A stretch of DNA of 64,000 bases. It comes from an uncultured Phycisphaerae bacterium. Lineage in GTDB: Bacteria > Planctomycetota > Phycisphaerae > SM23-33. The stretch covers positions 12,663 through 76,662 of the forward strand of contig CAVXDC010000030.1 of the NCBI GenBank assembly GCA_963760365.1. Direction: 5' to 3'. Shown piece after piece: positions 1 through 64,000 of this stretch (positions are counted from its first letter, which is position 1; each line of letters begins with the position of its first letter). The translations under genes were made by a program, and so were the position numbers. A model generated the notes under the pieces. It was not told where the DNA came from. It did not search any database and saw only the letters and a list, made by a program, of their open reading frames with translations.

Positions 1-6
1 GAGCGG

Positions 7-36
7 TTGACAATCGTGCGATCTTTCTGATACCTT
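7..36 (+). promoter_or_regulatory. candidate sigma70-type promoter of the str operon
   Basis: TTGACA at 7-12, then TG at 28-29 and TACCTT at 31-36 (extended -10 form, 18-nt spacer). It lies about 140 nt upstream of the rpsL start. Motif match only. Confidence 0.3.
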
Positions 37-178
37 TCCTATTTGGCGTCTAACGTCCCTACGTATAGACGCGATACGTACAGGTCGAAAGACCCTAAAG
101 TGACGACGGTTCGCCTCCGGGCGGACTGGCTCAGAAATAAGGCTTTCGACCGTTTTCGTTGTGTGCGAGGGGGAGGAT

Positions 179-601
179 TTGCCCACCATAAACCAGTTGG
201 TGCGGAAGGGCGCAAGAAGCTGGTGCGGAAGACCAAGGCGCCAGCCCTGCGCTTTCCTCTACAACGCCCTGAGGAACAGGATGACCCGCGGCGAGGGCGC
301 CCCGCAGAAGCGGGGTGTCTGCGTCCAGGTGCGGACGGTCACCCCCAAGAAGCCCAACTCCGCCCTGCGCAAGGTGGCGCGGGTGCGCCTGACCAACGGG
401 ATGGAGGTCACCGCCTACATCCCCGGCGAGGGGCACACCCTCCAGGAGCACTCGGTGGTGCTCATCCGCGGCGGGCCGCGTGAAGGACCTGCCGGGGGTG
501 CGCTATCACATCATCCGCGGGGCGCTGGACTCGCAGGGGGTGTGGGGCGGAAGCGGGGCCGCAGCAAGTACGGCACGCGGCGCAGCGAGGAACTCAGGTA
601 G
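179..601 (+). CDS. rpsL: 30S ribosomal protein S12 (frameshifted as assembled)
   Basis: S12 signature strings are [102 protein letters not shown] and [12 protein letters not shown]. They are spread over three frames, with at least 4 frame changes (for example an extra G in GCGGGCCGC at 471-479). TTG start at 179 follows GGGGGAGGA. Confidence 0.9.
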
Positions 602-611
602 GGGGCAGGCG

Positions 612-1083
612 ATGCCCAGACGAGGCAAGGTCATCCGCAGGCGAGCGACTGCCCGACGCCAAGTACAACAGCATCTGGCTGCAGATGTTCACCCATAAGC
701 TGATGACAGCGGCAAGAAGAGCACCGCCGAGCGGGTCATGTACGGCACCCTGGCCATCATCGAGCAGCGGACGCGCCGTAACCCTATGGAGACGTTCGAG
801 CAGGCGGTGCGCAACGCCATGCCTGTGCTGGAGGTGCGGCCTCGCCGCGTAGGCGGTGCCACCTATCAGATCCCCCTGGAGGTGCGGCCCGAGCGGCAGC
901 TCTCGTTGGCCATGCGCTGGCTCCTGGCGGCGGCGCGTGCTCGCAAGGGGCGGCCCATGGCCGAGAGGCTAGCCGCGGAGCTGATGGATGCCGCCAGCGG
1001 CCAGGGCGTCACTATCAAGAAGTCGGGACGACACTCACCGCATGGCCGAGGCCAACCGGGCCTTCGCCCACTACCGCTGGTAG
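612..1083 (+). CDS. rpsG: 30S ribosomal protein S7 (frameshifted as assembled)
   Basis: [81 protein letters not shown] and C-terminal [16 protein letters not shown] (stop 1081-1083) are recovered only by switching frames at least 3 times. Confidence 0.9.
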
Positions 1084-1154
1084 CCTCTGTGTAGCCGGCC
1101 GCCCATGATCGCCTAACGCTTGCCCACTCGCCCTTCGGGATCGATGATAGAACC

Positions 1155-3350
1155 ATGACTAGACCTGTGCCCATCGAAAAGGTGCGCAACATCGGGATCA
1201 TCGCCCACATCGATGCGGGCAAGACCACCGTTACCGAGCGCATCCTCTTCTACAGCGGCCGCACCTACAAGATCGGCGAGGTGGATGAGGGTACGGCCGT
1301 GATGGACTGGATGGCCCAGGAGCGCGAGCGGGGCATCACCATCACCGCCGCCGCCACCACCTGCGAGTGGGCAGAGCACATGATCAACATCGTCGATACG
1401 CCCGGCCACGTGGACTTCACGGTGGAGGTGGAGCGCAGCCTGCGGGTGCTGGACGGCGGCGTCGTCGTCTTCGACGCCGTGGCCGGCGTCCAGCCGCAGT
1501 CGGAGACGGTGTGGCGCCAGGCCGACCGCTATCACATCCCCCGCATCTGCTTCGTCAACAAGATGGACCGCGTGGGCGCCGACTTCTGGCGCACGGTGCG
1601 GATGATCCACGACCGGCTGGGCGCCCGGCCGCTGCCCATCCAGATCCCCCTGGGCGTGGAGGACAAGTACCTGGGGCTCATCGACCTGGTGGGCGAGGTG
1701 GCCTGGGTCTTCTCCGGCGAGAAGGACGAGCCGCCCGTTAAGCGTGCCCCTGCCCAAGGTGCGGCCGCAGGAGCCTGACGCGCTGGCTGAAGGAGGCCGT
1801 GACGGCGCTGTGAGCTGGCGGTCAAGCTCGATGGCGAGGGCGAGGCGCTCAAGACCTGGAGGCCGCCCTGGGGGAGGTCGCCAGCGGCGGGAGGAGCTCA
1901 TCGAGGCGGTGGCCGAGCTGGACGACCAGCTCCTCATCAGCTACGTGGAGGGCCACCCCATCTCGGCCGGCGAGCTGAAGAAGGCCATCCGCCGCGTCAC
2001 CCTGGCCAACGTGGTCACGCCCGTTCTCTGCGGCAGCGCTCTGCGCAACCGCGGCGTCCGGCCCCTGCTGGATGCGGTGGTCGACTATCTGCCCTCGCCG
2101 GTGGACGTGCCGCCGGTGCAAGGGCACCCACCCCAAGACCGGCGAGGCGCTCACCCGCCGCGCCTCCGACGAGGAGCCCTTCGCCGCCCTGGCCTTCAAG
2201 ATCGTCGCCGACCCCTACGTGGGTCGGCTGGCTTATTTCCGGGTCTACTCGGGCAAGGTCAGCCAGGGGACCATGGTCTACAACAGCACCCGCGGCGAGC
2301 GCGAGCGCATCGGCCGCCTGCTGCGGATGCACGCCCAGCACCGCGAGGACATCGAGGAGGCCTACGCCGGCTCCATCGTCGCCGCGGTCGGCCTGAAGAA
2401 CACCTTCACCGGCGACACCCTCTGCGACCAGAGCCACCCCATCGCTCCTGGAGGCGATCAAGTTCCCCGAGCCGGTCATCTCCGTAGCCATCGAGCCCCG
2501 AACCAAGGAAGACCAGGACCGCATGAGCGAGACGCTGGGCCGCCTGTCGGAGGAGGACCCCACCTTCCGCACCCGCTACGACTCGGAGACGGGCCAGACC
2601 ATCATCTCCGGCATGGGCGAGCTCCACCTGGAGATCATCGTCGACCGGATGCTGCGGGAGTACCGGGTGGAGGCGCACGTGGGCAAGCCCGAGGTGGCCT
2701 ACAAGGAGACCATCACCCGCGCGGCCAAGGTCGAGGGGCGGTTCATCCGCCAGACGGGCGGCCACGGCCAGTACGGCGTGGTGGACGCTGGAGGTGGCTC
2801 CCCGCGAGCGGGGCGCCGGCTTCCGGTTCGTGGACAAGATCGTGGGCGGGGCCATCCCCCGCGAGTACATCTGGCCGGTGGAGCAGGGGGTGAAGGAGGC
2901 GCTGGAGACGGGCGTGCTGGCCAGCTACCCGGTGGTCGACGTGGAGGTGACGCTGCTGGACGGCAGCTACCACCCGGTGGACTCCTCCGAGCTGGCCTTC
3001 CGCATGGCCGGCTCGCATGGCCATGCGCGAAGGCCCTGACGCAGGCCAAGCCGATGCTGCTGGAGCCGATCATGGAGATCGAGGTGGCCACGCCGGAGCA
3101 GTTCTTCGGCGACGTGCTGGCGGACATCAACTCCCGTCGCGGCCACGTGACCATGGTCGATCAGCGGGGCCACATGCGGATGGTGCGCGCCCTGGTTCCC
3201 TTAGCGGAGACTTTCGGGTATGCTACGGACTTGCGCTCCCTGACGCAGGGGCGAGCCACCTACACTATGGAGTTCGACCACTACCAGGAGGTGCCGGCCT
3301 CGGTGGCCGGAGGCTATCTGGGCAAGGTTAGCGGGTTTGTAAGGAGATAG
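1155..3350 (+). CDS. fusA: translation elongation factor G (heavily frameshifted as assembled)
   Basis: N-terminal GTPase motifs are [24 protein letters not shown] and NKMDR. Later segments ([99 protein letters not shown]) lie in ORFs 1155-, 1744-, 2072-, 2523- and 2794-, so there are at least 6 frame changes. Confidence 0.92.
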
Positions 3351-3360
3351 GCGGAAGGGC

Positions 3361-3669
3361 ATGCCCAGACAGAGGATACGCATTCGGCTGAAGGCCTACG
3401 ACCATCGCATCCTCGACCAGTCCGCCGCCCTCATCTGCGAGGCGGCGGAGCGGACGGGGGCGGCGGTGGCCGGCCCGGTGCCTCTGCCCACCGAGATCAA
3501 GAAGTTCTGCGTCATCCGCTCGCCCCACATCGACAAGGACTCGCGGGAGCAGTTCGAGATCCGCACTCATAAGCGACTGATCGACATCCTGGACCCCACA
3601 TCCAAGACGGTGGACGCCCTGATGCGTCTGCAGCTGCCTTCGGGCGTGGACATCGAGATCAAGCTGTAG
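3361..3669 (+). CDS. rpsJ: 30S ribosomal protein S10
   Basis: Intact 102-aa ORF: [16 protein letters not shown]...[36 protein letters not shown]. It sits in the expected position after fusA, with no tuf gene between them. Confidence 0.95.
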
Positions 3670-3671
3670 TC

Positions 3672-4309
3672 ATGATCGAAGGGATTCTGGGCCGCAAGCT
3701 GGGCATGCTCCAGGTCTTCGACCGCGACGGCACGGTGGTGCCGGTGACGGTCATCGAGGCTGGCCCCTGCACCGTCCTCCAGGTGAAGACCCAGGACAGC
3801 GATGGCTATGAGGCCGTCCAGCTCGGCTTCGGGGTGCGCAAGCGGGTCAACCAGCCCCTGAAGGGGCACTTCAAGGGGCTGGGCGCCTTCCGCTACCTGC
3901 GGGAGTTCCGGTGGACGACATCAGCCAGTGGCAGGTGGGCCAGAAGGTGGGGGCGGAGATCTTCGAGCCCGGCGACCTGGTGCACGTGAGCGGCGTGTCC
4001 AAGGGCCGCGGTTTCGCTGGCGTGGTGAAGCGCCACGGCTTCCGCGGCGGCCCCAAGACCCACGGCCAGTCGGACCGCCATCGCGCCCCCGGCTCCATCG
4101 GCGCCAGCGCCAGCCCGGGGCGGGTGCTCAAGGGCATGCGCATGGCCGGCCACATGGGCGACCGACAGGTCACGGTGCGCAACCTGGAGGTGGTGGAGTC
4201 CAACCCGGCGCGAGGCGTGATCATGGTCAAGGGCTCCGTGCCCGGCGCCAAGAACGGCCTCTTGCGCATTCGCCTGGCCCGCAAGCACGCCGTGAAGCGG
4301 CAGGGCTAG
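3672..4309 (+). CDS. rplC: 50S ribosomal protein L3 (one frameshift near 3910)
   Basis: [29 protein letters not shown] in frame 3672, then [50 protein letters not shown] in frame 3911. The join at TTCCGGTGGAC (3906-3916) looks like a GGG shortened to GG. Confidence 0.92.
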
Positions 4310-4362
4310 GTGGAGAGGGAAGAAAGCGGCGAGGCCGCCGGCCGAGGAGGCCGAGAGAAGGA

Positions 4363-5448
4363 ATGAAGCTTCCGGTACGCAACGCCAAGGGCGGGAAGCT
4401 GAAGGCCATCGAGGTGGATGACCAGGTGTTCGGCATCAAGCCGAACATGGCGGTGATCCACCAGGCCTTCCTGGCCCAGATGGCCAATCGGCGGGCGGGC
4501 AGCGCCAGCACCAAGAGCCGGGGCGAGGTGCGTGGCAGCACCGCCAAGGTTCGCGCCCAGAAGGGGAGCGGCCGCGCCCGCCAGGGCAGCGCTCGCGCCC
4601 CTCACCGACGGGGCGGCGGCGTCGCCTTCGGGCCAAAGCCGCGCAGCTATCGCCAGGCCTTGCCCAAGCGTATGAAGCGCCTGGCCATCCGCTCGGTGCT
4701 ATCGGGCAAGGTGGCCGACGGTCAGCTGTCGGTGGTGAACGAGCTGTCGCTGGAGAAGCCGCGCACCAAGGAGATCGCGGGCTTGCTGGACGAGCCTGGG
4801 CATCGAGCGCTCGGCCCTCATCGTCACCGGCGACGCCGACCGGAGCGTGCATGCCAGCGCCCGCAACCTGGCGCGGACCAAGGTCCTGCCCGCCGCCTAC
4901 CTGAACGTCGTGGACATGCTCACCCATCGCGACCTGGTGATGACGGTGGCGGCGGTGCGCCGCTGCGAGGAGCTGTGGGGCGGCGACCATGCGCCCGGCG
5001 GCGGCGGCCGCTGCCCGCTGGCCGCCGTGGCGCCACCGGCGGCGCGCCGCAGAAGGAAAGCGAAGACCGTCGAAGAGGTCGTCCCGGAGGAGGCGGTGCC
5101 GGAGGCGAAGGCCCCGCGCCGCACAAGGAAGGCGAAGGCCGTCGAAGACGCCGCCCCGAAGGCGGAGGCGGTGCCGGAGGCGGAGAGGGCGCCGGAGGCG
5201 AAGGCCCCGCGCCGCACAAGGAAAGCGAAGGCCGTCGAAGACGCCGCCGAAGGCGGAGGCGGTGCCGGAGGCGAGAGGGCGCCGGAGGCGAAGGCGGTGC
5301 CGGAGGCGGAGCGGGCGCCGGCGGCGGAAGGGCGCCGGCGGCGAAGGCCCCGCGCCGCGTCCGGAAGGCGAAGGTCGTCGAAGACATCGCCGCCGGAGGC
5401 AGAGGCGGCGCCGAGCGAGCACCGCCGCTGAAGCAGGAGGCGAGCTAG
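4363..5448 (+). CDS. rplD: 50S ribosomal protein L4 with a long K/A/E/P-rich repetitive C-terminal extension (frameshifted)
   Basis: The L4 core is [75 protein letters not shown], continuing after a frameshift near 4795 as [25 protein letters not shown]. About 180 codons of [16 protein letters not shown]-type repeats follow. The exact end is uncertain (5431 or 5448, depending on frame). Confidence 0.8.
5040..5410 (+). repeat. tandem coding repeat (93-bp period between the two best copies) inside the rplD 3' extension
   Basis: GAAGGCCCCGCGCCGCACAAGGAA(G/A)GCGAAGGCCGTCGAAGACGCCGCC occurs at 5107 and again at 5200. Degenerate copies start near 5044 and 5343. Copy 2 differs from copy 1 by small indels (-2 and -1 nt) that locally scramble the frame. 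Confidence 0.8.
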
Positions 5449-5449
5449 G

Positions 5450-5748
5450 ATGCCCAAGGCCATTCACCCCTTCGACGGTGATCCGGCAGCCGCTGGTGAC
5501 GGAGAAGGGCACCTATCTGGCGGCTGAGAACAAGTACGCCTTTCGGGTGGACCAGCTGGCCAACAAGACACAGATCAAGCAGGCGGTGGAGAAGACCTTC
5601 AACGTGCAGGTGGTGGCGGTCAACGTGATGAACGTGCGGGGCAAGCAGCGCCGCTGGGGCCGACGCACGACCGCTGCGGCCGGCCTGGAAGAAGGCCATC
5701 GTGACCCTGGCCCCAGGCGACAAGATCGAGCTGTTCGAGGGCGTGTAG
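5450..5748 (+). CDS. rplW: 50S ribosomal protein L23 (two frameshifts)
   Basis: ATG at 5450 follows [65 protein letters not shown] is in a second frame, and [21 protein letters not shown] (stop 5746-5748) is in a third. Confidence 0.88.
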
Positions 5749-5750
5749 AG

Positions 5751-6583
5751 ATGGGTATCAAGCAGTACAAGCCCACCTCTCCCGGCCGGCGCGGCGCGAC
5801 CGGCCAGACCTTCGAGGAGATCACCAAGCACAAGCCGGAGAAGGCGCTGACGGTGCCCCTGAAGAGGAAGGCGGGTCGCAACGCCCAGGGGCGCGTCACC
5901 GTGCGCCATCGCGGCGGCGGCGCCAAGCGGCAGCTCCGCATCATCGACTTCAAGCGGGACAAGTTCGGTGTGCCGGGCAAGGTGGCGGCCATCGAGTATG
6001 ACCCCAACCGCTCGGCGCGCATCGCCCTCATCCACTACGCCGACGGCGACAAGCGCTACATCCTCTGGCCGGTGGGCCTGAAGGTGGGCGATACGGTCAT
6101 GTCGGGCCCGGAGGCGGAGATCCGGCCGGGCAACGCCCTGCCCCTGAAGAACATCCCGCTGGGCACGGCGGTGCACAACGTGGAGCTGTACTTGAAGCGC
6201 GGCGGCCAGATGGTGCGCAGCGCCGGCTCTTCGGCCCAGCTGATGGCCAAGGAGGGGGACTACGTGCTGCTGCGCCTGCCCTCGGGGGAGGTGCGCAAGG
6301 TGCTGGCCGACTGCATGGCCACCATCGGCCAGGTGGGCAACGTAGAGCACAGCCAGATCAAGCTCGGCCGCGCCGGCCGGTCGCGCCTGCATGGGGCGGC
6401 GGCCCGCAGGTGCGCGGCTCGGCCATGAACCCGCGCGATCACCCCCACGGCGGCGGCGAGGGCAAGGCGGCCATCGGTATGCCCGGGCCCAAGACACCCT
6501 GGGGCAAGCCGGCCTTGGGGTATCGCACCCGCCGCCGCAAGGACACGGACAAGTACATTGTGCGACGGCGCGGACAGAAGTAG
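5751..6583 (+). CDS. rplB: 50S ribosomal protein L2 (two frameshifts near 6390-6406)
   Basis: [80 protein letters not shown], then MGRRP, then [37 protein letters not shown] (stop 6581-6583), in three frames. Confidence 0.92.
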
Positions 6584-6593
6584 GGGGTAGGTC

Positions 6594-6890
6594 TTGTCCA
6601 GATCGACAAAGAAGGGGCCGTTCGTGGACGCCAAGCTGATGAAGAGGGTGGAGGCGGTCCAGCGCTCCGGCCAGAAGGCGATCATCCGCACTTGGTCGCG
6701 GGCCTCCACCATCATGCCCCAGATGGTGGGCATGACCATCGCCGTCTACGACGGCCGGCGCCACGTGCCCATCTTCATCACCGAGAACATGGTCGGCCAC
6801 CGCCTGGGCGAGTTCGCCCTGACGCGCACCTTCCGCGGCCACGCCGGTCGCTCGGAGCGAGCCACCCAGGTGCGCCGCCGACGTAGGTAT
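6594..6890 (+). CDS. rpsS: 30S ribosomal protein S19 (stop codon not in frame as assembled; reads through into rplV)
   Basis: [76 protein letters not shown]. The nearest stops (TAG 6884, TGA 6890) are in another frame, so the 3' end is approximate. Confidence 0.85.
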
Positions 6891-6896
6891 GAACGA

Positions 6897-7238
6897 ATGC
6901 AGGTGAAAGCCGTCGCCAGGAACGTAGCGCGTATCGCCCAGGAAGGTACGCCTCATCCTCGAGCACCTGCCCGGCCGGCGGGTGGACGAGGTGCTGGCCC
7001 GCCTGCGCTTCCTCCCTTCGCCTCACGCGCGAGTGGTGGCCAAGGCGGTGCAGTCGGCGGCGGCCAACGCCGAGAACAACTACCAGATGGACCCGCGCTT
7101 CCTGAAAGTGGTGGCCGCCTACGCCGGCGACGCGCTGCGCCTGAAGCGCTGGCGCGCGCGCGCCCGCGGCCGCGCTTCTCGCCGTCGTGCGACGGCGCAG
7201 CCCACATCACGGTCGTGGTGGAGGAGATGGAGGGCTAG
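6897..7238 (+). CDS. rplV: 50S ribosomal protein L22 (frameshifted)
   Basis: [10 protein letters not shown].., then [65 protein letters not shown] in frame 6982, then [11 protein letters not shown] in frame 6594. There are at least 2 frame changes. Confidence 0.88.
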
Positions 7239-7239
7239 C

Positions 7240-7365
7240 ATGGGCCAGAAGGTTCATCCGCATGGCTTCCGCATCGGCTATCTCTACGGCTGGGAGAGCC
7301 ACTGGTACGCCGAGCAAGCACTACACCACTCTCCTGCACGAGGACCTGGCGGTGCGCCGCACCAT
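7240..7365 (+). pseudogene. rpsC: 30S ribosomal protein S3, 5' fragment only (about 40 codons)
   Basis: MGQKVHPHGFRIGYLYGWESHWYAE plus (after a frameshift) HYTTLLHEDLAVRRTM matches the S3 N-terminus. The KH and C-terminal domains are absent, and the reading frame runs directly into unrelated sialidase-like sequence. Confidence 0.8.
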
Positions 7366-8894
7366 GACCCGTCCAAGCCTCACTTCCGCGTCCGACATGC
7401 TGCCCGTGCCGCCGGAGAACCAACCCGTCGGCGCCGCCGCGATGGTGGGCATGCACCCGGGCATCCTGGGGCACAACCACAGCCCCGGCCTGGCCGTCTG
7501 CCCCAACGGCGACGTGCTGGCGGTGCACTTCACCGCCTGCGCCACCAGCGCCGAGTACCTGCCCAACATGGCCTTCATCGCGACGCGCCTGCGCTGCGGG
7601 GCGGACCGCTGGGACCCACCCGACTTCTTCCTGGACTTCCCCGACGTGACCGAGGAAAGCGCCCTGCTGTGGAACGACAGCGGCACGCTGCACCTGTTCA
7701 CCGGCGGCGTGGGGCTGAACGGCACGCCGTTCAAGTGGTGCTCGTCGCGCGACAGCGGGGCGACGCTGGGACGAGGTGAAGTTCCCCGTCTTCGCCGGGG
7801 TCATCGGGCCGTATTCCGCCCAGCCCATCAGCAGCGCCTTCCGCGATGCCAGCGGCACGATCTACGTCGCCAGCGACGGGGAGGGCGGCAACTCGGTCCT
7901 GTGGGCCAGCCGCGACGACGGCCGGACGTGGTTCGACACCGGCGGCCGATCGGCCGGGCGGCACACGGTCTACGCGATGCTCTCCGACGGCAGCATCCTG
8001 GGCATCGGCGGCAAGAAGACGCATCTGGAAGGCTGGATGCCCCAGGCCATCAGCCGCGACGGCGGAAAGACCTGGCAGACCGGCAAGACGCCCTTCCCCG
8101 CGATGGGCGGCAACCAAAGGCCCGCGCTGGTGCGACTGGCCAGCGGGCGGCTGTTCTTCGCGGGCGACTTCCAGAGCAAGAACGACGTTCAGCCGGCCGG
8201 CGTCACCCAGCGCGGGGTCGTTCGTGGCGCTCAGCGAGGACGAGGGCAAGACCTGGCGGATCAAGCCGCTGCCGGGAGCCCGCCCGCACGAGGGCAACGT
8301 CCTGCCCCCTCGGCCCGGCTGGGGCAAGGCCGACCACGACGACGCCACGCTGGGCTACTGCCGTCGCCGCCCAGGGTCCCAACGGCCTGATCCACCTGAT
8401 CACCACGATGAACCATCCGTGCCTGCACTTTGAGCTCAACGAGGCCTGGATCCTCGATGAGGCGGCGGGGATGGCGCCCGACGATGCACCCGTCTGCGGT
8501 GCCCCAAGGCCCAGAGCGTTGCGAGGAGAAGCACCCCAACGGCCGGACGCGCTGCACCTACGGCGGCGGCGCTGGCCACCGACGGGCGGTGGCTGCTGGA
8601 GGGACCCGAGACGCTGGTTCTACCCCGACGGCCGCAAACAGTACGAAGTGTTCTGGCGAGCAGGCCGGAAGATCGGCAAGGAGACCTACTGGGACCCCCA
8701 GGGCGCGGTTGGGCTGGCAGTGGGAGCATCGCGACGACGGCGGCAGCGTCTGGACGCAATTCTGGCCCAGCGGACAGATGAAGTCGCAGTCCACCTGGCG
8801 CGGCCACCTGGCCCACGGCCCGGCCAGGCTGTGGGATTACACCGGCGCCCTCGTCAGCCAGCGGGAATTCAAAGAGGGAGAGCTTGTTGACTGA
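7366..8894 (+). pseudogene. BNR/Asp-box (sialidase-like beta-propeller) protein with C-terminal MORN-variant (YwqK-like) repeats; 5'-truncated and frameshifted
   Basis: Four Asp-boxes are present (SRDSGATW, SRDDGRTW, SRDGGKTW, SEDEGKTW), spread over ORFs 7187-, 7776- and 7846-. The C-terminus is WFYPDGRKQYEVFWRAGRKIGKETYWDPQG and WQWEHRDDGGSVWTQFWPSGQMKSQSTWRGHLAHGPARLWDYTGALVSQREFKEGELVD* (8430-8894). No start codon or signal peptide. There are at least 4 frame changes. Confidence 0.65.
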
Positions 8895-8949
8895 GGGGTC
8901 AGCCCTCGGACATTCGATATGGAGCCCCACCACCGGCCGGCAACGGTGC

Positions 8950-8978
8950 TTGACGGAATCGGCCGTCAGGCGTAGGCT
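8950..8978 (+). promoter_or_regulatory. candidate promoter for tRNA-Tyr
   Basis: TTGACG (8950-8955), 17-nt spacer, TAGGCT (8973-8978), about 14 nt upstream of the mature tRNA 5' end. Confidence 0.4.
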
Positions 8979-8991
8979 CTAATCCGGTTCC

Positions 8992-9073
<82 letters not shown>

Positions 9074-9159
9074 TGCTCCTACGCTCGCCGGAGGCGAGCT
9101 ACGGAGCATGCCCTCCGTAGCTTTAGCGAAGGAGGGCTTCTGTGTCTTTTGACCCCGTG

Positions 9160-9182
9160 GCCCGCGTCAGCGGGCTCTTTTC
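9160..9182 (+). terminator. intrinsic terminator after the tRNA-Tyr transcript
   Basis: GCCCGC-GTCA-GCGGGC stem-loop followed by TCTTTTC. Confidence 0.6.
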
Positions 9183-9243
9183 ATAAGACCTTGCCCCCAG
9201 CCGCAAAGGGGGTTATGGGTAATGGGCAAGAGGTGAAGCGTCC

Positions 9244-9903
9244 ATGGCCGATGACGTGTGCCTGTTCGGTGGGACGTTCGATCCGGTGCATCACGGGCAT
9301 CTAATCGTCGCCCGCGCCGTGGCGGAGAGGATGGGCTTTGACCGCGTGATGCTCATCCCGACCCACAGCCCCCCGCACAAGCCGCCCACCCGCGCGTCGG
9401 CCGCCGACCGGTTAGCCATGCTGAAGCTGGCCATCGAGTCCGACGCGCTGTTCGATCTCTGCGAGCTGGAGCTGCACCGCCGCGGCCCCAGCTACACGCT
9501 GGACACGCTCCAGGCCCTGCGGCCTCGGGCGGGCGAGGGGACGCTGTATTGGTTGATCGGGGCGGACATGCTCACCGATCTGCCGCACTGGCACCGCGTC
9601 GAGGAGGTGCTGGAGCTGGCCCACCTCCTCGTGGCGGCCCGCGCGACCGACGCCGGCAGCGCGGAGGACGCCCTGGCGGCCCTGGCCGGCAAGCTGGCCG
9701 ACCGGCACCTCTGCCGCCTGCGCGAAAACCTCCTGCCGACCCCACAGATCGACATCTCCTCCACCGACATCCGCCGCCGCGTCCATGCGGGGAAGTCCAT
9801 CCGCTACCTGGTTCCTGACGCCGTCGCACGCTACATCGCCGAGCACGGGTTGTACCAGGACGCCGATCCCGCGAGTCACGACCCGCCGCACCCCCAAACC
9901 TGA
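9244..9903 (+). CDS. nadD: nicotinate-nucleotide adenylyltransferase
   Basis: Intact 219-aa ORF with GGTFDPVHHGHL (HxGH nucleotidyltransferase motif) and ISSTDIRRRV near the C-terminus. Confidence 0.85.
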   Translation: MADDVCLFGGTFDPVHHGHLIVARAVAERMGFDRVMLIPTHSPPHKPPTRASAADRLAMLKLAIESDALFDLCELELHRRGPSYTLDTLQALRPRAGEGTLYWLIGADMLTDLPHWHRVEEVLELAHLLVAARATDAGSAEDALAALAGKLADRHLCRLRENLLPTPQIDISSTDIRRRVHAGKSIRYLVPDAVARYIAEHGLYQDADPASHDPPHPQT

Positions 9904-9905
9904 GT

Positions 9906-11186
9906 TTGATGGAGTATGGAGAAAAGAACATGGCCTTTATCTTAAATGACCTGGGCGCCGTCGAGTCCGCCGTCCGCCAGGCCGTCGCCTCCACGACCGC
10001 CTCGGACATCCACACCCACCTGTTCCCCACCGCCCACGGCAAGCTGCTGCTGTGGGGCATCGACGAGCTGCTAACCTACCACTACCTGGTGGCCGAGCTG
10101 TTCACCGTCGCCCCGCGCGAGCTGACGTACCCGAAGTTCTGGGCCCTGCCCAAGACCGCCCAGGCGGACCTGGTGTGGGAACACGTGTTCCTGCGTCATG
10201 GGCCCATCGGGGAGTCCGCCCGCGGCTTGCTGACGGCGCTGTGGATGCTGGGGCTGGACACCACCACGCGGAATATAGCCGGCATCCGCCGCTGGTTCGC
10301 CGGCCAGAAGCTCCAGGACTACCTGGACAAAGTCTTTGAGCTGGCCAACATCGACTACGCGGTGATGACCAACAATCCCTTCGTGGCTGAGGAGGCCGGG
10401 CACTGGAAGGCCGGGCGGCCCAAAGGCAACTGCTTCAAGACCGCCCTGCGGATCGACACGCTGATTGTGGATTGGGCTTCAGCCTCCAAGGCCATGCGGG
10501 CCGGGGGATACAAGACAGCCGCGGCCGGCGGGGCGGCGGCGTTCACCCAGGCCCGGCGGTTCCTGGCCGATTGGGTCGGCATCCTCAAGCCCGTGTACCT
10601 GGCGGCCTCACTGCCACCGGACTTCGCGTACCCCTCGGCGGCGATGAGCTCCAAGGTGATGGACCAGGTGGTCCTGCCGACGGCGCGGGAGTTCGGCCTG
10701 CCGGTGGCGATGATGATGGGCGTCCGCAAGCGGGTCAACCCGGCCTTGGGCGATGGCGGGGACGGGATCGGCGAGAGCGACATGTCGGCCCTGCTGCACC
10801 TGCTGCAACGGCACGAGGACGTGAAGTTCATCGCCACGTTGCTATCGCGGGTCAATCAGCACGAGCTGTGCGTGCTGGCCCGCAAGTTCAACCACCTCCA
10901 CGTCGAGGGCTGCTGGTGGTTCTGCAACAATCCCAGCATCATCGAGGAGATCACGCGGATGCGGATCGAGATGCTGGGGACGGCCTTCACCGTCCAGCAC
11001 AGCGATGCCCGCGTGCTGGACCAGCTCATCTACAAGTGGGCGCACGTGCGGACGATCCTGGCCGACGTCCTGGCCGAGAAGTACCGCGACATCTTCCTTG
11101 CCGGCTGGCGGCCGAGCGAGGAGGAGATCCAACGCGACGTGCGCAGCCTGCTGGGCGGGACGTTCGAGGAGTTCTGCAAGAAGTAA
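9906..11186 (+). CDS. glucuronate isomerase (UxaC)-like amidohydrolase-fold protein
   Basis: Intact 426-aa ORF. DIHTHLFP, LLTYHYL and the C-terminal CWWFCNN...HSDARVLDQLIYKWAHVRTIL pattern parallel the UxaC DYHCHL / GWWFND / TDSRSFLSY blocks, recalled from memory. The start could instead be the ATG at 9930. Confidence 0.55.
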   Translation: MMEYGEKNMAFILNDLGAVESAVRQAVASTTASDIHTHLFPTAHGKLLLWGIDELLTYHYLVAELFTVAPRELTYPKFWALPKTAQADLVWEHVFLRHGPIGESARGLLTALWMLGLDTTTRNIAGIRRWFAGQKLQDYLDKVFELANIDYAVMTNNPFVAEEAGHWKAGRPKGNCFKTALRIDTLIVDWASASKAMRAGGYKTAAAGGAAAFTQARRFLADWVGILKPVYLAASLPPDFAYPSAAMSSKVMDQVVLPTAREFGLPVAMMMGVRKRVNPALGDGGDGIGESDMSALLHLLQRHEDVKFIATLLSRVNQHELCVLARKFNHLHVEGCWWFCNNPSIIEEITRMRIEMLGTAFTVQHSDARVLDQLIYKWAHVRTILADVLAEKYRDIFLAGWRPSEEEIQRDVRSLLGGTFEEFCKK

Positions 11187-11196
11187 TCGCCAGCCG

Positions 11197-11999
11197 CTAT
11201 CTCCCCAGTTCCCGGCTTTTTGCCGCGGCGGCGCGAATGGCGGCGATGAGGGCGTCTTTGACTCCTGCGCGCTGGAGCGTCTCGATGGCCCGTTGGGTCG
11301 TGCCGCCGGGGCTGGTGACCTTGGCCCGCAGCACTTCAGGCCTTTCGCCCGTCTCGGTGAGCATCTTTCCAGCTCCGGCGCAGGTGGCGGCTGCCAGGCT
11401 CGCGGCCACGTCGGCGGGCAATCCCTCGGCCGCACCCGCGGCAATCATGGCCTCGACGAGATAGAAAAAGTACGCCGGCCCGGAGCCTGACACGGCCGTG
11501 ACGGCATCCATCAGGCCTTCGTCCACGCGACACGTCATCCCACCGGCGGCGAACAGCCGCTCGGTCCATCGCAGGTCGTCTTCCGTTGCTCGGGGCCCGG
11601 CGGCGATGGCCGAGGCCCCGCAGCCGACGAGCATCGGCGTGTTGGGCATCACGCGGACGATCCGGCCGCGCCGCCCAGGCCGCGGTCGATCGTGGCCGTC
11701 TTGACGCCCGCGGCGATGGAGATGACCGTCGCGTCCGCCCGCACGGCCTCGGAAATCTCCGCCAGCACCGCCAGCAGCACCTGAGGCTTGACGGATAGCA
11801 ACACGTGCGGGCAGGCCGCCGCGGCGGCATTTTCGGCCTTGCACGCCACGCCCACCGCCGCAAGGGCCTTCAATCGCTCAGTCGATGGGTCGGTGGCCAG
11901 GATGGCCTTGGCTTTCAGCACGCCGGCCCGTAAGACGCCCAGGACGATAGCCTCGGCCATGTTCCCGGCCCCGATAATGCCCAGTTCATATCTGCCCAT
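11197..11999 (-). CDS. proC: pyrroline-5-carboxylate reductase (one frameshift near 11650-11700)
   Basis: N-terminus MGRYELGIIGAGNMAEAIVLGVL (Rossmann GxGxxA) is in ORF 11649-12206. The C-terminus VMPNTPMLVG..SGSGPAYFFYLVEAMI..VTSPGGTTQRAIETL is in ORF 11197-11844. Confidence 0.88.
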
Positions 12000-12241
12000 A
12001 GGGGACGTTACTCCTTCCCCCGCTAGCGTAACCTGACCCGGGGTGGTTGGAAAGAGACGCATCGGCGTTTCGTCAATCCCCCGCTCACCGCAGCGAGTCG
12101 CCGTGGCGACCTGACGGCGGGGGCTGCCCCGTGGAGATCGCCATTCCCATAAGACCACCCCACAAGACCGGTGCCTCCGCGGCCCAGAAATGCTATTGAA
12201 GCCCACGCTCGAAAAAGAGACGATAGAGAATCGAGTTCGAC

Positions 12242-14063
12242 ATGGAACTGCCTTCTCGAAACATCGGTGACAGGCTGCTCAAGCCGGGCGAATGCCTGGA
12301 CATCCGCCGTCGCCTGCGGCGGATGACGCCCCAACACAATCTGACGGCCGTCGTGGTCTGCGCGTTTGACCCGCGGACGCGCATGCTGCCGTTCTACTAC
12401 TCCAGCACCCACATGGCCCCCGGGGCGCACGGGCCATCGGGGCGGCCCTGGCCGACGCGGGCATCCACAGAACCCGCATCGTGCTCCAGCAGTGGAACCC
12501 CCACGTCCGGCCTTGCCGGATGGTCCTGGACGGGCGTGTGCCCGACCTGCTGCTCATCTCCAGCATGCAGATCCATGCCGCAGCGTGCGAAGCGATTATC
12601 CGCGATGCCTGCCGAATGTCCCCGGCGTCGCGTCCGCTGATCATCGCCGGGGGCCCCAGGGCCATCTATGAGCCTTGGAGCCTGTTCAGCGCCGAACCGG
12701 CCGATCCCTGGGCGGCCGACGTGGCCGTCACCGGGGAGGAATACGTGCTGCTGAATCTCCTGGAGGTGCTGCTCAACGAGCGGACCCGCAGTGAGACGCT
12801 ACGATCCGCCTTCCTCCGCGCGAGGGACGACGGCAGCCTGGACCAGGTGCCGGGTCTGGTGTACGCACGAGGCGGCCCCAGCGCCACCGCTGAGGACCTT
12901 GTGGATACGGGAATTCAGCGCCTCGTGGGGGACCTCGACGAACTGCCGCACCCGGTGCTGGGCTACGGGTTACTGGAGCCGCCTTCACGCCGAGCGACGC
13001 TGGCTCCCGGGCCGCTGGAGGCCGGTCGGGTTCTCAGGCATAGCCCCATCGGGTCGCTGGTATTCACTTTGGGATGCAAGTTCTCCTGCCCGTATTGCCC
13101 CATCCCCGCGTACAACCAGCGCCAGTACCGCGCAAGAGCGCCGAACGCATCGCCGACGAGATGTCGCAACTGAACGAGCGATACGGCCTGCGGTTCTTCT
13201 TCGGCACGGATGACAACTTCTTCAACGAACGGGATCGAACGGTCTCCATTGTCGAAACCCTTTCCCGTGCGGAGACGGGCGGCCGGCCGCTGCGCCATCG
13301 GGTCCGCTGGGGCACGGAAGTCACCGTGCATGACACGCTGGGTATGAGGGATCACCTGTCCGCGGTGCGAAAAGCCGGTGCGCTGGCCCTGTGGCTGGGC
13401 GTGGAGGACATGACCGCCACGTTCGTCAGGAAAGGCCAGAGCGTCGATAAGACCCTCGAGGCGTTCGGGCTGCTTCGCCGGCACAATATCCTGCCCGTGC
13501 CGATGCTGATGCACCACGACGGCCAACCGCTCTACACGCGAACCTCCCCGTACGGACTGATCAACCAAATCAGGCTGCTCCGCCAAGCCGGGGCGATCGA
13601 CATGCAGGTGCTCACGATGACACCCGCCGTCGGCTCCCGGGTCTACGAGGAACCCTTCCACGCCGGCCAGATGATCCAGAGTGCCGCCGGCAAGTCCGTC
13701 GAGCCGTACATGCTGGATGGGAACTATGTGGTCGCCTCGAGCGAGGCCCAGCCCTGGCGGATGCAGCTTCGCGTCACCGCGGCGCTGGCGTACTTCTACA
13801 ATCCTCTTCGGCTGCTGGGATCGTTAATCCGTCCCAAAAGCAGCCGATACCTGATCGACGCCAGCGTCCAAGGGATCGGCTTGTGGGGCTTGATTCACAC
13901 GCTGCCCCGCACGCTCGGCTGGGCGATGCGGCTCATGACGGGCAAAATCAAGCGGTGGTCGCAACCCCCGGAGACTCACCTGCGATTGACCGGCATCGAC
14001 GGAGTCCCCGCCAGTCACGGACACCGCTTTGCCCCCGCAGCCGCGGTGGGATCCTCCGCCTGA
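12242..14063 (+). CDS. B12-binding-domain radical SAM protein (two frameshifts, near 12425 and 13130)
   Basis: The N-terminal part is PDLLLISSMQIHAAACEAIIRDAC..PLIIAGGPRAI (B12-binding-like fold). The radical SAM cysteine triad is GCKFSCPYCPIP (CxxxCxxC). This is followed by RFFFGTDDNFF, LWLGVEDM and a hydrophobic C-terminus. The substrate is unknown. Confidence 0.7.
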
Positions 14064-14290
14064 TGGCCTCCTGAAGCAGGCGAACAGGCCAGCTCTCCCT
14101 GTCCGCATCAAAAAGAGGCTCGTTCTGTCTCCATAGTACGGCGATGGAGCATCGGCGAAGTCCCACCTGCCGTCTCTCGACATGCCCAGGCACCCGTAGG
14201 GACGCCCCCGGCAAAAACTGGCAGAACAAGGCGGGGGACAAGATACAATAAAGCAACGGTTGGCCCCAAAAAACTCACAGGGAGATCACC

Positions 14291-14959
14291 ATGATGATTG
14301 CCATTCGCTACATCGTCCCCATGGCCCTGGCCGCCGCGGCGGCGGTGGTGTGCCTGGCGGCGGGAACCCCCAAACCTTCCAACGCCTTGCCTCCTCCGGA
14401 GACCAAGGGGAGCAAGTCGCTGGAGGAAGTTTTGGCCGCCCGGCGGTCCGTGCGGCGATTCAAGCCCGACCCGCTGACCGTCGAGCAGATCGGCCAGCTC
14501 TGCTGGGCCGCCCAAGGCATCACCGACCCAAAGCGCGGCCTGCGCACGGCCCCCTCGGCCGGGGCGCTGTACCCGCTGGAACTCTACGTCGCGACGGCCG
14601 AGGGCGTGGACCGCTACGTCCCCGCCACGCACAGCCTCCAGCGCCACCTGGACGGCGACGCCCGACCGGCCCTTCAGGACGCCGCCCTTCGTCAGCCTTG
14701 GGTTGGCCAGGCACCGGCGGTGTTCGTCATCGCGGCCGACATGCATCACCTGGAGCGAAAGTACGGGGAGCGATCCGCTCGCTTCGTACACTTAGAGGCC
14801 GGCCACGCCGGGCAGAACTTCCTGCTCCAGGCCGTGGCGCTGGACTTAGGCGCGGTGCCCGTCGGGGCGTATGACGACGCCCAGGTCGTCAAGGCGCTGC
14901 AACTGCCGGCCGAGCAGACGCCGCTGTACCTGATCCCCGTGGGCCAGCCTGGCCGGTGA
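14291..14959 (+). CDS. SagB-type/nitroreductase-family dehydrogenase with N-terminal signal/anchor (paralog 1)
   Basis: Intact 222 aa. The hydrophobic N-terminus has a conserved Cys (AAAAVVCLAAG). Other motifs are RRSVRRF, PSAGALYPLELYV and EAGHAGQNFLLQAVALDLGAVPVG. Confidence 0.75.
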   Translation: MMIAIRYIVPMALAAAAAVVCLAAGTPKPSNALPPPETKGSKSLEEVLAARRSVRRFKPDPLTVEQIGQLCWAAQGITDPKRGLRTAPSAGALYPLELYVATAEGVDRYVPATHSLQRHLDGDARPALQDAALRQPWVGQAPAVFVIAADMHHLERKYGERSARFVHLEAGHAGQNFLLQAVALDLGAVPVGAYDDAQVVKALQLPAEQTPLYLIPVGQPGR

Positions 14960-15058
14960 GGCGCTTCCGCCGTCTCCCCGTGGCAGTATTCGTGGCCCGG
15001 TGTGGGTACAATAGGACAGGCCTATGGTTCCCCATCGAACGTTTACAGGAGATCACCT

Positions 15059-15748
15059 ATGACCATCCGAACTCGCTCCATGATTCCCCTGGCTCTGGCC
15101 CTTGCCGCGACGATGGTATGCCTGGCTGAAGTGGCGACCAAACCGGCTGAAGTAGCTACCAAACCGGCGGTGTCCTTGCCTCCGCCCGTGACGAAAGGGA
15201 CCAAGTCGCTGGAGGAAGTCCTGGCCACCCGGCGGTCCGTGCGGCAGTTCAAGCCCGACCCGCTGACCGTCGAGCAGATCGGCCAGCTTTGCTGGGCCGC
15301 CCAGGGCGTCACCGAACCCAAACGCGGCCTCCGCACGGCCCCTTCAGCCATGGCCAGGTACCCGCTGGAACTCTACGTGGTGACGGCCGAGGGCGCCCGC
15401 CACTATGTCCCCGCCCACCACGCGCTGGAGACCCACGTCGAAGGTGACGCGCTGGCCACGCTGCGGGCCTCCGCCGGCCGACAACGCTCCGTCGCCCAGG
15501 CGCCGGCGGTATTCGTCTTTGCTGCCGTGCCGAGCCGGCTGGGCGGTCGATTCCCCGAGCGCGCGCAGCGATGGGTGGACCTGGAGGTCGGGCACGCCGC
15601 TCAGAACCTACTCCTGGAGGCTGTGGCGCTGGGACTGGGCGCGGTGCCGGTGGGTGGCTACGACGAAGCGGCCGTGGCCAAGGCCCTCCAGCTCCCCGAA
15701 GGGCAGCAGGTCTGTTACCTGATCCCCGTCGGCGAACCGGCGAAGTGA
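15059..15748 (+). CDS. SagB-type/nitroreductase-family dehydrogenase with N-terminal signal/anchor (paralog 2)
   Basis: Intact. The same architecture as 14291-14959, and the DNA is nearly identical over the first ~300 nt of the mature part. It has the same GGAGATCACC-ATG ribosome-binding context and a TACAAT-like box upstream. It contains a 21-bp internal duplication (AEVATKP x2, 15127-15168). Confidence 0.75.
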   Translation: MTIRTRSMIPLALALAATMVCLAEVATKPAEVATKPAVSLPPPVTKGTKSLEEVLATRRSVRQFKPDPLTVEQIGQLCWAAQGVTEPKRGLRTAPSAMARYPLELYVVTAEGARHYVPAHHALETHVEGDALATLRASAGRQRSVAQAPAVFVFAAVPSRLGGRFPERAQRWVDLEVGHAAQNLLLEAVALGLGAVPVGGYDEAAVAKALQLPEGQQVCYLIPVGEPAK

Positions 15749-15794
15749 GCTGACGCGCCAGATGCGGGCGGGACGCCTGGGCTACCTTCCGAAG

Positions 15795-16340
15795 CTACTC
15801 CAGGTTGGCGTGGCGCTGGCGGAATTCGTCCATGTCCAGTCGCAGCCGATCTGACAGGACGTTGAAGACCGCATCCAGGCACAGGCTGGCGGCGTGCTCG
15901 AAGACCGCCGCCCGAAGCACGATGTCGTCTTCGCTGGCGGGGATAACGACGACCTTGTCGGCCTTGCAGGCCAGGGCACTTTGCGGCTCAGCCGTCAAGG
16001 CCACGACCTTGGCCCCCAACTGCCGGGCGCGCTGGGCGATGTAATCGGTGATGCCGGTGGCGCCCGTGCAACTGATGGCCACCAGCAGGTCGCCGTTCCC
16101 GGCCGCGGGGGTGATGGTCTCTCCGGGCACAAAGGCGGGCAGCCCGGCGTGCATCAGGCGCATGCCGAAGCTGCGGGCGACTAGGCCGCTGCGGCCTGCC
16201 CCGGTCACGAACGTCCGCCGCGCCCGCGGCAGCAGGTCGGCCAGCTCGAGCAACCCCTTCCAGTCGGCCTTGTCCATCACGGCCGCGATGCGGGTCAGCA
16301 GGTCCTGACCGGCCACTCGGACTGCATCCCTGTCAGACAT
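15795..16340 (-). CDS. hxlB: 6-phospho-3-hexuloisomerase (SIS domain)
   Basis: Intact 181 aa: RRTFVTGAGRSGLVARSFGMRLMHAG..DLLVAISCTGATGIT..ARQLGAKVVALT, the typical PHI/SIS pattern. It lies immediately downstream of the HPS gene. Confidence 0.8.
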   Translation of the reverse strand: MSDRDAVRVAGQDLLTRIAAVMDKADWKGLLELADLLPRARRTFVTGAGRSGLVARSFGMRLMHAGLPAFVPGETITPAAGNGDLLVAISCTGATGITDYIAQRARQLGAKVVALTAEPQSALACKADKVVVIPASEDDIVLRAAVFEHAASLCLDAVFNVLSDRLRLDMDEFRQRHANLE

Positions 16341-16347
16341 GGAACAC

Positions 16348-16447
16348 CATTGCCAATTGCCAATTGCCAATTGCCGATTGCCGTAACACGGCTTCGCAAC
16401 GATTCTGCATCCATTGGAAATTGGCAATCGGCATTCGGCAATCATCC
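16348..16447. repeat. inverted arrays of the heptamer AATTGCC (imperfect long hairpin) between the HPS-RraA and PHI genes
   Basis: The left arm is CATTGCC AATTGCC AATTGCC AATTGCC GATTGCC G (16348-16383). The right arm GGAAATTGGCAATCGGCATTCGGCAATC (16417-16444) is its degenerate reverse complement. The loop is about 30 nt. Confidence 0.85.
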
Positions 16448-17749
16448 TATTTCCGGCCCGCCGCCTTTTTGGTCCCAGCGGGCCAGGTTGAGCACCGCTC
16501 CCAGCGTGCTGCCGCTGCGAATCTCGGTGCGGATGCGGTTCTCGGCCTCCAGCACGTCCGCGGCGCGGTTCGCCAGCTCGACGGCGCGCTCCTTGGGCAG
16601 CACGATCACGCCGTCGTCGTCGGCCGCGATCCAGTCCCCAGGAAAGACTCGCTGGCCGGCGATGGTGACGGGCACGTTGATCTGGCCCATCCCCTTGGGG
16701 TCCCCGGCGTGCGAACAGACCAGTCGCGCCAGACGGGGAACTCCAATCGGCGGATTTCGGCCGTGTCGCGGACCGCCCCGTGCACCACCAGGCCCGCAAG
16801 CTTTTTATTCTTGGCGCTCTCGGTGGCCAGTTCCCCCCAGACAGCCGGGGGCAGGCCGCCGGCGTCGATCACGATGATCTGGCCCTCCTCGGCCACGTCG
16901 ATGGCCTGGACGGGCTTGGACCAGTCGCCCGGCATCGTCCGCACCGTGACCGCCGGGCCGCAGGCGGATGATCCCGGGAAGATCGCACGCAGACCTTCCA
17001 GGCAAGGTTGGCGGTGGTTGCCATCGGAGATATTGCTGGTGCGGACAGCCGCCAGGACCGCCCGCAGGTTCTTGCCGTCGGTCCGCTTGAACAGCGCACT
17101 GGCGACGGGACGAGCGCTGTCCAAGGCCTTGCGGATGTCGGCGGTGGCGGCCTGGGGATCGACGGCCTTGGTGATCGCACCCCCGACGATGACCACGTCC
17201 GCTCCGGCTGCGGCGACCTCGGCGGCGGTTTGACTGTTGATCCCGCCCGCCACGGCCAGCGTCAGGTCGGTGGCGCTACGAAGCTGCCTTAGCAGCTCCA
17301 GCGGATCGGCGCCGGCCATCTGGGCGTCGATGGCGCAGTGCACGTCCAACCAGGCCGCGCCCAGTTGCTTGACTTTGGCTGCCAGGGCCAGTGGATCGGC
17401 GACGCCCAGGGTGTCCACGGCCACGAGCAGCCCGTAGTGCCGCCCAGCCTCGACGGCCTCGCGGATCGTGGACTCCGAGGCCGTTCCGCTGACGGTCATC
17501 ACGTTCGCCCCGGCCTTGGCGGCGGCCTCGGCCTCCAGGCGACCGGTGTCCATCGTCTTGGTGTCGGCGATGATGAGCTTGCCGGGAAACTCCGCGCAGG
17601 CGGCGGACGGCCTCCAGGCCCTCGCTCTTGATCAGCGGCGTGCCGGCCTCCAGGTAGTCCGCCCCACCCGCTGCGGCCGCCCGCGCCACGGCCAGCGCCC
17701 GCGGCAGCTCCAAAAAGTCCAACGCCACCTGCAACTTGATCCGGCTCAT
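16442..17749 (-). CDS. hxlA: 3-hexulose-6-phosphate synthase fused to an RraA-like domain (two frameshifts)
   Basis: The N-terminus is MSRIKLQVALDFLELPRALAVA..YLEAGTPLIKSEG, then IIADTKTMDTGRLEAE..VVIVGGAITKA (OMPdecase/HPS fold). Next come NISDGNHRQ..VIDAGG..AVWGELATESAKNKKLAGLVVHGAVRD and GQINVPVTIAGQRVFPGDWIAADDDGVIVLP (RraA/aldolase-like). These lie across ORFs 17276-17803, 16606-17553 and 16442-16690. Confidence 0.8.
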
Positions 17750-17878
17750 CGGTTCCTCGCCCCTTCTTGGACCCAGCATAGCCGCAAGGAGGGGAGGAGA
17801 CAAGAACGCGCCTCCTCCCGCCGGCGAAGCCGGCGCCCGCGACGCACTGGTGATGGGGCTAAGGCTCCAAATGCGCTT

Positions 17879-18742
17879 CTAACACGGGCAGGCTGCGGCA
17901 CGGTGGATTATGGGATGGGCGAACGCCAGCCGTCGTGCCATGATCCGCACGGCCTGCTCGCTTGAGTCGATGAGCACAGCGGATCGGCCGTTGCGGACGG
18001 CGGCCTCGCCGGTCGTGCCGCTGCCGGCAAAGCTATCCAGCACGCGGTCGCCGGGGTTGGAGTGGATGCGGATGATCCGGTTGAGGATGCCTAGCGGCTT
18101 TTGCGCGGGGTAGCCGTTCTTTTCCTTGCCCGTGGGGCTGACGATCGTGTGCCACCAGACGTCCGTAGGCGTCTTGCCCCTTGCGGCCTTTTCTGGTGTG
18201 ACCAGCCCCGGGGCCATGTAGGGAATCCGCTCCATGTCCTGGTAGCGGAAGGTGTAGTGCTCGGGGTCCTTGGCGTACCACAGGATGTTGTCGTGCTTGG
18301 CCGGCCAGCGGCGCTTGCTGCGGGCACCGTAGTCGTAGGCCCAGACGATTTCGTTCATGAACGATTCGCGCCCGAAGATGGTGTCCAGCAGCACCTTGAC
18401 GTAGTGCACCTCGCGATAGTCCAGGTGCAAAAAGAAGCTGCCGTGCGGCTTGAGCAGACGATAGGCCTCCTGGAACCGGGGCTCCAGAAAACTCAAATAG
18501 TCATCGAAGCGGTCCGCGAACGACTTGCTTCCGACCCGGACGGTCCTGTAGCGCTGGCCCTTAAAGCCGCGGCGGTCGCCGCCGTCGTCGCGGACCGTTT
18601 GGATGCTGGTCCGAGCCTGCGTCTTGCCTGTATTGAACGGGGGATCGACGTAGATGAGGTCAAACAAACCGTCCGGAAAGCCAGGGGTGATGGCTAGGTT
18701 GTCCCCCAGGTAGATGTCCACCGTCACGTCAGCCGCCGCCAC
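17879..18742 (-). CDS. DNA methyltransferase, N6-adenine/N4-cytosine type (beta class), orphan
   Basis: Motif IV DPPF (LIYVDPPFNTGK) precedes motif I FAGSGTTGEAA. The N6_N4_Mtase pattern NEIVWAY..WPAKHDNILWY..YPAQKPLGILNRII is present. The ORF is open to 18880, but GTG at 18742 follows AAGGAGAG. No restriction enzyme gene is nearby. Confidence 0.75.
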   Translation of the reverse strand: MAAADVTVDIYLGDNLAITPGFPDGLFDLIYVDPPFNTGKTQARTSIQTVRDDGGDRRGFKGQRYRTVRVGSKSFADRFDDYLSFLEPRFQEAYRLLKPHGSFFLHLDYREVHYVKVLLDTIFGRESFMNEIVWAYDYGARSKRRWPAKHDNILWYAKDPEHYTFRYQDMERIPYMAPGLVTPEKAARGKTPTDVWWHTIVSPTGKEKNGYPAQKPLGILNRIIRIHSNPGDRVLDSFAGSGTTGEAAVRNGRSAVLIDSSEQAVRIMARRLAFAHPIIHRAAACPC

Positions 18743-18772
18743 GTTCCGCCTCTCCTTGACTTCACTGCCATT

Positions 18773-19501
18773 ATGGCCACCGCGCCGATGTCCGCAAGGT
18801 CCCGCTTTGCCTTGACCGCCCGGTGGAGGGGATTCTATCCTCATTCCATGAGGCCGCTGTCGTCCAGTCATCTCCGCCATCGCAAGGGCAAGCCCTGGGA
18901 CACTTCCGGCGTGCTGCTGGAAGGTCTGCCGGCCTCGGTTCCGCTGGACCTACCGGCCATCTTCGGCAATGGTCGGCCTGTGGAGCTGGAGATCGGCAGC
19001 GGTAAGGGCACTTTCCTGCTGGCCCGGGCCACCGCCCAACCGGAGTTGAACTTTCTGGGGATCGAGCGGGCCAAGGCCTACTGCGCCTACGCCGCCGACC
19101 GGGCCCACCGGGCAGGTCTGACCAACGTCCATCTGCTCTGCGCCGATGCCGGCGACCTGGTGCGAAGCCGCCTGGCCGAGCGGTCGGTGTGGCGGATGCA
19201 CATCTACTTCCCCGACCCCTGGCCCAAGCGCCGCCACCATCGCCGCCGGCTCATCCAGCCGACCTTCCTTGCCGCCGCCCGACGCTGCCTGGCCATCGGC
19301 GGCCAGCTCATCATCGTCACGGACCACCTGGACTACTACCGGCGCATCCAGGCCGTCCTTGCCGGCACCGAGGGACTCGCGGCCGTGCCGTTGCCGAGGA
19401 TGAGCGACAAGGACGGGGAACTGGTGGGGAGCAACTTCGAGCGGAAGTACATCGCCCAAGGCCGACCGTTTTACGGGGCAGCGAGAATGCGTTACGCCTG
19501 A
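18773..19501 (+). CDS. trmB: tRNA (guanine46-N7)-methyltransferase
   Basis: VELEIGSGKGTFLLARA..NFLGIE.., HIYFPDPWPKRRHHRRRL and SNFERKY are TrmB hallmarks. The start may instead be the ATG at 18848. Confidence 0.85.
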   Translation: MATAPMSARSRFALTARWRGFYPHSMRPLSSSHLRHRKGKPWDTSGVLLEGLPASVPLDLPAIFGNGRPVELEIGSGKGTFLLARATAQPELNFLGIERAKAYCAYAADRAHRAGLTNVHLLCADAGDLVRSRLAERSVWRMHIYFPDPWPKRRHHRRRLIQPTFLAAARRCLAIGGQLIIVTDHLDYYRRIQAVLAGTEGLAAVPLPRMSDKDGELVGSNFERKYIAQGRPFYGAARMRYA

Positions 19502-19530
19502 GCTCCGGGGGGGGCCGAGGCACCGGGCCT

Positions 19531-20595
19531 TTAGCCTTCCGTCTGGGCCTGCATCTCCTGGATGGCCGCGGCCGCCCCGCGCTTGCCGACCAGCACCAGC
19601 GTGTCGCCACCGGCGAGCTTCAGGTCGGGGGTGGGTTGGTAAATCGCCTCCCCGTCCGCCCGCCGCACGGCCACCACCTGCACGCCCGCCCGGCGGGGTA
19701 AGGCAAGTTCGCGAAGCGTCTTGCCGCACAGGCTGCACTGCTCGGTCAGGACGAGTTGGTCCATCTCCAGGTCGATGCCCCGGTGGGCCATCTCCACGAA
19801 GTCCACCACCGCCGGTCGGAGCACCATGTCGCTGACCTGCATGGCTCCCAGCGTCTCGGGGCAGACCACGCGCGAGGCCCCGGCGGCCGCGAGCTTATCC
19901 TGTGTGGTCGGCTGCTCTGCGCGGGCGACGATGCGGACCCGGCCATTAGCCTGGCGGGCAGTGAGCGTCACGAAGACGTTCTCCGCGTCCGTCGGCAGCA
20001 TGGCCACCAGAACCTTGGCCCGCGTGACCCCGGCCGCTTGGAGCGTGCCTTCGTCCTGGGCGTCGCCGAGGACGTACAGAAGGCCCTTTTCCTGGGCCGC
20101 CGTGGTGCGGGAGGCATCGCTATCCACCACGACCACATCGCGCCGGGCGGCCTGGAGTTCCCGAGCGACCAAGGCACCCATGTTCCCGTACCCGCAGAGG
20201 ATGACGTGCCCTTCGAGTCCCGCAATCTTGCGTTCCAATTGTCGTCTCCCAAATATTGCTCTTACCTCGCCTTCCACGACCGCGCCCACGGCCATGGTGA
20301 GCACGACCGTGCCAATGACCAGTCCTGTCAGCACAACGAACATTGTCCAGACCCGGCCAATGTCATTCAGGGGCTTAACCTCGTGGAACCCCACGGTCGT
20401 CACGGTGATGATGGTCATGTACAGAGAATCCAGCCAGCCATAACCCTCGGCCAGTAGACGGTAACCCAGAGAGGAGATGAAGATAAATACCACTAAGATA
20501 GCAAGGGCCGCTGCCAGCCGACGTCGCCAACGGTATCTGCCTCCGGCCCGTTGCCTTGAAGATTTCCAGGGCGTGTCCGACCCACCAGGGTTCAT
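19531..20595 (-). CDS. two-TM potassium channel with cytoplasmic RCK (TrkA-N/TrkA-C) domains, MthK-like
   Basis: Intact 354 aa. The pore region is YMTIITVTTVGFHEV. The Rossmann-type motif is HVILCGYGNMGALVAREL. The C-terminal TrkA-C-like segment is GKTLRELALPRRAGVQVVAVRR. Confidence 0.8.
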   Translation of the reverse strand: MNPGGSDTPWKSSRQRAGGRYRWRRRLAAALAILVVFIFISSLGYRLLAEGYGWLDSLYMTIITVTTVGFHEVKPLNDIGRVWTMFVVLTGLVIGTVVLTMAVGAVVEGEVRAIFGRRQLERKIAGLEGHVILCGYGNMGALVARELQAARRDVVVVDSDASRTTAAQEKGLLYVLGDAQDEGTLQAAGVTRAKVLVAMLPTDAENVFVTLTARQANGRVRIVARAEQPTTQDKLAAAGASRVVCPETLGAMQVSDMVLRPAVVDFVEMAHRGIDLEMDQLVLTEQCSLCGKTLRELALPRRAGVQVVAVRRADGEAIYQPTPDLKLAGGDTLVLVGKRGAAAAIQEMQAQTEG

Positions 20596-21001
20596 GAGCG
20601 CTGGTAATTATACCTACTGCGTTGCGCAGGTAAAATGATTCGGTTATGCACCTCAACAGGCCACTTGGCGGCTTGTGTTTAACCTCTCGCATAGAGGTTA
20701 AGTAATCATAGTAGTATGGATAGACCCCGTGGGTAACGTGAGTAGGGGGGAGCCCAAGTAGCACAACAAGATTTCGTAGGCGGAATTGCGGCGTAGCAGA
20801 CTTTTATCCAAGGGCGTGGATGGGTTGTTGCTGGTTTTCTGGAGCTTCGCAAAATAGCAAGGGCAGAGCGACCACACCGAACGACTCATCGGAAAAGACG
20901 CTAACGGGGGAGTCGGCTAATAAGGTTTTACCTGACAGGGAAAGACAACTTTCTTACGGGTTATCCACGGGGAGCTGTCGGTTTTTGTTTAGGGGTGCAG
21001 G
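20596..21001. other. candidate replication origin region (low-GC, DnaA-box-like motifs) immediately 3' of dnaA
   Basis: This is visibly the most AT-rich stretch of the window. It contains TTATCCACG (20961-20969), TTATCCAAG (20804-20812) facing CGTGGATGG (20815-20823), and TATGGATAG (20715-20723). There is also a perfect 9-bp palindrome, TTAACCTCT-cgcat-AGAGGTTAA (20679-20701). Confidence 0.45.
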
Positions 21002-22345
21002 TCAGGTGTTGTTGGCCAGTTCCCGGGCGATAAGGTCTAGAGTGGCTTGGAGATGGGGATCCTTCTGTCTTAGCAGGTTGATCGCGCCTTGGCGTGCATC
21101 ACCGTCGTGTGGTCCCTTCCGCCGAAGTACCCTCCGATCTCCTCTAGGCTGTGGCGGGTCAGTTCACGGGCCAGGTACATGCAGACTTGGCGGGGCAGGG
21201 CGATGGACCGGGTGCGCTTCCTGGACTGAAGGTCAGCCAGGCGGACGTTGAACCGCGCCGTGACGGCTTTGAGGATGTCCTCGATCGTGGTGCCCCGCCG
21301 GTCTGAGCCGAGCTTGGTGCCCAAGGCCTCTTCGGCCAGGGGGATGTCGAAGCTCCGGCTGGTGACCTGCGCCAGCATGGCCACCTTGGCGATGGCGCCC
21401 TCCAGCTCGCGGGAATTGGAGTCGATCACGCCGGCGATGAAGCAGATAACCTCCTCGGGCAGGTCGATGTTGCGCATGCGGGCCTTCTTGCGGACGATGG
21501 CCACGCGCGTCTCGTAGCAGGGGCGGTCGATCTGGGCGACCAGGCCCCAGTTGAACCGGCTGACGAGGCGCTCCTCCAGGTCGGGGATCTGTCCGGGGCC
21601 CCGGTCGCTGGAGAGGATGATCTGCCTTTGCGACTGGTAGAGCGTGTTGAAGGTGTGGAAGAATTCCTCCTGCGTCTGCTCGTGGGCGCTGAGGAACTGG
21701 ATGTCGTCGATGGCCAGCACGTCGGCGTGGCGGTAGCGGTAGCGGAACTCATGCAACTGCCCGCGCTCGACGGCCTCGATGAAGTGGTTGACGAACGTCT
21801 CGCAGCTCAGCACGCAGATGCGGGCCTGCGGGTCAGTGGCGGCGATCTTGCGGCAGGTGGCCTGGAGCAGGTGCGTCTTGCCCAGCCCCACGCTGCCGTG
21901 GATGATACAGGGGGTTGTACGTCTTGCCGGGCGTCTCGCTGACGGCCAGGCAGGCGGCGTGGGCCAGGCGGTTGCACGGGCCGGTGACGAAGGCCTCGAA
22001 GGTGTAGTCCTCTCCCAGCGGCAGGCCCTCGGCCGTCAGGGAGGATGGGGCCGAAGGCAAGGCCCCTTCTGGGGCGGGGGGTTCCTCCTGGACCTTGTCG
22101 GATGCGGTGAGAAAGCACACGCCGACCAGCCGCCCCGTGGCGGCCTGGGCGGCCTCGGTGAACAGGCGCGTGGCGTGGCGGCGGCAGTAGTCCCGCTCGC
22201 GGGGCCCCCCCACGTGGATCTCCAGCAGCCCATGCTCCAGAGAAATGGGCTCCAGCTCCGTGAACCAGGGACGAATGATGTTTCCGCCCGCGGCGATGAC
22301 CTGCTGCACAATCTTTTGCCACAAGGCCGGATCGACGGGAGGCAT
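21002..22345 (-). CDS. dnaA: chromosomal replication initiator DnaA (two frameshifts, near 21085 and 21905)
   Basis: The N-terminal domain is in ORF 21833-22345. The AAA+ core is [45 protein letters not shown]. The DNA-binding domain is [38 protein letters not shown]. The last ~27 codons continue in another frame to TGA at 21002. Confidence 0.9.
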
Positions 22346-22727
22346 CGACGTAGCCTTTCGACAAGCGCCGCAGGCGCGATGGGTTTACACGGTAACGGCC
22401 GTACTTCCCTTGGCGCAACTTTTAACCTTTAACCTCTTAACAAAGAAGACGACCAACGACGAATCGCAAAAACATTTGGCCATCCCTGGCGAAGTGAGCC
22501 ATCCCTCAGGCAGCCGCGCCTCCGACAACGACACCCGGGGAATCTAATGCCGTTTCCCCTGCATGTCAAAACAAAATCGCGCGATGCACCGTGGGCATGA
22601 TGGAATGCGCACGGCGGGAAGCTCTTGCGCACCTCGAAACACGCCGGTCAGTTCGTCCGCCGAGCCGCCGGGGCCAGCGGGCTGCCGTTTCCGCGACTGA
22701 ACTGCGCCGGCGACGTTGGCCCCCGCG

Positions 22728-25700
22728 TCATGCCGTAGCCGTTGGTCCCGCCGGAGGCGGGCTGACGGGGCGCAGCACAATGTTTTCCTCTCCCAGCAGA
22801 CCGACCAGTTCGTCGATCAGCCGCCGGTTAGGCCGGACGCACCACGGGCGGTCCAGCCGGACGATCGTGCGGACGTCGCCGCGGGTGGCGGGACGAATCT
22901 CCAAAAAAACCGGGCAGTCGCCGCGGCCTTCGCCGAGCGCGCCTCGGCTGAGTTCGGTGTCGAAGCCAGGCCGCCCGGAGCCCCTCGAGGGGCGGTGGCG
23001 GACCAGCACGTCGTGGAGGCGCTTCAGCAGCTCCGCAACGGCGGCGCCGGACGGCAGGCGGAGCAGTAGCGAGCCGGTCCGTTCCTCCACCGCGCGGTCC
23101 AGGGGAATGACCTCCTGGACGATCAGGCTGACCCGATCGCGCCGGCGGTCCACCGTGCCGACCAGGAAAACCATCTGATCCGCCCGCAGCAGCTCGGTGA
23201 CTTTCTCGTACACCTCAGCGAACACCACCGCCTCGCAGGAGCCGGTCAGGTCCTCGACGGTAAGCATGGCCATCTTCTTGCCGGCCGATCTTCCGTTTTT
23301 GGTGATCGTCGCGCGGACCGAGGCGAGCATGCAGCCCACGGCCACCTGGCCGGAGAACTCACCTAAACGCGTGAGGTTCGCTCCGGAGGGGCTGGCCAGG
23401 CTCTCCAGCTCCCTCCCATAGCGGACGAGCGGGTGGCTGGAAATGTAGAACCCCAGGGTCTCTTTTTCCGCGGCCAACAATTGCGCCTCCGACCAGGGCT
23501 CGGTTTGAGGGAAGCGCACGGGCGGGCGGGCGGAAGCATCGGAGACGTTGAGGTTGAAGAAGCTCATCTGGCCGCTGCGCCGGTCGGCGGCGGCGGTCTG
23601 GCCCAGCTCGATGGCCTGGTCCAGGGCGGCCATCATGGCGGCCCGGTGGGCGCCCAGGCTGTCGAACGCCCCGCATTTGATCAGCGCCTCGATGGTGGCG
23701 CGGTTGACGCAGCGCAGGTCCATGTGCTGGCAGAAGTGGAACAGGTCGGTGAATCGCCCGGCCTCCTTGCGGGCCGCGACGATGGCCTCCACCGCTCGGG
23801 GTCCGACGCCCTTGACAGCCGCCAGGCCGAAGCGGACGCGCTCACCGTCCACCGTGAAGTCGCTGTCGCAGGTGTTGATGTCCGGCGGGGCGACCTGGAT
23901 GCCCAGGCGCTGGGCCTCGGTCAGGTACTGCACCACCTTGTCGGTGTCGGAGCTTTCATAGGTCAGCGTGGCGGCGATGAATTCCCGCGGGTAGTGCACC
24001 TTAAAGTACTGCGCTCTGGTAGGCGATGATCGCGTAGCGGGTGGAGTGGGCCTTGTTGAAGCCGTAGCCAGCGAATTTCAGGATCAGCTCGAACAGCCGG
24101 TTGGCGTCCTCCAGGCGGATGCCGTTGGCCCGCGCGCCCTGGACGAACTTCGCCCGCTCGGCCGCGATGGTCGATTCCTTCTTCTTGCTGATGGCCTTGA
24201 TCAGCGTCAGCGCGGTGTTCAGCGGAAGCTGCCCCAGGCGGTTGAGCACGAGCATCACCTGCTCCTGGTAGACCATGATGCCGTAGGTCTCTCCCAGGAT
24301 GTCGTCCACGAGGGGGTGGAGCGACGGCACGGGGTCGGCGCTATTCTTGCGGGTGCAGTAGGCGGAGATCAGCTCCATGGGCCCGGGGCGGTACATGGCG
24401 TTGGCGGCGATCAGGTCTTCGATCCGCGTCGGCTGCATCTGGAGCAGGACGTTCCTCATCCCGTCGGACTCAAACTGGAACACCCCCTCGGTCTGCCCGC
24501 GGCGGAACAGCTCCAGCACAGCCTGGTCGTCCAGGGGCAGGGAATCGGGCTCCAGGTCCTTGCCCGTTCGGCTGCGCACCAGCTCCCGCGCCCGCTGGAG
24601 GATGGTCAGCGTCCGCAGGCCCAGGAAGTCCGTCTTCATCAGCCCGATCTTGTAGGCGCAGGTGTCGCCGTCCCACTGGGTGATGACCTCCTCGCTGTCG
24701 GCCTGGCGGCACAGCGGCACGATGTTCTCCAACGGCTCGTCGGCCACCACCACCCCCGCGGCGTGCACGCCGGCGTGACGGGCCAGGCCTTCCAGCTTCC
24801 GCCCGGCGTCCAGCAGTTCCCGCACGCGCGCGTCGCGGTCGTACATCGTCCGCAGGTCCGGCTCGGCCGCCAGGGCGCTATCCAGCGTGACGCCCAGGCC
24901 CTCCGGTACCTTCTTGGCGATGACGTCCACCTCGGACAGCGGCAGGCCCATCACGCGCCCCACGTCGCGGACCACCGCGCGGGCCTTGAGCGTGCCGAAC
25001 GTGATGATCTGGGCCACGTGGCCGTATTTCTCACGGACGTACTGGAGAACCTTGGCCCGGCCTTCCTGGCAGATGTCGATGTCGAAGTCGGGGTCCTCGT
25101 CCCGTTGCGGGTCGGTCCACCGCTCAAACAGCAGCCCGTAGCGGATGGGATCGACGTTGGAGATGTCCAGGCAGTAGCCCAGCAGCGTCGCGCAGCCGCT
25201 GCCGCGGGCCCCGATGGGAATGCCGTTGCCCCGGGCGAACTGCACGAAGTCGTGCACGATGAGCAGGTAGCTGCTGTAGCCCTTGGCCTCGATGACCTCC
25301 AGCTCCCGCTGCATCCGCTGCACGTATTCTTCCGGCGGTTTTTGGTCAAACTTGCGGTTCAAGGCCTCGAAGGCGATCTGGGCCAGGTAGTCCTTGGCCG
25401 CGACGCCGCCGGGCGTGTGGAAGACCGGCAGGTGCTTTCGGCCGAAGGTCATCTTGGTCTGGCACATCTCGGCGATTTTCAGCGTGTTGTCCGCCGCCCC
25501 CGGCCAGGCCGCCAGCGCGCGGCGCATCTCGGCGGGGCTCTTGAGATAAAGCTCCGGCGGATAGCTCAGCGCCCCGCCCTCAGCCAGCGTCTTGCCGGTG
25601 GAGATGCAGGTGAGGATCTCGTGGGCGGGCTTGTCCTGGCGGCGGAGGAAGTGCACGTCGTTGGTGCCCACCAGGCCGACGCCCAGCTCCCCGGCCAACT

Positions 25701-26283
25701 CGGCTAGCAAGGGGTTCACCTGGTCCTGCTCGGCCAGGCCCTGGTTCTGGACCTCGATGAAGAAGCGATCGGGCCCGAAGATGTCTTTATATTCCCCCCC
25801 GATCCGCCGGGCCGCGTTCTTCTGACCCGAAAGCAGCGCCGAGGGGATTTCCCCGCCCAGGCAGGCGGTCGTGCAGATCAGCCCCTCGTTCAGCTCCGAA
25901 AGCAACTGCCGGTCCACGCGCGGGCGGTAGTAGAAGCCCTCCAGGTAGGCCCGCGAGGATAGCTTCATCAGGTTCCGCCAGCCCGTGTCGCTGGCGGCCA
26001 GGAGCAGCAGGTGATACGCGGCCGTCTGGATGTTGCCCATCGAGCGGTCGCCCCGCGTGGTGGGCGAGATGTACGCCTCCATGCCCAGGATGGGCTTGAC
26101 GCCGCCGGCCTTGGCCGCCAGGTAGAAATCCACCGCCCCGAAGAGGTTCCCGTGGTCAGTCAGGGCCAGGCTGTCCATGCCCATCGCCCCGGCCGCGGCC
26201 ACCAGGTCCTCGATGCGGTTGCCCCCGTCCAACAGGGAGTAGTGCGAGTGCACGTGCAGGTGAGCGAATCCGTCCATGGCCAT
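22728..26283 (-). CDS. dnaE: DNA polymerase III alpha subunit (one frameshift at about 24005-24015)
   Basis: The PHP domain is FAHLHVHSHYSLLDG. The polymerase core is GRGSGCATLLGYCLDI, DIDIDICQ and FNKAHSTRYAIIAYQ, then KVHYPREFIAATLT and the OB-fold C-terminus in ORF 22728-23999. Together these give about 1180 aa. Confidence 0.92.
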
Positions 26284-26452
26284 CCGTCCGCGCGGGGTGA
26301 GCCTCGAAGCCGCGCGGCGACCACTATACCACGCGGCATCAGATCCGCAACGTCCCTTGTCCGGTCGGTTGGCTTGACATCCTTTTTGCAGCGTGTATGT
26401 TGGTGGGGTTGGTTTTCGGGCGGGGTTTCTCCCAGAGGAAGCGGAGCTCAAA

Positions 26453-27757
26453 ATGGCCAAGCGGAACGTGACGGTCGTGGGCCTTCAGTGGGGCGATGAG
26501 GGCAAGGGCAAGGTGGTGGATGCCCTGGCGGCCTTGTGCCGGTACGTCGTCCGCTTTTGCGGGGGCGCCAACGCCGGGCACACCGTCACCATCGGCGACG
26601 AAACGTACGCCATGCATCTGATCCCCTGCGGGGTCTTTAACCGCGGCGTGATGAACGTCATCGGCAACGGCGTGGTGTTCGAGCCGGCCGTGGCCATTCA
26701 GGAGATGGACGAGCTGGCCAAGCGAGGCGTCCAGGTCGGCCCGGACAACCTTCGCATCAGCGCCGCCGCCCACGTCGTGATGCCCTACCACCGCCGCCAG
26801 GATGCCCTCAGCGAGGCCGTGCTGGCCGGGGCCAAGATCGGCACGACCGCCCGGGGCATCGGACCCTGCTACGCCGACAAGGCCCTGCGTTCCACGGCCA
26901 TCCGCGTGGGCGATCTGACCGACGAAAAGCTCCTGCGCGAGAAGGTCGCGCGGATCGTGGAGATCAAGAACAAGCTCCTGGCCGCCTTGTACGGCGAGAA
27001 GCCGATGGACGCCGCGTCGATCGCCGACGAGCACGTCGCCTTCGGCCGGCGGCTCGCGCCGATGATCGGCAACACCGGCGCGATGCTTCGGCGGGCGGTC
27101 GCGGCCGGGGAGCGCATCCTGTTTGAGGGCGGGCAGGGCACGATGCTCGACGTCGATCACGGCACCTACCCGTTCGTCACCAGCTCCTCCGTCAGCGCCT
27201 GCGGCGTGTCGGCGGGGGCCGGTGTGCCGCCCTCGGCCGTCGGGCAGGTGGTGGGCGTGATCAAGGCCTACACCTCGCGCGTCGGCGCCGGGCCATTCCC
27301 CACCGAGCAGGACAACGACATCGGCAACACGATCCGCCAGCGCGGGAATGAGTATGGCACCACCACCGGTCGGCCCAGGCGGTGCGGCTGGTTCGACGCC
27401 TTTGCCGTCGGCTACGCCGCGGCCCTGTCGGGCGTGGGGGCCTTGGCGCTGTCGCTGCTGGACGTGCTCGGCGGGCTGGAGGAGCTGAAGATCTGCACCG
27501 GTTACCGCGTCAACGGGAAGCTGTTGGAGGAGTTCGACCCGATGGGTTTGGGCCGCGCCGAATGCATCTACGAGACGCTGCCCGGCTGGAAGGAAGACAT
27601 CAGCGGCTGCCGCACGGTGCGCGACCTGCCGCCGCAGGCGAGGGAGTACGTGCGGCGGATCGAGGAGCTGCTCGGCCGGCCGGTGGGATTCATCAGCGTC
27701 GGGTCGGAGCGGACCGCCTCCATCGTCCCCATCGACGCCATCGAGGGCCTGAGCTGA
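26453..27757 (+). CDS. purA: adenylosuccinate synthetase
   Basis: Intact. [57 protein letters not shown] and [12 protein letters not shown] are all present. Confidence 0.95.
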
Positions 27758-28529
27758 TGGCCGACATCTCCCCCCAGGCCGTCGCCGCCGCGCGGAAGGC
27801 GCTGGGCGTACCCCAGGAGCGCCTCCCGCGTTCGGTGGCCATCATCATGGACGGCAACGGGCGATGGGCCCGCGCCCGGGGCCTGCCGCGCGTGGCCGGG
27901 CACGAACAGGGCGCAAAGTCGTCCGCCGCATTGTCACCGAGGCCGCCCAGTTGGGGCTGGAGGCGCTGACGCTGTTCAGCTTCTCCATCGAGAACTGGCG
28001 AAGGCCCCCCCAGGAGATTAACGCGCTGATGGGCCTTTACGCCAAGTATCTGGAGAGTGAGCGGCCGGTCGTGATGGAACACAACATCCGCCTACGCCAC
28101 CTGGGCCGCCGCGAGGGCCTGCCGGCGGAGGTGCTGACGGAACTGGATGCCTCGACCTCCGCCTCCGCCCGCAACACGGGCATGTACTTGTGCCTGGCGT
28201 TGAACTACGGCGCCTGCGCGGAGATTACCGACGCGGTGAAGCGCATCACCCACCAGGTGGCCGAAGGCAAGCTCTCCGCCGAGGCGATTGACGAGGCCGT
28301 CATCTGCTCCGCCCTGGACACCGCCGGCGTGCCCGACCCCGACCTGATCATCCGCACCAGCGGCGAGAAACGGCTGAGCAACTTCCTGCTGTGGCAACTG
28401 TCCTATGCGGAGTTCTATATCACCGACGTCCTCTGGCCGGACTTCGACGAGCAGGAGTTCCGCAAGGCCATCCTCGACTACGCCGGCCGACACCGGCGCT
28501 TCGGGGGACTAAACGAAGCGACCGCCTGA
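27757..28529 (+). CDS. uppS: undecaprenyl-diphosphate synthase (one frameshift near 27915)
   Basis: [19 protein letters not shown], then (other frame) [14 protein letters not shown].., [23 protein letters not shown] and RRFGG. The ATG overlaps the purA stop (TGATG). Confidence 0.9.
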
Positions 28530-28591
28530 TATCGGGTTGTGGATTTGCGGTCTTCCCGATTGACCGATGGATCGGTCACCCCTGTGACCCC

Positions 28592-29896
28592 TCAACGCTT
28601 CCTCAGCATCGTGTAGGGGCCGTCGGGGATGATGGCGATTCGCGCATCGGGCCGGGTGACCAGAAATGAGTCGATGGCCTTTTGCGCCCGCTGCTGGGCG
28701 TTGCCGGGTCCGAGGATGGGCGTCACGGCGATATGCTTTTGCCTCTGGGCCTCCAGGCCGTCGCTGACGAACCACAAGCGCTCCTGCCCGATCCGCGCCA
28801 GGACCTTGGCCTGCATCTGGAACTCCCATTGGTCGAGCTGGGTCTGGTCGCTGGCGGCGATGTCAGAAAGAAACGTCCGCCAATCGTTGTCGTATTGCCG
28901 CATCAGCTCCGTGTACGCGGATGAGCCGAGCTGCTCGCCGCAGTGGGAGGCGATCAGGAGCGTGGAGTCCTCCGCCAGCGCCGGCAAGGCCGTGCACAGG
29001 CCCTTGACGGTCTGATAGAAGGTCTGGTCCAGCGGGAAGCCCCCGCCGTTGGTGATGACCAAATCGAACGGCCCGTCGATGGCGGCCGAGGTCCACTCTC
29101 CCACGTCGCGGCAACCGGCCAGGTGCGCCTGCTCCAGGTCGCCGCAGTAGACCCCGGCGATCCGTCGGTCGCGCGTGATGGCCACGTTGAGCAGAAAGTC
29201 CACCCCCACAGCCTTGGCGACCTTCAGGGCAATCTCGTGGCAGGGGTTGCCTTCCAGGATGCCGTTGTCGGCCTTGGGGTGCGAGAGCGTCGCATAGCCG
29301 TGGAACCGCTGCACGGTGGCCAGGTCCACCAGCGCCGGACAGACGCCCTTGCGCCCCCCGGAGTACCCGGCCATGAAATGCGGCTCGATGTACCCGGTCA
29401 CGATCCGCAGGTCCGCGGTGGCGAAGCGCCGGCAGACGCTGACGGGCGGGGAGTCGCTGACCTTCACCAGCGTGGAGGAATCGTCGCCCCGATGGTCGAT
29501 CACCTCCAGCCGCCGCAGCAAGTCGCCGCCCAGCATCAGCTCGCGCTCTCCGGCCGTGCTGGGCCGGTGCAGCCCCGTGCCGATGATGACGACGATCTGC
29601 CGATCGGCCACGCCGGCGGCGTTCAGCACCTCAAGTAAGGGTGGGAGAAAAACCCTGTTGGGCACCGGCCGGGTGATGTCGGAGATGGTGATGGCCACGG
29701 TCGAAGGATTTTTGGCGGCGACGATCTGTGAGAGGGGCTTGCTGCCGATGGGCGCCGCAAGGGCCGCCTTCACCTCGGCCTGCGGGTTGGGCAGGGCGGG
29801 GACAGTCTTGCCCTCCAGCACGGCCGCCGAATCCGGCACGGCCAGCGCCATCCCTTCCCTGCCGTAGAGCATCTTGATCGTCTTGGTCTTGCCCAT
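28592..29896 (-). CDS. larA: LarA-like nickel-pincer-dependent 2-hydroxyacid racemase/epimerase (DUF2088 family)
   Basis: Intact 434 aa. The central block is GYIEPHFMAGYSGGRKGVCPAL, which parallels the LarA cofactor-tethering GG(R)K lysine region as I recall it. GNPCHE follows downstream. It is divergent from the BMC-associated pduS-like gene. Confidence 0.7.
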   Translation of the reverse strand: MGKTKTIKMLYGREGMALAVPDSAAVLEGKTVPALPNPQAEVKAALAAPIGSKPLSQIVAAKNPSTVAITISDITRPVPNRVFLPPLLEVLNAAGVADRQIVVIIGTGLHRPSTAGERELMLGGDLLRRLEVIDHRGDDSSTLVKVSDSPPVSVCRRFATADLRIVTGYIEPHFMAGYSGGRKGVCPALVDLATVQRFHGYATLSHPKADNGILEGNPCHEIALKVAKAVGVDFLLNVAITRDRRIAGVYCGDLEQAHLAGCRDVGEWTSAAIDGPFDLVITNGGGFPLDQTFYQTVKGLCTALPALAEDSTLLIASHCGEQLGSSAYTELMRQYDNDWRTFLSDIAASDQTQLDQWEFQMQAKVLARIGQERLWFVSDGLEAQRQKHIAVTPILGPGNAQQRAQKAIDSFLVTRPDARIAIIPDGPYTMLRKR

Positions 29897-30074
29897 AGCC
29901 TCACCCGGATTGGGTTCCTAAGATTAGTCTATCCGATTCCCCCCCTGCCGCCCAAGGCCGGCGGCGGGCGTGCCGAATGTCCCGACAACCTCTCAGCGCC
30001 TTGTTTGGGTGGAGGCGATTCGCTATACACGAATTGGAAGAGCGGCCGGAGGATTCCGGCCCGGATAACAACCG

Positions 30075-31406
30075 ATGTCAACCGTTACCGTCGATACGAT
30101 CTGCTCTGCGGGCGTGGTGGGGGCCGGCGGGGCGGGCTTTCCCACGCACGTCAAGCTCTCGAGCCAGGTCGACACGGTCCTGATTAACGCCGCCGAGTGC
30201 GAACCCCTGCTCCACAAGGACAAGGAGGTCCTCAAGGAGCACGCCGACGCGGTGCTGGCCGGCCTGGCGGCGGCCATGGAACTGACCGGGGCCAAGCGCG
30301 GCGTCATAGGCATCAAGGAAAAATACGGGGACGTCATCGAGCTGCTCCGCCCCAAGCTCGGCCGCGGCATGGACATCGCCCCGCTGGCCGACGTCTACCC
30401 GGCCGGGGATGAGTTCATCTTAGTCTATGACGTGCTGGGAAGAGTCGTGCCGCCGGGGGGCATCCCGCTGAACGTCTCTGCGGTGGTGATCAACGTCGAG
30501 ACGGCCTTGAACGTCGCCCTTTCTTCTTCTCGTCCGGTGACCGAGAAATATCTCTCCATCGCCGGGGCGGTGGCCGAGCCGGTCACGCTTCGCGTGCCGG
30601 TGGGCATCTCGCTGGCGGAGTGCGTCGTCGCCGCCGGCGGGCCGACGGTGAGCGACGCCAACTACCTCGTCGGCGGCGTGATGATGGGCTTTCTGGAGGA
30701 AAACCACCAAGCCATGGTGGACAAGACCACCGGGGGCGTGATCGTGCTGCCCAGCCGGAACATCGTCGTGCGGCGGCGGCGACAGGATTGGAGGCAGGTC
30801 CAGCGGATCGGGCGAAGCGCCTGCGACCAGTGCGTCTTCTGCACCGAGCTGTGCCCGCGCTACCTGCTGGGCCATCCCATCGAGCCGCACCGGGCGATGC
30901 GCAGCCTGCAATTCACGCTGATCGGCGAGCCGAACGTCCAGGGCACGGCCTTCTGCTGCGAGTGCAACCTGTGCAGCCTGTATGCGTGCCCGGAGGACCT
31001 GGACCCCAAGAACGTCTGCGCAGAAAACAAGCACCGCCGGGCGAAAGAAAAGAAGCGATGGGATCATCCCCCCTTCAACCCAGACCGCCCCGCCTTGCTC
31101 CTGGCCGGCCGCAAGGCGCCCATGCAGCGGCTGATGCAGAAGCTGGGTCTGGCGGGCTACCGCAACGTCGGGCCGATGAAGCCCGGCCTGCTCGCGACGC
31201 GCAAGGTGGGCATCAAGCTCAAGCAGCACGCAGGCGCGCCCTGCGAGCCGACGGTCCAGGTCGGCCAGGCGGTCAAGATTGGTCAGGAGGTCGGCCGGCT
31301 GCCGAACACCAACGGCAGACCCGCCCTGGGGGCGCCCGTGCACGCCTCCATCGACGGGGTCGTCTCGGCTATTACCGATGGCGCCGTGTGGATCGAAAAG
31401 AAATGA
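30075..31406 (+). CDS. PduS/RnfC-like NAD(P)H-binding Fe-S flavoprotein
   Basis: Intact 443 aa. The N-terminus is GVVGAGGAGFPTHVKL (RnfC/PduS nucleotide-binding motif). Two ferredoxin-type clusters are present: CDQCVFCTELCP and CCECNLCSLYACP. A barrel-like C-terminal domain follows. It lies directly upstream of a PduT-like shell gene. Confidence 0.75.
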   Translation: MSTVTVDTICSAGVVGAGGAGFPTHVKLSSQVDTVLINAAECEPLLHKDKEVLKEHADAVLAGLAAAMELTGAKRGVIGIKEKYGDVIELLRPKLGRGMDIAPLADVYPAGDEFILVYDVLGRVVPPGGIPLNVSAVVINVETALNVALSSSRPVTEKYLSIAGAVAEPVTLRVPVGISLAECVVAAGGPTVSDANYLVGGVMMGFLEENHQAMVDKTTGGVIVLPSRNIVVRRRRQDWRQVQRIGRSACDQCVFCTELCPRYLLGHPIEPHRAMRSLQFTLIGEPNVQGTAFCCECNLCSLYACPEDLDPKNVCAENKHRRAKEKKRWDHPPFNPDRPALLLAGRKAPMQRLMQKLGLAGYRNVGPMKPGLLATRKVGIKLKQHAGAPCEPTVQVGQAVKIGQEVGRLPNTNGRPALGAPVHASIDGVVSAITDGAVWIEKK

Positions 31407-31422
31407 ACCAGGACCCAGACCC

Positions 31423-32001
31423 ATGACTTCCAACGCACAGTCCCTTTCCCAAAGAGCGATCGGCGCGGTGGAGCTTTCCAGCATCGGCGTCGGCTACCAG
31501 GTGCAGGATGAGATGCTCAAGGCCGCCACCGTGCGGCTGCTGGTGGCCCGGACGATCTGCTCGGGAAAGTACTTCATCGTCGTCGGGGGTACAGTCAGCG
31601 ACGTGCAGTCGTCCGTCGAGGCCGCTCTGCGGTCGGCCGAGGAGGCGATCATCGATCAGGTGGTGATCCCCAACGTGCACGAGTCGGTCTTCGCCGCCTT
31701 GGGCCAATCGGTCGTCCTGGTTCCAGGACAGGCGGCGGCCCTGGGGGTGGTGGAGAGCTTCAGCGGCGTGAGCATCATCGCCGCCGCCGATGCCGCCGCC
31801 AAGGCAGCCAATGTGACGCTGTTCCGCATCCACGTGGCCATGGCGCTGGGGGGTAAGGGGTTCTGCCTGCTGACCGGCACGGTGGCCGATGTGCGGGCCG
31901 CCGTCCAGGCCGCCGCCGAAGAGGTCCGCCGCCGAGGGTTGCTTGTCAGCCAGATCGTCATCCCCCAGCCCAGTCCGGAACTGTTCAGCGAATATATCTG
32001 A
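31423..32001 (+). CDS. BMC-T shell protein, tandem BMC domains, PduT-like
   Basis: 192 aa with two BMC-fold halves: AIGAVELSSIGVGYQVQDEMLKAATVRLLVARTICSGKYFIVVGGTVSDV, and ALGVVESFSGVSIIAAADAAAKAANVTLFRIHVAMALGGKGFCLLTGTVADV. The Cys in TICSGK aligns with the PduT [4Fe-4S]-ligand Cys in TICPGK, recalled from memory. Confidence 0.75.
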   Translation: MTSNAQSLSQRAIGAVELSSIGVGYQVQDEMLKAATVRLLVARTICSGKYFIVVGGTVSDVQSSVEAALRSAEEAIIDQVVIPNVHESVFAALGQSVVLVPGQAAALGVVESFSGVSIIAAADAAAKAANVTLFRIHVAMALGGKGFCLLTGTVADVRAAVQAAAEEVRRRGLLVSQIVIPQPSPELFSEYI

Positions 32002-32094
32002 CCCAGGTCTAACTCAGGGGGCTTCGATAGACCGCTTCTTGACTGAGTTCGTTCACCAGGTGGTAAATATCTATCAAAATCTTTCATAATTTTG

Positions 32095-32123
32095 TTGTTG
32101 ACAATATCGAAATAAGTTATAAT
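32095..32123 (+). promoter_or_regulatory. candidate promoter of the DeoR-BMC operon in an AT-rich gap
   Basis: TTGTTG/TTGACA (32095-32103) and TATAAT (32118-32123). The spacing is 17 nt from TTGTTG but only 14 nt from TTGACA. TTCGATA (about 32024) and TATCGAA (about 32105) form a distant inverted pair that could be operator half-sites. Confidence 0.35.
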
Positions 32124-32161
32124 TCTGGCATAAATACACCTCAGTATGGCGGTGTTCGGCC

Positions 32162-32932
32162 ATGGCAATGGATTTACCCATAGACGATCGCCGTATAAAA
32201 GAAGCGGAATTAGTTTCTCAAAAAGGCTTTATGTCTTTGACTGAACTCGTTCAACATCTGGACGTTTCCGAGAGCACGATCCGGCGAGACTTGGAAGTTC
32301 TGGAAGAACAGGGGGTGGTCCGTCGCACGCACGGGGGCGCGGTGTATGTCAAAGACTCAAGCGCCCACCACCTGGCCTTTGCGGATCGGGAGACCTCGGC
32401 AGCGGTGGAGAAGCAGGCCATCGCCAAGGCGGTGGCGGAGCTGATCCCGGCGGGCAGGACGATCCTCATCAACGGGGGGACAACCTGCTACCAGGTCGCC
32501 CGCCAGATCGCCGGCAGGCGGCTGAACGTGGTGACCAACTCGCTGCCCATCGCCGCGCTGCTGTCGGGCGACGTGGCCACGGAGGTCACGCTGATCGGTG
32601 GCTACGTGTATCCGCGGACGGGCGTGGCCTTGGGCCGCATGGCCGAGCAGCAGTTGGAGGACCTGCGGGCCAGCCAGTTGATCCTGAGCTGTGCGGCGCT
32701 GAATCCCGAAGGGGCCTTCAATCCCAACCAGATGATGGTGGACGTGGAGCGGCGGATGATGCAGGTGGCGGATGAGGTCATCCTGGCCGTGGACCACACC
32801 AAGCTGGACAGCCGCTCCGTCGTCAAGCTGTGCGACCTGGACGAGGTGGACGTGATCGTGACCGACGCCGGCCTGGACGAAAGCGCCCGCCGCTGGCTGG
32901 AGGCGCTCAAGGCCAAGGTGATCATCGCATGA
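32162..32932 (+). CDS. DeoR/GlpR-family transcriptional regulator
   Basis: Intact 256 aa. The N-terminal wHTH is LTELVQHLDVSESTIRRDLEVLEEQGVVRRTHGGA. The C-terminal sugar-phosphate sensor domain is ILINGGTTCYQVA..VVTNSL. Confidence 0.85.
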   Translation: MAMDLPIDDRRIKEAELVSQKGFMSLTELVQHLDVSESTIRRDLEVLEEQGVVRRTHGGAVYVKDSSAHHLAFADRETSAAVEKQAIAKAVAELIPAGRTILINGGTTCYQVARQIAGRRLNVVTNSLPIAALLSGDVATEVTLIGGYVYPRTGVALGRMAEQQLEDLRASQLILSCAALNPEGAFNPNQMMVDVERRMMQVADEVILAVDHTKLDSRSVVKLCDLDEVDVIVTDAGLDESARRWLEALKAKVIIA

Positions 32933-33624
32933 CCACGGTGCTGAACATTCCGATGCCGCGGGAGCAGTTGGAGCGGATCGTCCGCCAGGTGGTGCGCCAG
33001 CAGTTCGCCGAGCGATTGGCGGCCGGGGAGATGCAGCTTTCGGCCGCCTACACGCCCAATCTGGTGGTGAACATCTCCGCCCGACACATGCACATCACGC
33101 GCGAGGACTTCCAGAAGCTCTTTGGCCCCGGGGCGGAGCTGACGGTATATCGCTGGTTGTACCAGCCGGGGGAGTTCGCCAGCGAGCAGCAGGTGACGGT
33201 CATCGGCCCGCGCCGCAGGGTCATCGAGAACGTCCGCATCCTGGGCCCGCTGCGCGATCACACGCAACTGGAGATCAGCGCCACCGACGCCGTCGCGCTG
33301 GGCGTGGAGGCCCCCTGCCGGCCCTCGGGCAAGATCGAAGGCTCCCCCGGGTGCCTGGTCCTTGGCCCCAAGGGCACCTTGGAGCTCAAGCAGGGCGTCA
33401 TCCGGGCCGAGCGGCACGTGCACATGAGCCCGGCCGACGCGGCCGCGTACGGCTTTGCCGACCGCCAGTACGTCAAGCTGCGCGTCGAGAGCGACTGCGC
33501 CATGACGTTCGAGCGTGTCCTGTGCCGCGTGAACGAGAAATTTCTGCTGGAGGTGCACCTGGACACCGACGAGGGCAACGCGTGCAACCTGGTGAACGCC
33601 ACCGGCGTGGAGCTGTTGGCCTAA
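32929..33624 (+). CDS. pduL: phosphate acyltransferase PduL (PTAC) with N-terminal encapsulation-peptide-like helix
   Basis: The ATG overlaps the DeoR stop (ATGA). NISARHMHITREDFQKLFG and AERHVHMSPADAAAYG are the duplicated PduL repeats. The N-terminal REQLERIVRQVVRQQF is an amphipathic helix. Confidence 0.85.
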   Translation: MTTVLNIPMPREQLERIVRQVVRQQFAERLAAGEMQLSAAYTPNLVVNISARHMHITREDFQKLFGPGAELTVYRWLYQPGEFASEQQVTVIGPRRRVIENVRILGPLRDHTQLEISATDAVALGVEAPCRPSGKIEGSPGCLVLGPKGTLELKQGVIRAERHVHMSPADAAAYGFADRQYVKLRVESDCAMTFERVLCRVNEKFLLEVHLDTDEGNACNLVNATGVELLA

Positions 33625-33683
33625 ACGAAGGCAAACAATGACAAGCTATTCCGTTCAAAAGGTTTCGTGAAGGAGAAACAGGC

Positions 33684-33986
33684 ATGGCAATGCAAGCATT
33701 GGGCATGGTCGAGACGCGCGGCCTAGTCGCGCTGATCGAGGCGGCGGATGCGATGTGCAAGGCCGCCAACGTGGAGCTGGTCGGCTGGGACCGCGTCGGG
33801 GCGGGGATGGTCACTGCCTTCGTCCGCGGGGAAGTGGCCGCGTGCAAGGCGTCGGTGGACGCCGGGGCCGCCGCGGCCTCCAAGTTGGGCGAGGTGATCG
33901 CCTCCCACGTGATCCCCCGGCCACATGAGGACCTGGACCACGCGGTCCCCCACAAGGGCGAGGGCAAGAAGGCCTCCCCCAAGTGA
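33684..33986 (+). CDS. BMC-H shell protein (PduA/CcmK-type hexamer) with short basic C-terminal tail
   Basis: [66 protein letters not shown], the canonical Pfam00936 pattern. Confidence 0.92.
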
Positions 33987-34045
33987 CGTCTCGGCCAGGG
34001 CACGAAAGACGAAGGAAGCATCCCCGCCTCGGCGGGACAGGAGAA

Positions 34046-34315
34046 ATGACCATGGAAGCATTGGGCATGATTGAGACCAAGGGCTACGTAGGCCTGGTGG
34101 AGGCCAGCGACGCCATGTGCAAGGCGGCCAACGTGGAGCTGGTCAAACGGATCGAGATCGGCGGCGGCTACGTGACCACGCTGGTCCGAGGCGACGTCGG
34201 TTCGGTCAAGGCCGCCGTCGAGGCGGGCGCCGCCGCGGCGGGTAAGGTTGGCGAGCTGGTTGCCTCCCACGTGATTCCCGCCCCCCATGAAGGCCTAACG
34301 GGCGTGTTCCTTTAA
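34046..34315 (+). CDS. BMC-H shell protein
   Basis: [66 protein letters not shown]. Confidence 0.92.
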
Positions 34316-34368
34316 CCGCAGGGACTAGGGATCAGGAACCAGGCAGCGGCGAAGGTCGTGGCGCTGAG

Positions 34369-35556
34369 ATGAAGATTCTGGTAGCCAACATCGGCTCGAC
34401 AAGCTTCAAGTTCCGCCTGTTCGAGATCGCAGGCGGCCGGGAGTGCGAGCTGGCCTCGGGCTCGGCGGACCGCATCGGCGGCCGGGGCGGAGAGCTTTCG
34501 CTTACCCTCACCGGACAGGCCGCCCGCATCGCCCCGACTGACTTTGCCGACCACGGCGAGGCCATCCTGGCCGTGCTGGACCGTCTGAGCGAGGTTAACA
34601 TTCTCGACCGTAGCGGCCTGGATGCCGTGGCCTTCAAGACCGTCGTGGGCGGTGACCTGCCGGCCGTGACGAAGGTGGACGACCACGTGCTGGCGGAGAT
34701 GGAGAGCCTCTCGCCCGTCGGGCCGGCCCATAACCCGCCCTACGTGGCCGCGATGCGGTTGTTCCGCAAGGTGCTGGCCGGCGTGCCGCTGGTGGCCTGC
34801 TTTGAGAGCGGCTTCCATCGGACTAATCCGCCACGCCGTCGGCTTTACGCCGTACCGGCGGACTGGGCCGACCAGTACGGAGTGCGGCGCTACGGCTACC
34901 ACGGGGCCAGCCACCGCTACATCGCATGGCGGGTCGGCCAGCTCCAGCCGCAGGCGCGGCGGATCATCAGTTGCCACCTGGGGGGCAGCAGCAGCCTGTG
35001 TGCCATCCGCGACGGCCAATCGGTGGCGACGAGCATGGGCCTGTCGCCCCAGTCGGGCCTGCCGCAGGGCAACCGCGTGGGCGACTTCGACGTCTTTGGC
35101 GTGAAGCTGATGATGGTCCGAACCGGCCGGAAGTTTGACGGCCTGCTGGAGGAGCTGGGCGAACGCAGCGGCCTGGCGGGGTTGAGCAATACCTCCGGCG
35201 ACATGCGCGACATCCAAAAGGACGCGGCTGCGGGCCACGAGCGGGCCAAGCGGGCGCTGGAGGTTTTTGTTACGTCCGTGAGGGACTATCTGGGCGCGTA
35301 CCTGGTGGAACTGGGCGGCTGCGACGCCGTCGTCTTTACCGGCGGCATTGGTGAGAACCATCCGTCCCTCCGCGCGGCCATCTGTGAAGGCTTGGACTTT
35401 GCGGGCATCGCCCTGGATGCAACCAAGAACGCTGCGGCCAAGGGCGAATCCCGCATCGACGCCGACGGCTCCAAGGCGGCCATCTGGGTCATGCCCACCA
35501 ACGAGGAGCTTATCGTCGCCCGCCAAGCGGCGGAGATTCTTAACGACAGATCGTAG
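34369..35556 (+). CDS. ackA: acetate/propionate-family kinase
   Basis: Intact 395 aa: [51 protein letters not shown] and VFTGGIGEN. There is no encapsulation-peptide-like extension. Confidence 0.9.
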
Positions 35557-35623
35557 TTCGGAGTTGGAAGTTCGAAAGGCGACGACAAGGGAACCGGCGC
35601 GAAGAAAGGTTTGGAGAACGGCG

Positions 35624-35896
35624 ATGGAAGAAGCATTGGGAATGATTGAGACCAAGGGTCTGGTGGCCGTGATCGAGGCCACCGACGCGATGCTCAAGGC
35701 CGCCAAGGTCAGCTACGTGGGCATGACCAAGGTCGGCAGCGGGTACGTCTCGGTGCTGGTGGCCGGCGACGTGGCCGCGTGCAAGGCGTCGGTGGACGCC
35801 GGGGCCGCCGCGGCGGGGAGGATCGGCGAGGTGGTGTCGGTCCACGTGATTCCCCGGCCGCACGGTGACGTGTCCAAGATCCTGCCCAAGACTTAA
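35624..35896 (+). CDS. BMC-H shell protein
   Basis: [67 protein letters not shown]. It shares a 44-bp identical DNA block with the first BMC-H gene. Confidence 0.92.
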
Positions 35897-35971
35897 CGGC
35901 GCCGCCGGACCGGTCGATGGGCGGTCGTGCGCGAAGGCCGGTCCGGGCGGACGCGCCTGGAAGGAGTTGCC

Positions 35972-36286
35972 ATGTTCATTGCCAGGGTGCGAGGCAACGT
36001 GGTCACCACGCAGAAGGTCATGAAGATGACCGGCCGGAAATTGCTGATCATCGAGCCGCTGCGGGTGGACGAGGCCGGTGGCCAGATCAAACCCACCGGC
36101 AAGTGCTTCGTGGCGGTGGACTCCATCGACGCCGGCACGGACGACCTGGTGCTGGTGACGCAAGGGTCCAGCGCGAGGATGACCGAGACCACCGCTGAGG
36201 CTCCGGTGGACGCGGTGGTGGTCGGCATCATCGACACGATGACCGTGCTGGGCAAGATGATCTACAGGAAAGGCCAGAACGATTGA
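35972..36286 (+). CDS. BMC-P vertex protein (EutN/CcmL family)
   Basis: MFIARVRGNVVTTQKVMKMTGRKLLIIEPL...LVLVTQGSSAR...PVDAVVVGIID, the typical pentamer pattern. The ORF is open from 35927. Confidence 0.85.
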   Translation: MFIARVRGNVVTTQKVMKMTGRKLLIIEPLRVDEAGGQIKPTGKCFVAVDSIDAGTDDLVLVTQGSSARMTETTAEAPVDAVVVGIIDTMTVLGKMIYRKGQND

Positions 36287-36352
36287 CGCAGGGTTAGGCC
36301 ACCGGCCGGCCCCGCCGCTTGAGGGGCGCTTGACCGCGGCGGCGCCCCGTCG

Positions 36353-37852
36353 GTGGCGATGCATCGGGAGCTTGCCATGACTCAGACAGCGATTGACGAA
36401 ACACTGGTCCGGCAGATGGTCGAGCAGGTGCTGGGGCACATCCAGACCGGTTGGGGCGGCCGGTCGGCCCCGGCGGCCGGGAAGGGCGCTGCGGCGCCGA
36501 TCACGACCTCGGCCGCGGCGGTGAGAAATAAGTTCGGCCAGTTCACGGACGTCAACGAGGCCGTCGAGGCCGCCAAGGCAGCCCAGAGGGCGCTGGCCCG
36601 CCGGTCGCTCGCCCAGCGGGAACAGGCCTGCCAGCTCATCCGCAAGATCATCTCCGAGCAGGCCCAGGAATTGGGCCGGATGGAGTATGAAGAGACGCGG
36701 ATCGGCCATCCGCCGCACAAGCCCATCAAGCTCCAGCTCGTGGCGCGCCTGGCTGCCGGCGTCGAAGGCCTGGCCACCGAGTGCTTCAGCGGCGACCACG
36801 GCATCACGCTGGACGAGCACGGGCCATGGGGCGTGATCGGCGTGGCCACGCCCGTCACGCACTCCCTGCCCACGCTGGCCAACAACGCCGTGAACATGAT
36901 TGCCGCGGGCAACAGCCTGGTGTGCAATCCGCATCCGGGCGGCAAGAAGATCGCCGCGTACGGCGCCAAGCTGTTCAACCAGGCCATCTACGAGCTTCTA
37001 GGCATCGACAATCTCATCTGCGTCATTACCGCCCCGACGCTGGAGACGGCCAACGCCATCTTCCAGCATCCCGACATCCGCCTGCTGACCGTCACGGGCG
37101 GCATGGGCGTGGTGGCGGCGGCGCTGCGGTCGGGCAAGCGGGCCATCTGCGCCGGTCCGGGCAACCCGCCGGTCGTGGTGGATGCCTCGGCCGAGCTGGC
37201 CAACGCCGCCCGGTGCATCCTGGAGGGCGCCAGCTTTGACAACAACCTGCTGTGTTTGTCCGAAAAGGAGGCCTTCGTCGAGGCGGCGGTCTTCGAGCCG
37301 ATGATGGAGGCGATGACCAAGGTCGGCGCCTGCCGCCTCAGCCCCCCGCAGATGGACGCCTTGGCCAAGGTCTGCATCGAGCCGGCCAAGGACCACGACC
37401 ACCCCCTGGCCAGCCGAAAGTTCGTCGGGGCCGAGCCGCAGACCCTTGCCCGTCAGATCGGGCTGAACGTCCCGGCCGACTGCCGGCTGCTTTTCGGCCA
37501 GACCGACCTGATGCACCCGTTCGTTCAGGCCGAGCAGATGATGCCGGTGCTGCCGTTCGTGAAGTGCGAGAGCTTCGAGCAGGCCGTGGAGTACGCCCTT
37601 CAGGCTGAGCACGGCTTCGGCCACACGGCCGTCATCCACAGCCGGCTGGTGGACCACATGACGTACATGGGCAAGGCGATGGACACCACCATCTACGTCA
37701 AGAACGGGCCTTCGCTGGCGGGCGACTCGGCCGGCGGGGAGGGCCACGGCAACTTCTCCGTCGCCTGCTCCACCGGCGAGGGCATTGTGACCCCGCTGAC
37801 CTTCACGCGGTTTAGGCGCTGCTGCATGGTGGACAATTTGCGGATCGTCTAA
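36353..37852 (+). CDS. CoA-acylating aldehyde dehydrogenase (PduP/EutE-like) with N-terminal encapsulation-peptide-like helix
   Basis: Intact about 490-499 aa: GPWGVIGVATPVTHSLPT, VCNPHPGG, AICAGPGNPPVVVD, FDNNLLCLSEKE (catalytic Cys) and HGFGHTAVIHS. The N-terminus is IDETLVRQMVEQVLGHI. The start is 36353 or 36377. Confidence 0.88.
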   Translation: MAMHRELAMTQTAIDETLVRQMVEQVLGHIQTGWGGRSAPAAGKGAAAPITTSAAAVRNKFGQFTDVNEAVEAAKAAQRALARRSLAQREQACQLIRKIISEQAQELGRMEYEETRIGHPPHKPIKLQLVARLAAGVEGLATECFSGDHGITLDEHGPWGVIGVATPVTHSLPTLANNAVNMIAAGNSLVCNPHPGGKKIAAYGAKLFNQAIYELLGIDNLICVITAPTLETANAIFQHPDIRLLTVTGGMGVVAAALRSGKRAICAGPGNPPVVVDASAELANAARCILEGASFDNNLLCLSEKEAFVEAAVFEPMMEAMTKVGACRLSPPQMDALAKVCIEPAKDHDHPLASRKFVGAEPQTLARQIGLNVPADCRLLFGQTDLMHPFVQAEQMMPVLPFVKCESFEQAVEYALQAEHGFGHTAVIHSRLVDHMTYMGKAMDTTIYVKNGPSLAGDSAGGEGHGNFSVACSTGEGIVTPLTFTRFRRCCMVDNLRIV

Positions 37853-37876
37853 GGTCCGCCAGGGCGCAAGTGAGTC

Positions 37877-38131
37877 ATGCTGCTGGCCATGGTCGAAGGA
37901 AGCGCGATAACGACGATCAAGCATCCCTCCCTGAAGGGCTGGAAGTTGTTGGTCGTCCAGCCGCTGGACATCGAAGGCCGGCCTGACGGGGACATAATCA
38001 TGGCGATCGACATGTTGGGCGCGGGCGTGGGCACCAAGGTGGTGATAAGCAATGACGGCCGAAGCGCCCAGGAAATGGTCGGTGACGAGCGCAGCCCGCT
38101 CCGCTGGACGGTGATAGGGATCGTGGACTGA
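37877..38131 (+). CDS. BMC-P vertex protein (EutN/CcmL family)
   Basis: MLLAMVEGSAITTIKHPSLKGWKLLVVQPLD...MAIDMLGAGVGTKVVISNDG...RWTVIGIVD. Confidence 0.88.
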   Translation: MLLAMVEGSAITTIKHPSLKGWKLLVVQPLDIEGRPDGDIIMAIDMLGAGVGTKVVISNDGRSAQEMVGDERSPLRWTVIGIVD

Positions 38132-38136
38132 GGAAG

Positions 38137-38982
38137 GTGTGCCGGACCTTGGATAAGGAACTAGTCAACCAGGTGACCGAACAGGTGATCCAGATGCTCC
38201 GCCGACAGGGCGTGACGATCCCTGCTGCCGCTGTGGTTCCACCGGAGGTCTTGCCCTCGTCGGTCGGCGTTGCGCCGTCGGCTACTGGGCCCGTCAAGAG
38301 GGCCACCGCTCCGCCTGCCGGGCGGGTCTTTGTGACGGCGGAGGTGCTTCGCCAACGGATCGCTGCCGCGGGGGGCGGCGGCGGTATCGAGTTAGGCTGC
38401 AATGAGTTTCTCACGCCCAACGCCGTCGATTTGGCCGAGCAGAGACGGCTGACCATCCGCCGGACGACCTGCCCGGGGTTACCGGCCCAGGCTGCCCCGA
38501 TGGGCGCGGGAACTAGCGTTGCAGCGGCGCCTGTCCGTCAGGCCGAGCCGAAAGGTGCGTGCGGGATGATCGGCCTGGTCGTCTATCGGGCCGACGAGAA
38601 GGTCCGCAACGTGCTGGCGGGTCTGCCCCACGACGGCGTGGCCGTGACAGACTTCACCCAAGGAGATTGCTGGATGGCGGACCTGCGGCGGTTGTGCCAG
38701 GCCGTCGTCACCGGCCAGGTGGCCTCCGGGGCGGCCATCCTGCCGTATGGAGCCAACGCGATGGTCCTGGCAGGCAAGATCAAGGGCATCCGTCCCGTGC
38801 AGGGCACTCGGCCCGAGAGCGTGGCGGCGGCGCTGCGGCACTTCGGCGCCAACCTGCTGGTGTTGGAACACGCCTTCAGCACTTACCACCCGATGCGTTC
38901 GATGCTCCGCATCCTGGCGGCCGGGGGGCCGGGGGCGAATGCGGCGCTGAAGGCGGCGCTAGAGGAACTAGAAAGGTCCTGA
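38137..38982 (+). CDS. BMC-associated protein: encapsulation-peptide-like N-terminus plus degenerate RpiB/LacAB-like C-terminal domain
   Basis: Intact 281 aa. The N-terminus is LDKELVNQVTEQVIQMLRRQG. The C-terminal half is IGLVVYRAD..AAILPYGANAMVLAGKIKGIRPVQGTRPESVAAALRHFGANLLVLEHAF. This parallels RpiB GILICGTGIGMSIAANKxxGIRAA..NDxNVLxxG, but the CGTG Cys and the N-terminal DH pair are not conserved (alignment from memory). The start is GTG 38137 or TTG 38149. Confidence 0.55.
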   Translation: MCRTLDKELVNQVTEQVIQMLRRQGVTIPAAAVVPPEVLPSSVGVAPSATGPVKRATAPPAGRVFVTAEVLRQRIAAAGGGGGIELGCNEFLTPNAVDLAEQRRLTIRRTTCPGLPAQAAPMGAGTSVAAAPVRQAEPKGACGMIGLVVYRADEKVRNVLAGLPHDGVAVTDFTQGDCWMADLRRLCQAVVTGQVASGAAILPYGANAMVLAGKIKGIRPVQGTRPESVAAALRHFGANLLVLEHAFSTYHPMRSMLRILAAGGPGANAALKAALEELERS

Positions 38983-38987
38983 GCGAT

Positions 38988-39296
38988 ATGCGTGTTTCGC
39001 GTGTCATAGGAAAGGTCACGCTCAACCGCAGGATGGCCGAGCTCCAGCCGGGCAGCTACCTGATCGTTCGGCCTTACGACCGCGGGGCGCTGGTGGGCAA
39101 GAACCCCGGCAGCATGGAGGAGTCCATCGTGGTCTACGACATCCTGGCCGCCCGGGAGGGCGACCTGGTGGGGATGGTCGAAGGCCGCGAGGCGTCCATG
39201 CCGTTCCGCCCCGCCAGGGTTCCCTTTGACGCCTATAACGCCTGCATTCTGGACGCCATCGACTTCCAGCCCGTGCTGGAATTGCCGCGGACCTAG
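38988..39296 (+). CDS. BMC-P vertex protein (EutN/CcmL family)
   Basis: MRVSRVIGKVTLNRRMAELQPGSYLIVRPYD...VVYDILAAREGDLVGMVEGREA...DAYNACILDAID. Confidence 0.8.
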   Translation: MRVSRVIGKVTLNRRMAELQPGSYLIVRPYDRGALVGKNPGSMEESIVVYDILAAREGDLVGMVEGREASMPFRPARVPFDAYNACILDAIDFQPVLELPRT

Positions 39297-39318
39297 CTTC
39301 GGCCCCGGGGCATGGGAG

Positions 39319-40311
39319 ATGCACAATATGGCCAGCGAGTTTGAACTCAAAAAGCTGATCTGCGACATCGGCCGGCGGATGTACGACAAGGGTTTCGTGG
39401 CCGCCAACGACGGGAACATCTCTTGCCGCGTCGGCAAGGGCCGGTTCCTGTGCACGCCGACGTTGATGTCCAAGGGGTTCCTGCGGCCGGCCGACATCGC
39501 CGTGGTGGACGACAAGGGCAGGCAGCTGGAAGGCCCGCTGGCCCGCACCAGCGAGATCCTGCTGCACCTGGAGATCTACCACGAGCTGAGCGAGATCAAC
39601 GCCGTCTGCCACGCCCACCCGCCCTACGCGACGGCGTTCGCCGTGGCCGGCATCGACGTGCCCTCCAACATCCTGCCGGAGGTGGAAATCTTCATCGGCC
39701 AGGTGCCCATCGCCGAGTACGAGACCCCCGGCGGGGAGGGCGTCGCCAAGACGCTCCTGCCGCACCTCCGCCGCAAGGCCAACACCATCCTGCTGGCCAA
39801 CCACGGGGCGGTCGCCTGCGACAAGACGCTGGAGCAGGCCTTCTTCCACTTAGATACGCTGGATATGTACTGCCGCATCCTGCTGCTGAGCAAGGAGGTG
39901 GGCAACATTCGCCAGCTCCCCCCGGAAAAGGTGCGGGAATTGCTGGCCATCAAGAAGAGCCTGGGCATCGCCGATCCGCGCATGGACGGCCAGGAGGTGG
40001 CCGCCCTGGCTGGCAGCGATGAGTTCCTGCGGGGCTTTTCGACGCGAGCGATCCCCCAGCACACCGCCGACGCCAACGGCCACGGCCGAGGGCAGGGCAT
40101 CGCCGGCCAGCCTTCCCAGGCCGGCCAGGCCCAACCGCTGCCGGCGGGGCGACAGCTCTTTCCTGCGATGGTGGATGGTCGGGTCCTGCCCGGCCCTGAC
40201 GGCATGGGTGCCAGCAGCGAGACCGCCCGCCGCCGCAGCCTGGAAGACCAGACCGAGCGACTAGTCCAGATCATCACCGACCGCATCGTCCAGATCGGTA
40301 GCGGTAGCTAG
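39319..40311 (+). CDS. class II aldolase (fuculose/rhamnulose-1-phosphate aldolase-like) with C-terminal encapsulation-peptide-like helix
   Basis: ANDGNISCRV, SEILLHLEIYHE, AVCHAHPPYATAF and LLANHGAVACD are the metal-binding His pattern of class II aldolase/adducin. A ~100-aa low-complexity linker follows, ending LEDQTERLVQIITDRIVQIGSGS*. Confidence 0.88.
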   Translation: MHNMASEFELKKLICDIGRRMYDKGFVAANDGNISCRVGKGRFLCTPTLMSKGFLRPADIAVVDDKGRQLEGPLARTSEILLHLEIYHELSEINAVCHAHPPYATAFAVAGIDVPSNILPEVEIFIGQVPIAEYETPGGEGVAKTLLPHLRRKANTILLANHGAVACDKTLEQAFFHLDTLDMYCRILLLSKEVGNIRQLPPEKVRELLAIKKSLGIADPRMDGQEVAALAGSDEFLRGFSTRAIPQHTADANGHGRGQGIAGQPSQAGQAQPLPAGRQLFPAMVDGRVLPGPDGMGASSETARRRSLEDQTERLVQIITDRIVQIGSGS

Positions 40312-41395
40312 GACGGTTCTTGGGGCGGGGGCGGGATTGACGGCGGGGGTTCCAGGCCCCGGGCGGTGCGGAGCGTCTCGATCTTGTCCAGCGGCTTTTG
40401 CAGGGCATTGCTCCGCAGGCCGCGGAGGGTCTCGAACTGCTTGGCGGTGGAGTCAATCCGCTGGCCGAGCTTGTCCAGCTCCTCGTTGTACCTTTGCCAC
40501 TGTCGGTAGAACTCGCCCAGCAGCGTGGCCACCTCATCGGCGGTCTTTAGGACGTTGGCGTTCTCGGCCGCCTGGCGGATGACCGACAGCATCGCATACA
40601 GCGTCAGGGGGCTGGCCAGCACTACCTGCTTGGATAAGGCTTCATCGATCAGGTCGGCCTGGGCCTCCAGGACCAGCGAGAAGATCTGCTCACTGGGCAG
40701 AAAGACGATGACGTAGTTGACCGTCGGCACGGCCGGGTCGATGTAGCCCCGCTTGGCGACGGCCTGGACGTGCCCGCGGACGGCAGCGACCAACTGCTCC
40801 AGATGCTCGGCCCGCTGGGCGTCGCTGTCGGCATCCAGGTAGGCCTTGTATCGCTCCAGGGGGAACTTGACGTCCATGTTCAATTTCAGCTCGTTGGGCA
40901 GCAGGAAGGTGAAGTCGGGCCGGCCGGCCTCGGCGTCGTCGGACGACTGCCGTACGTAGTTGACACCCTCCTGCATGCCGACCAGGCGCAGCACGTCCTG
41001 GGCCATTCGCTCGCCCCAGGCCCCGCGGCGCTGCGTGCTGGCCAGCATCCGATGGAGTTCCCCCGTCGTCGCCGCCAGCGACGACACCGAGCTGCTGAGC
41101 TGGCCGAAGTCCTGGCGGCGGGTGGACTCGACCTGCTGGAGGAAGCTGCGGACCTGCTCCAGGCGCCCGGAGACGTCCTGGAGGGTCTGGTCGATCAGCG
41201 CCTTGCGCCCGTCCAGGAGGGCGGCAGCCGATTCGCTTAGCCGGCGGCTGTTGGCGTCCAGCGCCTCGGCCGCGATCAAGGCGAACATCTGGCGCATCTG
41301 CGCCTCGGCCGCCCGGCGCGGAGGTGCGCCACCACCAGGGCGATCGCCGCTCCCAACACGGCGCCCAGGGCAAACCCCACGACGAAGTAAATCAT
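40308..41395 (-). CDS. rmuC: DNA recombination protein RmuC (one frameshift near 41310)
   Basis: The N-terminal TM helix MIYFVVGFALGAVLGAAIALVV follows GGGAGGTGGAGC. Then comes a coiled-coil and the RmuC nuclease-like core, RPDFTFLLPNELKLNMDVKFPLERY..VIVFLPSEQIF. Its TAG stop shares the palindromic CTAG with the convergent aldolase stop. Confidence 0.8.
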
Positions 41396-41529
41396 GCTCC
41401 ACCTCCCTTACCAGGGGCATTGTACGCCCGCGTCCGCCGGGAGGAAAAGTCGGAACCTCCGCGGGTAAGCATCTCCCTGCGGACGCGGGAAAGATTTCCT
41501 TCGATACGAGAGGAGCCGCCGAAAGAGTC

Positions 41530-43207
<1,678 letters not shown>

Positions 43208-43246
43208 GTAGGCACTCCGGAAGCTCTCTGTGGGCGAAAACGAGTT

Positions 43247-43274
43247 ATTATAGGCGCCCAAAAACGCAAGTCAA
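43247..43274 (-). promoter_or_regulatory. near-consensus sigma70 promoter for rpoD inside the dnaG-rpoD spacer
   Basis: On the minus strand: TTGACT (43274-43269), 16-nt spacer, TATAAT (43252-43247), about 40 nt upstream of the rpoD ATG. Confidence 0.5.
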
Positions 43275-43323
43275 CCTCGCACCTTGACCTATCTCTTTTG
43301 TCCTTCCTTTCTCGCGGTGGGCG

Positions 43324-45129
43324 TTAGCGGATCTTGGGATGCCTCCGGACGTCGGGCCGGCGGAGATGGTCGCTGAGGGCCTGGAGCGACTCGTCGCTAA
43401 GTCCCTCTGTTTTCAGTTGTTGTAGCTGCCGGCGGCCGCGGCGGTAAATCAAGTCTTCCACCGCACCCTCCAGGGTCTTTTCGTAGTTGCCCCGCCGTTC
43501 TCCCAGGCCTGCCAACGCCACCAGCAGCGGAGCGTGGGGGGACAGCTCCGGCTGGGTGAGCAATTCGTCGATCCTCACAGCGCCCCGCTGGGCCGCCGCC
43601 CAGACGGCCTGGGCGATCTGCCGCAGCACCGGGTCGAAAAAGTCCTCGGGTGTAATCTTCTCAGACGCCTGGCTGAACAGGTCGGGACGGTTCAATAGCA
43701 CCTCCAGGACTTCGCGCTGGGCGTCGCTGCCGATGCCTTTCTCCATGCTGTTCGGCTCCATGCCCGCCGGCTCCATGGCCGGCGATCGCGGGGCGCGTGG
43801 GATGGTGCGGGCTAGGCGGCGCATCTGCTGCTGGAGGTCGGTGGCGGGGACGTTGAGCAGGTGGGCGATGTGCTGGGCTAGTTGGCCGCGGCGGACTTCG
43901 TCGATCGCCCCATACGCGGCCGAGGTAGCCACCAGGCGCAGAAAATCCTCCACGGCCCGGCGGCGGCTGGCCAGGTTGTCCCCGGCCGAGCGGGCCTGTT
44001 CGGAGCGACGCAGCCAGACGTAGTGCAGGGCGTCGGGGGCGTTTTTGATCAGGTCGGCGAAGGCCTCCCCGCCGGCGCTGAGGCAGTAATCGCAGGGGTC
44101 CTTGCCCTGGGGGATGGCGGCCACGCGGACGTGCACCTGCTGGGCGAGGAAGATCTCCAGCGCCCGCTCCGCCGCGGCCACCCCGGCCGTGTCGGCGTCG
44201 AAGACCAGCACCACGTCCGTCGCGTAGCGCGACAGCAGCCGGACGTGCCGGTCGGTCAAGGCCGTGCCCAGCGTGGCCACGACGTTGCCCACCCCGCATT
44301 GCAGCGGCATCAGCGCGTCCAGGTATCCCTCGACGACCGCGGCCGTGCCACCGGCGACGATGGCCTCGCGCGACCAGTTCAACGCGTAGAGCTGGCCGGA
44401 CTTGTCGAATAGCGCCGTGTCGGGGCTATTGAGGTACTTGGCCGGCTCCTCGGCCGACAGCGTTCGGCCGCCGAAGGCGATCACCTCTCCGGCCGGGTTG
44501 AAGATGGGGAACATCAGGCGGTTTCGGAACCGGTCATAACAACCGGGTCGATCCTCCGGGCGGACGGCCAGTCCGGCGGCGACGAGCTGGGCCTCCTGGT
44601 AACCGTCGGCCATCGTGGCCCGCAGCAGGGCGTCCCAACTGTCGGGGGCAAAGCCCAACCCGAAGCGCTCGATGGACCGCTCGCTCAGCCCGCGCTGAAG
44701 GGCATAGTTCAGGGCCCCACCGCCCGTGGGGGAGCGGAGCTGGGAGCGGTAGAACCGCGCGGCGTAGGTCATCAGACCGACCAGGTCCTCCTTGCTCAGC
44801 CCCGCGCCGGTCTCGGCGACGGTTTTTTGCAAAAAGTCCTGCGGCACGGGGATCCGCGCCCGCTCGGCCAGCGTCCGGACGGCCTGGGGGAAGGTGAGCT
44901 TGTCGTAGAGCATCAGGAACTGGAACACTCCGCCGCCGGCGCCACAGGCGAAGCATTTGAAGATCTGTTTGGACGGTGAGACGTTCAGCGAGGGCCTTTT
45001 GTCGTCGTGGAAGGGGCACAGGCCGACGAACTCCTTGCCGCGCTTCTTGAGGGCGATGTATTGGCCGATGAGGTCCACGATGTCCGTGGCCTGGGCGACC
45101 TGATTGACGAAGTGTTCCGGGAACCTCAA
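43324..45129 (-). CDS. dnaG: DNA primase
   Basis: Intact 601 aa. The zinc finger is CPFHDDKRPSLNVSPSKQIFKCFACGAGG. The TOPRIM region is VVEGYLDAL.. and LVFDADTAG. Confidence 0.93.
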   Translation of the reverse strand: MRFPEHFVNQVAQATDIVDLIGQYIALKKRGKEFVGLCPFHDDKRPSLNVSPSKQIFKCFACGAGGGVFQFLMLYDKLTFPQAVRTLAERARIPVPQDFLQKTVAETGAGLSKEDLVGLMTYAARFYRSQLRSPTGGGALNYALQRGLSERSIERFGLGFAPDSWDALLRATMADGYQEAQLVAAGLAVRPEDRPGCYDRFRNRLMFPIFNPAGEVIAFGGRTLSAEEPAKYLNSPDTALFDKSGQLYALNWSREAIVAGGTAAVVEGYLDALMPLQCGVGNVVATLGTALTDRHVRLLSRYATDVVLVFDADTAGVAAAERALEIFLAQQVHVRVAAIPQGKDPCDYCLSAGGEAFADLIKNAPDALHYVWLRRSEQARSAGDNLASRRRAVEDFLRLVATSAAYGAIDEVRRGQLAQHIAHLLNVPATDLQQQMRRLARTIPRAPRSPAMEPAGMEPNSMEKGIGSDAQREVLEVLLNRPDLFSQASEKITPEDFFDPVLRQIAQAVWAAAQRGAVRIDELLTQPELSPHAPLLVALAGLGERRGNYEKTLEGAVEDLIYRRGRRQLQQLKTEGLSDESLQALSDHLRRPDVRRHPKIR

Positions 45130-45194
45130 GGAAGCTCTCCACGGGAATTGTAACAGCCGGCGACACCCTCGCCCAGCGAATCAGCGGGGCCGGG

Positions 45195-45653
45195 TCAGTG
45201 CGTTCCTTTGACGTGGCCGCCCCGGTCCATGGCCCGGTTGACCAGTTCATCCGCCCGCTGGTTTTCCTCCCGCCGGACATGGCGGAACGTGCAGGCGGCG
45301 AACCGTGCGGCCAGGCGGCAGGCCCGCTCGTGCAAGGGCTTTAGGCCGGGGTTCCTGACGCGATAATCACCATTCATCTGGCGGACCAAAAGCTCGCTGT
45401 CGCTGAGGACTTCTACCTCCGCCGCCCCCAGCGCCGCCGCTCGCTCCAATCCAGCCAGCAGTCCGCGGTACTCGGCCACGTTATTGGTCGCTCGCCCGAC
45501 GTACAGGCCCGCCTCGTGCAGCACCGTTCCGTCGGGCGCGAGGATGACCACCCCTGCGGCGGCCGGGCCAGGGTTGCCGCGGCTGCCACCGTCAATCTGG
45601 ACGATGACGCGGAGCGGCGCCTGGGCGGGTTGTCGGGCCGGGCGTGGCGTCAC
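45195..45653 (-). CDS. rnhA: ribonuclease HI-family protein
   Basis: Intact 152 aa: IDGGSRGNPGPAAAGVVI, TNNVAEYRGLLAGL, SDSELLVRQMNG and ENQRADELVN (DEDD catalytic pattern). Confidence 0.8.
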   Translation of the reverse strand: MTPRPARQPAQAPLRVIVQIDGGSRGNPGPAAAGVVILAPDGTVLHEAGLYVGRATNNVAEYRGLLAGLERAAALGAAEVEVLSDSELLVRQMNGDYRVRNPGLKPLHERACRLAARFAACTFRHVRREENQRADELVNRAMDRGGHVKGTH

Positions 45654-46402
45654 GGGGTAGCGGACCCTTCGGTCTGGGGTTCCAGGTACAGGATCCGCCC
45701 GCAGTTGTCGCAGGTGCGGATCTCGTCCCGCGTGCGGAGCGCGTTGACGTGCTCGGTCGTCAGGCTCATGTTACAGCCGCCGCAGATGTACTCCAGGGGC
45801 GGCTTGCTTCCCTGGATCTCGATGGCGGCCATCGCGTGGCCGTCGTAGTTGTGGGCGATCCGGTCGAAGATCGCCAAGGCCGGGGACGGCACCTGCCCGG
45901 CCGCCTCGGAGCGCTTCGCGCGAAGCTCCTCCAACATGGCCGTCAGGCGGGTGACCTCCTCGGCATTGGTCCGCTGGATCTCGACCAAGCGGGCCTTCGC
46001 GGCCTCGACCTGCTTGGCCGCTTCGTCGGCCTGGGCCTTGACGACGTCGGCGTCCTGGAGGACCCTCAGCGCCTCTTCCTCCATCTTAGCGTTGTCGGCC
46101 TTGAGGGTGTTAATCTGCGTCAGGACGGCGGCGTATTCCTTGTTGGTCTTGGCGGAGTTGAGAGCCGTGCGGAACTTGGCGACCTGCTCTTCCCGGGCTT
46201 TAAGGTCCAACGCCAGGCGGTCTCCATCCTTGCGGCGGGTGAGGTACTTTTCATGGAGGGCTGCATGGGCGGCGATGAGCTGGTCGAGCTTAGCCTGCTG
46301 AGCGAGGACCGCGTTCTTCCGGCTGCGGAGGCGACCCCGGACGGTGGATAACTCCCTTTCGACGGCTTGCAGATGAAGCAAAGCCTCGAGCATCTTTGCC
46401 AT
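45650..46402 (-). CDS. coiled-coil protein with C-terminal C4 zinc ribbon (COG1579-like)
   Basis: A long heptad-rich region (LQAVERELSTVRGRLRS..), then CGGCNMSL...CDNCGRILY. There is a 4-bp overlap with rnhA. The start is taken at ATG 46402 (MAKMLEAL); the ORF is open to 46471. Confidence 0.65.
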   Translation of the reverse strand: MAKMLEALLHLQAVERELSTVRGRLRSRKNAVLAQQAKLDQLIAAHAALHEKYLTRRKDGDRLALDLKAREEQVAKFRTALNSAKTNKEYAAVLTQINTLKADNAKMEEEALRVLQDADVVKAQADEAAKQVEAAKARLVEIQRTNAEEVTRLTAMLEELRAKRSEAAGQVPSPALAIFDRIAHNYDGHAMAAIEIQGSKPPLEYICGGCNMSLTTEHVNALRTRDEIRTCDNCGRILYLEPQTEGSATP

Positions 46403-46557
46403 GCGATTGCCCTCTTCACTTTTGAAAGTACCCAGGGGGAGCATTATCCAGCCCACAGGTGCGTGCTTCAAGGCTTTTTGAACCTTGAATTATTGGTGCA
46501 TCCGGTGACGGCCTTGCGAGCCGAGCCGGAGCGGCGATATCATGCCATTTTGGTTGC

Positions 46558-47811
46558 TTGCGGAGACGGTGCGTGGACACAGTGCGTCTAGCGATGGTGG
46601 GGTTCACAGGCTACGGCTGGTCCTTGGCGCAGCAGATCGCCAAGGCCTCCGCGGCCTGCGGCTGCCGCCTGGTGGCCGCGGCGGATAACCGCATGGATCG
46701 GGCGCCCGACCGCGTCGAAAAGCTGCGGGCCGCGGGCGTCGAGCTGTACGACGACGCCCTGGCGATGTATCGAGCCTTGGCCGGCCGGTGCGAGGCGGTC
46801 TACGTCGCTACGGGCATTTCCTCCCACGAGCCGCTCACCTGCGCCGCATTTGAGGCGGGCTTTCCGGTGCACCTGGAAAAGCCCCCCGCGGCCACGGTCC
46901 AGGAAGTCGATCGCATGGTGGAGGCGATGCGCCGAGCGGGGCAGTATTGCCTGGTGGGGTTCCAGGCCGTGCACGGTGAGGACATCCGCCTCGTCAAGCA
47001 GCGCGTGGTCGAGGGTCGGCTGGGCAAAGTGCAGACGTTGGTCTGCCGGGCGAGCTGGCCGCGGGGGCAGGCCTATTACGACCGCTCGGACTGGTCGGGC
47101 AGGCTTCGGCTGGGCGATCGCTGGGTGCTGGATGGCCCGGCCACCAACGCCTTGGCCCATCAAGTCACGAACATGCTGCTGCTGGCCTGCGACCGGCCCC
47201 ATCGCCTGGCCCGCCCGTCGGCTGTGCGGGCGGAACTGTACGCCGCCGCCCCCATCACCGGCCACGACACCGCCGCTATCGAGATGGTCACTGCCGAAAA
47301 TCAAACCGCCATCCTGCTGGTCAGCCACTGCGGCCTGGCCCAGGCCGGGCCGTTCATAGAGCTTCAGGCCGAGCGGGGCAAGGTGTTCTGGGATCAGAAG
47401 AAGGGCGCGGAGATTACCTACGCTGACGGCCAAAAGGAGTTTTGCCCCGCCCCGGCCGACAGCGGGCGGGGAGAGATGATCGCCAACTTCGTCCAGGCCG
47501 TGCACCGCAAAGACGGCAGTGACCTACGCTGCCCGCTGGAAGAGTCGTGGGCAGAGACGGTGGCGATGGACGGCGCACACGAGAGCAGCCAGGTCATCCA
47601 TCACATCGCCCCCGCCTATTGTCGTACCGTTCGGGAAGACAAGGGTGGGCCGCGGGTCGTGGTCGAGGGACTGGATGAGCTGCTGGTCCAAGCCGCCCGC
47701 CGGCGGTGCCTGCTCAGCGACCTGCCCGACGCCCCCCCCTGGGCCGTGGCCACCAAGCCTTTCGACCTGAGCGGGTACAAGAGTTTCCCCCAGCAATTCC
47801 GCGGCCGGTAG
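46558..47811 (+). CDS. Gfo/Idh/MocA-family oxidoreductase
   Basis: Intact. The N-terminal Rossmann region is RLAMVGFTGYGWSLAQ..LVAAAD, then HLEKPPA (family EKP motif) and a C-terminal alpha/beta domain. The substrate is unknown. Confidence 0.6.
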   Translation: MRRRCVDTVRLAMVGFTGYGWSLAQQIAKASAACGCRLVAAADNRMDRAPDRVEKLRAAGVELYDDALAMYRALAGRCEAVYVATGISSHEPLTCAAFEAGFPVHLEKPPAATVQEVDRMVEAMRRAGQYCLVGFQAVHGEDIRLVKQRVVEGRLGKVQTLVCRASWPRGQAYYDRSDWSGRLRLGDRWVLDGPATNALAHQVTNMLLLACDRPHRLARPSAVRAELYAAAPITGHDTAAIEMVTAENQTAILLVSHCGLAQAGPFIELQAERGKVFWDQKKGAEITYADGQKEFCPAPADSGRGEMIANFVQAVHRKDGSDLRCPLEESWAETVAMDGAHESSQVIHHIAPAYCRTVREDKGGPRVVVEGLDELLVQAARRRCLLSDLPDAPPWAVATKPFDLSGYKSFPQQFRGR

Positions 47812-47824
47812 GTTCTTTCCAACC

Positions 47825-49241
47825 ATGTTCGCGTTGGATGACACCATCGTGGCCATTTCTTCAGCGGCCGGTTCCGCCGCCCGGGCTATCGTCCGCCTGA
47901 GCGGGCCGGCGGCGATGGAGCTGGCCGCAGCGGTCTTTGCCCCCGCCGACCGCCTGAAACAATCTCTTCCCTTCCGCCGCCTGGAGGGATTGGTCACCGT
48001 CGAGGGCCCCGGCCTCTGTGTGCCGGCGGTGGCGTATGTCTTTCGCCCCCCGAAGCTTCACAAGGCAGGACGTGGTGGAGCTGCACGTTCCCGGCAGCGC
48101 GCACGTCGCGTCGGTCGTGCTTGCGGCGCTGACGGCGGCCGGGGCCCGCCAGGCCGGGGCGGGTGAGTTCACGGCCCGGGCCTTCTTCTCCGGCCGGATC
48201 GACTTGTCCGCGGCCCAGGCCGTGGCCGACGTGGTCAACGCCGCCGACGACGCGCAACGGCGCGCCGCCGTCACCGCCTTGGGCGGGCGCGTGCACCGCC
48301 TGTGCCAACAGGCCGCCGGCAGGCTGACCGAGGCGCTGGCCGAGGTCGAGGCGTCCGTCAACTTTGCGGATGAGGAAATCACGCTCCAAAGGCCTGCCGA
48401 GCTGGCCGGCCAATTGCGAGAACTGGCCAGCCACCTGCGCGGGGTGGCGGAGCAGGCGGGGGAGATGAGCGAATCCGCCGAGTTGCCGCGCGTGACCCTG
48501 GTTGGCAGATACAACGTGGGCAAAAGTTCTTTGCTGAACGCCCTGGGCGGCGCCGACCGGGCGATCGTCTCCGCCTTGGCGGGCACGACGCGGGACGTAC
48601 TGAGCGCAGCGATGTCCCTGACCGGCGGCGGGACGGTCCTGCTCCAGGATGCCGCGGGCTTCGGGCGGAGCGAAGACCGCTTGGCGGAGGCAGCCGGTGG
48701 GGCGGCCCGGTCGGCTATTGCAGCCTCGGACGCGATCGTGTTCGTCGTGGACGTCTCCTCGGAAAACTTTACGGAGGACGCGCGGTTGCTGGAGGAGGTG
48801 CGCTCCCTCAACCGTTGCGGCCCGCTGATCTTTGCAGCCAATAAGGCCGACTTGCCGGATTCCTCCACCCTGGCGGCCAGGTTGAAGGACTTCGAGGCTT
48901 TCTGCGGGGCCGAGCAGGTGTTTCTAGCCGTCTCGGCCCTGGTGGGCATCAACCTGGAGGCGCTCCGCCGGGCGATCGCCGATCACGTGCACCTGGAGGC
49001 CACGCGAAGCGGAGGGGCCTTGGGTCTGCACCGCCGCCAAAAGCAGAGCCTGCTGGCGGCGGCGGATTCGGCCCAAGCTGCCGCGGTGTTGCTGGCCGAG
49101 GCCGGCGATTTGGCTGACCGGGCGGAACTGGTGGCTGTGGAGCTTCGGGGGGCGCTGGAGGCCGTCGGGCAAGTCAGCGGGCAGGTGGTCAGCGAGAACG
49201 TCTTGGCCAACATCTTCGCCCGTTTCTGCGTGGGCAAATAG
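47825..49241 (+). CDS. mnmE: tRNA modification GTPase MnmE (one frameshift near 48050)
   Basis: DTIVAISSAAGSAARAIVRLSG, then SFTRQDVVELHVPGS, GEFTARAFFSGRIDLSAAQAVADV, the G-domain GRYNVGKSSLLNAL..AGTTRD, and the C-terminal FCVGK*. Confidence 0.88.
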
Positions 49242-49360
49242 CCGAACCACGCTCGGCCGCGGCCGGAGCCTATCTTCTCTTTGCTTGCCCTAAGGAGAGG
49301 CGAGATGAGAAAGGTGCTATACTCCCGTCCTTGCAGCAGGGACATATCTGGAGCGGACCG

Positions 49361-50104
49361 ATGAGTCAGCAGCGGTGGGTGATGTTGGTTGCCGTCGTCC
49401 TGGCTGTGGTGGGTGCGGTGAGTGTGGTCCTGCGTGCGTTGGGAGTGATTGGCCCCTACAGCGATGGGAGCCACCTGCCGGCCCAGGCGCAGCAGACGCT
49501 GGCGTATTTATTGATCCTGCCGGTCGGGGCGCTGCTGACGGCCGTCGTGCGGACGATGGTGGGCTTCCAGACCTTCGGCACGCTCACCCCCAGCTTGCTT
49601 GCGGCCAGTTACCTCTACTGCGACCGGACGACAGGAGCGGTGGTGTTCGTCCTGGTGATGGTGGTGGGGCTGGGCAGCAGGGCGCTGTTGGGTCGGATTC
49701 GACTCCAGATGGGCCCGCGGCTGGGCGTCATGCTGACCATCCTGGTGGCGTGCCTGGCCGCGGCGATGGTCGGGATGCATCGGCTGGGCCTTCAGCCCAC
49801 CCCGGCCGGGGCGATGATGCCCCTGGTTGTGCTGACCATGATCCTGGAACGCTTCTACGTGTCGATCGAGGAAAACGGACTGGCCGTCTCGCTGAGGTTG
49901 CTGCTAGCGACGCTGGTGGTGTCGGCGGCCTGCTGGATGCTGTTGGCCTGGCCGGCGTTGGGCCGATTGGCGCTGGCCTATCCGGAAGGCGAACTGATTG
50001 TCGCAGCCGGGTTGCTGGGGGTCGGGCGATACTCCGGCTATCGGTTGACGGAGCTGTGGCGGTTTCGCGACCTGGCCGCCGGCCGGCAGGAGCCGCGGCG
50101 ATGA
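49361..50104 (+). CDS. polytopic membrane protein, 7TM domain of the type usually fused to an inactive transglutaminase
   Basis: Intact about 247 aa with 6-7 hydrophobic spans. It is translationally coupled (ATGA overlap) to a RimK-related ATP-grasp gene, a gene pairing I recall for this family. The domain assignment is by context and composition, not alignment. Confidence 0.5.
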   Translation: MSQQRWVMLVAVVLAVVGAVSVVLRALGVIGPYSDGSHLPAQAQQTLAYLLILPVGALLTAVVRTMVGFQTFGTLTPSLLAASYLYCDRTTGAVVFVLVMVVGLGSRALLGRIRLQMGPRLGVMLTILVACLAAAMVGMHRLGLQPTPAGAMMPLVVLTMILERFYVSIEENGLAVSLRLLLATLVVSAACWMLLAWPALGRLALAYPEGELIVAAGLLGVGRYSGYRLTELWRFRDLAAGRQEPRR

Positions 50105-51009
50105 GGCTTTTTTCCACATGCCAACGTTTTCTGCCCGCCTGGCCGGGGCGATTGCGGCGGGCGGGCGTGCTGGGGTTGAACGGTCGGAACCTGAACGTCC
50201 TGACGGCCTGGAACCCCAAGCCGCTCTATCGCCTGGCCGATGACAAGCTGGCCACCAAGGAGCTGTGCGCCCAGTACGGCATCGCGGTGCCGCAAACATT
50301 TGCCGTGGTGGACCATCCCGTCCAGGTCCGCCGGCTGGACCGCCTGGTGGGGTCGCATTCGGAGTTCATCGTTAAGCCCGTTCGCGGCGCCGGCGGTCGC
50401 GGCGTGGTGCTCATTACCGGGCGGAGCGACAGAAGTTTTATGACGGTGGGGGGGACGATGTCATCCGCCGACCTTCGATACCACCTGCTGGAGATCCTGG
50501 GTGGGACGTACTCTCTGGGCGGCAGGGCCGACCGGGCGATGATTGAGCAGCGGATTGCCAGCCACCCGGCCCTGGCGGCCTGGTCGGCCGGCGGGACGCC
50601 GGATGTGCGGATCGTCCTGTTCCGCGGGGCGCCGATCATGGCCATGCTCCGCCTGCCGACGTCGCGCTCCGCCGGCAGGGCCAACCTCCACCAGGGCGCC
50701 CTGGGCGTGGGGTTGGACCTGCGGACCGGCTCGGCCATCGCGGCTGTGTGCGAGGGAAAGACCGTGGACCGCCACGTGGATAGCGGTTTGTCCATCGGCG
50801 ACATCGCCGTGCCCGCCTGGCCGGAGATCCTGGCCGTTGCGAGGAGGCTGGCGGCCGTCATCGGCTTGGGATACCTTGGCGTGGATATCGTCCTGGACGA
50901 CCGCGCCAGGCCCGTGGTGCTGGAGGCCAATGGCCGGCCTGGCCTGACCATCCAAATCGCCAACCGCTGCGGGCTGCTGAAAAAGATCGACGAAATGGAT
51001 ACTCGTTGA
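50101..51009 (+). CDS. alpha-L-glutamate ligase-related ATP-grasp protein (RimK-related, TIGR02291-like)
   Basis: Intact 302 aa. The N-terminus GVLGLNGRNLNVLTAWNPKPLYRLADDKLATKELC matches the family signature (GxLGMNxRN..YPLVDDKLxTK). The ATP-grasp core is FIVKPVRGAGGRGV and GVDIVLDDRARPVVLEANGRPGL. Confidence 0.7.
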   Translation: MRLFSTCQRFLPAWPGRLRRAGVLGLNGRNLNVLTAWNPKPLYRLADDKLATKELCAQYGIAVPQTFAVVDHPVQVRRLDRLVGSHSEFIVKPVRGAGGRGVVLITGRSDRSFMTVGGTMSSADLRYHLLEILGGTYSLGGRADRAMIEQRIASHPALAAWSAGGTPDVRIVLFRGAPIMAMLRLPTSRSAGRANLHQGALGVGLDLRTGSAIAAVCEGKTVDRHVDSGLSIGDIAVPAWPEILAVARRLAAVIGLGYLGVDIVLDDRARPVVLEANGRPGLTIQIANRCGLLKKIDEMDTR

Positions 51010-51080
51010 CGGGTTGACCAAGTAACGGATCGACATCCGGAATAGATTACAAAGCAAACGCAAGCACGAAGGCTCTCTCG

Positions 51081-51929
51081 ATGTCTCTTCTAGCGTGGTC
51101 ACTGATTCCTCCGGACGTGCAGCACGTCGCGGTGTTTTTGCTGCTGGGGGGCGTCTCGGCCATGCTGGTCAGTGCCGCCAAGGCGGGTTTCGGTGGGACG
51201 ATCGGCGTGCTGAGCTTTCCCATCATGGTGTACGCCTACAGCGGCAACGCGATGCTGGCCACGGGCACCACGCTGCCGCTGCTGATCGCCACCGACGTGG
51301 TGGCCCTGGTGAGTTGGTGGGGCAGGTGGAACCGCCGGACGGTGTGGATGATACTGCCGGGGGCGATCGCGGGCATCGCCGTCGGAGCCTTGGTGCTGTG
51401 GGGGTTGCGACGGATGGGCGACCCGGTGCAATCCGCCAAGGCCGGCAGCAGCGCCAACGCCGCGCTGATGCTGATGGTGGGCGTAATCTCCGTGGGCTTC
51501 GTGGTTCTCCAGACCGTCAACGCCCTTTTCTACCGGCCTGGGGCGTTCCGGCCCGTGCCCTGGCAGGGGACGGCCGTGGGGGCGGCCGCGGGCGTCACCA
51601 GCACCCTGGCCCACGCCGCAGGCCCCGTGGCCACCATGTACCTGCTGCCCCAGCAGATGCCCAAGGGCACCTACGTGGCCACCACGGTGCTGTTCTTTGC
51701 CGTCGTCAACTTGGTCAAGCTCATCCCCTACGTGGCGCTGGGGCTGATCAACACCACCACGCTGGGGGCGGGGGTCGTGCTGCTGCCGGCCGTCGTCCTG
51801 GGGGCGGTCCTGGGACTGAAGCTGCACGGCCGGGTCCCGCAGCGCCAGTTCACGGCCGTGGTCTACGTCCTGCTGGCCTTGACGGGGGCGCACATGATTT
51901 ATCAGGGACTGGGTGGGTTGCTGAGATAG
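51081..51929 (+). CDS. TauE/SafE (TSUP) family anion exporter
   Basis: Intact 282 aa with about 8 TM segments and the duplicated GxGGG-like motif (KAGFGGTIGVL, AAGVTSTLAHAAGP). Confidence 0.65.
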   Translation: MSLLAWSLIPPDVQHVAVFLLLGGVSAMLVSAAKAGFGGTIGVLSFPIMVYAYSGNAMLATGTTLPLLIATDVVALVSWWGRWNRRTVWMILPGAIAGIAVGALVLWGLRRMGDPVQSAKAGSSANAALMLMVGVISVGFVVLQTVNALFYRPGAFRPVPWQGTAVGAAAGVTSTLAHAAGPVATMYLLPQQMPKGTYVATTVLFFAVVNLVKLIPYVALGLINTTTLGAGVVLLPAVVLGAVLGLKLHGRVPQRQFTAVVYVLLALTGAHMIYQGLGGLLR

Positions 51930-51944
51930 CGGGATAGGAAAGAC

Positions 51945-52022
51945 AGGTTAGAGATGAGAGGTTAGAGGTTAAGAAAGGGGCTCTCTACGATAAAGGCCTT
52001 GCCAGACTCTAATCTCTAACCT
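51945..52022. repeat. AGGTTAG-type heptamer inverted repeat between convergent genes (TauE / ppdK)
   Basis: AGGTTAGAGATGAGAGGTTAGAGGTTAAG (51945-51973) faces ACTCTAATCTCTAACCT (52006-52022), whose reverse complement is AGGTTAGAGATTAGAGT. Confidence 0.8.
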
Positions 52023-52041
52023 TCCGCAGGAACCCTGGCGG

Positions 52042-54744
52042 TTACTTTCTGCGTTTCCTGGTGGGCTTGCGTGTGGTTTTTTTCGCGGCTCTCTTTGCCG
52101 CCTTTTTGGCCGGGTAGCGGATGGCGGCCTGGGCGGCGGCCAGGCGCGCGACCGGCACGCGGTAGGGGGAGCAGCTCACGTAGTCCAGGCCCACCTGATG
52201 GCAGAATTCCACGCTGGCGGGGTCCCCGCCGTGCTCGCCGCAGATGCCTAGCACAAGGTTCGGCCGGGTCTTTCGGCCCTTTTCCACGGCGATGCGGATC
52301 ATCTGTCCCACGCCGACGCGGTCCAGCGTCTGGAACGGGTCGTAATCGTAGATGCCCATCTCCACGTAATTCTTGAGGAACCGGCCGGCGTCGTCGCGGC
52401 TGAAGCCGCAGCCCATCTGCGTCAGGTCGTTGGTGCCGAAGCTGAAGAACTCCGCCTCGGTGGCGATCTCGTCGGCCGTCAGCGCGCCGCGCGGCACCTC
52501 GATCATCGTGCCGATCTGGTAGTGGAACGGCAGCTTCCGGACGCCTTTTTCGGCCTTGAGCTGCTCCAGAACCTCCAGGACCACCTTCTTCTGGTGGGCC
52601 AGCTCCTTCACGTTGCCCACCAGCGGGATCATGATCTTCGGGCTGGCAGCCCTTGACCGCCAGGGCGGCCTCGAAGACCGCGCGGGCCTGCATGGCGGTG
52701 ATCTCCGGATACGTGATGCCCAGCCGGCAGCCGCGCAGGCCCAGCATCGGGTTGAACTCGTGCAGCGACTCCACCTTGGCCTTGATCTTCTCCACCGGCA
52801 CGCCCATGGCCGTGGCCATCTCCTGCTGGCCCGGCGTCGTCGTGCGGTAGGAACTCGTGCAGCGGCGGGTCGAGGAAGCGGATGATGGCCGGCCGCCCGG
52901 CCAGGGCCTGGAAGATGCCGATGAAGTCCTGTCGCTGGAGCGGCAGCAGCTTTTCCAGCGCCTTGCGGCGGCCCTCGGCGTCCTCGGCCAGGATCATCTC
53001 GCGCATCGGGACGATGCGGTCGCCTTCGAAGAACATGTGCTCCGTGCGGCACAGGCCGATGCCCTCGGCCCCGAACCGCACCGCCACCTTGGCGTCGTGC
53101 GGCGTGTCGGCGTTGGCGCGGACGCCCAGGCGGCGGTACTTGTCGGCCAGCTTCATGATCACCCCGAACGGCCCAGTGAGCGCCGGTTCGACGGTGGGGA
53201 TTTTCCCGGCGTACACGGCCCCGATCGAGCCGTTGAGGCTGATCCAGTCGCCTTCTTTCAGCGTGGTGCCGCCGGCGGTGAGGGTCTTGGCTTTGTAGTC
53301 GATGACCGCGTCGCCCGCCCCGGCCACGCAGCACTTGCCCATGCCGCGGGCGACGACGGCCGCGTGGCTGGTCATGCCGCCCCGGCTGGTGAGGATGCCC
53401 TTGGCCACGTTCATGCCGCCGATGTCCTCGGGGCTGGTCTCGATGCGAACGAGGATGACGGCCCGGTTCATCTCCCCCCACCGCTCGGCGTCCTCGGCGC
53501 AGAAGACAATCTGACCCGTCGCCGCCCCGGGACTGGCGGGCAGGCCGGAGCAGATTTTCGGCGCCGCCTCTTCGGCCTTGGGATCGAAGGTGGGGTGCAG
53601 GAGTTGGTCGATCGCCTTGGGTTCCACGCGCATCACGGCCTGCTGCTCGCTGATGAGGCCTTCCTTGACCATGTCCACGGCGACCTTGACTGCCGCGGCG
53701 GCGGTCCGCTTGCCGTTGCGGGTCTGGAGCATGTAGAGCTTCCGCCGCTCGATGGTGAACTCGACGTCCTGCATGTCGCGGTAGTGCGTCTCGAGGATCC
53801 GGCGGATCTCCAGGAGCTGCCTGTAGGAGGTCCGGTCGCGCTGGGCCAGCTCGTCGATGGGCAGCGGTGTGCGGATGCCGGCTACGACGTCCTCGCCCTG
53901 GGCGTTCATCAGGAACTCTCCGTAGAACTTGTTCTCGCCGGTGGAAGGGTTGCGGGTGAAGGCCACGCCCGTGCCGCTGTCGTCGCCCAGATTGCCGAAA
54001 ACCATCGTCTGGACGTTGACGGCCGTGCCCAAAAGACCGCGGATGTCGTTGAGCTGGCGGTACTTGATCGCGCGGGGGTTGTTCCAGCTTCCGAGGACCG
54101 CGTCGATCGAGGCGTCCAGCTGCGCCCGGGCGTCCTGGGGAAAACTCTTGCCGGCGTGCTGGTATGACCTTCTCGTACGCGGCCACTACGTCCTTGAGGC
54201 CCTCGACGTCCAGTTCGGTGTCCAGCCTGGCCCCGCGGCGATCCTTGACGGTCTGGAGGGCGTGCTCGAAGTCGTCGTGCTCGATGCCCAGCACCACGTC
54301 GCCGAACATTTGCATGAAGCGGCGGTAGGCGTCCCAGGCGAACCGCTCGTTGCCGGTCAGGCGGGTGAGGGCTTGGAGGGTCTGATTGTTCAGCCCCAGG
54401 TTCAGCACGGTGTCCATCATGCCGGGCATGGAGGCGGCCGCCCCGCTGCGGACCGAGACCAGCAAAGGATTGGACCCGTGGCCGAAGGTCTTGCCGGTGA
54501 GCTTCTCCAGCCTCTGGATGTTGGCGGTGACTTCCTCCGCCAGGCCCCGCGGCCACTGGCGATTGAGCTTGTAGAACAGATCGCACGCCACGGTGGTGAT
54601 GGTGAAGCCTGGGGGGACGGGCAGGCCCAGGGAGCTCATCTCCGCGAGGTTAGCGCCCTTGCCTCCCAGCAAGGCCTTCATGGCAGCCTTGCCCTCGGCC
54701 TTGCCGCCGCCGAAGAAATACACGTACTTAGTCTTCTTGGCCAT
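52042..54744 (-). CDS. ppdK: pyruvate, phosphate dikinase with a basic C-terminal tail (heavily frameshifted as assembled)
   Basis: The N-terminus is [22 protein letters not shown]. The middle is [30 protein letters not shown] (phospho-His loop) and GLCRTEHMF. The C-terminus is [12 protein letters not shown] and [10 protein letters not shown]. These lie in ORFs 52042-54744, 52629-54032 and 52016-52819, with at least 4 frame changes. It ends [22 protein letters not shown]. Confidence 0.9.
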
Positions 54745-54984
54745 CGAATCTCTCTCCGTTAAGGCTGGTCGTAATCCTTTTCCGCGGAAAGCGCCGCCCC
54801 TGGGCGCTTGCGGGGTTGCTGCGGTGGGGTTGGTTCTGCGGAGATACGCTCATCCTTGGCCCCGCCAGGGGCAAAACGAGCCAGCAGTTTAGGTTTGCCC
54901 CCAAACCATGTCAACGTTTTTCGGCTCCACGGCGGGCGACGCGCTTGTTTTGGGCGTGGCGCAGGAGTTAGAATGGGCGTCAAG

Positions 54985-55090
54985 TTCGCTAGGGGCGCCC
55001 GTACGGGCTGAGAGTGACCCTTGGAACCTGATCAATGGAGCCTACCCCCCGGTTGGGGCGGGCGAGTTGCGTAGGGAAGCGGACGGCCGG
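54985..55090 (+). promoter_or_regulatory. TPP (THI-box) riboswitch
   Basis: AGGGGCGCCCGTACGGGCTGAGAGTGACCCTTGGAACCTGATC...GCGTAGGGAAG contains the conserved CTGAGA, ACCCTT-GAACCTGATC and GTAGGGA elements. It is upstream of thiC. Confidence 0.85.
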
Positions 55091-55111
55091 TGAAGGCAGA
55101 TTTCCTCGTTC

Positions 55112-55140
55112 AGGCCGCTCCCGCGCGGCCTTCTTTATTA
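55112..55140 (+). terminator. intrinsic terminator forming the riboswitch expression platform
   Basis: AGGCCGC-TCCCGC-GCGGCCT stem-loop followed by TCTTTATT, lying between the aptamer and the thiC start. Confidence 0.6.
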
Positions 55141-55198
55141 GCCGGTTACGGCAGGTTGAGCAGTTTTGCTGCCCACGGGATGCTAGCCAGGAGATGGG

Positions 55199-56497
<1,299 letters not shown>

Positions 56498-56616
56498 AGT
56501 TTCCGGGGCGAGGGGTAGACAGGTGACCGGTCGGTGGGGAAAATCCCGGCTTGTCGAATGGGGCAAGGTCAGTTAGTCCTCCGGCCCCGGCAGGCGTGGT
56601 TCGGCAAAGGCATAGC

Positions 56617-57321
56617 ATGACGAAACACAAGGAATCCTTCTGGGTCGGGGTGAAGAATGACGTGCGCAGCCGCCTGATCTCCGGGACGGTGGTGTTGGTG
56701 CCCCTGTTCATTACCCTCGCTATCCTGCGGTGGCTGTTCTTGTGGCTGTCGGGTTTCCTGTCTCCGGCAGTTGCCAAGCTGTTCACCGAGGGGAATCTGA
56801 AGGCCCGGTTGGGCCAGGCCGGTGCCGACTTCGTGCTCCGCTACGCCAACGTCATCGCACCGGTCGTCGCCTTGGTGCTGCTGGTGGTGCTTCTCTATGT
56901 CACGGGGGCGCTGACTCGGCGGGTGGTGGGCAAGAAGATCCTGGCCTTGGGCGAGGCCATCCTGCTTCGCATCCCGGTCGTCAAGCCCATCTATTCGGCG
57001 GCCAAACAGGTGGTGGAGGCTGTGTCCTTGCCGAACCGAGGCGCCTTCAAGGCGGTCGTCCTGGTGCACTTTCCGCATCCACGGATGTGGGCGGTGGGAT
57101 TCCTGACGGGGACGATCGTCGATCAGAACGGCAGGCGACTGTACAAGGTCTTCATCCCCACCACGCCCAACCCCACCACGGGGTTCTATGAGTTCGCCGA
57201 GCCGGAAGAACTGATGGTGACGGACATCCCTGTGGACATGGCCTTCAAGATGATCATTTCCGGCGGCATCATTGCCCCGGAGAAGTACAACGCTCGCCCC
57301 ATCGGCTTGGAGTATATGTAG
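56617..57321 (+). CDS. DUF502-family membrane protein
   Basis: Intact. There are two N-terminal TM helices, then IPVVKPIYSAAKQVVEAV, AVVLVHFPHP and FIPTTPNPTTGFYEF, typical of DUF502. The ORF is open from 56551. Confidence 0.6.
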   Translation: MTKHKESFWVGVKNDVRSRLISGTVVLVPLFITLAILRWLFLWLSGFLSPAVAKLFTEGNLKARLGQAGADFVLRYANVIAPVVALVLLVVLLYVTGALTRRVVGKKILALGEAILLRIPVVKPIYSAAKQVVEAVSLPNRGAFKAVVLVHFPHPRMWAVGFLTGTIVDQNGRRLYKVFIPTTPNPTTGFYEFAEPEELMVTDIPVDMAFKMIISGGIIAPEKYNARPIGLEYM

Positions 57322-57377
57322 CTCAACCGATGGTCGGTGGCTGAGGTGTTGGCGCTTTCGCAATCAGGAGCGAGACC

Positions 57378-58289
57378 ATGCGAAGGATGACACTGCTAGG
57401 TATGGTGTTTGGGTTGGCCGTTGCAGCGGGGAATTGCCTGGCCGGGCAGGAGGATAACTGGCTGGAAGCGGGGGTGCAGCTCGCCCAGGTTAGCGGTGAA
57501 CCAAACGCCGCCGCAGGCGCCGCGGCGACCGCCCCGCCGGGCGCGAGGTACGTGCCCTGGCAGGAGCGTCGCGGGCCGGCCTATCCGGGCGACTTCTGGC
57601 GCAGCTTCGGGCGTTATGGCAAGGAACTGCCTGAGACCTTGTGGGACGACACCAAGGTCACCTTCACCAGCCCAGTCAGTTGGGTCTGCTTCGGCCTGGC
57701 GGGGGCGGCGGGGATCGCCCTCAACGGTGGCAACGGCGACGAGCAGGTGGCCCACCACTTCACCAAGCACGGTTCGCAGCTCAACACCTTCTGGGACTCC
57801 GTCGGCGACGCCGGCGGCAACCCCTACACGCACTTTGCCGTCGCCGGTGCGGCCTACCTAGTGAGCCTGGCCAGGCAGGACACGCGGAACTACGAAGTCT
57901 CCGCGACGATGATGAATGCCCTGATCATCAACAGCCTGTTCACCGAGGTTCTCAAGGTGGCCGCTCGCACCGACAGTCCCAACGGGGAACACCTCGCCTG
58001 GCCCAGCGGGCACGCCTCCAGCAGCTTCTGCTTTGCGACGGTCGCCTACGAGGCCTACGGGCCGTGGGTGGGCGTGCCGCTGTTCGGGTTTGCCAGCTAC
58101 GTCGGCTACGAGCGGCTCGACGCCCGCAACCACGACTTTTCCGACGTCATCTCCGGTGCGCTGATCGGCGTCGCCATCGGCCACGCCGTCTCTAAAAACC
58201 ACCAGCCCAAGTTCCTGAGCATGGACGTCGTACCCTATGTCAACCCCGCCAACGGCGCCATGGGCATCGCCTTGAGCAAGACGTGGTGA
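57378..58289 (+). CDS. PAP2-family phosphatase with signal peptide
   Basis: Intact 303 aa. The signal-like N-terminus is MRRMTLLGMVFGLAVAAGNCLAG. The PAP2 motifs are KVAARTDSP, PSGHASS and ERLDARNHDFSDV. Confidence 0.65.
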   Translation: MRRMTLLGMVFGLAVAAGNCLAGQEDNWLEAGVQLAQVSGEPNAAAGAAATAPPGARYVPWQERRGPAYPGDFWRSFGRYGKELPETLWDDTKVTFTSPVSWVCFGLAGAAGIALNGGNGDEQVAHHFTKHGSQLNTFWDSVGDAGGNPYTHFAVAGAAYLVSLARQDTRNYEVSATMMNALIINSLFTEVLKVAARTDSPNGEHLAWPSGHASSSFCFATVAYEAYGPWVGVPLFGFASYVGYERLDARNHDFSDVISGALIGVAIGHAVSKNHQPKFLSMDVVPYVNPANGAMGIALSKTW

Positions 58290-58520
58290 CGACGGCGGCC
58301 CAAAAGTCAAGCCGCAGGCGGATGTTAGGGAAGAACTGGGCAGGGTAGGCCCGAAGCGTCTGGGAATTCCACAAGATCTCGATACGTTCATTCCGCTCAG
58401 AAACTGCAAGGAAATTAGATGTAACCACTCCTCGTTGTGGGTCACCTAGTCATAAGGCCCAGCGGAGGGCATAAAATTAACAGATGGGGGCAACCCCATC
58501 CACGATGAGGAGAATCGACC

Positions 58521-59642
58521 ATGAAGCGATTAGGCCTACGAGCCATAGCCCTTGCGGGCGTCTTGGTCGTCTTTGTGGCGGTGCAGGATTGTCGCGCGGC
58601 GGGTGGGTTTGTGACGGCCCAGCCGGCGGAGAAGCCCGCCGCGATCGCGGCCATCGAGCAGGCAGCCGGCCCCTCCGAGGTGATCTCGGCCTTCACCAAG
58701 GCCTTGGCGGGTGGAGAAGATAAAGCGGCGGTTTACTCGGCGTTCGTCCATCGCATGGTTCAGCTCGGCCTGCCCCAGGCCACCTACGATCAGGCCCAGA
58801 CGGCCGTCGGACTCGACCCGTCCGACAAAGTCTCCTGGGCCGTGATCGCCTTCACCCAGGCCAGTACCGGCAAGATGGAAGAGGCTCTGTCCTCCCTGGC
58901 CAAGGCATCGCCGCAGGCCGATGACGACCCCTTCGTCGTCAAGACGGCCGGGCAATTGCTGGCCTGGTATGACAGCACTCCAGACCAGGCTGTCACGGAC
59001 GAGACCCGCAAGGCCGTCGAAGATGTCCGCAAGCGTTTGGCAGATAACGGACTGTTCATGGAGACCTACCAGACGACGATGGAGGCCTTCCAGCTCTATC
59101 GCCTGACCGGTGCCGAAAAGCCCACGGCCCCGTCCGGTCAGGCACCAACTCCGGCGGAGCCCAATGCCCAATCTGTGGCCGTTGAAAACCGGACCATCAT
59201 CATCTACCCACAGCCGAACGTGGTGTACGGATATTCCTATCCGTTGTTCTTCCCATCCCCTCGGTATTACAGACCCTTCATCAGGTGGCCACGGTTCCCA
59301 CCGGTATCTTTCCCGGGGGATCATCGACACCGCGGGTCTGACCGGGATGACCATCGCGACCGCGACGCGGATCGCCCTCGCGACGGCGGCAAGGGTACGG
59401 ATCGTCCATCGCCGGGTGGCCGACGTGTTGGCCGGAGCGCGTCCGTCCCCGGCGTTAAGGTGGATTCTCTGCTTGCGTCCGACCGGCAGGATAGAACGAC
59501 CGTCGAGGATTCTTCAGACCGCCGGGTTCCAGTTCCGTTTGCGCCTGCCAGAGTGTTGATGCGCGACGGGGATGGCAGGGACTTCCGCTCCATCCCGTGG
59601 GTCCACGTGGATCGAGCCCCTGACGGCCGCAGGTCCCGGTAA
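58521..59642 (+). CDS. secreted hypothetical protein with helical N-domain and R/D/P-rich low-complexity tail
   Basis: Intact 373-aa ORF. The signal-like N-terminus is MKRLGLRAIALAGVLVVFVAV. The C-terminus is a DRDDHRDRDADRPRD-type low-complexity region. I recognise no homolog. Coding status is inferred from ORF length and start context. Confidence 0.4.
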   Translation: MKRLGLRAIALAGVLVVFVAVQDCRAAGGFVTAQPAEKPAAIAAIEQAAGPSEVISAFTKALAGGEDKAAVYSAFVHRMVQLGLPQATYDQAQTAVGLDPSDKVSWAVIAFTQASTGKMEEALSSLAKASPQADDDPFVVKTAGQLLAWYDSTPDQAVTDETRKAVEDVRKRLADNGLFMETYQTTMEAFQLYRLTGAEKPTAPSGQAPTPAEPNAQSVAVENRTIIIYPQPNVVYGYSYPLFFPSPRYYRPFIRWPRFPPVSFPGDHRHRGSDRDDHRDRDADRPRDGGKGTDRPSPGGRRVGRSASVPGVKVDSLLASDRQDRTTVEDSSDRRVPVPFAPARVLMRDGDGRDFRSIPWVHVDRAPDGRRSR

Positions 59643-59865
59643 CACGCGGTCCCTGACGTTAAGGTAGGGTGTGCAGTTTCGCTGCACACGCAGCTTCCAT
59701 GTCGTCTCCTAACCCGTGCGCAGCAGAGCAGCGCACCCCATCAGCGACCTGACCGTGAGGGGAACTTGCCTTCCTCGGGGAGGAAGATTTTATGAATCCT
59801 CGGTATTGTTTAAACCCAACCGGACACCGTTGGCACTTTATGGCAGAGGCCGATCGGACCTGACA

Positions 59866-61287
59866 ATGCAAGGGCTTGGACTGCTGGTGAGGGCTGCGCA
59901 GGCGGGCGACCTGGACGCCTACAGTCAAATCGTCATGAGGTTCCAGGACATGGGCTATGCGTGTGCCTACGCCGTCCTGGGCGACTTTCACCTGGCTCAG
60001 GACGTCACGCAGGAGGCCTTCATTGAGGCCTACCAGAACTTGGCGAAGCTGCGGGACGTCGAGGCCTTCCCAGGCTGGTTTAGGAAGGTCGTTCGCTACA
60101 GGTGCAGCCGAGTCAGGCGGGCAAGGCGTCTGCCGTGGGTGCCGCTGGAGTCGGGCTTGGGCGTGGCATCGAGCGGCCCGGGGCCGAGCCAGGTGGCCGA
60201 GGAGCGCGAAATAAAAGACAAGGTGATCGAGGCGATCCGCTCCCTGCCGCAACCGCAGCGTGAGGTCACCGCCTTGTTCTACATCGATGGGTACTCACAA
60301 CAAGAGATCGCCGCGTTCCTGGATGTCCCGGTGAATACCGTCAAGAGCCGCCTGCGTGCTTCCAGGAATCGGCTGAAGGAAAGGATGATTCGAATGCTTG
60401 GGCAGGTCTTCAACGAACACAAGCTTCCCGATGATTTTGCGGGACGCGTGATCCAAGGTGTCCCTGTGCTGGCGTGGGGCAAGAGCGGGAACACCACGTA
60501 CATCGCGGCCGTCTCAGCGGCCTTGGCTGTCACAGACCGGCCTTTCGACTACGACTCCCTGATGGTCTACAGCGGCTTGGCGTTTCGCCTTCGCTATGTC
60601 CGCCGCCTGGACGGGCGTGAGTGGAGCGGCGTCGGACCGGTGGGGCAGTTCCCCGAAGAAGCCGAGGCCGTCAGAAAGGCGACGGGGTGTGAGGGTCTCT
60701 GGACCAAGGACATGCAGGAGAAGAAGCGGCGCACGGTGGCCGCCCTGGATGCCGGCCTCTGCCCCACGGCCTACATCGAGGGCGACACGGGCGTCATCTA
60801 CGGCTACGACGAGGGGGGGGATACCGTCCTGGTTCGCTGCTATGACCTGGGCGAGGGGTTTCACAAGATGCCCTTCGAGAAGGTCACCAGCGGGGGCGGC
60901 CCGTTCTTCCTGGAGCCCAAGGGCGATCCCCTGCCGCCGCGCGACGCGTTGATGCAGGGACTCAAGTTGGGCGTCATGAACTGGCACCGCGGACGTATGC
61001 CTGGCGAACAGTGGCAACCGTGGCGAGGCAAGGGGGCGTGGGAGTACTGCTTTGGCGATTCGGCCTACCAGGCCTGGGTCGAGGACCTCAGGACCATCGC
61101 CAAGCTGAACGCCGACGAGCGGGCTGGCCTTTATTCGAACCATCGTTGGACGGCTTATCACCTGTATGACGCTCGCCAGGCCGCGGCGCGGTTCCTGACC
61201 GGTCATGCCGACGTGCTCGGCAAGGGAGCGAGGGTGAATCTGGAGACGGCAGCCGGCCTGTACGACAAGGCCGGGAGAACGATTTAG
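59866..61287 (+). CDS. ECF-type sigma-70 factor fused to a ~300-aa C-terminal domain of unknown function
   Basis: Sigma region 2 is DLDAYSQIVMRFQDMGYACAYAVLGDFHLAQDVTQEAFIEAYQNL..FPGWFRKVV. Region 4 is LPQPQREVTALFYIDGYSQQEIAAFLDVPVNTVKSRLRASRNRL. A soluble-looking extension with no TM helix follows. Coding-like sequence continues in frame past the TAG at 61285 to TAA at 61456-61458. Confidence 0.75.
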   Translation: MQGLGLLVRAAQAGDLDAYSQIVMRFQDMGYACAYAVLGDFHLAQDVTQEAFIEAYQNLAKLRDVEAFPGWFRKVVRYRCSRVRRARRLPWVPLESGLGVASSGPGPSQVAEEREIKDKVIEAIRSLPQPQREVTALFYIDGYSQQEIAAFLDVPVNTVKSRLRASRNRLKERMIRMLGQVFNEHKLPDDFAGRVIQGVPVLAWGKSGNTTYIAAVSAALAVTDRPFDYDSLMVYSGLAFRLRYVRRLDGREWSGVGPVGQFPEEAEAVRKATGCEGLWTKDMQEKKRRTVAALDAGLCPTAYIEGDTGVIYGYDEGGDTVLVRCYDLGEGFHKMPFEKVTSGGGPFFLEPKGDPLPPRDALMQGLKLGVMNWHRGRMPGEQWQPWRGKGAWEYCFGDSAYQAWVEDLRTIAKLNADERAGLYSNHRWTAYHLYDARQAAARFLTGHADVLGKGARVNLETAAGLYDKAGRTI

Positions 61288-61487
61288 GAGCTGCGGGATA
61301 GCCGACGGGCGTTCTATGATCCCAAACCCGTCGGTGTCGATGTGCCCGAATGGAGCGACCAGATCCGCCAGCTCGAAATCCGCACGCTGGTTGAAGTCCA
61401 CAAGATGGACGGCGCCGCCGTCGCCGAGATTGAAAAGGCCTTGTCCGTTGCCGAATAACCCACGGCTTGCAAGCCGAGGTCCGTTTG

Positions 61488-62423
61488 TCAGGCGATGCCG
61501 TCCGGGTCGGGCGACTCACCATTGGGCCGGTGTTTCCAGCGGCGGTGGACCCACAGGTACTGCTGGGGGGCGTCGCGGACGATCTGCTCCAAGACGGAGG
61601 TGTATTCCTGCGTGATCCAGACCAGCGGGTCGGGCTTATCGGCCCATTCGTGCGGGTGGATGATCCGCTGCACGCCCATCTCGAAGTGGAACGCCTCGTC
61701 CAGCCGCCGCCCGTAGCCCACGACGATCGGGGCGCCGAACTGCATGGCCATCAGGGCGATGGACTTGTAGGTGCTGGCCGGCCGGCCGAAGAAGTCCACG
61801 AACAGCCCCTTGCGCCCCGCGTCCTGGTCGGCGATGAAGCTCAGCGTCCCGCATCCGGCCAGCACGTCTTCCATCGTGGCCGTCGCGCCCCGCTTGTACA
61901 GGATGCTCTGGCCGGTCCGCTCGCGGAAACCCATGACGTACTCGTTGATGAACGGATTGTCCAGCGGCCGGGCGACCGTCACCGACGGAAACCCCAGCGT
62001 GGCCATCGTGTAGCCCACCAGCTCAAAGCTCCCGTAGTGCCCGGTCACCAGGATCACGCCGCTGCGCTGCTCCAGCAGCAGCCGCAAGGCCTCGGAAAGA
62101 TTGGCCAACTGTACGTGCCGCCTCCAGAGCAGTGGTGTGATCAGCCGCGGGGTCAGCAGCACCTCCAGCCCCAGGAACACCAGGTGCTTCAGCGACTCCC
62201 GCGCGACGTGATGAATCGTTTCCTCGCTCCAGGCGGGGAAGCTGCGGCGGAGGTGCTCGACGGCGAAGCGACGGTGGCGGCGGTCCAGGCGGTAGATGAG
62301 CCAGCCGATCAGGTCCGCCGTGCGGTAGTTGGCCGCGGGGGAAAACATGTGCACGAACATCGCAAACAGCCGCAGCGCGACGTACGTCAGGTAGTCCAAC
62401 AACTTGTTTCTTGGTCGAGCCAT
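61488..62423 (-). CDS. lysophospholipid/lipid A lauroyl-type acyltransferase (LpxL/HtrB family)
   Basis: Intact 311 aa. It has an N-terminal membrane anchor, the acyltransferase HX4-type motif TGHYGSFE, then FIADQDAG and FFGRPA. Confidence 0.7.
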   Translation of the reverse strand: MARPRNKLLDYLTYVALRLFAMFVHMFSPAANYRTADLIGWLIYRLDRRHRRFAVEHLRRSFPAWSEETIHHVARESLKHLVFLGLEVLLTPRLITPLLWRRHVQLANLSEALRLLLEQRSGVILVTGHYGSFELVGYTMATLGFPSVTVARPLDNPFINEYVMGFRERTGQSILYKRGATATMEDVLAGCGTLSFIADQDAGRKGLFVDFFGRPASTYKSIALMAMQFGAPIVVGYGRRLDEAFHFEMGVQRIIHPHEWADKPDPLVWITQEYTSVLEQIVRDAPQQYLWVHRRWKHRPNGESPDPDGIA

Positions 62424-62430
62424 TGGAGAA

Positions 62431-62570
62431 AGGTTAGAGGTGAGAGGTGAGAGTTAACGGCCGCGCAGGCGGCATCGTGGCATCGGTGTCGGTTCTGTGC
62501 GTGCCAGGAATTCCTACTTTTCGCCAACGACGTTGCCGCACTCTAACCACTAACCTCTAACCTCTAACCT
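62431..62570. repeat. AGGTTAG-type heptamer inverted repeat between proS and the acyltransferase gene
   Basis: AGGTTAGAGGTGAGAGGTGAGAGTTAAC (62431-62458) faces CTCTAACCACTAACCTCTAACCTCTAACCT (62541-62570). The spacer is about 80 nt. The right arm supplies the last 7 codons and the TAG stop of proS. Confidence 0.85.
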
Positions 62571-64000
62571 GGTTTTCATTTCGTCCACGATCCGTTTCGC
62601 TTCGGTGACGGCTTGGGCGGCAGGGACAATGGTGGGCCGCTCGTCCGTGCGGCGCTTCAGCTCCACCTGGCCGTCCTTCAGCCCGCGCTCCCCGACCACC
62701 ACGCGCAGCGGGATGCCGATCAGGTCGGCGTCCTTGAGCTTTACCCCTGGCCGGGCGTCGCGGTCGTCCAGCAGCACCTCCACGCCGCAGGCCGCCAATT
62801 CGTCGTGGATCCGCTGGGCCTCGGCGCACACGGCGGGCTTGTCGCTGTTCAGCGGCACGACCTGGACCTCGAACGGCGCGATGCTGATGGGCAGGATGCA
62901 GCCATTCTCGTCGTGGCCCGTCTCGATGGCTGAGGCCAGGATGCGATTGATGCCGATGCCGTAACAGCCCATGAGGCACGGGCAGCTTTTGCCGTTGGCG
63001 TCGAGGAAGTTGGCGCCCAGCTTTTCACTGTACTTGGTGCCGAGCTTGAACACGTGGCCCACCTCGATGCCGCAGGAAAAGACCAGCTTCTTGCCCTGCC
63101 ATGTGTCGCCCTCGACGGCGTTCCGCACATCGGCGACGGTGACGTTCCCGCCGCTAATGGGGAAATCCCGGCCCGGCACGACGTTCTTGACGTGATAGTC
63201 GGTCTTATTCGCCCCCGTCACGCCCACGCCCATGGCGGCCACGGCGTGGTCGACGATGAACTTGGCGACCTTGCCCGAAAGGTTCATCGGCCCGGCGAAT
63301 CCCACCGCCGCCGCGGTCACATCCCGGATAACGGTTTCGCTAGCCAGCTCCAGTTCTTCCCCGGCCTGGGCGGTGAGCTTGGCCTCGTTGATCTCGTGGT
63401 CGCCCCGAACCAGCACGGCCAATACCTTTTTGCCATGATCGGTTTTGGTGATGTAGATCAGCGTCTTGATCATCTCCACCGGCTTTGTGCCCAGGAACTT
63501 GCAGACGGCCTCGATGCTGCCGATGTGGGGCGTGTGGACTTCCTGTATCGCCGGGGCAGTCTTGCGAAGGGCGGCGGCCTGGGCCGTCAACGACAGCGGA
63601 TCGACGTGGGCTTTGTCGATGTTAGCGGCGTAGCTGACGTCCTGGCTGGTGACCAATACGTCTCCGACGGCGGCGGGGACCATGAACTCCTCGGTATCGG
63701 TGCCGCCGATCCCGCCGGATTCCGCCTCGACGACCTTGTAAACAAGCCCGCAGCGGTCGAAGATGCGGCAGTAGGCCTGGTACATTTTGCGGTAGGAAAC
63801 GTTCAGCCCCTCGGCCGTCGCGTCGAAGCTGTAGGCGTCCTTCATCAGGAACTCGCGGCTGCGGATAACGCCGTACTGCGGGCGGAACTCGTCGCGGAAC
63901 TTGGTGTGAATCTGGTAGAGGTTGATGGGGAGCTGGCGGTAGCTGCTGATCTCCCCGGCCACCAGGACGGTCACGGCCTCCTCCGCCGTCGGCGCCAGGA
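62550..64000 (-). CDS. proS: prolyl-tRNA synthetase, 3' portion (5' end beyond the window)
   Basis: LPINLYQIHTKFRDEFRPQYGVIRSREFLMKDAYSF (class II motif 2), an INS editing-domain-like region, GCYGIGINRILAS (motif 3), and an anticodon-binding C-terminus. The frame stays open to the window edge. Confidence 0.9.
   Translation of the reverse strand, partial: LAPTAEEAVTVLVAGEISSYRQLPINLYQIHTKFRDEFRPQYGVIRSREFLMKDAYSFDATAEGLNVSYRKMYQAYCRIFDRCGLVYKVVEAESGGIGGTDTEEFMVPAAVGDVLVTSQDVSYAANIDKAHVDPLSLTAQAAALRKTAPAIQEVHTPHIGSIEAVCKFLGTKPVEMIKTLIYITKTDHGKKVLAVLVRGDHEINEAKLTAQAGEELELASETVIRDVTAAAVGFAGPMNLSGKVAKFIVDHAVAAMGVGVTGANKTDYHVKNVVPGRDFPISGGNVTVADVRNAVEGDTWQGKKLVFSCGIEVGHVFKLGTKYSEKLGANFLDANGKSCPCLMGCYGIGINRILASAIETGHDENGCILPISIAPFEVQVVPLNSDKPAVCAEAQRIHDELAACGVEVLLDDRDARPGVKLKDADLIGIPLRVVVGERGLKDGQVELKRRTDERPTIVPAAQAVTEAKRIVDEMKTRLEVRG

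Follow-up and report, generated by a model that had tools for sequence, protein, structure and literature searches.

The window analysed here, a 64,000-nt stretch of DNA from an uncultured Phycisphaerae bacterium, contains runs of the short heptamers AGGTTAG and AGGTTAA in several intergenic regions, and these raise the questions of whether the runs belong to a single dispersed element and what kind of element that would be. An earlier note had grouped four such loci (Table 1) into one dispersed palindromic family, with two copies flanking dnaA, and had likened the family to REP/BIME elements.

The hairpin family in the host assembly and its relatives

The assembly under study (G000) is 2.43 Mb long and 71% complete, and when scanned with the pattern (AGGTKAG)3, allowing up to three mismatches, it contains exactly six sites. 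All six are inverted pairs of the form (AGGTKAG)n...(CTMACCT)n, and they enclose gene-less loops of 22-91 nt that are unrelated to one another. This pattern is well in excess of chance, and the whole-assembly scan identifies loci 3 and 4 as real members of the family, and the genome-wide pattern search that the earlier note had recommended has found further copies, both among these six sites and in related genomes. Loci 1 and 2 are chance look-alikes and lie outside the family, so that only half of the original four loci stand and no pair of copies flanks dnaA. We exclude them because two-unit matches with at most two mismatches are at chance level outside the six elements of this assembly (16 seen, relative to about 38 expected from base composition in a calculation by hand), and because single heptamers are not enriched (AGGTTAA, 107 seen and 91 expected; AGGTTAG, 67 seen and 163 expected). 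The arm order at locus 1 is opposite to that of the family, with the C-rich arm first and about 1.3 units per arm, and the two units at locus 2, AGGTTAA in reverse reading, have no partner arm. A search of the whole window against Rfam at the gathering threshold matched only a tRNA, and at loci 1 and 2 a search at E <= 1 returned nothing beyond a sub-threshold AsdA match.

Table 1. Coordinates of the arrays in the window and of two neighbouring genes.
Feature	Position	Strand	Description
Locus 1	20679-20701		Isolated 9-10-bp hairpin, TTAACCTCT/AGAGGTTAA; non-member
dnaA	21070 to about 22418	-
Locus 2	22422-22441		Two TTAACCT units just upstream of the dnaA start; non-member
Locus 3, left arm (G-rich)	51945-51972		AGGTTAG AGATGAG AGGTTAG AGGTTAA; 4 units
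Locus 3, loop	51973-52008		36 nt, final ACT
Locus 3, right arm (C-rich)	52009-52022		CTAATCT CTAACCT; 2 units, one decayed
Lipid A acyltransferase gene	61488-62423	-	PF03279
Locus 4, left arm (G-rich)	62431-62451		AGGTTAG AGGTGAG AGGTGAG; 3 units
Locus 4, loop	62452-62542		91 nt, borders AGT...ACT
Locus 4, right arm (C-rich)	62543-62570		CTAACCA CTAACCT CTAACCT CTAACCT; 4 units

Locus 3 lies between two convergent genes, with its left arm beginning 15 nt beyond the TauE stop codon (51927-51929) and the ppdK stop codon (52042-52044, - strand) lying 19 nt past the end of its right arm; its loop is unrelated to the other loops and to the interior of the gene-bearing cassettes described below. Locus 4 occupies the co-directional junction from proS to the lipid A acyltransferase gene. 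Its left arm is 7 nt from the acyltransferase start codon (62421-62423, - strand), and its right arm, read on the - strand, encodes the final six residues of proS, RLEVRG, together with the TAG stop (62550-62552), in agreement with the earlier proposal that the element supplies the end of this gene. The arms were also said to form hairpins, and the predicted RNA folds bear this out, at -28.6/-27.3 kcal/mol (z about -2.1) for locus 3 and -58 kcal/mol (z = -4.3) for locus 4. The orthologue of locus 4 in a congeneric genome (G002) has a loop of only 3 nt, AGT-GCG-ACT.

The family is lineage-specific, as 17 of 37 genomes from the host's own GTDB family (f1) contain AGGTKAG arrays and none of 24 outside it does, and a reversed-pattern control gave no match among the 61 genomes. 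Copy number ranges from 0 to about 80 per genome. In one relative, G006, there are 236 perfect 21-mers, and 20 of 27 sampled sites are inverted pairs; the loops in this genome are mostly mutually unrelated, sharing short motifs (GAGTGCAGACGCTC and a 28-nt palindromic module) and nested elements of other families, and some copies form mosaic clusters with other array families. Across the family the arms have 2-9 units, with a mode of four, the loops are 20-139 nt long, and 21 of 37 elements have one arm longer than the other. Whichever strand is read, it is always the G-rich arm that comes first (5'). The logo of 317 units reads A312 G316 G315 T299 K(T162/G150) A310 G310; the near-invariance of six positions is in part a matter of ascertainment, which leaves the comparison of orthologues below unaffected.

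An S23p gene within full-length copies

Nine relatives each have one copy with a long loop of 390-450 nt, which encloses a gene of Pfam family PF05635, annotated as '23S rRNA intervening-sequence protein' (S23p) and originally discovered within such intervening sequences, with the long-loop open reading frames matching the family at E = 1e-26 to 1e-28. The full-length cassette is about 450-510 bp long, carries this one gene for a four-helix-bundle protein of about 125 residues in its loop, and contains no gene for an enzyme. The S23p reading frame is co-oriented with the downstream host gene in nine of nine cassettes. Cassettes with AGGTKAG arms are found in G001, G006, G009, G010, G018, G027, G031 (where the gene is a pseudogene), and G036, and the protein of G021, which is 64% identical, has variant arms. 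A match to PF22296 relates S23p to Avd, which partners the reverse transcriptases of diversity-generating retroelements (DGRs).

The gene and the arm type are co-inherited. The AGGTKAG-armed proteins in the tree all fall in one clade (seven of seven, support 100/99), and all of the proteins found with arms of the AGGTKAG type or a variant make up a single clade or identity class, being at least 64% identical with the next best at no more than 39%, and occurring once per genome in nine genomes. The clade gene is present in 8 of 17 array-bearing genomes and in 1 of 20 array-less genomes (Fisher p = 0.005), and the lone exception is the gene with variant arms. Planctomycete PF05635 genes more generally have flanking inverted repeats in 52 of 71 cases, with a period of 7 in 47, compared to none of 123 control windows. 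Gene-less hairpins nonetheless far outnumber the single gene-bearing copy in each genome, and nine of the 17 array-bearing genomes have no clade gene, so that the hairpins persist there without their proposed partner. In G000, bearing in mind that the assembly is 71% complete, the AGGTKAG-clade gene was not found and tblastn with S23p proteins returned nothing, and a search of the six loops for remnants of the cassette interior gave none, with scores equal to the null median. An HMM search of the same assembly found two S23p genes with arms of other types (AATGYYM and RATTGCC), and G000 also holds gene-less hairpins with arms of each of these two types.

Together, the inverted arrangement, the restricted distribution, and the co-inheritance with one protein clade indicate that loci 3 and 4 are probably two of six gene-less hairpin copies of an S23p-cassette element specific to this family of Phycisphaerae. 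The literature that we were able to search contains no link between gene-less and gene-bearing elements.

A second hairpin family is represented in the window at 16349-16433, where inverted RATTGCC arrays (ATTGCCA x4...GGCAATC) form a gene-less hairpin with a fold z of -4.5. Its gene-bearing counterpart in G000, at C2:~18222-18690, is a PF05635 gene flanked by arms of this type. Repeat families such as this one whose units lack stop codons also have consequences for annotation, as they yield false long open reading frames, for example across 16349-16433.

Gene junctions, turnover and constraint

None of the 37 elements examined is intragenic. With gene calls from a crude GC-frame caller, 25 lie between co-directional genes, 6 between convergent and 3 between divergent genes, and 3 have one flank cut off, and the elements are usually no more than 10 nt from the upstream stop or overlap it, the median distance being 5 nt, whereas the downstream start is at a median of 40 nt. 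The upstream stop codon is within the arm in 11 of the 25 co-directional cases. Every unit carries either TAG (K = T) or TGA (K = G), and an array of at least three units therefore halts translation in all three frames, which would account for the tolerance of insertions at or over stop codons and for proS ending inside an arm. We note that proS and many other genes are consequently annotated with element-derived tails, of the type ...RLEVRG*. One copy is situated directly downstream of a canonical terminator that follows a 5S rRNA gene, and is thus beyond an rRNA operon.

Comparison of congeneric species shows gain, loss, or replacement of copies at orthologous gene junctions inside a single genus. 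The site upstream of proS is occupied by a full cassette in G001, by a gene-less hairpin in G002, and by an 8-mer array in G000. The 22-nt loop of the G002 hairpin matches the cassette interior at 12 of its first 14 nt, and at least one gene-less hairpin is thus an internal-deletion derivative of the gene-bearing cassette at the same site. Locus 3 is absent from G001, the position of locus 4 in G001 is taken by the 8-mer array, and a site in G002 (C99) is filled where its G000 counterpart (C54) is empty. The intergenic DNA of such filled and empty pairs is too diverged to give exact insertion boundaries, and the proS neighbours retrieved from genome contigs are, at no more than 62% identity, too distant for synteny. 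No target-site duplication is visible in the flanks, and flank complementarity of the kind expected from insertion into a host hairpin is not seen (5.19 of 12 positions, relative to 4.94 +/- 0.24).

The arms evolve quite differently from the loops. Between orthologous copies in congeneric species the six fixed unit positions differ at 24 of 276 comparisons (8.7%) and position 5 differs at 26 of 46 (56%), with the loops being only about 53% identical (about 47% different). The six fixed positions are thus held constant while the loops diverge to about 50%, and position 5 toggles freely between G and T, with an overall ratio of 150:162. Compensatory pairing is absent at this position, as the two arms match in 60 cases and mismatch in 71 (46% matched), and neighbouring units are the same in 116 cases and different in 118. 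In about half of the units the stem contains a G.A or U.C mismatch, which weakens a simple model of RNase III acting on double-stranded RNA. Orthologous copies retain the number of units and, in part, the pattern at position 5 between species, and we take the arrays to be inherited and not rewritten for this reason.

These patterns bear on several other explanations. The most substantial is that the hairpins are host-domesticated RNA elements placed after stop codons, serving as RNase III sites, as blocks to 3' exonucleases, or as insulators of translation or transcription between cistrons, and kept by host selection regardless of S23p. The conservation of copies at orthologous junctions in three species with constrained arms, the 5-nt median distance to the upstream stop together with stops in all frames, and the persistence of hairpins in the nine genomes without the clade gene are all consistent with this, and in sister species a different array family fills both of the junctions adjoining proS, as if a hairpin 'slot' were kept. 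It is also reported that Xanthomonas heptamer arrays are mostly transcribed and that their loci are unusually stable (PMC4692102). However, the constraint acts on sequence and not on pairing, and the lack of compensation at position 5 is not predicted by a purely structural RNA role. One heptamer has been held across 17 genera although other hairpins would serve, copy numbers vary from none to about 80, a sister species has nothing at locus 3 and at other sites, and one copy lies past the terminator of the rRNA operon; on balance we regard a host RNA function as unlikely, if worth keeping in mind.

A role as intrinsic, possibly bidirectional, transcription terminators, for which the earlier note had recommended a test, is considerably harder to sustain. 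The hairpins are stable, they follow genes, and some of them separate convergent ones, but neither arm is followed by a T tract, the 20-139-nt loops are long, and a consensus terminator scan does not call them. Moreover, 25 of the 34 classified copies are inside co-directional pairs, where a median of 40 nt separates them from the next start, and in the rRNA operon a canonical terminator already precedes the hairpin, all of which make termination very improbable.

The earlier comparison with REP/BIME elements, mobilised by a RAYT (Y1) transposase, has some appeal in that both are short, dispersed, extragenic palindromes near gene 3' ends that form mosaics with other repeats, as seen in G006. 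The likeness does not extend further, since the fixed core palindrome of about 20-40 nt and the GTAG-type 5' motif of REPs are absent, the arms consist of tandem units in variable number, and they enclose long loops that are unrelated to one another. The Y1 transposase family PF01797 is present in 34 of 37 relatives irrespective of arrays, these including array-free genomes with 5-13 copies, with one weak match each in G000, G001, and G002 (E = 1e-5 to 1e-8, inside large open reading frames), and the gene that is associated with the family is PF05635; we give this explanation almost no credence. Ordinary simple-sequence repeats or low-complexity similarities, arising in place by slippage and unrelated among themselves, could produce arms of 2-9 units and of different lengths, but hardly a unit that is always in an inverted pair with the same arm order in 17 genomes, has no control matches, and is co-inherited with one protein clade, and the chance-level similarity of neighbouring units at position 5 argues against recent slippage as the main source. 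Equally far-fetched is a model in which a templated polymerase adds the arms, one unit after another, to both 3' ends at a DNA break, much as telomerase would, with the loop as filler DNA captured on rejoining: the fixed arm order with the G-rich strand running 5' to 3' toward the centre on both strands, the unequal unit numbers, the unrelated loops, the relationship of S23p to Avd, and the near-random, unit-independent binary choice at position 5, a pattern resembling variable-repeat telomeres, would all fit, but neither a reverse transcriptase nor a template is in or near the cassettes, orthologues keep their unit number and part of their position-5 pattern, and a free keto position explains the G/T alternation as well.

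Known relatives and a protein-repeat hypothesis

Elements of this kind are already known, both as dispersed heptamer arrays and as intervening sequences (IVS) of 23S rRNA genes. Open reading frames within 23S IVS have been known since the 1990s, and to our knowledge neither the arrays nor the IVS have an accepted function or origin. Heptameric simple-sequence repeat (SSR) arrays have been described in Xanthomonas (GGGAATC) and Nostoc (GGGGAYT) by Rehm et al. 2015 (PMC4692102), a paper which, by the account that it gives of earlier work, was long preceded by descriptions of dispersed heptamer arrays in cyanobacteria (Calothrix) and which also cites the cyanobacterial STRR heptanucleotide repeats. 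The Xanthomonas and Nostoc arrays are built from a G-rich 7-nt unit that varies at one or two positions, mostly contain four units, and form 70-75 convergent inverted pairs per genome; they are intergenic, mainly between aligned reading frames and rarely between divergent ones, are within 50 bp of a stop codon or overlap it, are nearer to the upstream than to the downstream reading frame, and are conserved between sister species (PMC4692102). The planctomycete arrays reproduce all of these properties, including the tandem unit with a conserved core, the convergent array pairs, and the intergenic placement at the upstream stop, in a different host phylum. The G-quadruplex interpretation offered in that study does not transfer, because the AGGTKAG unit differs in having GG runs at most and lacks the G3-4 runs of G-quadruplex-forming potential, which is a property of the particular units and not of the architecture. 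A further difference is that PMC4692102 names no associated gene family, whereas the planctomycete arrays are tied to one PF05635 clade.

The gene-bearing cassettes resemble the second group. In Coxiella burnetii, the 23S IVS in helix 45 combines a 28-bp stem, which RNase III cleaves, with an S23p reading frame and variable numbers of tandem heptamers, and for the ORF-bearing IVS of C. burnetii and Leptospira a mobile origin has been proposed even though a mobility enzyme is absent (Warrier et al. 2016, PMC4990558). The two types of element share a length of about 430-500 nt, terminal inverted repeats pairing into a stem of about 28 bp, a PF05635/S23p gene in the loop, and tandem heptamers. 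The planctomycete elements differ in that they lie between protein genes or after an rRNA operon and not within 23S rRNA, most copies are gene-less, the entire stem consists of heptamers, and cleavage by RNase III is putative. The 23S genes of G002, G010, and G016 showed no heptamer-armed insert, and the extra length in G010 is a masked run of N. There is also a likeness to MITEs (Correia, ERIC, RUP), which derive by deletion from gene-bearing elements and are non-autonomous, in that terminal inverted repeats are common to one gene-bearing 'master' copy per genome and many short gene-less copies, at least one of which is a demonstrated internal deletion, but there is no transposase or target-site duplication and the internal sequences of the copies are unrelated, in contrast to MITE families that spread by copy-and-paste.

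Returning to the S23p-cassette reading, the arms would be read by a sequence-specific factor, because they appear to be kept for their sequence and not for pairing alone, and the most plausible candidate is the cognate S23p pentamer. The element would act as an extruded DNA hairpin or as an RNA hairpin at transcribed gene junctions, and in the RNA form would present an IVS-like stem that RNase III could cut. Gene-less copies would be non-autonomous relatives, maintained and perhaps also spreading whether or not the gene is present; movement of the element is inferred. More broadly, and more tentatively, it is possible that PF05635 proteins and inverted heptamer arrays form one minimal system in which each protein clade reads its own heptamer, comprising six fixed bases and a free keto position, with about one pentamer subunit per unit given the modal four-unit array. 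The arrays would then be cis sites that keep and spread the cassette and its far more numerous gene-less derivatives at transcribed junctions, and the Xanthomonas and Nostoc SSRs, the cyanobacterial STRRs, the 23S IVS, and the planctomycete hairpins would all be products of the same system.

The lineage amounts to a natural experiment of unusual clarity. One heptamer type corresponds to one S23p clade, a genome may have a single gene-bearing copy beside as many as about 80 gene-less ones, three states (cassette, deleted cassette, and different array) occur at one orthologous site, and there is direct evidence of constraint on the sequence of the arms, with one position free. Together these observations make the function of the repeat a testable protein-repeat hypothesis. 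If it is true, the system would represent a new class of mobile or self-preserving element without any known recombinase.

AGGTKAG elements in the source assembly

Neither of the heptamers from which the earlier note built its proposed dispersed family is enriched as a single unit across the whole source assembly (G000; 2.43 Mb in 55 contigs, 64% G+C, with the window corresponding to contig C30:12663-76662), AGGTTAG being seen 67 times with 163 expected, and AGGTTAA 107 times with 91 expected. Tandem arrays are enriched, and a search for (AGGTKAG)3 with three or fewer mismatches finds exactly six sites in the assembly, all of which are inverted pairs of the form (AGGTKAG)n ... (CTMACCT)n with loops of 22–91 nt. 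The genome-wide pattern search that the earlier note suggested thus uncovers further copies, and because six of six sites are inverted pairs, the two in the window that it had described as such (loci 3 and 4) are real. The other two proposed members are rejected: locus 1 (20679-20701) is a lone 9–10-bp hairpin with the opposite arm order, and locus 2 (22422-22441) consists of two AGGTTAA units without a partner. An Rfam search of loci 1 and 2 found nothing, and matches to two units, when as many as two mismatches are allowed, number 16 elsewhere in the assembly versus about 38 expected from a hand calculation based on base composition. The computed RNA folds reach -58 kcal/mol for locus 4 (z = -4.3) and approximately -28 kcal/mol for locus 3 (z = -2.1).

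The gene placements confirm that locus 3 lies between the convergent genes TauE and ppdK, and that the proS stop codon is supplied by the right arm of locus 4; the acyltransferase gene is also on the minus strand, so locus 4 occupies a co-directional junction with proS. We also note that ppdK is divided between two reading frames, with PPDK_N and PEP-utilizers_C in a 900-aa frame and the mobile domain and adjoining parts in a second frame (52629-54032), a sign of frameshifts or assembly errors. In the dnaA region, only the ORF at 21070-21891 (minus strand) matches the DnaA ATPase and helix-turn-helix domains, and it begins at position 43 of the ATPase profile; the ORF upstream (21807-22418, minus strand) is in a different frame and has no Pfam match; this break may reflect a frameshift or a divergent N-terminus.

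Coordinates of array elements and associated genes
Feature	Location	Strand	Remark
AGGTKAG element, locus 3	window 51945-52022		inverted pair
AGGTKAG element, locus 4	window 62431-62570		inverted pair
AGGTKAG element	G000 C35:2038-2116		inverted pair; follows rRNA operon
AGGTKAG element	G000 C38:25688-25758		inverted pair
AGGTKAG element	G000 C40:17800-17883		inverted pair
AGGTKAG element	G000 C47:40182-40249		inverted pair
AGGTKAG element	G002 C7:3504-3581		follows rRNA operon
AGGTKAG element	G001 C233:736-813		follows rRNA operon
RATTGCC-family hairpin (ATTGCCA x4 ... GGCAATY)	window 16349-16433		gene-less; 96-nt fold z = -4.5
RATTGCC-family hairpin	G000 C7:26338-26422		gene-less
RATTGCC-family hairpin	G000 C30:88810-88924		gene-less
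PF05635 gene, AATGYYM arms	G000 C24:11785-12286
PF05635 gene, RATTGCC arms	G000 C2:~18222-18690
8-mer array	G000 C30:~77010-77060		outside window, just upstream of proS
8-mer array	G001 C175:8861-8982
TauE	window 51081-51929	+
ppdK	window 52042-54744	-	ends at 52042
proS	stop at window 62550-62552	-	tail RLEVRG, then stop
lipid A acyltransferase gene	window 61488-62423	-	PF03279
dnaA	window 21070 to ~22418	-

Distribution, placement and constraint

The 21-nt AGGTKAG pattern, allowing one mismatch, is carried by 17 of 37 genomes of the host's GTDB family and by none of 24 genomes of other families in the same order and class, and a reversed-pattern control gave zero matches in all genomes searched. 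One relative (G006) has 236 perfect 21-mers. The order of the arms is invariable, with the G-rich arm first. In two intergenic regions of G006 (L178 on C11 and L187 on C31) several array families form BIME-like mosaic clusters, in which a complete hairpin of GTCCAT-type 8–9-mers adjoins an AGGTKAG right arm that stands alone, with AGTCCCT/AGTGCCT arrays after it.

None of 37 elements is intragenic, as judged with a simple and rather crude GC-frame gene caller that, in a Pfam check on the window genes, placed the acyltransferase gene correctly on the minus strand. Twenty-five lie at co-directional junctions, six at convergent and three at divergent ones, and three have a cut-off flank. At the co-directional junctions the upstream stop codon is a median of 5 nt away, and in 17 of 25 it either falls inside the arm (11 cases) or is no more than 10 nt from it, with the downstream start codon at a median of 40 nt.

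When orthologous copies in three congeneric species (G000, G001 and G002) are compared, differences are seen in 24 of 276 comparisons (8.7%) at the unit's six fixed positions and in 26 of 46 (56.5%) at position five, and the loops are about 53% identical. Among 317 units of the 37 elements, position five is T in 162 and G in 150, with A or C nearly absent, in a unit logo that is shaped in part by how units were selected. The base at this position is correlated neither between units that would face each other in the stem (60 matched, 71 mismatched) nor between adjacent units (116 same, 118 different), and a stem mismatch is expected at about half of the units. The arms are thus conserved as sequence rather than as mutual complements, which shows a sequence-level constraint with one position free. 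The commonest number of units per arm is four (36 of 74 arms), and just 16 of 37 elements have two arms of the same length. Read from the sequence, T, G and A at position five give the stop codons TAG, TGA and TAA respectively, and since seven is coprime to three, three units stop all three frames. A is found in several units, mostly in G002, and C, which creates no stop codon, in two of 317, a pattern that may reflect selection either for stop codons or for a keto base.

The S23p cassette and its relation to gene-less arrays

Loops in the relatives are mostly short, although some are 390–450 nt long and contain an ORF. Both of the long-loop ORFs scanned encode PF05635 ("23S rRNA intervening sequence protein", S23p; E = 1e-26 to 1e-28) with a weak additional match to bAvd, and S23p is related to Avd. 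The S23p ORF is co-oriented with the downstream gene in all nine cassettes. PF05635 genes are widespread in the class (53 of 61 genomes), and inverted repeats flank 52 of the 71 surveyed in Phycisphaerae, Isosphaeraceae, Thermoguttaceae and Pirellulales (with a period of seven in 47 of the 52) and none of 123 control windows. Each of the surveyed cassettes has its own unit (AGGGACT, AGGCAAW, TAGGCTG, AGTGGCY, GAGTTST and others). A maximum-likelihood tree unites all seven AGGTKAG-armed proteins in a single clade subtended by a long branch (support 100/99), and related PF05635 proteins outside of it have related heptamers. A clade-specific search finds the protein in nine genomes, one copy each, at 64–100% identity, all other proteins being at 39% or below; within the family, the gene is present in eight of 17 genomes with arrays and in one of 20 without them (p = 0.005). 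The sole array-less genome with the gene (G021) encodes the protein at 64% identity and has variant arms, AGGTRAA. The AGGTKAG family thus exists and is linked to one S23p clade.

In G021, about 70 nt in the left flank of the variant-armed cassette (C19, L241, ~1330-1520), the array among them, are directly duplicated, the stretch …ggtcatcgtggggytcctgaacagcAGGTGAAAGGTAAGAGGTTAAAGG… being present twice. No AGGTKAG-clade gene was found in the source assembly, which is 71% complete; it has two PF05635 genes, one with AATGYYM and one with RATTGCC arms, together with gene-less hairpins of both types. The gene-less RATTGCC-family hairpin in the window lies upstream of a minus-strand SIS-domain gene, 9 nt from its likely start (16338-16340), and because the hairpin's unit lacks stop codons a false long ORF (15795-16799) runs through it.

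Comparison of three species of the same genus (G000, G001 and G002, with coding flanks 78–84% identical) shows how the two forms are related. Just upstream of proS, G001 has a complete S23p cassette, G002 an AGGTKAG hairpin whose loop is 22 nt long, and G000 a GTYRAC-type 8-mer array instead. Of the first 14 nt of the G002 loop, 12 agree with positions 15–29 of the cassette interior in G001, a stretch that is antisense to the S23p C-terminal coding sequence, showing this one gene-less hairpin to be a deletion derivative of the gene-bearing cassette. At locus 4 the loop is 91 nt in G000 and 3 nt in G002 (AGT-GCG-ACT, with a decayed right arm), and G001 has an 8-mer array. Locus 3 is occupied in G000 and G002 but not in G001, the C35 copy occurs in each of the three species, the C40 copy occurs in two of them, and a G002 copy on C99 has no counterpart on G000 C54. 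AGGTKAG elements have therefore been gained, lost and replaced at orthologous junctions. The 8-mer arrays, with palindromic cores GTTAAC/GTCAAC/GTTGAC (CAGTCAAC CGGTTAAC TGGTTAAC ...), fill the same two proS-adjacent junctions where sister species have AGGTKAG hairpins, and one is nested within an AGGTKAG loop in G006 (L192 on C36).

Plausible roles and known systems

We propose that a sequence-specific factor, for which the cognate S23p is the most plausible candidate, would use the arms as its cis site, and that at transcribed junctions the element may function in the form of an extruded hairpin. S23p of Xanthomonas is described, in work cited in PMC4990558, as a homopentameric four-helix-bundle toroid. 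A model in which the hairpins serve only the host, as RNA, would account for the conservation and for the apparent "slots" adjoining proS, but it leaves unexplained the sequence-level constraint with uncompensated mismatches, and we consider it rather improbable. Origins of the arrays by in-place slippage or by telomerase-like templated addition are both unlikely. Several observations count against a simple mobile element: the cassette has no enzyme gene, the AGGTKAG elements have neither target duplications nor flank complementarity, their loops are mutually unrelated, no S23p cassette remnant was found in the G000 loops, and about half of the array-bearing genomes are without the clade gene. 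The RAYT/REP relationship raised in the earlier note fails since Y1 genes are ubiquitous and their presence does not track the arrays, and the terminator role it suggested testing is contradicted by hairpin anatomy and gene context. The C35 copy, conserved in three species, directly follows the rRNA operon, the order being 23S, 5S, a canonical GC-stem/T-tract terminator and then the hairpin, and in G000 80 nt of extra sequence with two small hairpins separates terminator and element.

The experimentally studied relative is the Coxiella 23S IVS, whose 28-bp stem is cleaved by RNase III and which carries both an S23p ORF and a variable number of tandem heptamers (PMC4990558). The AGGTKAG elements share their anatomy and placement with the GGGAATC arrays of Xanthomonas and the GGGGAYT arrays of Nostoc described by Rehm et al. 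2015, which mostly have four units, form 70–75 convergent inverted pairs per genome, lie between aligned ORFs at 50 bp or less from the stop codon or overlapping it, and are transcribed and conserved; these were interpreted as G-quadruplex formers, with no gene named (PMC4692102). Heptanucleotide-repeat elements are also listed in Geobacter (Aklujkar et al. 2009; PMC2700814), and our literature search found no paper tying such arrays to PF05635 outside of rRNA IVSs. This kind of repeat is thus already known, and the contribution of this lineage is evidence that connects arrays lacking a gene with one particular S23p clade.

Follow-up and report, generated by a model that had tools for sequence, protein, structure and literature searches.

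We found that a 64-kb stretch of DNA from an uncultured Phycisphaerae bacterium (Planctomycetota), hereafter called the window, contains at positions 28592 to 40311 a locus that, judged from its sequence and by analogy with published systems, is very probably a PVM-type metabolosome operon working by the pathway and the NAD+ recycling through a metabolosome NADH dehydrogenase (MNdh) proposed below. PVM organelles are protein-shelled and are used by planctomycetes for fucose and rhamnose breakdown. The locus is otherwise an ordinary new example of this well-known organelle type, and its unusual point is cofactor recycling by a shell-bound electron-transfer module. It differs from the type locus in four respects: no PvmO, a third BMC-H, MNdh and BMC-T in the main locus, and a divergent LarA-family gene.

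All 15 open reading frames (ORFs) lie where a preliminary description had placed them and score above Pfam gathering thresholds (Table 1). The order given in that description, DeoR-PduL-BMC-H-BMC-H-AckA-BMC-H-BMC-P-AldDH-BMC-P-X-BMC-P-aldolase, was borne out by strong Pfam matches, with shell genes matching PF00936 or PF03319, PduL matching PF06130, and the aldolase matching PF00596. These are 12 of the 15 genes; LarA, MNdh, and BMC-T were omitted and their identity was missed, and it is these genes, together with the third BMC-H, that distinguish the locus. The locus had also been called complete, which is too strong for a window without PvmO and without a fucose or rhamnose isomerase or kinase nearby. 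The assignment to the PVM type agrees with the encapsulation peptides of the aldolase, PduL, and AldDH, the BMC-P triplet, the DeoR and acetate kinase genes, and colinearity.

Table 1. Features of the locus, with positions in the window
Feature	Position	Strand	Evidence
LarA-family nickel-pincer (NPN) 2-hydroxyacid racemase homologue	28592..29896	-	Lar_N 1e-53, LarA_C 1e-19
MNdh, PduS-like metabolosome NADH dehydrogenase	30075..31406	+	Complex1_51K 5e-41, SLBB, Fer4_17, RnfC_N
BMC-T, PduT type (BMC-T^SE), tandem-domain trimer with pore cysteine	31426..32001	+	two PF00936 domains, 3e-41
AT-rich intergenic region 5' of DeoR, promoter-like	32002..32161	.	read from sequence
DeoR-family regulator, PvmA equivalent	32162..32932	+	HTH_DeoR 3e-20, DeoRC 6e-45
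PduL-type phosphotransacylase, PvmB equivalent	32929..33624	+	PF06130 4e-72
BMC-H, PvmD-like shell hexamer	33684..33986	+	PF00936 3e-29
BMC-H, PvmE-like shell hexamer	34049..34315	+	PF00936 8e-28
Acetate/propionate-family kinase AckA, PvmG equivalent	34369..35556	+	PF00871 9e-96, profile 1-392/392
Third BMC-H	35621..35896	+	PF00936 2e-26
BMC-P pentamer 1, PvmH equivalent	35969..36286	+	PF03319 4e-27
CoA-acylating aldehyde dehydrogenase AldDH, PvmJ equivalent	36377..37852, ORF open from 36353	+	PF00171
BMC-P pentamer 2, PvmK equivalent	37877..38131	+	PF03319 8e-25
PvmL homologue, 281 aa	38137..38982	+	LacAB_rpiB 24.8 bits, barely over cutoff
BMC-P pentamer 3, PvmM equivalent	38985..39296	+	PF03319 1e-13
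Class II aldolase, signature enzyme, PvmN equivalent	39316..40311	+	PF00596 1e-45, residues 14-190

Shell, cargo, and gene order

As read from the sequence, the shell is encoded by three BMC-H, one PduT-like BMC-T, and three distinct BMC-P genes (BMC-P 2 is about 31-33% identical to BMC-P 1). The third BMC-H, between AckA and the first BMC-P, was found only in the window and in related loci L001-L004, L006, L083, and L085, and at this position in none of the Planctomycetia loci compared; it is specific to Phycisphaerae-type loci, and no other protein of the locus is as well conserved (97.8% identity to that of L002). The DeoR gene, for which 32231 is an alternative start, shares its last 4 nt with the beginning of PduL, an overlap also present in L083. 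The intergenic block 5' of DeoR is almost identical in L083 and contains a putative promoter (TTGACA at 32098-32103, a 14-nt spacer, TATAAT at 32118-32123); a consensus promoter scan made no call in this region because the spacer is short, and we infer its promoter role only from the sequence.

The predicted cargo is the aldolase, AldDH, PduL, and the PvmL homologue, all of which have encapsulation peptides at the termini predicted by the literature. In PduL, an amphipathic helix, LERIVRQVVRQQF, precedes the catalytic domain and is kept in L083 and L002, while AldDH begins with the helix LVRQMVEQVLGHIQ and a Gly/Ala/Pro linker. We found that AldDH scored 557 bits against NCBIfam NF011927 (cutoff, 403) and that its best PDB match was 4C3S (6e-109), in which FDNNLPC, which we take to be the catalytic Cys site, aligns with FDNNLLC of the window; the motif Cys is invariant across 14 homologues. 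The public protein P0001 is 100% identical to this AldDH, and the nearest named relatives are all Phycisphaerae/Planctomycetota; AldDH identity to the closest species representative in GTDB is only 72%, and the lineage is therefore uncultured and lies outside the set of genomes retrieved. On inspection, the AckA sequence had no amphipathic extension or encapsulation peptide at either terminus, and the kinase is presumed to be cytosolic.

In the aldolase, the HxH and NHG metal motifs and the "SE" acid align with aldolase structures. Its C-terminal encapsulation peptide, ERLVQIITDRIVQI, follows a low-complexity linker of ~100 aa, is kept in L083, L002, L003, and L056, and agrees with the rule published for aldolases of BMCs (PMC4594438). 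No NCBIfam equivalog scored above its cutoff for this protein (the best was 3-oxo-tetronate-4-P decarboxylase, 125 bits with a cutoff of 250; FucA models gave 66-94 bits), so its substrate specificity is assigned by orthology alone.

The gene product previously listed as unknown is, by its sequence and predicted structure, a PvmL homologue in which an N-terminal encapsulation peptide precedes a small beta-alpha-beta domain and a second domain of RpiB/LacAB fold that lacks the RpiB catalytic Cys. Aligned by hhalign with the same-position proteins of Planctomycetia PVM loci, it gave a probability of 99.5% (E, 2e-22; 238 columns). The AF2 model (mean pLDDT, 80.9) contains a helix at residues 7-23 and domains at 64-109 and 144-280, and Foldseek matched it to RpiB (3HE8; E, 3.6e-9), with a TMt, normalised to target length, of up to 0.86. 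In a profile alignment with E. coli RpiB, the invariant Pro203 replaces the cysteine of "CGTG."

The 12 core genes are colinear with those of 80 Planctomycetota PVM loci and match the published pvm order pvmA,B,D,E,G,H,J,K,L,M,N (PMC11958385; catalogue name table). The resemblance to the P. limnophilus pvm cluster noted in the preliminary description thus holds as colinearity with the published order, compared through other Planctomycetia loci and secondary sources. The arrangement, neighbours included, is common to three or four independent assemblies (L002, L083, and L085). The AldDH is 50-55% identical to Planctomycetia PVM AldDHs, versus 45-46% for a different aldolase-type BMC locus (L107 and L115).

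Electron-transfer module and proposed pathway

The domains of MNdh are, in order, Complex1_51K (11-148), SLBB (162-206), Fer4_17 (249-310), and a C-terminal RnfC_N (376-437), comprising an FMN/NADH domain and two 4Fe-4S motifs. We thus see the circularly permuted order, with RnfC_N at the C terminus, that sets MNdh apart from RnfC (PMC11626177). The protein is 86% identical to that of L083, with no indels. BMC-T starts 20 nt 3' of the MNdh stop and matches PduT structures (3PAC, 1e-40; 3N79, 2e-38), its Cys45 aligning with the Cys of PduT "TICPGKF." The pore motif is C-S-G-K in the window, L083, and L002, whereas CP(G/S)K was reported to be universal (Sutter et al. 2024), and cluster binding is therefore not assured. 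Both genes lie directly 5' of the operon in the same orientation, as they do in L002, L083, L085, and L098. PVM is among the host types listed for this module, although 18 of its 20 PVM occurrences are in satellite loci and main-locus placement is the minority (Sutter et al. 2024); most close MNdh relatives in the metagenome set are also in satellite loci, without adjoining PVM genes.

PvmO, an Ldh-like dehydrogenase, lies 3' of the aldolase in 43 of the 80 PVM loci but follows it in none of the Phycisphaerae-type loci with downstream sequence (L001-L004, L006, L007, and L083). It has no match anywhere in the 64-kb window (E > 1), which also contains no alcohol dehydrogenase of other kinds, and NAD+ is therefore probably regenerated by MNdh, by analogy with the MNdh model of Sutter et al. 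2024.

The pathway steps are drawn by orthology from the Planctopirus limnophila system as published. L-Fuculose-1-P or L-rhamnulose-1-P, made by enzymes of genes elsewhere, would enter the shell, where the aldolase would yield DHAP and L-lactaldehyde, AldDH would convert the latter to lactyl-CoA with formation of NADH, and PduL would produce lactyl-phosphate and recycle CoA; outside the shell, AckA would then form lactate and ATP. Electrons would pass from the two 4Fe-4S clusters of MNdh to a cluster that the BMC-T trimer would hold by its pore cysteines, and from there to the shell exterior. With recycling by MNdh, lactaldehyde would be converted entirely to lactate, rather than half of it to 1,2-propanediol. 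Speculatively, the adjoining LarA homologue may racemise lactate.

Three other readings of the operon were weighed against this proposal. An unlikely one keeps the PVM organelle canonical: NAD+ would still be recycled by a lactaldehyde reductase (PvmO, Ldh-like or FucO-like) whose gene lies in another part of the genome, and MNdh/BMC-T would serve only as a conditional add-on, for example, for particular redox conditions. The view of the genome is limited to 64 kb, the usual satellite position of the module fits such a role, and both recycling systems occur in 1,725 loci, for which the 2024 survey proposed the module as a conditional accessory; against this stand the loci without PvmO after the aldolase, the window without an Ldh-like match, and the co-oriented module adjoining the operon in four further loci. 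That the substrate is another compound, such as a different deoxy-sugar or sugar-acid phosphate giving a different aldehyde, seems improbable. The aldolase falls below all NCBIfam equivalog cutoffs with a best match other than FucA, class II aldolases are promiscuous (Axen 2014), the encapsulated RpiB-fold protein hints at handling of sugar phosphates, and Pfam annotation of the 64 kb found no isomerase, kinase, or transporter genes for fucose or rhamnose; however, the 12-gene block is orthologous with PVM loci of lineages that form BMCs on rhamnose or fucose, and the FucA-type metal and acid residues are kept. Membership of the locus in a different BMC type with an aldolase (MIC4, MUF2, PVM-like, or GRM5) is in our view very improbable, even though the catalogue parts list of MIC4, including a PduS/PduT pair with the pore Cys, is that of the window. 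MIC4, MUF2, and PVM-like loci are reported from other phyla, the window has DeoR and PvmL homologues and is colinear with PVM loci gene by gene, no glycyl-radical enzyme is present in the locus, and L107 and L115 are more distant (aldolase, 41% identical) and organised differently.

The LarA homologue is transcribed divergently from MNdh and occupies the equivalent position in L002, L083, L085, and a satellite locus, L088. Its best PDB match is 9EID, a "broad-substrate spectrum lactate racemase" (7.5e-92), and alignment with 8EZF showed that the equivalents of L. plantarum His108, His174, Lys184, and His200 are kept, but it scored 342.9 bits against NCBIfam LarA (cutoff, 460) and below every NCBIfam equivalog cutoff. 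The 64-kb window contains no larB, larC, or larE. To our knowledge, no link of LarA with BMC loci has been described, and we treat the gene as a neighbour and, unproven, as a candidate organelle component at most.

Intact locus and broken flanking genes

All 15 locus genes had been described as intact, and we likewise found single-frame matches to L002, L083, and L084, with indels only in multiples of 3. About one third of the surrounding genes had been described as broken, and our count was similar (~15 of ~40 flank genes). Frame changes relative to intact relatives were found in proC, HPS-RraA, dnaA, dnaE, uppS, rmuC, and rpoD, while Pfam profile truncation showed breaks in rpsL, rpsG, fusA, rplC, rplW/rplB, rpsS, a B12-radical-SAM gene, mnmE, a 7TM gene, and PPDK. 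When only the 18 flank genes with an intact reference in relatives were counted, 7 were broken, compared to 0 of 15 locus genes (Fisher one-sided p about 0.007-0.01).

This nominally significant difference is what would be expected if selection kept the organelle while its surroundings decayed, a reading to which we give almost no credence. The broken set includes rpoD, dnaE, dnaA, fusA, rpsL, rpsG, rplB, and uppS, which are essential genes without which a cell cannot live; 15 out-of-frame indels fall within the 1.7 kb of rpoD, compared to none in dnaG next to it. The broken genes are intact in relatives, their fragments are among the proteins encoded by the 97,429-bp contig as deposited, and other stretches are also clean, such as 54.9-64 kb, with no frame break evident by Pfam profile coverage, as judged without an intact reference. 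Since the broken genes are essential and the same fragments are already in the deposited assembly, the frameshifts are assembly error, not biology, and the contrast is uninformative on selection.

Comparison with known systems

Erbilgin et al. reportedly described, in 2014, the PVM microcompartment of Planctopirus (Planctomyces) limnophila, pvmABDEGHIJKLMNO. The window shares with it the phylum, the gene order, DeoR, PduL, the adjacent BMC-H pair, acetate kinase, three BMC-P genes with AldDH and PvmL set between them, and a class II aldolase with a C-terminal encapsulation peptide. It differs in having no PvmO (Ldh/Mdh-type dehydrogenase) 3' of the aldolase, an extra BMC-H, MNdh and BMC-T directly 5', and overlapping DeoR and PduL genes, which in the type locus are separated by a 46-bp gap with a promoter; its AldDH also has the limited identity to Planctomycetia PVM enzymes given above.

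The PVM type (Axen 2014; Sutter 2021) comprises 285 loci. PVM clusters and BMCs have already been reported from cultured Phycisphaerae (PMC13514998), and the loci of the Tepidisphaerales "Humisphaera borealis," Tepidisphaera mucosa, and Fontivita pretiosa are, by description, like the window in class and PVM type. Some catalogue PVM main loci of Phycisphaeraceae have a BMC-T, labelled "T_pvm," as the window does, which also argues against another BMC type.

The window homologue resembles the LarA lactate racemase superfamily (5HUQ and 9EID) in both LarA domains and in its His/His/Lys/His active-site and NPN-tether residues but differs in its equivalog scores and in lacking larB/C/E in the window. 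The MNdh/BMC-T^SE module of Sutter et al. 2024 (PNAS) likewise has a four-domain MNdh with C-terminal RnfC_N and, next to it, a PduT-like BMC-T whose pore carries a Cys, and co-occurs with AldDH, here in a locus without alcohol dehydrogenase; the window differs in its CSGK pore and main-locus position. MIC4 of the Sutter 2021 catalogue shares AldDH, PTAC, a PF00596 aldolase, acetate kinase, a BMC-P triplet, and in-operon PduS/PduT, but it occurs in other phyla and its catalogue description has no DeoR or PvmL, whereas the gene order and AldDH affinities of the window are those of PVM.

Gene content and assignment to the PVM type

We found 15 open reading frames in the microcompartment locus, the number claimed in the preliminary description, and each scored above the Pfam gathering threshold for its expected family. 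The gene string proposed there was correct for its last twelve genes but omitted the first three, which had nevertheless been included in the count. In full, the order is a LarA-like gene (minus strand), a PduS-like metabolosome NADH dehydrogenase (MNdh), a BMC-T shell protein, DeoR, PduL, BMC-H, BMC-H, acetate kinase (AckA), BMC-H, BMC-P, a CoA-acylating aldehyde dehydrogenase (AldDH), BMC-P, a 281-amino-acid (aa) protein, BMC-P, and a class II aldolase. When checked with HMMs, the shell genes, PduL, and the aldolase all matched their Pfam families above the gathering score. The aldolase, the signature enzyme, matches PF00596 (1e-45), and comparison of the Pfam assignments with the fetched loci of relatives placed PduL (PF06130), DeoR, and acetate kinase in the conserved PVM order. 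Three distinct BMC-P genes (PF03319) make up the triplet; the first and second products are ~31 to 33% identical, and the third had no cross-match to the other BMC-P proteins at 1e-5.

A search of 185,579 species genomes with an AldDH (PF00171) alignment gave 586 confirmed relatives, the best 80 of which we examined for gene order. These 80 were from Planctomycetota without exception, and they and the top 120 AldDH homologues all come from PVM-ordered loci. Within the reach of each contig, PduL-H-H-AckA-P-AldDH-P-(L)-P-aldolase is the order in all of the best 80 loci, and DeoR precedes it in most. The earlier assignment to the PVM type therefore stands, since the gene order is colinear with both the published pvm cluster and these 80 loci. 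The named relatives belong to the Phycisphaerae and other Planctomycetota (those of AldDH are Phycisphaerae MAGs), which fits the restriction of PVM loci to Planctomycetes and Verrucomicrobia. The cluster of Planctopirus limnophila is pvmABDEGHIJKLMNO, with PvmA as the DeoR regulator (PMC11958385), and in the catalogue name table PvmD/E are BMC-H proteins, PvmH/K/M are three classes of BMC-P, and PvmL is a small flavoprotein-like protein related to PF02441 (Sutter 2021). Because the PvmL position is filled by a profile-level homologue, the window locus reads as pvmA,B,D,E,G,(extra H),H,J,K,L,M,N.

Other aldolase-containing microcompartment types were considered as identities for this locus. 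The closest in parts list is MIC4, the description of which matches the window down to an in-operon PduS/PduT pair, but MIC4 was described from other phyla, and its description includes neither DeoR nor PvmL; MUF2 and the PVM-like type were both reported from elsewhere than Planctomycetota. We consider all three far less likely than the PVM type. Among the fetched loci, seven (L105 to L110 and L115) have PduL-AckA-AldDH-aldolase-MNdh-BMC-T with contiguous enzyme genes and no interleaved shell genes, an arrangement that may be MIC4-like. The AldDHs of two of these (L107 and L115) are 45 to 46% identical to that of the window, compared to 51 to 55% for Planctomycetia PVM AldDHs.

Positions of features in the window and in relatives' loci, with encapsulation peptides
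Feature	Sequence	Position	Strand	Details
str/S10 region	Window	1-8400		rpsL, rpsG, fusA, rpsJ, rplC, rplW, rplB, rpsS
tRNA-Tyr	Window	8992-9073
Two tandem nitroreductase paralogues	Window	14252-15748	+	Same frame, one stop codon between
Ribulose-monophosphate genes	Window	15798-17749	-	3-Hexulose-6-phosphate synthase/RraA-like fusion, then SIS-domain 6-phospho-3-hexuloisomerase
Microcompartment locus	Window	28592-40311		15 genes
BMC-T pore motif	Window	31558-31569		Residues 45-48, C-S-G-K
Spacer upstream of DeoR	Window	32002-32161		160 bp, AT-rich
TTGACA	Window	32098-32103		14-nt gap to TATAAT
TATAAT	Window	32118-32123		Perfect
PduL encapsulation peptide	Window			N-terminal; LERIVRQVVRQQF
AldDH encapsulation peptide	Window			N-terminal; LVRQMVEQVLGHIQ
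PvmL homologue	Window	38137-38982		281 aa
PvmL homologue encapsulation peptide	Window			N-terminal; LVNQVTEQVIQMLRR
Aldolase encapsulation peptide	Window			C-terminal, past ~100-aa linker; ERLVQIITDRIVQI
End of rmuC homology	Window	Near 40356
rpoD	Window	41530-43207	-	15 out-of-frame indels in 1.68 kb
thiC	Window	55187-56497	+	Intact
Ldh-like PvmO gene	L056 (Bremerella PVM locus)	13744-14685		Past aldolase
Satellite locus with LarA and MNdh-BMC-T	L088	8501-11950
Possibly MIC4-like locus	L107	5208-11840

Cargo proteins and the PvmL homologue

The gene between the second and third BMC-P genes, called unknown in the preliminary description, encodes a PvmL homologue. Its match to LacAB_rpiB is borderline, neither it nor its counterpart in the Bremerella PVM locus has an NCBIfam match, and pairwise BLASTP between the window protein and the Bremerella protein at the PvmL position was not significant. 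By hhalign, the profile built on the window protein (28 sequences) matched the Planctomycetia one (26 sequences) with a probability of 99.5% (E value of 2e-22, 238 columns), and this profile-profile comparison settles the homology. The AlphaFold2 model (mean pLDDT of 80.9) has a helix at residues 7 to 23, a disordered linker, a beta-alpha-beta domain at 64 to 109, a second linker, and an alpha/beta domain at 144 to 280. In a Foldseek search, the alpha/beta domain resembled isomerases of the RpiB/LacAB family (3HE8, E value of 3.6e-9; target-length-normalised TM scores of up to 0.86). In a profile alignment to Escherichia coli RpiB, the position of the catalytic Cys, which we take to be Cys66 of the CGTG loop, is an invariant Pro in the PvmL homologue, which also has a conserved ~45-aa domain with the motif VFxTAE...LTPNAxDLA. 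From the model and the alignments, PvmL is an encapsulated protein with an RpiB fold and probably not an isomerase of the known kind.

The PvmL homologue is one of four proteins that carry a short amphipathic helix and low-complexity linker typical of encapsulation peptides, the others being PduL, AldDH, and the aldolase. We found no encapsulation-type extension at the termini of AckA, MNdh, or LarA. The AldDH motif FDNNLLC aligns with FDNNLPC of 4C3S, the Cys of which we take to be catalytic, and this Cys is invariant in 14 homologues. The placement rules for encapsulation peptides, including a C-terminal peptide on microcompartment aldolases, have been described previously (PMC4594438). In the window aldolase, the metal ligands (HxH/H) and the acidic residue are conserved; the enzyme falls below all NCBIfam equivalog cutoffs, so we infer its substrate by orthology.

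Chromosomal setting and frameshifts

The locus and its housekeeping neighbours are also present in three independent assemblies: a 20.6-kb ENA contig (L002), a 577-kb JGI contig with 84 to 91% nucleotide identity to the window (L083/L084), and a metagenome contig (L085). Within contig reach, the common order is purA-uppS-LarA(-)-MNdh-BMC-T-DeoR...aldolase-rmuC(-)-rpoD(-)-dnaG(-). The G+C content of the locus (0.63 to 0.67, in a window of ~67%) is indistinct from that of its flanks. This conserved synteny and flank-like composition led us to reject a horizontally acquired island; because of them, we consider the locus a stable chromosomal feature of the lineage.

The DeoR and PduL genes overlap by 4 nt (ATGA), as they do in L083. 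The spacer upstream of DeoR, which contains a TTGACA and a TATAAT sequence, has an almost identical counterpart in L083 and a more diverged one in L002. A search for sigma-70 promoters came back empty, and the number of terminator-like sites (7) was what chance would give (7.0 expected). An operator shared by the LarA/MNdh and BMC-T/DeoR intergenic regions was also considered and rejected, as the only 9-mer that recurs in them, GTCTATC(C)GA, is conserved in neither L083 nor L002. Neither Rfam (gathering threshold) nor ARAGORN had a match in the locus; their sole match was the tRNA-Tyr gene. Outside the locus, thiC is intact, and nowhere in the window did a TPP riboswitch pass the Rfam gathering threshold. 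At the downstream border, the convergent open reading frame that contains rmuC runs on until its stop codon shares 4 nt with that of the aldolase gene; the rmuC homology itself ends near 40356.

The preliminary description held that every gene of the locus is intact while about one third of the surrounding genes carry indels, and our analysis agrees: we found no out-of-frame indels in the locus genes, compared to ~15 affected genes among ~40 in the flanks. Frame breaks were judged against intact relatives and elsewhere by truncated or fused Pfam profiles. Against intact relatives, frame changes were seen in proC (1), the 3-hexulose-6-phosphate synthase/RraA-like fusion gene (2), dnaA (2), dnaE (2), uppS (1), and rmuC (1); by Pfam profiles, breaks were seen in rpsL, rpsG, fusA, rplC, rplW/rplB, rpsS, a B12-radical-SAM gene, mnmE, a 7TM gene, and PPDK. 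The rpoD gene is the extreme case, with indels relative to its intact L083 orthologue that are mostly single-base insertions outside homopolymers; we saw no common sequence context (homopolymer or motif) at these 15 sites. The adjacent 1.8-kb dnaG has no out-of-frame indels. Other intact flank genes are those for PurA, a TrkA channel, trmB, a DNA methylase, the 6-phospho-3-hexuloisomerase, both nitroreductases, RNase H, a CT398-like protein, and a GFO oxidoreductase. Both nitroreductase genes are also found in L084, as is an intact, 436-aa form of the fusion protein. The str/S10 region is heavily frame-broken, with L23 plus L2 and S19 plus downstream sequence each fused into a single open reading frame, and rpsJ alone looks intact there.

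By our own arithmetic, the nominal probability of a locus this clean is ~0.01, both in Fisher's test and in a Poisson estimate that leaves out the rpoD hot spot. If the breaks were real pseudogenisation of the flanks, they would have hit indispensable genes in extremely patchy fashion, in a lineage whose relatives have intact copies. The deposited 97,429-bp NCBI/ENA contig, which encodes a public protein 100% identical to the window AldDH, has the exact truncations among its recorded gene products (DnaE of 758 aa, UppS of 70 aa, RpoD of 241 plus 82 aa, and DnaA of 170 aa). Because essential genes are hit, the patchiness is extreme, and relatives are intact, we conclude that the frameshifts are assembly or consensus errors in the public MAG. 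The patches might fall where they do because gaps were filled with long reads or because conserved genes were mixed from several strains. Patterns of "pseudogenes" in this MAG record should not be counted as biology.

Proposed cofactor recycling and comparison with known PVM loci

MNdh and BMC-T lie directly upstream of DeoR in the same orientation, with the BMC-T start 20 nt past the MNdh stop. MNdh, a flavo-iron-sulfur protein, has Complex1_51K (PF01512), SLBB (PF10531), and Fer4_17 (4Fe-4S dicluster) domains and a C-terminal RnfC_N domain (PF13375), a circularly permuted arrangement that distinguishes MNdh/PduS from RnfC (PMC11626177). The best structural relatives of BMC-T are PduT proteins (3PAC, 1e-40), and its Cys45 aligns with the pore Cys of PduT in TICPGKF. 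At the pore motif, the window, L083, and L002 share C-S-G-K, and a Thermoguttaceae locus (L051) has C-A-G-K. In contrast, the motif CP(G/S)K of the MNdh/BMC-T^SE module was called universally conserved (Sutter et al. 2024); the window protein keeps the Cys, Gly, and Lys and has the Pro replaced.

In the same study, the module was counted 20 times for PVM, and 18 of these cases were in satellite loci (Sutter et al. 2024). When metagenome contigs were scanned with the window MNdh, we obtained 34 loci, among which the main-locus form is present in L085, L098, and L113, while at least nine MNdh relatives with sufficient flanks are in satellite loci. None of the best 80 GTDB PVM loci has MNdh within 10 kb. 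A module within the main PVM locus is thus a minority arrangement that has already been described.

The LarA homologue is oriented divergently from MNdh, and its closest structure is 9EID, a "broad-substrate spectrum lactate racemase" (7.5e-92). Alignment to 8EZF_B showed that the equivalents of Lactiplantibacillus plantarum His108, His174, Lys184, and His200, which we take to be the two catalytic His residues, the NPN-tethering Lys, and the Ni ligand, respectively, are all conserved. The protein scored 342.9 bits against a cutoff of 460 for the NCBIfam lactate racemase equivalog and missed every other equivalog cutoff, malate racemase models included. No larB, larC, or larE was found among the open reading frames of the 64-kb window. 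LarA accompanies MNdh-BMC-T only in the closest relatives (L085, L002, L083, and L088, with MNdh at least 74% identical) and is missing in more distant ones; the satellite locus L088 has a divergent LarA beside MNdh-BMC-T and no PVM genes within 10 kb. The association may be mere local synteny.

What can be read directly from the genes is a shell set, four peptide-bearing cargo proteins, a kinase that lacks such a peptide, and a putative NADH-oxidising Fe-S protein beside a cysteine-pore trimer. By analogy with work on P. limnophila, the aldolase would cleave fuculose-1-phosphate or rhamnulose-1-phosphate to DHAP and lactaldehyde, and lactaldehyde would be converted via lactyl-CoA and lactyl-phosphate to lactate and ATP. 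Genes for fucose or rhamnose isomerases, kinases, or transporters were not found within the 64-kb window. Since no alcohol dehydrogenase is in view, we propose that MNdh would re-oxidise NADH and pass electrons via the BMC-T cluster to an external acceptor, along the lines suggested by Sutter et al. 2024, which would bypass the 1,2-propanediol branch. More speculatively, LarA might interconvert lactate enantiomers for downstream dehydrogenases. It is possible, but in our estimate less likely than not, that the locus represents a Phycisphaerae PVM subtype without any alcohol dehydrogenase branch, in which NAD+ is regenerated solely via MNdh and a CSGK-site BMC-T, all lactaldehyde goes to lactate and ATP with no propanediol, and a co-inherited LarA-family racemase handles the stereochemistry of the exported 2-hydroxyacid. 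If true, this would be a compact natural test case for "electrochemical cofactor recycling" in an aerobic sugar-degrading microcompartment.

PVM compartments are how Planctomycetota and Verrucomicrobiota handle toxic lactaldehyde from fucose- and rhamnose-rich algal and plant polysaccharides, so they serve as markers of that niche. The window copy contributes little to how the type is defined, and it offers modest leads on cofactor recycling, the pore motif (CSGK), a PvmL with an RpiB fold, and the neighbouring LarA gene. It does provide a clean natural PVM operon in which MNdh/BMC-T, joined to the main locus, is the only visible NAD+-recycling device, and the lineage is suited to testing both the 2024 electron-export hypothesis and the tolerance of the pore motif for Ser in place of Pro.

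Compared to known PVM loci, the main locus has three BMC-H genes and one tandem BMC-T gene, whereas the catalogue describes two BMC-H genes and no BMC-T. The third BMC-H, between AckA and the first BMC-P, is common to all Phycisphaerae-type loci, and no other protein of the locus is as conserved as its product, which is 97.8% identical to that of L002. Besides the aldolase as signature enzyme, PVM loci are described as containing an acetate kinase and a dehydrogenase of the Ldh/Mdh type that presumably recycles NAD+ (Axen 2014). In P. limnophila-type loci the Ldh-like PvmO would have this role, in contrast to the window locus, which lacks it. Searches with the Bremerella PvmO found it past the aldolase in 43 of the best 80 GTDB PVM loci but neither in L001 to L007 nor in any Phycisphaerae-type locus, with a best E value of 1 in the window. 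PVM clusters are known from cultured Phycisphaerae, with microcompartments demonstrated in "Humisphaera borealis" (PMC13514998), and the catalogue includes Phycisphaeraceae PVM main loci with BMC-T (Sutter 2021). The window holds an ordinary PVM system in its Phycisphaerae form, with MNdh/BMC-T placed inside the main locus.

Follow-up and report, generated by a model that had tools for sequence, protein, structure and literature searches.

NAD+ recycling in metabolosomes

A general question in metabolosome biology is how NAD+ can be recycled in a sealed protein organelle without half of the substrate being lost as alcohol. One answer was proposed by Sutter et al. (PNAS 2024; PMC11626177): in place of an alcohol dehydrogenase (ADH), a metabolosome NADH dehydrogenase (MNdh) and a shell protein (BMC-T^SE) export the electrons of NADH. 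[quoted passage not shown] According to the accompanying survey, the pair is present and ADH absent in 361 BMC loci; a further 1,725 loci combine both recycling systems, for which condition-dependent use was suggested. MNdh is restricted to BMC types that also have an NADH-producing aldehyde dehydrogenase (AldDH), and in 97% of published cases its gene lies directly beside one for a BMC-T protein with a pore Cys. The survey also includes 20 occurrences of the pair with PVM-type BMCs, of which 18 are in satellite loci.

MNdh and BMC-T^SE are the general form of PduS and PduT. The latter are found in the PDU locus of Salmonella and Citrobacter, which also encodes a diol dehydratase dependent on B12, an adenosyltransferase (PduO) and an alcohol dehydrogenase (PduQ). 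MNdh is also related to RnfC, a subunit of a membrane complex with RnfD and RnfG as partners.

The signature of PVM-type BMCs, which belong to Planctomycetota and Verrucomicrobiota, is a class II aldolase whose C-terminus carries an encapsulation peptide behind a long linker (PMC4594438). The PVM of Planctopirus limnophila, of the same phylum as the DNA examined here, combines such an aldolase (Erbilgin et al. 2014, cited through PMC4207490 and PMC6620236) with AldDH (PvmJ), PduL (PvmB), acetate kinase (PvmG), a DeoR regulator, a BMC-P triplet and BMC-H proteins; NAD+ is recycled by PvmO, and the products are 1,2-propanediol and lactate. PvmO is a predicted recycler of the lactate/malate dehydrogenase family and not an Fe-ADH (PMC4207490), at variance with the premise of an earlier, sequence-only reading of the locus described here, which took an ADH to be the usual PVM recycler. 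The window examined (the whole stretch of 64 kb of planctomycete DNA that was analysed) holds a PVM-type locus with its own MNdh/BMC-T^SE pair.

A PVM-type locus with an MNdh/BMC-T^SE pair

Gene assignments in the window are based on targeted Pfam and tblastn checks. Several housekeeping genes of the window carry frameshifts. The features of the locus and its two flanking genes are compiled in Table 1.

Table 1. Genes, domains and motifs of the PVM-type locus and its neighbours (positions refer to the window).
Feature	Positions	Strand	Basis of assignment
LarA-type nickel-pincer 2-hydroxyacid racemase, divergently transcribed next to MNdh	28592..29896	-	Pfam Lar_N and LarA_C
MNdh (PduS/RnfC-type metabolosome NADH dehydrogenase)	30075..31406	+	443 aa; Pfam, RnfC structures, relatives
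FMN/NADH-site motifs GAGGAGFP (aa 16-23) and NAAECEP (aa 38-44)	30120..30206	+	Alignment to 7ZC6
First ferredoxin-type 4Fe-4S motif CDQCVFCTELCP (Cx2Cx2Cx3CP), aa 250-261	30822..30857	+	
Second 4Fe-4S motif CCECNLCSLYACP (Cx2Cx2Cx4CP), aa 294-306	30954..30992	+	
C-terminal RnfC_N barrel-sandwich domain (aa 376-437)	31200..31385	+	Pfam PF13375
BMC-T^SE, tandem-domain shell protein, 192 aa	31423..32001	+	Two PF00936 domains; 3PAC, 3N79
Codon of Cys46, predicted pore ligand of a shared [4Fe-4S] cluster (TICSGK)	31558..31560	+	
DeoR-family regulator	32162..32932	+	Pfam HTH_DeoR and DeoRC
PduL-type phosphotransacylase (PTAC), N-terminal amphipathic helix resembling an encapsulation peptide (EP)	32929..33624	+	Pfam PTAC, E 4e-72
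BMC-H shell protein 1	33684..33986	+	Pfam BMC, E 3e-29
BMC-H shell protein 2	34046..34315	+	tblastn/ORF mapping
Acetate/acyl kinase	34369..35556	+	Pfam Acetate_kinase, E 9e-96
BMC-H shell protein 3	35624..35896	+	tblastn/ORF mapping
BMC-P (EutN/CcmL) vertex protein 1	35972..36286	+	Orthologs with PF03319
CoA-acylating AldDH, N-terminal EP-like helix; predicted NADH source	36377..37852	+	NCBIfam NF011927
BMC-P vertex protein 2	37877..38131	+	Orthologs with PF03319
RpiB/LacAB-like protein, EP-like N-terminal helix, Pro/Ala-rich linker	38137..38982	+	Pfam LacAB_rpiB, E 2e-5 (weak)
BMC-P vertex protein 3	38988..39296	+	Orthologs with PF03319
Class II aldolase, signature enzyme; long linker, C-terminal EP-like helix	39328..40311	+	Pfam Aldolase_II, E 1e-45
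rmuC, convergent gene bounding the locus	40308..41390	-	tblastn with RmuC of relative L025 (40356-41378, 75% identity)

Between the pair and the convergent rmuC gene, which had already been recognised as the end of the locus, lies the gene set by which PVM loci are identified: AldDH, PduL-type PTAC, acetate kinase, DeoR regulator, BMC-P triplet and BMC-H proteins, in the gene order of related PVM loci. The PTAC scores 245 bits against NCBIfam NF011652 (cutoff 209) and the AldDH 557 bits against its family (cutoff 403); the start codon of the latter was chosen from ortholog length (490–492 aa). The aldolase reaches none of the NCBIfam cutoffs. Its Aldolase_II domain (PF00596) spans residues 12–188 of approximately 327, and its C-terminal sequence, SLEDQTERLVQIITDRIVQIG, appears by eye to be an amphipathic helix; the protein is identical (100%) to database protein P0001. 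The RpiB/LacAB-like gene keeps its place across all related PVM loci. The five enzymes of the ‘SPU-like’ loci of Latescibacteria (Axen et al. 2014, PMC4207490) are all present as well; these loci belong to a different phylum, and the window locus additionally has acetate kinase, a DeoR regulator and the PVM gene order. A decaying remnant was considered and rejected, as every motif is intact and, compared with their orthologs, the genes are of full length.

By analogy with other PVMs, the putative substrates are L-fucose and L-rhamnose, with lactaldehyde as intermediate. No fuc or rha genes were found in the 64-kb window (tblastn with E. coli FucI, FucK, FucU and FucP). A scan of the region from 29.7 to 33.0 kb for promoters and terminators gave no signal over background and is uninformative on operon structure.

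Domain structure of MNdh

The MNdh protein contains, in this order, a Complex1_51K domain (PF01512; residues 11–148, E 5e-41), an SLBB domain (PF10531; 162–206), a Fer4_17 dicluster domain (249–310) and an RnfC_N domain at the C-terminus. The FMN/NADH, SLBB and double [4Fe-4S] domains align with those of RnfC (7ZC6, 9ERI, 8AHX), with E values of 1e-41 for 7ZC6 and 1e-39 for 9ERI. The remaining domain is placed differently. In RnfC, the barrel is N-terminal (residues 32–83), and it is matched by residues 377–433 of MNdh; the latter is thus circularly permuted with respect to RnfC. This permutation of RnfC_N is a hallmark of MNdh, whose four-domain order has been defined in PMC11626177. A further difference concerns the partner, which for the window MNdh is a shell protein.

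The cofactor motifs are conserved, too. Both FMN/NADH-site motifs have direct counterparts in RnfC 7ZC6 (GMGGATFP and NAAECEP) and are kept in the relatives of MNdh. All four Cys residues of CDQCVFCTELCP are retained across the 23 related loci with an intact MNdh gene. The Cx4C spacing of CCECNLCSLYACP is one residue longer than in RnfC, a feature common to all relatives, including those from Desulforhopalus and Acidobacteriota. All MNdh sequence features that were tested are therefore present, namely the four-domain order, two Fe-S motifs and the Gly-rich FMN/NADH motif. No EP-like helix is visible by eye at either end of the protein.

The shell protein and its pore cysteine

[quoted passage not shown] Its product matches PduT structures over the full length (3PAC, E 1e-40; 3N79, E 2e-38), and its 192 residues agree with the description of BMC-T^SE, which has two BMC domains in tandem, forms a single layer and is about 185 aa long. 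Cys46 (TICSGK) is matched without gaps to Cys38 of C. freundii PduT (3PAC; TICPGK). The sequence-only reading had described an RnfC/PduS-type NADH-binding protein with two ferredoxin-type cluster motifs next to a tandem BMC-T protein that keeps the PduT cluster Cys; both descriptions are borne out, and the Cys is not lost on proper alignment.

The residue that follows Cys46 deviates from the published pore motif of BMC-T^SE, CP(G/S)K (PMC11626177). The variant CSGK is invariant across the 23 intact BMC-T relatives adjacent to MNdh, and among 150 representatives of the BMC-T family, CPGK occurs in 69, CSGK in 22 and CAGK in six. The cluster-ligand Cys is kept in the CSGK variant; the published motif is consequently too narrow, and the cluster-binding motif should read C-[PSA]-G-[KR]. 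That CSGK takes the place of CPGK is a minor new point of this shell protein.

The pairing of the two genes is not fortuitous, since the BMC-T gene follows directly after the MNdh gene in each of the 24 related loci recovered. These loci come from species-representative genomes and contain MNdh relatives with 40–82% identity (23 with an intact gene); those most closely related are without exception from planctomycete MAGs.

Predicted path of the electrons

The window has every sequence feature that defines MNdh/BMC-T^SE, and export of NADH electrons is hence the best-supported reading of the pair. As judged from these features, the pair in the main PVM operon probably serves this function. The idea of a PduS-like to PduT-like electron path, as put forward in the sequence-only reading, thus stands as the favoured interpretation; it is not new, having been formulated in PMC11626177. 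Among the points against it are the CSGK rather than CP(G/S)K pore motif, the Cx4C spacing in the second Fe-S motif of MNdh, and the lack of a conserved partner gene next to the pair in satellite loci.

In this mechanism, which draws on homologues and the literature, the class II aldolase would free an aldehyde inside the shell; by analogy with other PVMs, this would be lactaldehyde, formed from fuculose- or rhamnulose-1-phosphate. The acylating AldDH would convert the aldehyde to acyl-CoA, yielding NADH, and PduL and the kinase would turn acyl-CoA into the acid and ATP. MNdh has no encapsulation peptide of its own; it is expected to bind the BMC-T^SE trimer from the lumenal side. There, it would accept a hydride from NADH on FMN and pass the electrons on to its two predicted [4Fe-4S] clusters; a third cluster, coordinated in the pore of the trimer by Cys46 of each subunit, would then take up the electrons and deliver them to a cytosolic acceptor. 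The trapped NAD+ pool would thereby be restored, and half of the aldehyde would be spared from reduction to alcohol.

The function originally assigned to Salmonella PduS, according to work cited in PMC11626177, is the reduction of cob(III)alamin and cob(II)alamin, by which adenosylcobalamin is regenerated for a B12-dependent enzyme. Some related PVM loci do contain a gene of the URO-D family, which includes corrinoid methyltransferases. The window locus has no such gene, and all of its ORFs between 28.6 and 41.4 kb could be assigned: as noted before, none encodes a B12-dependent enzyme or corrinoid adenosyltransferase, and neither diol dehydratase nor ethanolamine lyase is present. The only B12-binding domain in the window belongs to a radical-SAM protein 16 kb away. 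A role as cobalamin reductase is therefore highly improbable and was rejected, given a locus without a B12 enzyme.

The same cofactor chain could also be put to other uses, such as import of reducing power, scavenging of lumenal O2, or redox sensing. Electron transfer along an Fe-S chain is reversible in principle, and O2 reduction has been discussed as a possible side activity (PMC11626177). Against this, no lumenal enzyme that could use electrons brought in from outside is encoded in the locus, and MNdh is, according to the published survey, restricted to BMC types with an NADH-producing AldDH; such alternative uses are very unlikely.

Overall, the window pair resembles MNdh/BMC-T^SE of the C. 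botulinum GRM1 locus in its permuted four-domain flavoprotein, two Fe-S motifs and adjacent pore-Cys BMC-T, and published MNdh/BMC-T^SE systems (PMC11626177) in the co-occurrence with AldDH, the lack of a B12 enzyme and the proposed export role. It shares homologous proteins and the Cys38 equivalent with PduS/PduT, whereas diol dehydratase, PduO and PduQ are all absent from the window locus. In comparison with published cases, it stands out by CSGK, its place in a main PVM locus, its planctomycete lineage and its LarA neighbour.

Possible alternative recyclers of NAD+

Electron export could be complemented by reduction of aldehyde. With E. coli FucO and Mdh, a planctomycete Fe-ADH, an aldo-keto reductase and a 2-hydroxyacid dehydrogenase as tblastn queries (E<=0.01), no homologue of any of these reductases was found in the locus or elsewhere in the 64-kb window; the only other NAD-type oxidoreductase found there is a Gfo/Idh/MocA protein (46489–47808). 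The absence of an ADH gene between 28.6 and 41.4 kb, noted in the sequence-only reading, is confirmed. It is not special to this locus: an ADH gene within 10 kb is present in none of nine related PVM main loci, whether or not these contain the pair. PVM loci without ADH are the norm in this group, which is a further minor new point, and because loci without the pair lack ADH too, its absence alone is no evidence for replacement by MNdh/BMC-T^SE. Likewise, there is no match to a PvmO-type Mdh/Ldh in the window or in any of the nine related main loci, so PvmO is not universal in the PVM type of this clade. The window locus thus differs from the P. limnophila PVM both by the lack of PvmO and by the presence of MNdh, BMC-T and the LarA neighbour.

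It is quite possible, if short of an even chance, that the pair acts together with a reductase encoded elsewhere in the genome (a PvmO of the Ldh/Mdh type, an Fe-ADH or an aldo-keto reductase), which might either be targeted to the compartment or act on escaped aldehyde. The compartment would then not be purely oxidative, and some 1,2-propanediol would be formed, depending on redox conditions. The many published loci that combine both systems set a precedent for this. In addition, some related PVM main loci have neither the pair nor ADH and must therefore rely on recyclers encoded at other sites, and the pair itself resides in a satellite locus in most planctomycete relatives. Candidate enzymes are found in two relatives: L080 has an Fe-ADH beside its LarA ortholog, elsewhere in the genome, and in L032 an aldo-keto reductase gene lies at a distance of 3 kb from the PVM locus. 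Arguments to the contrary are the lack of such a reductase gene in the 64-kb window and the Fe-ADH of L080, in which no encapsulation peptide is obvious by eye. A purely oxidative compartment that produces no 1,2-propanediol, as had been suggested, can in any case not be concluded from 64 kb of an incomplete genome, in view of the L080 enzyme and the 1,725 dual-system loci.

The pair in related loci and the LarA neighbour

The pair is inside the main locus in three of the nine independent related PVM loci. The 20 published PVM cases already amount largely to the situation in which, by its own proviso, the sequence-only reading would fall, namely pairs of this kind in described PVM loci; the three main-locus cases add to these. 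Within Planctomycetota, the pair has switched at least twice between the main locus and a satellite locus. Clustering of neighbouring genes revealed no conserved electron-acceptor gene beside the satellite-locus pairs, with no flanking family present in more than three loci. Candidates for the cytosolic acceptor are ferredoxin, flavodoxin and an HdrA/MvhD-like protein encoded beside the pair in L003. The architecture of the window locus is kept in L079, L025, L028, L001 and L002, and the presence of the pair in the main locus of a planctomycete clade is a new point, if a small one.

The divergent neighbour of the MNdh gene is identical (100%) to a database entry and has as its best structure match 9EID, a ‘broad-substrate spectrum lactate racemase’ (E 7e-92); LarA is found at the same position in L001, L002, L003 and L079. 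In L003, a LarA–MNdh–BMC-T trio occurs without PVM genes, and in L080 the LarA ortholog adjoins a non-phosphorylative deoxy-sugar gene set. These two settings hint at a functional link of LarA with the pair or with lactate from deoxy-sugars, as opposed to chance proximity. It probably handles the putative lactate product, for which its presence beside the locus provides indirect support.

Taken one step further, one clade (the window, L079, L001, L002, L025 and L028) may have fixed MNdh/BMC-T^SE in its PVM operon, with a divergent broad-spectrum LarA, as a fully oxidative PVM variant. This proposal is doubtful and is advanced tentatively.

Implications

The window pair is one more example of a module that has already been proposed, tested in vitro and counted in the PVM type, and the 2024 model is already backed by purified proteins; the locus therefore does not open the question of NAD+ recycling. 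It adds a further natural case of a PVM compartment with which, apparently, no recycler other than the electron-export pair is encoded. Should the module indeed be fixed in this clade, all lactaldehyde would be converted to lactate and ATP, with the electrons passing to a cytosolic acceptor, and LarA would supply, from L-lactate, the enantiomer suited to oxidation or excretion by the cell. The conserved LarA neighbour is a modest new lead on the fate of the lactate product.

The MNdh/BMC-T^SE pair

The locus begins with two genes, for a PduS/RnfC-type protein (MNdh) and a PduT-type shell protein (BMC-T^SE), the second starting 16 nt 3' of the first. The names are those of Sutter et al. (PNAS 2024, PMC11626177), who renamed PduS and the cluster-binding PduT homolog in a survey of more than 7,000 BMC loci. 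MNdh was present in 2,172 of these and directly adjoined by a BMC-T gene in 97% of cases; the pair was found only together with an aldehyde dehydrogenase (AldDH), and in 361 loci without an alcohol dehydrogenase (ADH). In purified C. botulinum proteins, the Fe-S clusters were reduced by NADH (PMC11626177). Electron export was first raised for GRM1 by Axen et al. (2014), and the idea was later reused for SPU and for Asgard archaeal compartments. The sequence-only reading, in which NADH electrons leave through the shell via this pair in place of an ADH, is very probably right and amounts to a rediscovery of a model already contained in PMC11626177.

The best NCBIfam matches of MNdh are RnfC, PrdC and RsxC, each below cutoff; in searches of solved structures, the match is to RnfC (7ZC6, E 2e-41; 9ERI, E 2e-39). 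In the structure-sequence alignment, the N-terminal barrel of RnfC maps to MNdh residues 377-433; the barrel domain is therefore circularly permuted. The protein carries the FMN/NADH motifs GAGGAGFP and NAAECEP and two cluster motifs, CDQCVFCTELCP and CCECNLCSLYACP, which together with the Pfam domains and structure matches bear out its earlier classification as an RnfC/PduS-type protein with two cluster motifs. No encapsulation-peptide-like helix was seen in MNdh by eye.

Two PduT structures, 3PAC (E 1e-40) and 3N79, align with the BMC-T protein over its whole length. Its Cys46 (TICSGK) coincides with PduT Cys38 (TICPGK), the residue to which the [4Fe-4S] cluster in the pore of the trimer is bound. 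The predicted cluster ligand is retained in the window protein, as had been read from the sequence. CSGK also occurs in all 23 intact MNdh-adjacent BMC-T proteins of related loci. Among the 150 best family representatives (clustered at 50%), the motif is CPGK in 69, CSGK in 22, CAGK in 6 and CPGR in 5, and the cysteine is lost in about 35. The published 'universal' BMC-T^SE pore motif, CP(G/S)K (PMC11626177), is slightly too narrow; C-[PSA]-G-[KR] would be better.

Features of the BMC locus and its LarA neighbour (positions in the window)
Feature	Position	Strand	Remarks
LarA-type nickel-pincer racemase	28592-29896	-	upstream of, and divergent from, MNdh gene
MNdh	30075-31406	+	443 aa; Pfam order Complex1_51K, SLBB, 4Fe-4S dicluster, C-terminal RnfC_N barrel
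BMC-T	31423-32001	+	192 aa; tandem BMC domains
Predicted cluster-binding loop CSGK of BMC-T	31552-31569	+	alignment with PduT
DeoR	32162-32932	+	downstream of pair
PduL phosphotransacylase (PTAC)	32929-33624	+	
BMC-H (three genes)	33684-33986, 34046-34315, 35624-35896	+	
Acetate kinase	34369-35556	+	
BMC-P (three genes)	35972-36286, 37877-38131, 38988-39296	+	
Acylating AldDH	36377-37852	+	
RpiB-like protein	38137-38982	+	281 aa
Class II aldolase	39328-40311	+	

The surrounding PVM locus

Gene content and order are those of a PVM-type metabolosome (compare PMC4207490), bounded by a convergent rmuC. The putative substrate is assigned from PVM homology only; the aldolase scores below every curated cutoff, and no fuc genes were found in the 64-kb window. 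By eye, four proteins show an amphipathic helix that looks like an encapsulation peptide: PTAC, AldDH and the RpiB-like protein at the N-terminus, and the aldolase at the C-terminus, after a long linker. The RpiB-like protein, whose helix reads LDKELVNQVTEQVIQMLRRQG, also has a Pro/Ala-rich linker, and its weak RpiB/LacAB match covers only the C-terminal half. All related PVM loci that were inspected keep this protein at the same place, and it is probably encapsulated; RpiB-like proteins of SPU compartments are reported to be catalytically inactive.

All genes of the BMC locus are full length. Elsewhere in the window, rpoD (41548-43207), dnaE (22651-26277) and dnaA (21005-22348) each run through two or three frames, whereas their orthologs in two related loci (L025, L079) are intact, and EF-G (near 1.1-3.3 kb) is apparently split likewise. 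Assembly indel errors, rather than pseudogenes, are the most likely cause in these essential genes. A B12-binding/radical-SAM protein (12370-14060, +) is also apparently split across two frames; beside it lie two tandem nitroreductase-family genes with hydrophobic N-termini (14252-15745, +). These genes are unrelated to the BMC locus.

NAD+ recycling

The claim that the locus lacks an ADH gene holds for the whole 64-kb window: tblastn (E<=0.01) with E. coli FucO and Mdh, a planctomycete Fe-ADH, an aldo-keto reductase and a 2-hydroxyacid dehydrogenase gave no match, and in Pfam searches the other sizeable ORFs yielded a single oxidoreductase, of the Gfo/Idh/MocA family (46489-47808). L028 has an ortholog of it 3' of its PVM locus. 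The premise that an Fe-ADH recycles NAD+ in the characterised PVM system needs correction; according to PMC4207490 and PMC6620236, the predicted recycler is PvmO, of the lactate/malate-dehydrogenase family. [quoted passage not shown] Both recycling systems are retained in 1,725 loci (PMC11626177), and in a relative (L080) an Fe-ADH with no obvious encapsulation peptide adjoins a LarA ortholog.

Related loci

A scan of species-representative genomes with MNdh recovered 24 loci at 40-82% identity (best match 82%) from Planctomycetota, Acidobacteriota, Sumerlaeota and Desulforhopalus MAGs. A BMC-T gene lies 3' of MNdh in all 24. The flanking DNA examined holds no further BMC gene in 17, which fits satellite loci. 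L001 and L002 share the window's order of LarA, MNdh, BMC-T, DeoR and PTAC; in Acidobacteriota, the pair is joined to a PVM-like main locus at its 5' edge (L016) or 3' edge (L015). No conserved gene for a cytosolic acceptor was found beside the pair in the satellite loci. Downstream of the pair, L003 (12868-15767) encodes a MetV-like protein and an HdrA/NfnB-like flavoprotein that has Fe-S domains and an MvhD (FlpD) domain; L010 and L011 have a homocysteine-methyltransferase/MTHFR-like gene at a distance of 1-3 kb on that side. All of these are possible cytosolic electron sinks but recur in too few loci for a firmer reading.

The aldolase served as an anchor that leaves the sample unbiased towards the pair. 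Among nine distinct related PVM main loci with sufficient upstream DNA, the pair is present in three (L025, L028, L031) and absent from six (L030, L032, L039, L044, L048, L055); in this clade an in-locus pair is therefore common, not exceptional. The published survey lists PVM among the module-carrying types, with 20 occurrences, 18 of them satellite (PMC11626177). No ADH or Ldh-type gene lies within 10 kb of any of the nine, so that an ADH-less main locus is the rule in the clade. In a neighbour-joining tree, MNdh of the window groups with L079, L001, L028, L002, L025 and L003; the sister clade consists of satellites with the main-locus L031 nested inside, which implies two or more integrations of the module in this phylum.

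Two other genes vary among these loci. In about half of the related PVM loci, the gene directly 3' of the aldolase encodes a conserved protein of some 406 aa that matches nothing in Pfam or PDB (L031:11002-12222, with orthologs in about 20 loci). The window lacks this gene, and its occurrence is uncorrelated with the pair. A URO-D-family gene stands between AldDH and the second BMC-P in L030 (7394-8443), L031 (7547-8602), L036 and L075, and is absent from the window locus; the family includes corrinoid-dependent methyltransferases.

The LarA neighbour

The LarA-like protein scores below the NCBIfam LarA cutoff; its closest structure is 9EID, a 'broad-substrate spectrum lactate racemase' (E 7e-92). 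LarA also lies divergently beside MNdh in L001, L002, L003 and L079, in L003 as a LarA-MNdh-BMC-T trio without any PVM genes, and L054 has a 70%-identical copy 3.6 kb downstream of the PVM aldolase. In L080, the neighbours of LarA further include an HpcH/HpaI aldolase and an MR/MLE enzyme, a set that looks like a non-phosphorylative deoxy-sugar route. No link between LarA and microcompartments was found in the literature searched.

Function of the pair

Judging from its sequence, the pair very probably works as the electron-export module already described as MNdh/BMC-T^SE. Published counts include this arrangement of the locus, and many close relatives share it.

Follow-up and report, generated by a model that had tools for sequence, protein, structure and literature searches.

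The pvmL locus

The window, by which we mean the whole 64,000-nucleotide stretch of DNA analysed here, comes from an uncultured Phycisphaerae bacterium and holds a complete PVM-type microcompartment locus (DeoR-PduL-BMC-H-AckA...), in which a gene of the pvmL family follows the second BMC-P gene and precedes the third (Table 1). PVM microcompartments, which process the fucose and rhamnose of algal polysaccharides, rank among the most abundant kinds of metabolosome found in Planctomycetota and Verrucomicrobiota from the environment. The signature enzyme of the locus is a class II aldolase, no DERA (PF01791) being encoded there, and PvmO is absent, with a PduS/PduT-like pair present upstream instead. 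An earlier note, made from the DNA letters of the window, had placed the gene between two BMC-P genes, and this is borne out by PF03319 matches on both sides of it.

Table 1 Features of the pvmL gene and its neighbours in the window
Feature	Position	Strand	Basis and remarks
Acylating aldehyde dehydrogenase (PvmJ position)	36353..37852	+	PF00171 E 8e-30, synteny
Upstream BMC-P (PvmK position)	37877..38131	+	PF03319 E 8e-25; ends 5 nt before pvmL ORF
pvmL-family gene	38137..38982	+	281 codons from GTG 38137; ORF list and translation
N-terminal amphipathic helix, encapsulation-peptide-like	38152..38208	+	DKELVNQVTEQVIQMLRR; AF2 helix 7-23, pLDDT ~90
Disordered linker 1, Pro/Ala-rich	38209..38319	+	pLDDT <55; length and sequence variable among homologues
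Conserved mini-domain, β-α-β-β-α-β, residues ~62-110 (~48 residues)	38320..38466	+	Homologous to EutT/EutQ N-termini
Disordered linker 2	38467..38559	+	pLDDT <50 for residues 119-135; mean pairwise identity 0.17
Degenerate RpiB/LacAB-fold domain, residues 142-281	38560..38982	+	PF02502, hhalign, Foldseek, residue mapping, family counts
Downstream BMC-P (PvmM position)	38988..39296	+	PF03319 E 1.3e-12; begins 5 nt after pvmL ORF
Class II aldolase (PvmN position), signature enzyme	39319..40311	+	PF00596 E 1.5e-45

On the basis of synteny, 38137-38982 encodes the orthologue of PvmL, which is a conserved component of PVM fucose/rhamnose microcompartment loci. The gene order aldehyde dehydrogenase–BMC-P–X–BMC-P–class II aldolase, where X is the pvmL gene, is found in all 26 loci checked (24 retrieved via X itself, together with two regions of 20 kb, from Planctomycetia-like genomes, in which the genes follow the pvmA..N order) and also in four of four loci picked via BMC-P3. 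Both flanking BMC-P genes adjoin pvmL in every locus checked. Homology was shown for the proteins at the PvmL position in complete Planctomycetota genomes: the family profile matches the PvmL-position proteins of Planctomycetia-like complete genomes over their full length (E 1e-20 to 1e-31). The family comprises 161 cluster representatives at E<=1e-3, and the residue counts given below were taken over an alignment of 95 sequences. Some genome matches contained apparent in-frame stops, but their identification as pseudogenes was rejected, the profile matches simply overrunning the ends of intact ORFs.

The true start of the window protein is probably the TTG at 38149 rather than the GTG, giving a product of 277 amino acids (M-D-K-E-L-V...): the homologues begin at the residue aligned to Leu5, and GGAAGG is found at 38132-38137, ahead of the TTG. 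No other gene of the block evolves as fast as pvmL, which shows 40-66% identity between close loci (66-86% for the enzymes) and 26-36% between distant ones (41-59% for the enzymes).

The N-terminal helix

Residues 7-23 are predicted to form a helix, followed by a disordered linker, and this predicted arrangement is conserved among PvmL homologues. The helix is strongly amphipathic, its hydrophobic moment of 1.76 being reached by 1.5% of shuffled sequences, and its pattern is that of the PduL and aldehyde dehydrogenase N-termini encoded in the same locus and of the C-terminus of the PvmN-position aldolase, where a long linker leads into the encapsulation peptide (EP)-like helix TERLVQIITDRIVQI. 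The description of this helix in the earlier note as encapsulation-like stands, and the catalogue of Sutter et al. 2021 has an HMM for the EP of the PVM ‘PvmL’ family.

A conserved mini-domain

The Gly-rich middle segment singled out previously is not a linker but a variable loop within a conserved, folded mini-domain (residues ~62-110), predicted with a pLDDT above 90 in the full AF2 model and of 83.9 when modelled alone. Besides the loop, the mini-domain is marked by a near-invariant T67 and by L92-T93-P94-x-A96-x-D98, and it is here, not in the RpiB pocket, that conservation across the 95 sequences of the family is highest (P94 and D98 in 95/95, T67 in 93/95).

The strongest relationship of the mini-domain is with the N-terminus of EutT. 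Residues 2-48 of EutT are matched by hhalign (Prob 95.5%, E 1.4e-8) and by HMMER (E 6e-8), and when the E. coli K-12 chromosome was scanned in all six frames the EutT N-terminus was the sole significant match (E 4.8e-7). Similarity to residues 2-46 of EutQ is moderate (hhalign Prob 69.8%); with HMMER the EutQ N-terminus is the second-best match in the eut region, at 10.4 bits (E 0.12 at proteome size). The two Eut N-termini are themselves 34% identical over 50 residues. We know of no function that has been assigned to the EutT N-terminus. The mini-domain matches no Pfam family and no PDB sequence, and when modelled alone gives no significant fold match in the PDB (best Foldseek E 0.46); the mini-domain of a distant family member, used as the query of a word-indexed search, returned only itself. 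No second copy was found in this genome, which has no EutQ, and the EutQ cupin (PF06249) is absent both from the PvmL protein and from the whole genome.

A degenerate RpiB/LacAB fold

The C-terminal ~140 residues of PvmL bear a resemblance to RpiB/LacAB that is genuine and above chance, though degenerate. That they follow the RpiB/LacAB pattern had been read from the sequence by eye; the PF02502 profile search suggested at that time gives a borderline match (E 2.3e-5), its 24.8 bits exceeding the cut-off of 24.7 by 0.1 bits, whilst hhalign comparison with an alignment of true RpiBs gives a Prob of 97.5-98.8% (E 5e-12 to 1e-16). The AF2 model has a pLDDT above 90 across the RpiB-like domain and, when compared with the PDB using Foldseek, its best 45 matches are all RpiB/LacAB-family structures (E 4e-9 to 1e-6, TM on target 0.7-0.86). 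Whole-protein sequence searches of the PDB and NCBIfam yield only weak RpiB matches, the NCBIfam scores (15.2-15.3 bits) falling below the curated RpiB/LacA/LacB cut-offs of 88-138, so profile and fold searches are needed to see the fold at all. Canonical Planctomycetia PvmLs match PF02502 barely or not at all.

Catalytic and pocket residues

Three concordant alignments show that the catalytic residues of RpiB are not conserved. As the earlier note had suspected, the cysteine of the CGTG motif is gone (Cys66→Leu202), along with Gly67 (→Pro203), Thr68 (→Tyr204) and Asn100 (→Phe236). The N-terminal Asp-His pair was likewise thought to be replaced, and this too appears correct, with Asp9/His10 becoming Tyr150/Arg151; this pairing was placed by secondary structure and is less certain, the N-terminal mapping lying outside the hhalign coverage. 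Across the family, position 150 is Asp or Glu in 53/95 sequences, His is not among the eight commonest residues at position 151, position 202 is L, V or A in 83/95 (Cys in one, Asp in four) and position 236 is always hydrophobic. The equivalents of the catalytic Glu of mycobacterial RpiB are Ala208/Met209.

The phosphate ligands have fared no better: Arg110, Arg133, His134 and Arg137 correspond to Ala246, Ala267, Asn268 and Leu271, the Arg40 region is deleted, and none of these five positions is conserved across the PvmL family. His251 and Arg254 were considered as counterparts of the phosphate ligands His134 and Arg137 and rejected, since the profile alignment pairs them with Glu115 and Lys118. 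Of the RpiB residues listed, only His99 is kept in the window protein (as His235), and it is retained in 38/95 family members. PvmL and RpiB do have the structural motifs GxRxV and N-[VL]-L in common, and the residues concerned, Arg219 (Arg83 in RpiB) and Asn239 (Asn103), are the only near-invariant polar pocket residues in the 95-sequence family. Within the close (Phycisphaerae-type) subfamily, invariant polar residues are numerous at the strand C-termini (Tyr204, Gln222, Thr224, Arg225, Arg234, Glu244, His245, His251 and Arg254). These could form a remodelled ligand-binding or catalytic pocket or, equally, a protein interface.

The genome encodes a canonical RpiB elsewhere, complete with the DH, CGSG, HN and GGGRHxRR motifs, so PvmL is not the housekeeping enzyme.

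A proposed role in microcompartment assembly

Taken together, the helix, the RpiB fold stripped of its catalytic residues and the position within the shell block make a scaffold rather than an isomerase the best reading of PvmL. We lean, with confidence a little better than even, towards a non-catalytic assembly factor that would tie the enzyme core to the shell as a shell–cargo linker or scaffold. PvmL comprises three modules strung on disordered linkers: the EP-like helix, the ~48-residue mini-domain and the pseudo-RpiB domain. The helix may co-aggregate with the similar helices of PduL, aldehyde dehydrogenase and aldolase, whilst the mini-domain, by analogy with the H1/H2 segment of EutQ, would dock onto shell proteins. 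This docking role is one that we infer from EutQ by way of a moderate similarity, the strong link being to EutT. The RpiB-fold domain would provide oligomerisation, and hence multivalency, because RpiBs are dimers or tetramers. On this view PvmL would in effect be a functional analogue of EutQ that arose by domain shuffling and has a pseudo-isomerase as its base.

The RpiB-fold domain may in addition contact the signature aldolase, as is seen with the SPU RPI of Chloroflexi SPU6, an EP-bearing protein with negligible R5P isomerase activity that forms a ~1:1 complex with DERA (PMC11585597). DERA and the class II aldolase have unrelated folds, so such a contact need not carry over.

That contact might, alternatively, be all there is to PvmL, the RpiB-fold domain binding PvmN as a non-catalytic subunit that stabilises, regulates or co-packages the aldolase, with no general part in linking the shell. 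This would fit with the complex formed by the inactive SPU RPI and its own signature aldolase and with the existence of natural DERA-RPI fusions (PMC11585597), with the fact that a single gene separates pvmL from the aldolase gene in all loci checked, and with the PvmL architecture of Planctomycetota SPU-type RPIs. We nevertheless think it unlikely: DERA is a class I, TIM-barrel enzyme structurally unrelated to the PF00596 class II aldolase, so that the interface cannot simply have been inherited, the aldolase carries a C-terminal EP of its own, and the EutT/EutQ-like mini-domain, the most conserved part of the protein, is left unexplained.

The earlier note had proposed a scaffold or gatekeeper in place of an isomerase, and the two halves of that proposal have fared differently. 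A non-isomerase scaffold agrees with the EP-like tag, the lost catalytic residues, the setting in the shell block and the separate rpiB. As a gatekeeper or ligand sensor, PvmL would use a remodelled pocket to bind fuculose-1-P, rhamnulose-1-P or DHAP, retaining or channelling the ligand or modulating the organelle. The close-subfamily invariants listed above, to which K214 and R219 can be added, do lie at the strand C-termini, the location of the active site in RpiB, and His99 is kept in the window protein. Every RpiB phosphate ligand has gone, however, with only Arg219 and Asn239 near-invariant, whilst putative pocket residues vary family-wide (R225 in 47/95, H235 in 38/95, Y204 in 48/95 and H251 in 53/95) and pvmL evolves faster than all of its neighbours; a sugar-phosphate gatekeeper therefore seems to us improbable.

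There is a slimmer chance still that PvmL is a neofunctionalised enzyme in which new residues (Glu244/His245/Tyr204) catalyse, for example, aldose-ketose interconversion of lactaldehyde/hydroxyacetone or of triose phosphates. The Glu-His pair and the Tyr, which lie at strand ends, are invariant within the close subfamily, Glu244 is widespread (E in 74/95) and the catalytic base of mycobacterial RpiB has itself been relocated to a Glu (PMC11585597). Against this, the accepted PVM pathway has no isomerase step missing (PMC4207490, PMC6620236), the candidate residues vary even in same-position orthologues (His245→Tyr/Pro, Tyr204→Ser/Thr/His), the PF02502 match all but vanishes in the canonical Planctomycetia PvmLs and rapid evolution is atypical of core enzymes. 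Finally, there is the idea that PvmL is a flavin-binding redox protein. It derives from the catalogue of Sutter et al. 2021 (Supplementary Data 6), which gives PvmL as the homologue of PF02441 ‘Flavoprotein’ in PVM loci; weak cross-matches are conceivable, since PF02441 and RpiB both have three-layer α/β/α folds. This reading is very improbable and was rejected: PF02441 is unmatched in the window protein and two Planctomycetia PvmL-position proteins at E<=10 and in ten distant family members at E<=0.1, whereas PF02502 matches recur, and none of the 45 significant Foldseek PDB matches is a flavoprotein.

Wider significance

On the assembly-factor reading, the combination of an RpiB-fold pseudoenzyme, an architecture like that of the inactive SPU RPI and the N-terminal module of EutT and EutQ gives what was an orphan gene a place in a hypothesis of PVM assembly that can be tested, P. 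limnophila being open to genetic manipulation (PMC11958385). The analysis also corrects the automated label ‘ribose 5-phosphate isomerase RpiB’ on pvmL-type genes, and it hints at a portable shell-docking domain that might be of use in microcompartment engineering. A broader proposal, possible but in our view doubtful, is that PvmL and the SPU/FRAG5 RPIs belong to one widespread class of (pseudo)enzymes in which the RpiB fold has been recruited for microcompartment assembly, and that their common ~48-residue mini-domain, found also at the N-termini of EutT and EutQ, is a general and as yet unnamed shell-docking module across unrelated metabolosome types (EUT, PVM and SPU/FRAG). If true, the attachment of proteins to microcompartment shells could be predicted, and engineered, by means of a single small domain.

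Comparison with known systems

The PVM locus of Planctopirus limnophila was reportedly described by Erbilgin et al. in 2014 as pvmABDEGHIJKLMNO, and Plim_1747 is, we assume from gene order, its PvmL. The gene order in the window is the same, and pvmL is likewise flanked by the PvmK and PvmM BMC-P genes and lies upstream of PvmN. An N-terminal encapsulation peptide is common to the PvmL family of Sutter et al. 2021 and, by prediction, to the window protein; the PF02441 filing in that catalogue differs from the RpiB/LacAB fold found here. The literature searched, which did not extend to the original 2014 description, yielded no PvmL function, no mention of the mini-domain and no link to RpiB.

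PvmL has the fold and topology of RpiB/LacAB (PF02502; E. coli RpiB, PDB 1nn4/2vvr) but differs from it in having a ~140-residue N-terminal extension and in lacking the catalytic and phosphate-binding residues. A parallel in overall design is provided by the RPIs of SPU and FRAG5 microcompartments, for which Dwyer et al. 2024 proposed a structural or encapsulation role in the SPU case (PMC11585597). Like PvmL, the SPU/FRAG5 RPIs are BMC-encoded RpiB-fold proteins with an N-terminal EP, a replaced Cys66 and an isomerase chemistry that has no evident role, and their genes lie beside BMC-P genes and near the signature aldolase. SPU/FRAG5-like loci of other Planctomycetota even encode, between BMC-P genes, an RPI with helix, mini-domain and RpiB fold. 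The SPU RPI differs from PvmL in that its RpiB domain is almost intact: it matches PF02502 with an E of 7e-53 (24.8 bits for PvmL), has Asp in place of Cys66 (Leu202 in PvmL) and retains Asp9/His10, His99/Asn100 and GGGRHxxR, motifs that PvmL has lost save for the His99 equivalent (His235) in the window protein. Its partner aldolase is a class I DERA, whereas the PvmL locus encodes a class II enzyme. Bit scores do not place the PvmL domain nearer to SPU-type RPIs than to housekeeping ones, so any argument for common descent with the SPU RPI has to be made from their shared architecture.

EutQ offers a functional comparison for the proposed assembly factor. Residues 9-41 of EutQ are needed for shell association and residues 62-99 bind cargo EPs, whilst the C-terminal domain dimerises (Yang et al., bioRxiv 10.1101/2024.05.17.594633), and the EutQ N-terminus is required for EutM pull-down (Held et al. 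2016, PMC4827028). In EutQ as in PvmL, the mini-domain (in EutQ the moderately similar residues 2-46) is followed by a flexible region and then by a globular domain that oligomerises or, in the case of PvmL, would do so on the proposed model. The EutQ mini-domain lies at the extreme N-terminus, however, and is followed by the EP-binding helices H3/H4 and by a cupin with acetate kinase activity, whereas in PvmL the mini-domain is preceded by an EP-like helix belonging to the protein itself, the globular domain is a pseudo-RpiB and there is no H3/H4 counterpart. The role proposed for the two proteins is the same, that of a bridge between the shell and EP-bearing cargo.

The PVM locus and the identity of PvmL

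The window carries on its forward strand a complete PVM-type (Planctomycetes–Verrucomicrobia fucose/rhamnose) bacterial microcompartment (BMC) locus, with genes for a PduS-like Fe–S flavoprotein, a tandem-BMC shell protein, a DeoR regulator, PduL, two BMC-H proteins, acetate kinase, a third BMC-H, a BMC-P and an acylating aldehyde dehydrogenase (AldDH), followed by the target ORF, flanked by two BMC-P genes as the earlier note had described, and finally by a class II aldolase. Homologues of the target begin at the residue aligned to its Leu5 and GGAAGG lies just upstream, so that on sequence grounds TTG 38149 (MDKELVN...) is a more likely true start than GTG 38137. The aldolase has a ~100-residue low-complexity Gly/Gln/Ala/Pro linker, far longer than that in the Planctomycetia-like locus L036, and then a C-terminal helix (TERLVQIITDRIVQI) resembling an encapsulation peptide (EP).

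The target occupies the PvmL slot in the gene order of the published P. limnophila cluster (pvmABDEGHIJKLMNO), in which PvmB is PTAC, PvmG a kinase, PvmJ an aldehyde dehydrogenase, PvmK and PvmM BMC-P proteins, PvmN an aldolase and PvmO a dehydrogenase, and by synteny it is the PvmL orthologue. No PvmO-type lactate/malate dehydrogenase gene follows the aldolase in the window, where an RmuC gene on the reverse strand comes next.

Location of the features discussed (window coordinates unless a locus or genome:contig is named; G000 is the genome of the window)
Feature	Position	Strand	Remark
PduS-like and tandem-BMC pair, divergent LarA-like gene	28592-32001		upstream of the target
BMC-P upstream of target	37877-38131	+	
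Target ORF (PvmL)	38137-38982	+	281 residues from GTG 38137
BMC-P downstream of target	38988-39296	+	
Class II aldolase	39319-40311	+	last gene of the locus
RmuC	40308-41930	-	
Canonical rpiB, pieces	G000 C46:1297-1596	-	loci L014, L015
	G000 C4:~122751-122939	-	
PVM locus L036	G173:C1, 6794-14553		
E. coli K-12 eutT N-terminus	L023:19163-19306	-	
E. coli K-12 eutQ N-terminus	L023:19861-20004	-	
SPU/FRAG5-like locus L049	G332:C134, 4569-6202		
SPU/FRAG5-like locus L050	G226:C32, 5289-6940		

The order AldDH–BMC-P–PvmL–BMC-P–aldolase is kept in 13/13 loci from Planctomycetota metagenome-assembled genomes (MAGs; L001-L013), which were retrieved via the PvmL family itself. A further 11 loci (L025-L035), which represent other classes and families within the phylum, also keep it. 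Two 20-kb regions of complete genomes read DeoR-PduL-BMC-H-BMC-H-(AckA)-BMC-P-...-AldDH-BMC-P-PvmL-BMC-P-aldolase, and in all four loci picked independently via the third BMC-P, PvmL lies directly upstream of it. At E<=1e-3 the family numbers 161 representatives after clustering at 50% identity. PvmL is the fastest-evolving gene of the AldDH-to-aldolase block, with 40-66% identity where the enzymes have 66-86%, and 26-36% where they have 41-59% in more diverged comparisons.

A decayed RpiB/LacAB domain

The 2021 BMC catalogue (Sutter et al.) files PvmL as a PF02441 'Flavoprotein' and supplies an EP HMM for it. The target, ten distant members and two Planctomycetia proteins at the PvmL position all lack a PF02441 signal; the recurring Pfam match in the family is PF02502, the RpiB/LacAB family. 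The RpiB/LacAB resemblance of the C-terminal part, proposed earlier from the sequence, is real. In Pfam the target scores 24.8 bits against a gathering threshold of 24.7 (E 2.3e-5), and its matches to NCBIfam RpiB models and in direct PDB sequence searches are weak. Against an alignment of genuine RpiBs (E. coli RpiB, the G000 RpiB and seven from planctomycetes), hhalign gives Prob 97.5% (E 5e-12) for a close-homologue profile of the domain and Prob 98.8% (E 1e-16) for a broad-family profile. An AlphaFold2 model built with 28 homologues has pLDDT above 90 across residues ~144-265, and all 45 of its significant Foldseek matches in the PDB belong to the RpiB/LacAB family (3he8, 2vvr, 1nn4, 1o1x, 1usl, 4lfk and others). 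The PvmL of L036 (232 amino acids) matches no Pfam family at all, showing the extent to which the domain can decay.

Catalytic and phosphate residues alike have been lost. Three independent alignments agree on a register in which E. coli Gly62, Lys78, Arg83, His99 and Asn103 correspond to Gly198, Lys214, Arg219, His235 and Asn239 of PvmL; Cys66, Gly67 and Thr68 are replaced by Leu202, Pro203 and Tyr204; Asn100 and Arg110 by Phe236 and Ala246; Arg133, His134 and Arg137 by Ala267, Asn268 and Leu271; and the Arg40 segment is deleted. The replacement of the catalytic cysteine claimed in the earlier note is thus confirmed; that of the Asp-His pair (Asp9-His10 by Tyr150-Arg151) is less certain, this loop lying outside the hhalign coverage and being placed by secondary-structure position. 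Of 95 family sequences, 83 have Leu, Val or Ala at position 202 and a single one has Cys there; 48 have Tyr at 204, just 38 have His at 235, and all have a hydrophobic residue at 236.

G000 encodes a separate canonical rpiB with DH, CGSG, HN and GGGRHxRR motifs, split across two contig ends. The pieces overlap at 'GIRAALCHD[K/E]LTAQ' and each continues into unrelated sequence, which suggests a break in the assembly or a chimeric join, not two genes.

Three modules and a Eut-like mini-domain

The model has three ordered parts: an N-terminal helix (residues 7-23), a compact β-α-β-β-α-β mini-domain (~62-110) with pLDDT above 90, and the RpiB-like domain. Disordered linkers join them, the first of the two Pro/Ala-rich. 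The helix, already suspected of being encapsulation-like, is predicted to be amphipathic (1.5% of shuffled sequences exceed its hydrophobic moment) and resembles the N-terminal helices of PduL and AldDH and the C-terminal helix of the aldolase from the same locus. The Gly-rich middle segment also noted earlier is present, not as a separate segment but as a variable loop within the modelled mini-domain.

Conservation across the family peaks in the mini-domain (Thr67 93/95, Leu92 87/95, Thr93 90/95, Pro94 95/95, Ala96 93/95, Asp98 95/95); no residues of the RpiB-like domain reach a comparable level except Arg219 and Asn239, both kept in true RpiBs. The mini-domain matches no Pfam family, and no PDB entry by sequence or fold. 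Its profile matches E. coli K-12 EutT residues 2-48 (hhalign Prob 95.5%, E 1.4e-8), and in a six-frame scan of the whole K-12 chromosome the EutT N-terminus was the sole significant match (E 4.8e-7). For EutQ residues 2-46 the hhalign Prob is 69.8%, and HMMER ranks EutQ second among the matches of the eut region, with a weak score of 10.4 bits (E 0.12 at proteome size). Aligned with each other without gaps, residues 1-50 of EutT and of EutQ show 34% identity and share the motif ...ITxxxxR....(L/I)TPxAR(E).... These comparisons argue strongly for homology to the EutT N-terminus and moderately for homology to that of EutQ. No mention of EutT as a carrier of the EutQ shell-association module was found in the searched literature, and G000 has neither an EutQ cupin nor a mini-domain outside PvmL.

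Salmonella EutQ needs its residues 9-41 (H1/H2) to associate with the shell, while residues 62-99 bind the EPs of EutC and EutE and the cupin at the C-terminus forms a dimer; when the N-terminal region is lost, shell and cargo come apart (bioRxiv 10.1101/2024.05.17.594633); EutM pull-down likewise needs the EutQ N-terminus (PMC4827028).

Proposed role and annotation

The best-supported reading of PvmL is as a non-catalytic assembly protein. We infer each binding step: the EP helix would join the cargo condensate, the mini-domain would dock on the shell, and the RpiB-fold domain would give oligomerisation and perhaps contact the aldolase. Against a purely structural role stand the polar residues at strand C-termini that are invariant in the close Phycisphaerae-type subfamily (Tyr204, Gln222, Thr224, Arg225, Arg234, Glu244, His245, His251 and Arg254) and conserved in part across the whole family; they may line a ligand pocket or belong to a protein interface.

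JGI-derived PvmL homologues (P0002-P0004, P0014, P0026, P0152, P0173, P0174) carry the automated annotation 'ribose 5-phosphate isomerase RpiB', which is probably wrong because the catalytic residues are missing, and which could cause the pentose-phosphate pathway to be called too often in MAGs.

Comparison with SPU-type RPIs

An EP-bearing PvmL is already catalogued, and an inactive EP-bearing RPI has been described from sugar-phosphate-utilising (SPU) BMCs. In the searched literature, a set without Erbilgin et al. 2014, we did not find PvmL as an RpiB-fold pseudoenzyme rather than a flavoprotein, the EutT/EutQ-like N-terminal module on PvmL and planctomycete SPU-type RPIs, or the EutQ-like linker hypothesis for PVM assembly. 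The SPU RPI is a PF02502 protein that bears an EP at its N-terminus and has Asp in place of Cys66. Its R5P isomerase activity is negligible, and it binds DERA, the signature aldolase, in a ~1:1 complex; its published description gives only the EP and a ~75-residue unstructured linker (PMC11585597).

SPU/FRAG5-like loci in two other Planctomycetota genomes read BMC-P–RPI–BMC-P–BMC-P–DeoC/DERA–nucleoside phosphorylase. Their RPIs have a near-canonical RpiB domain (PF02502 E 7e-53) with Asp at position 66, together with an EP-like helix and a PvmL-type mini-domain (E 1e-6 to 7e-9), and the architecture is therefore common to PvmL and SPU-type RPIs. Bit scores place the RpiB-like domain of PvmL no nearer to these RPIs in particular than to housekeeping RpiBs. 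Both proteins are tripartite and both are encoded among BMC-P genes, although the RpiB domain of PvmL has decayed much further; common descent of the two is plausible.
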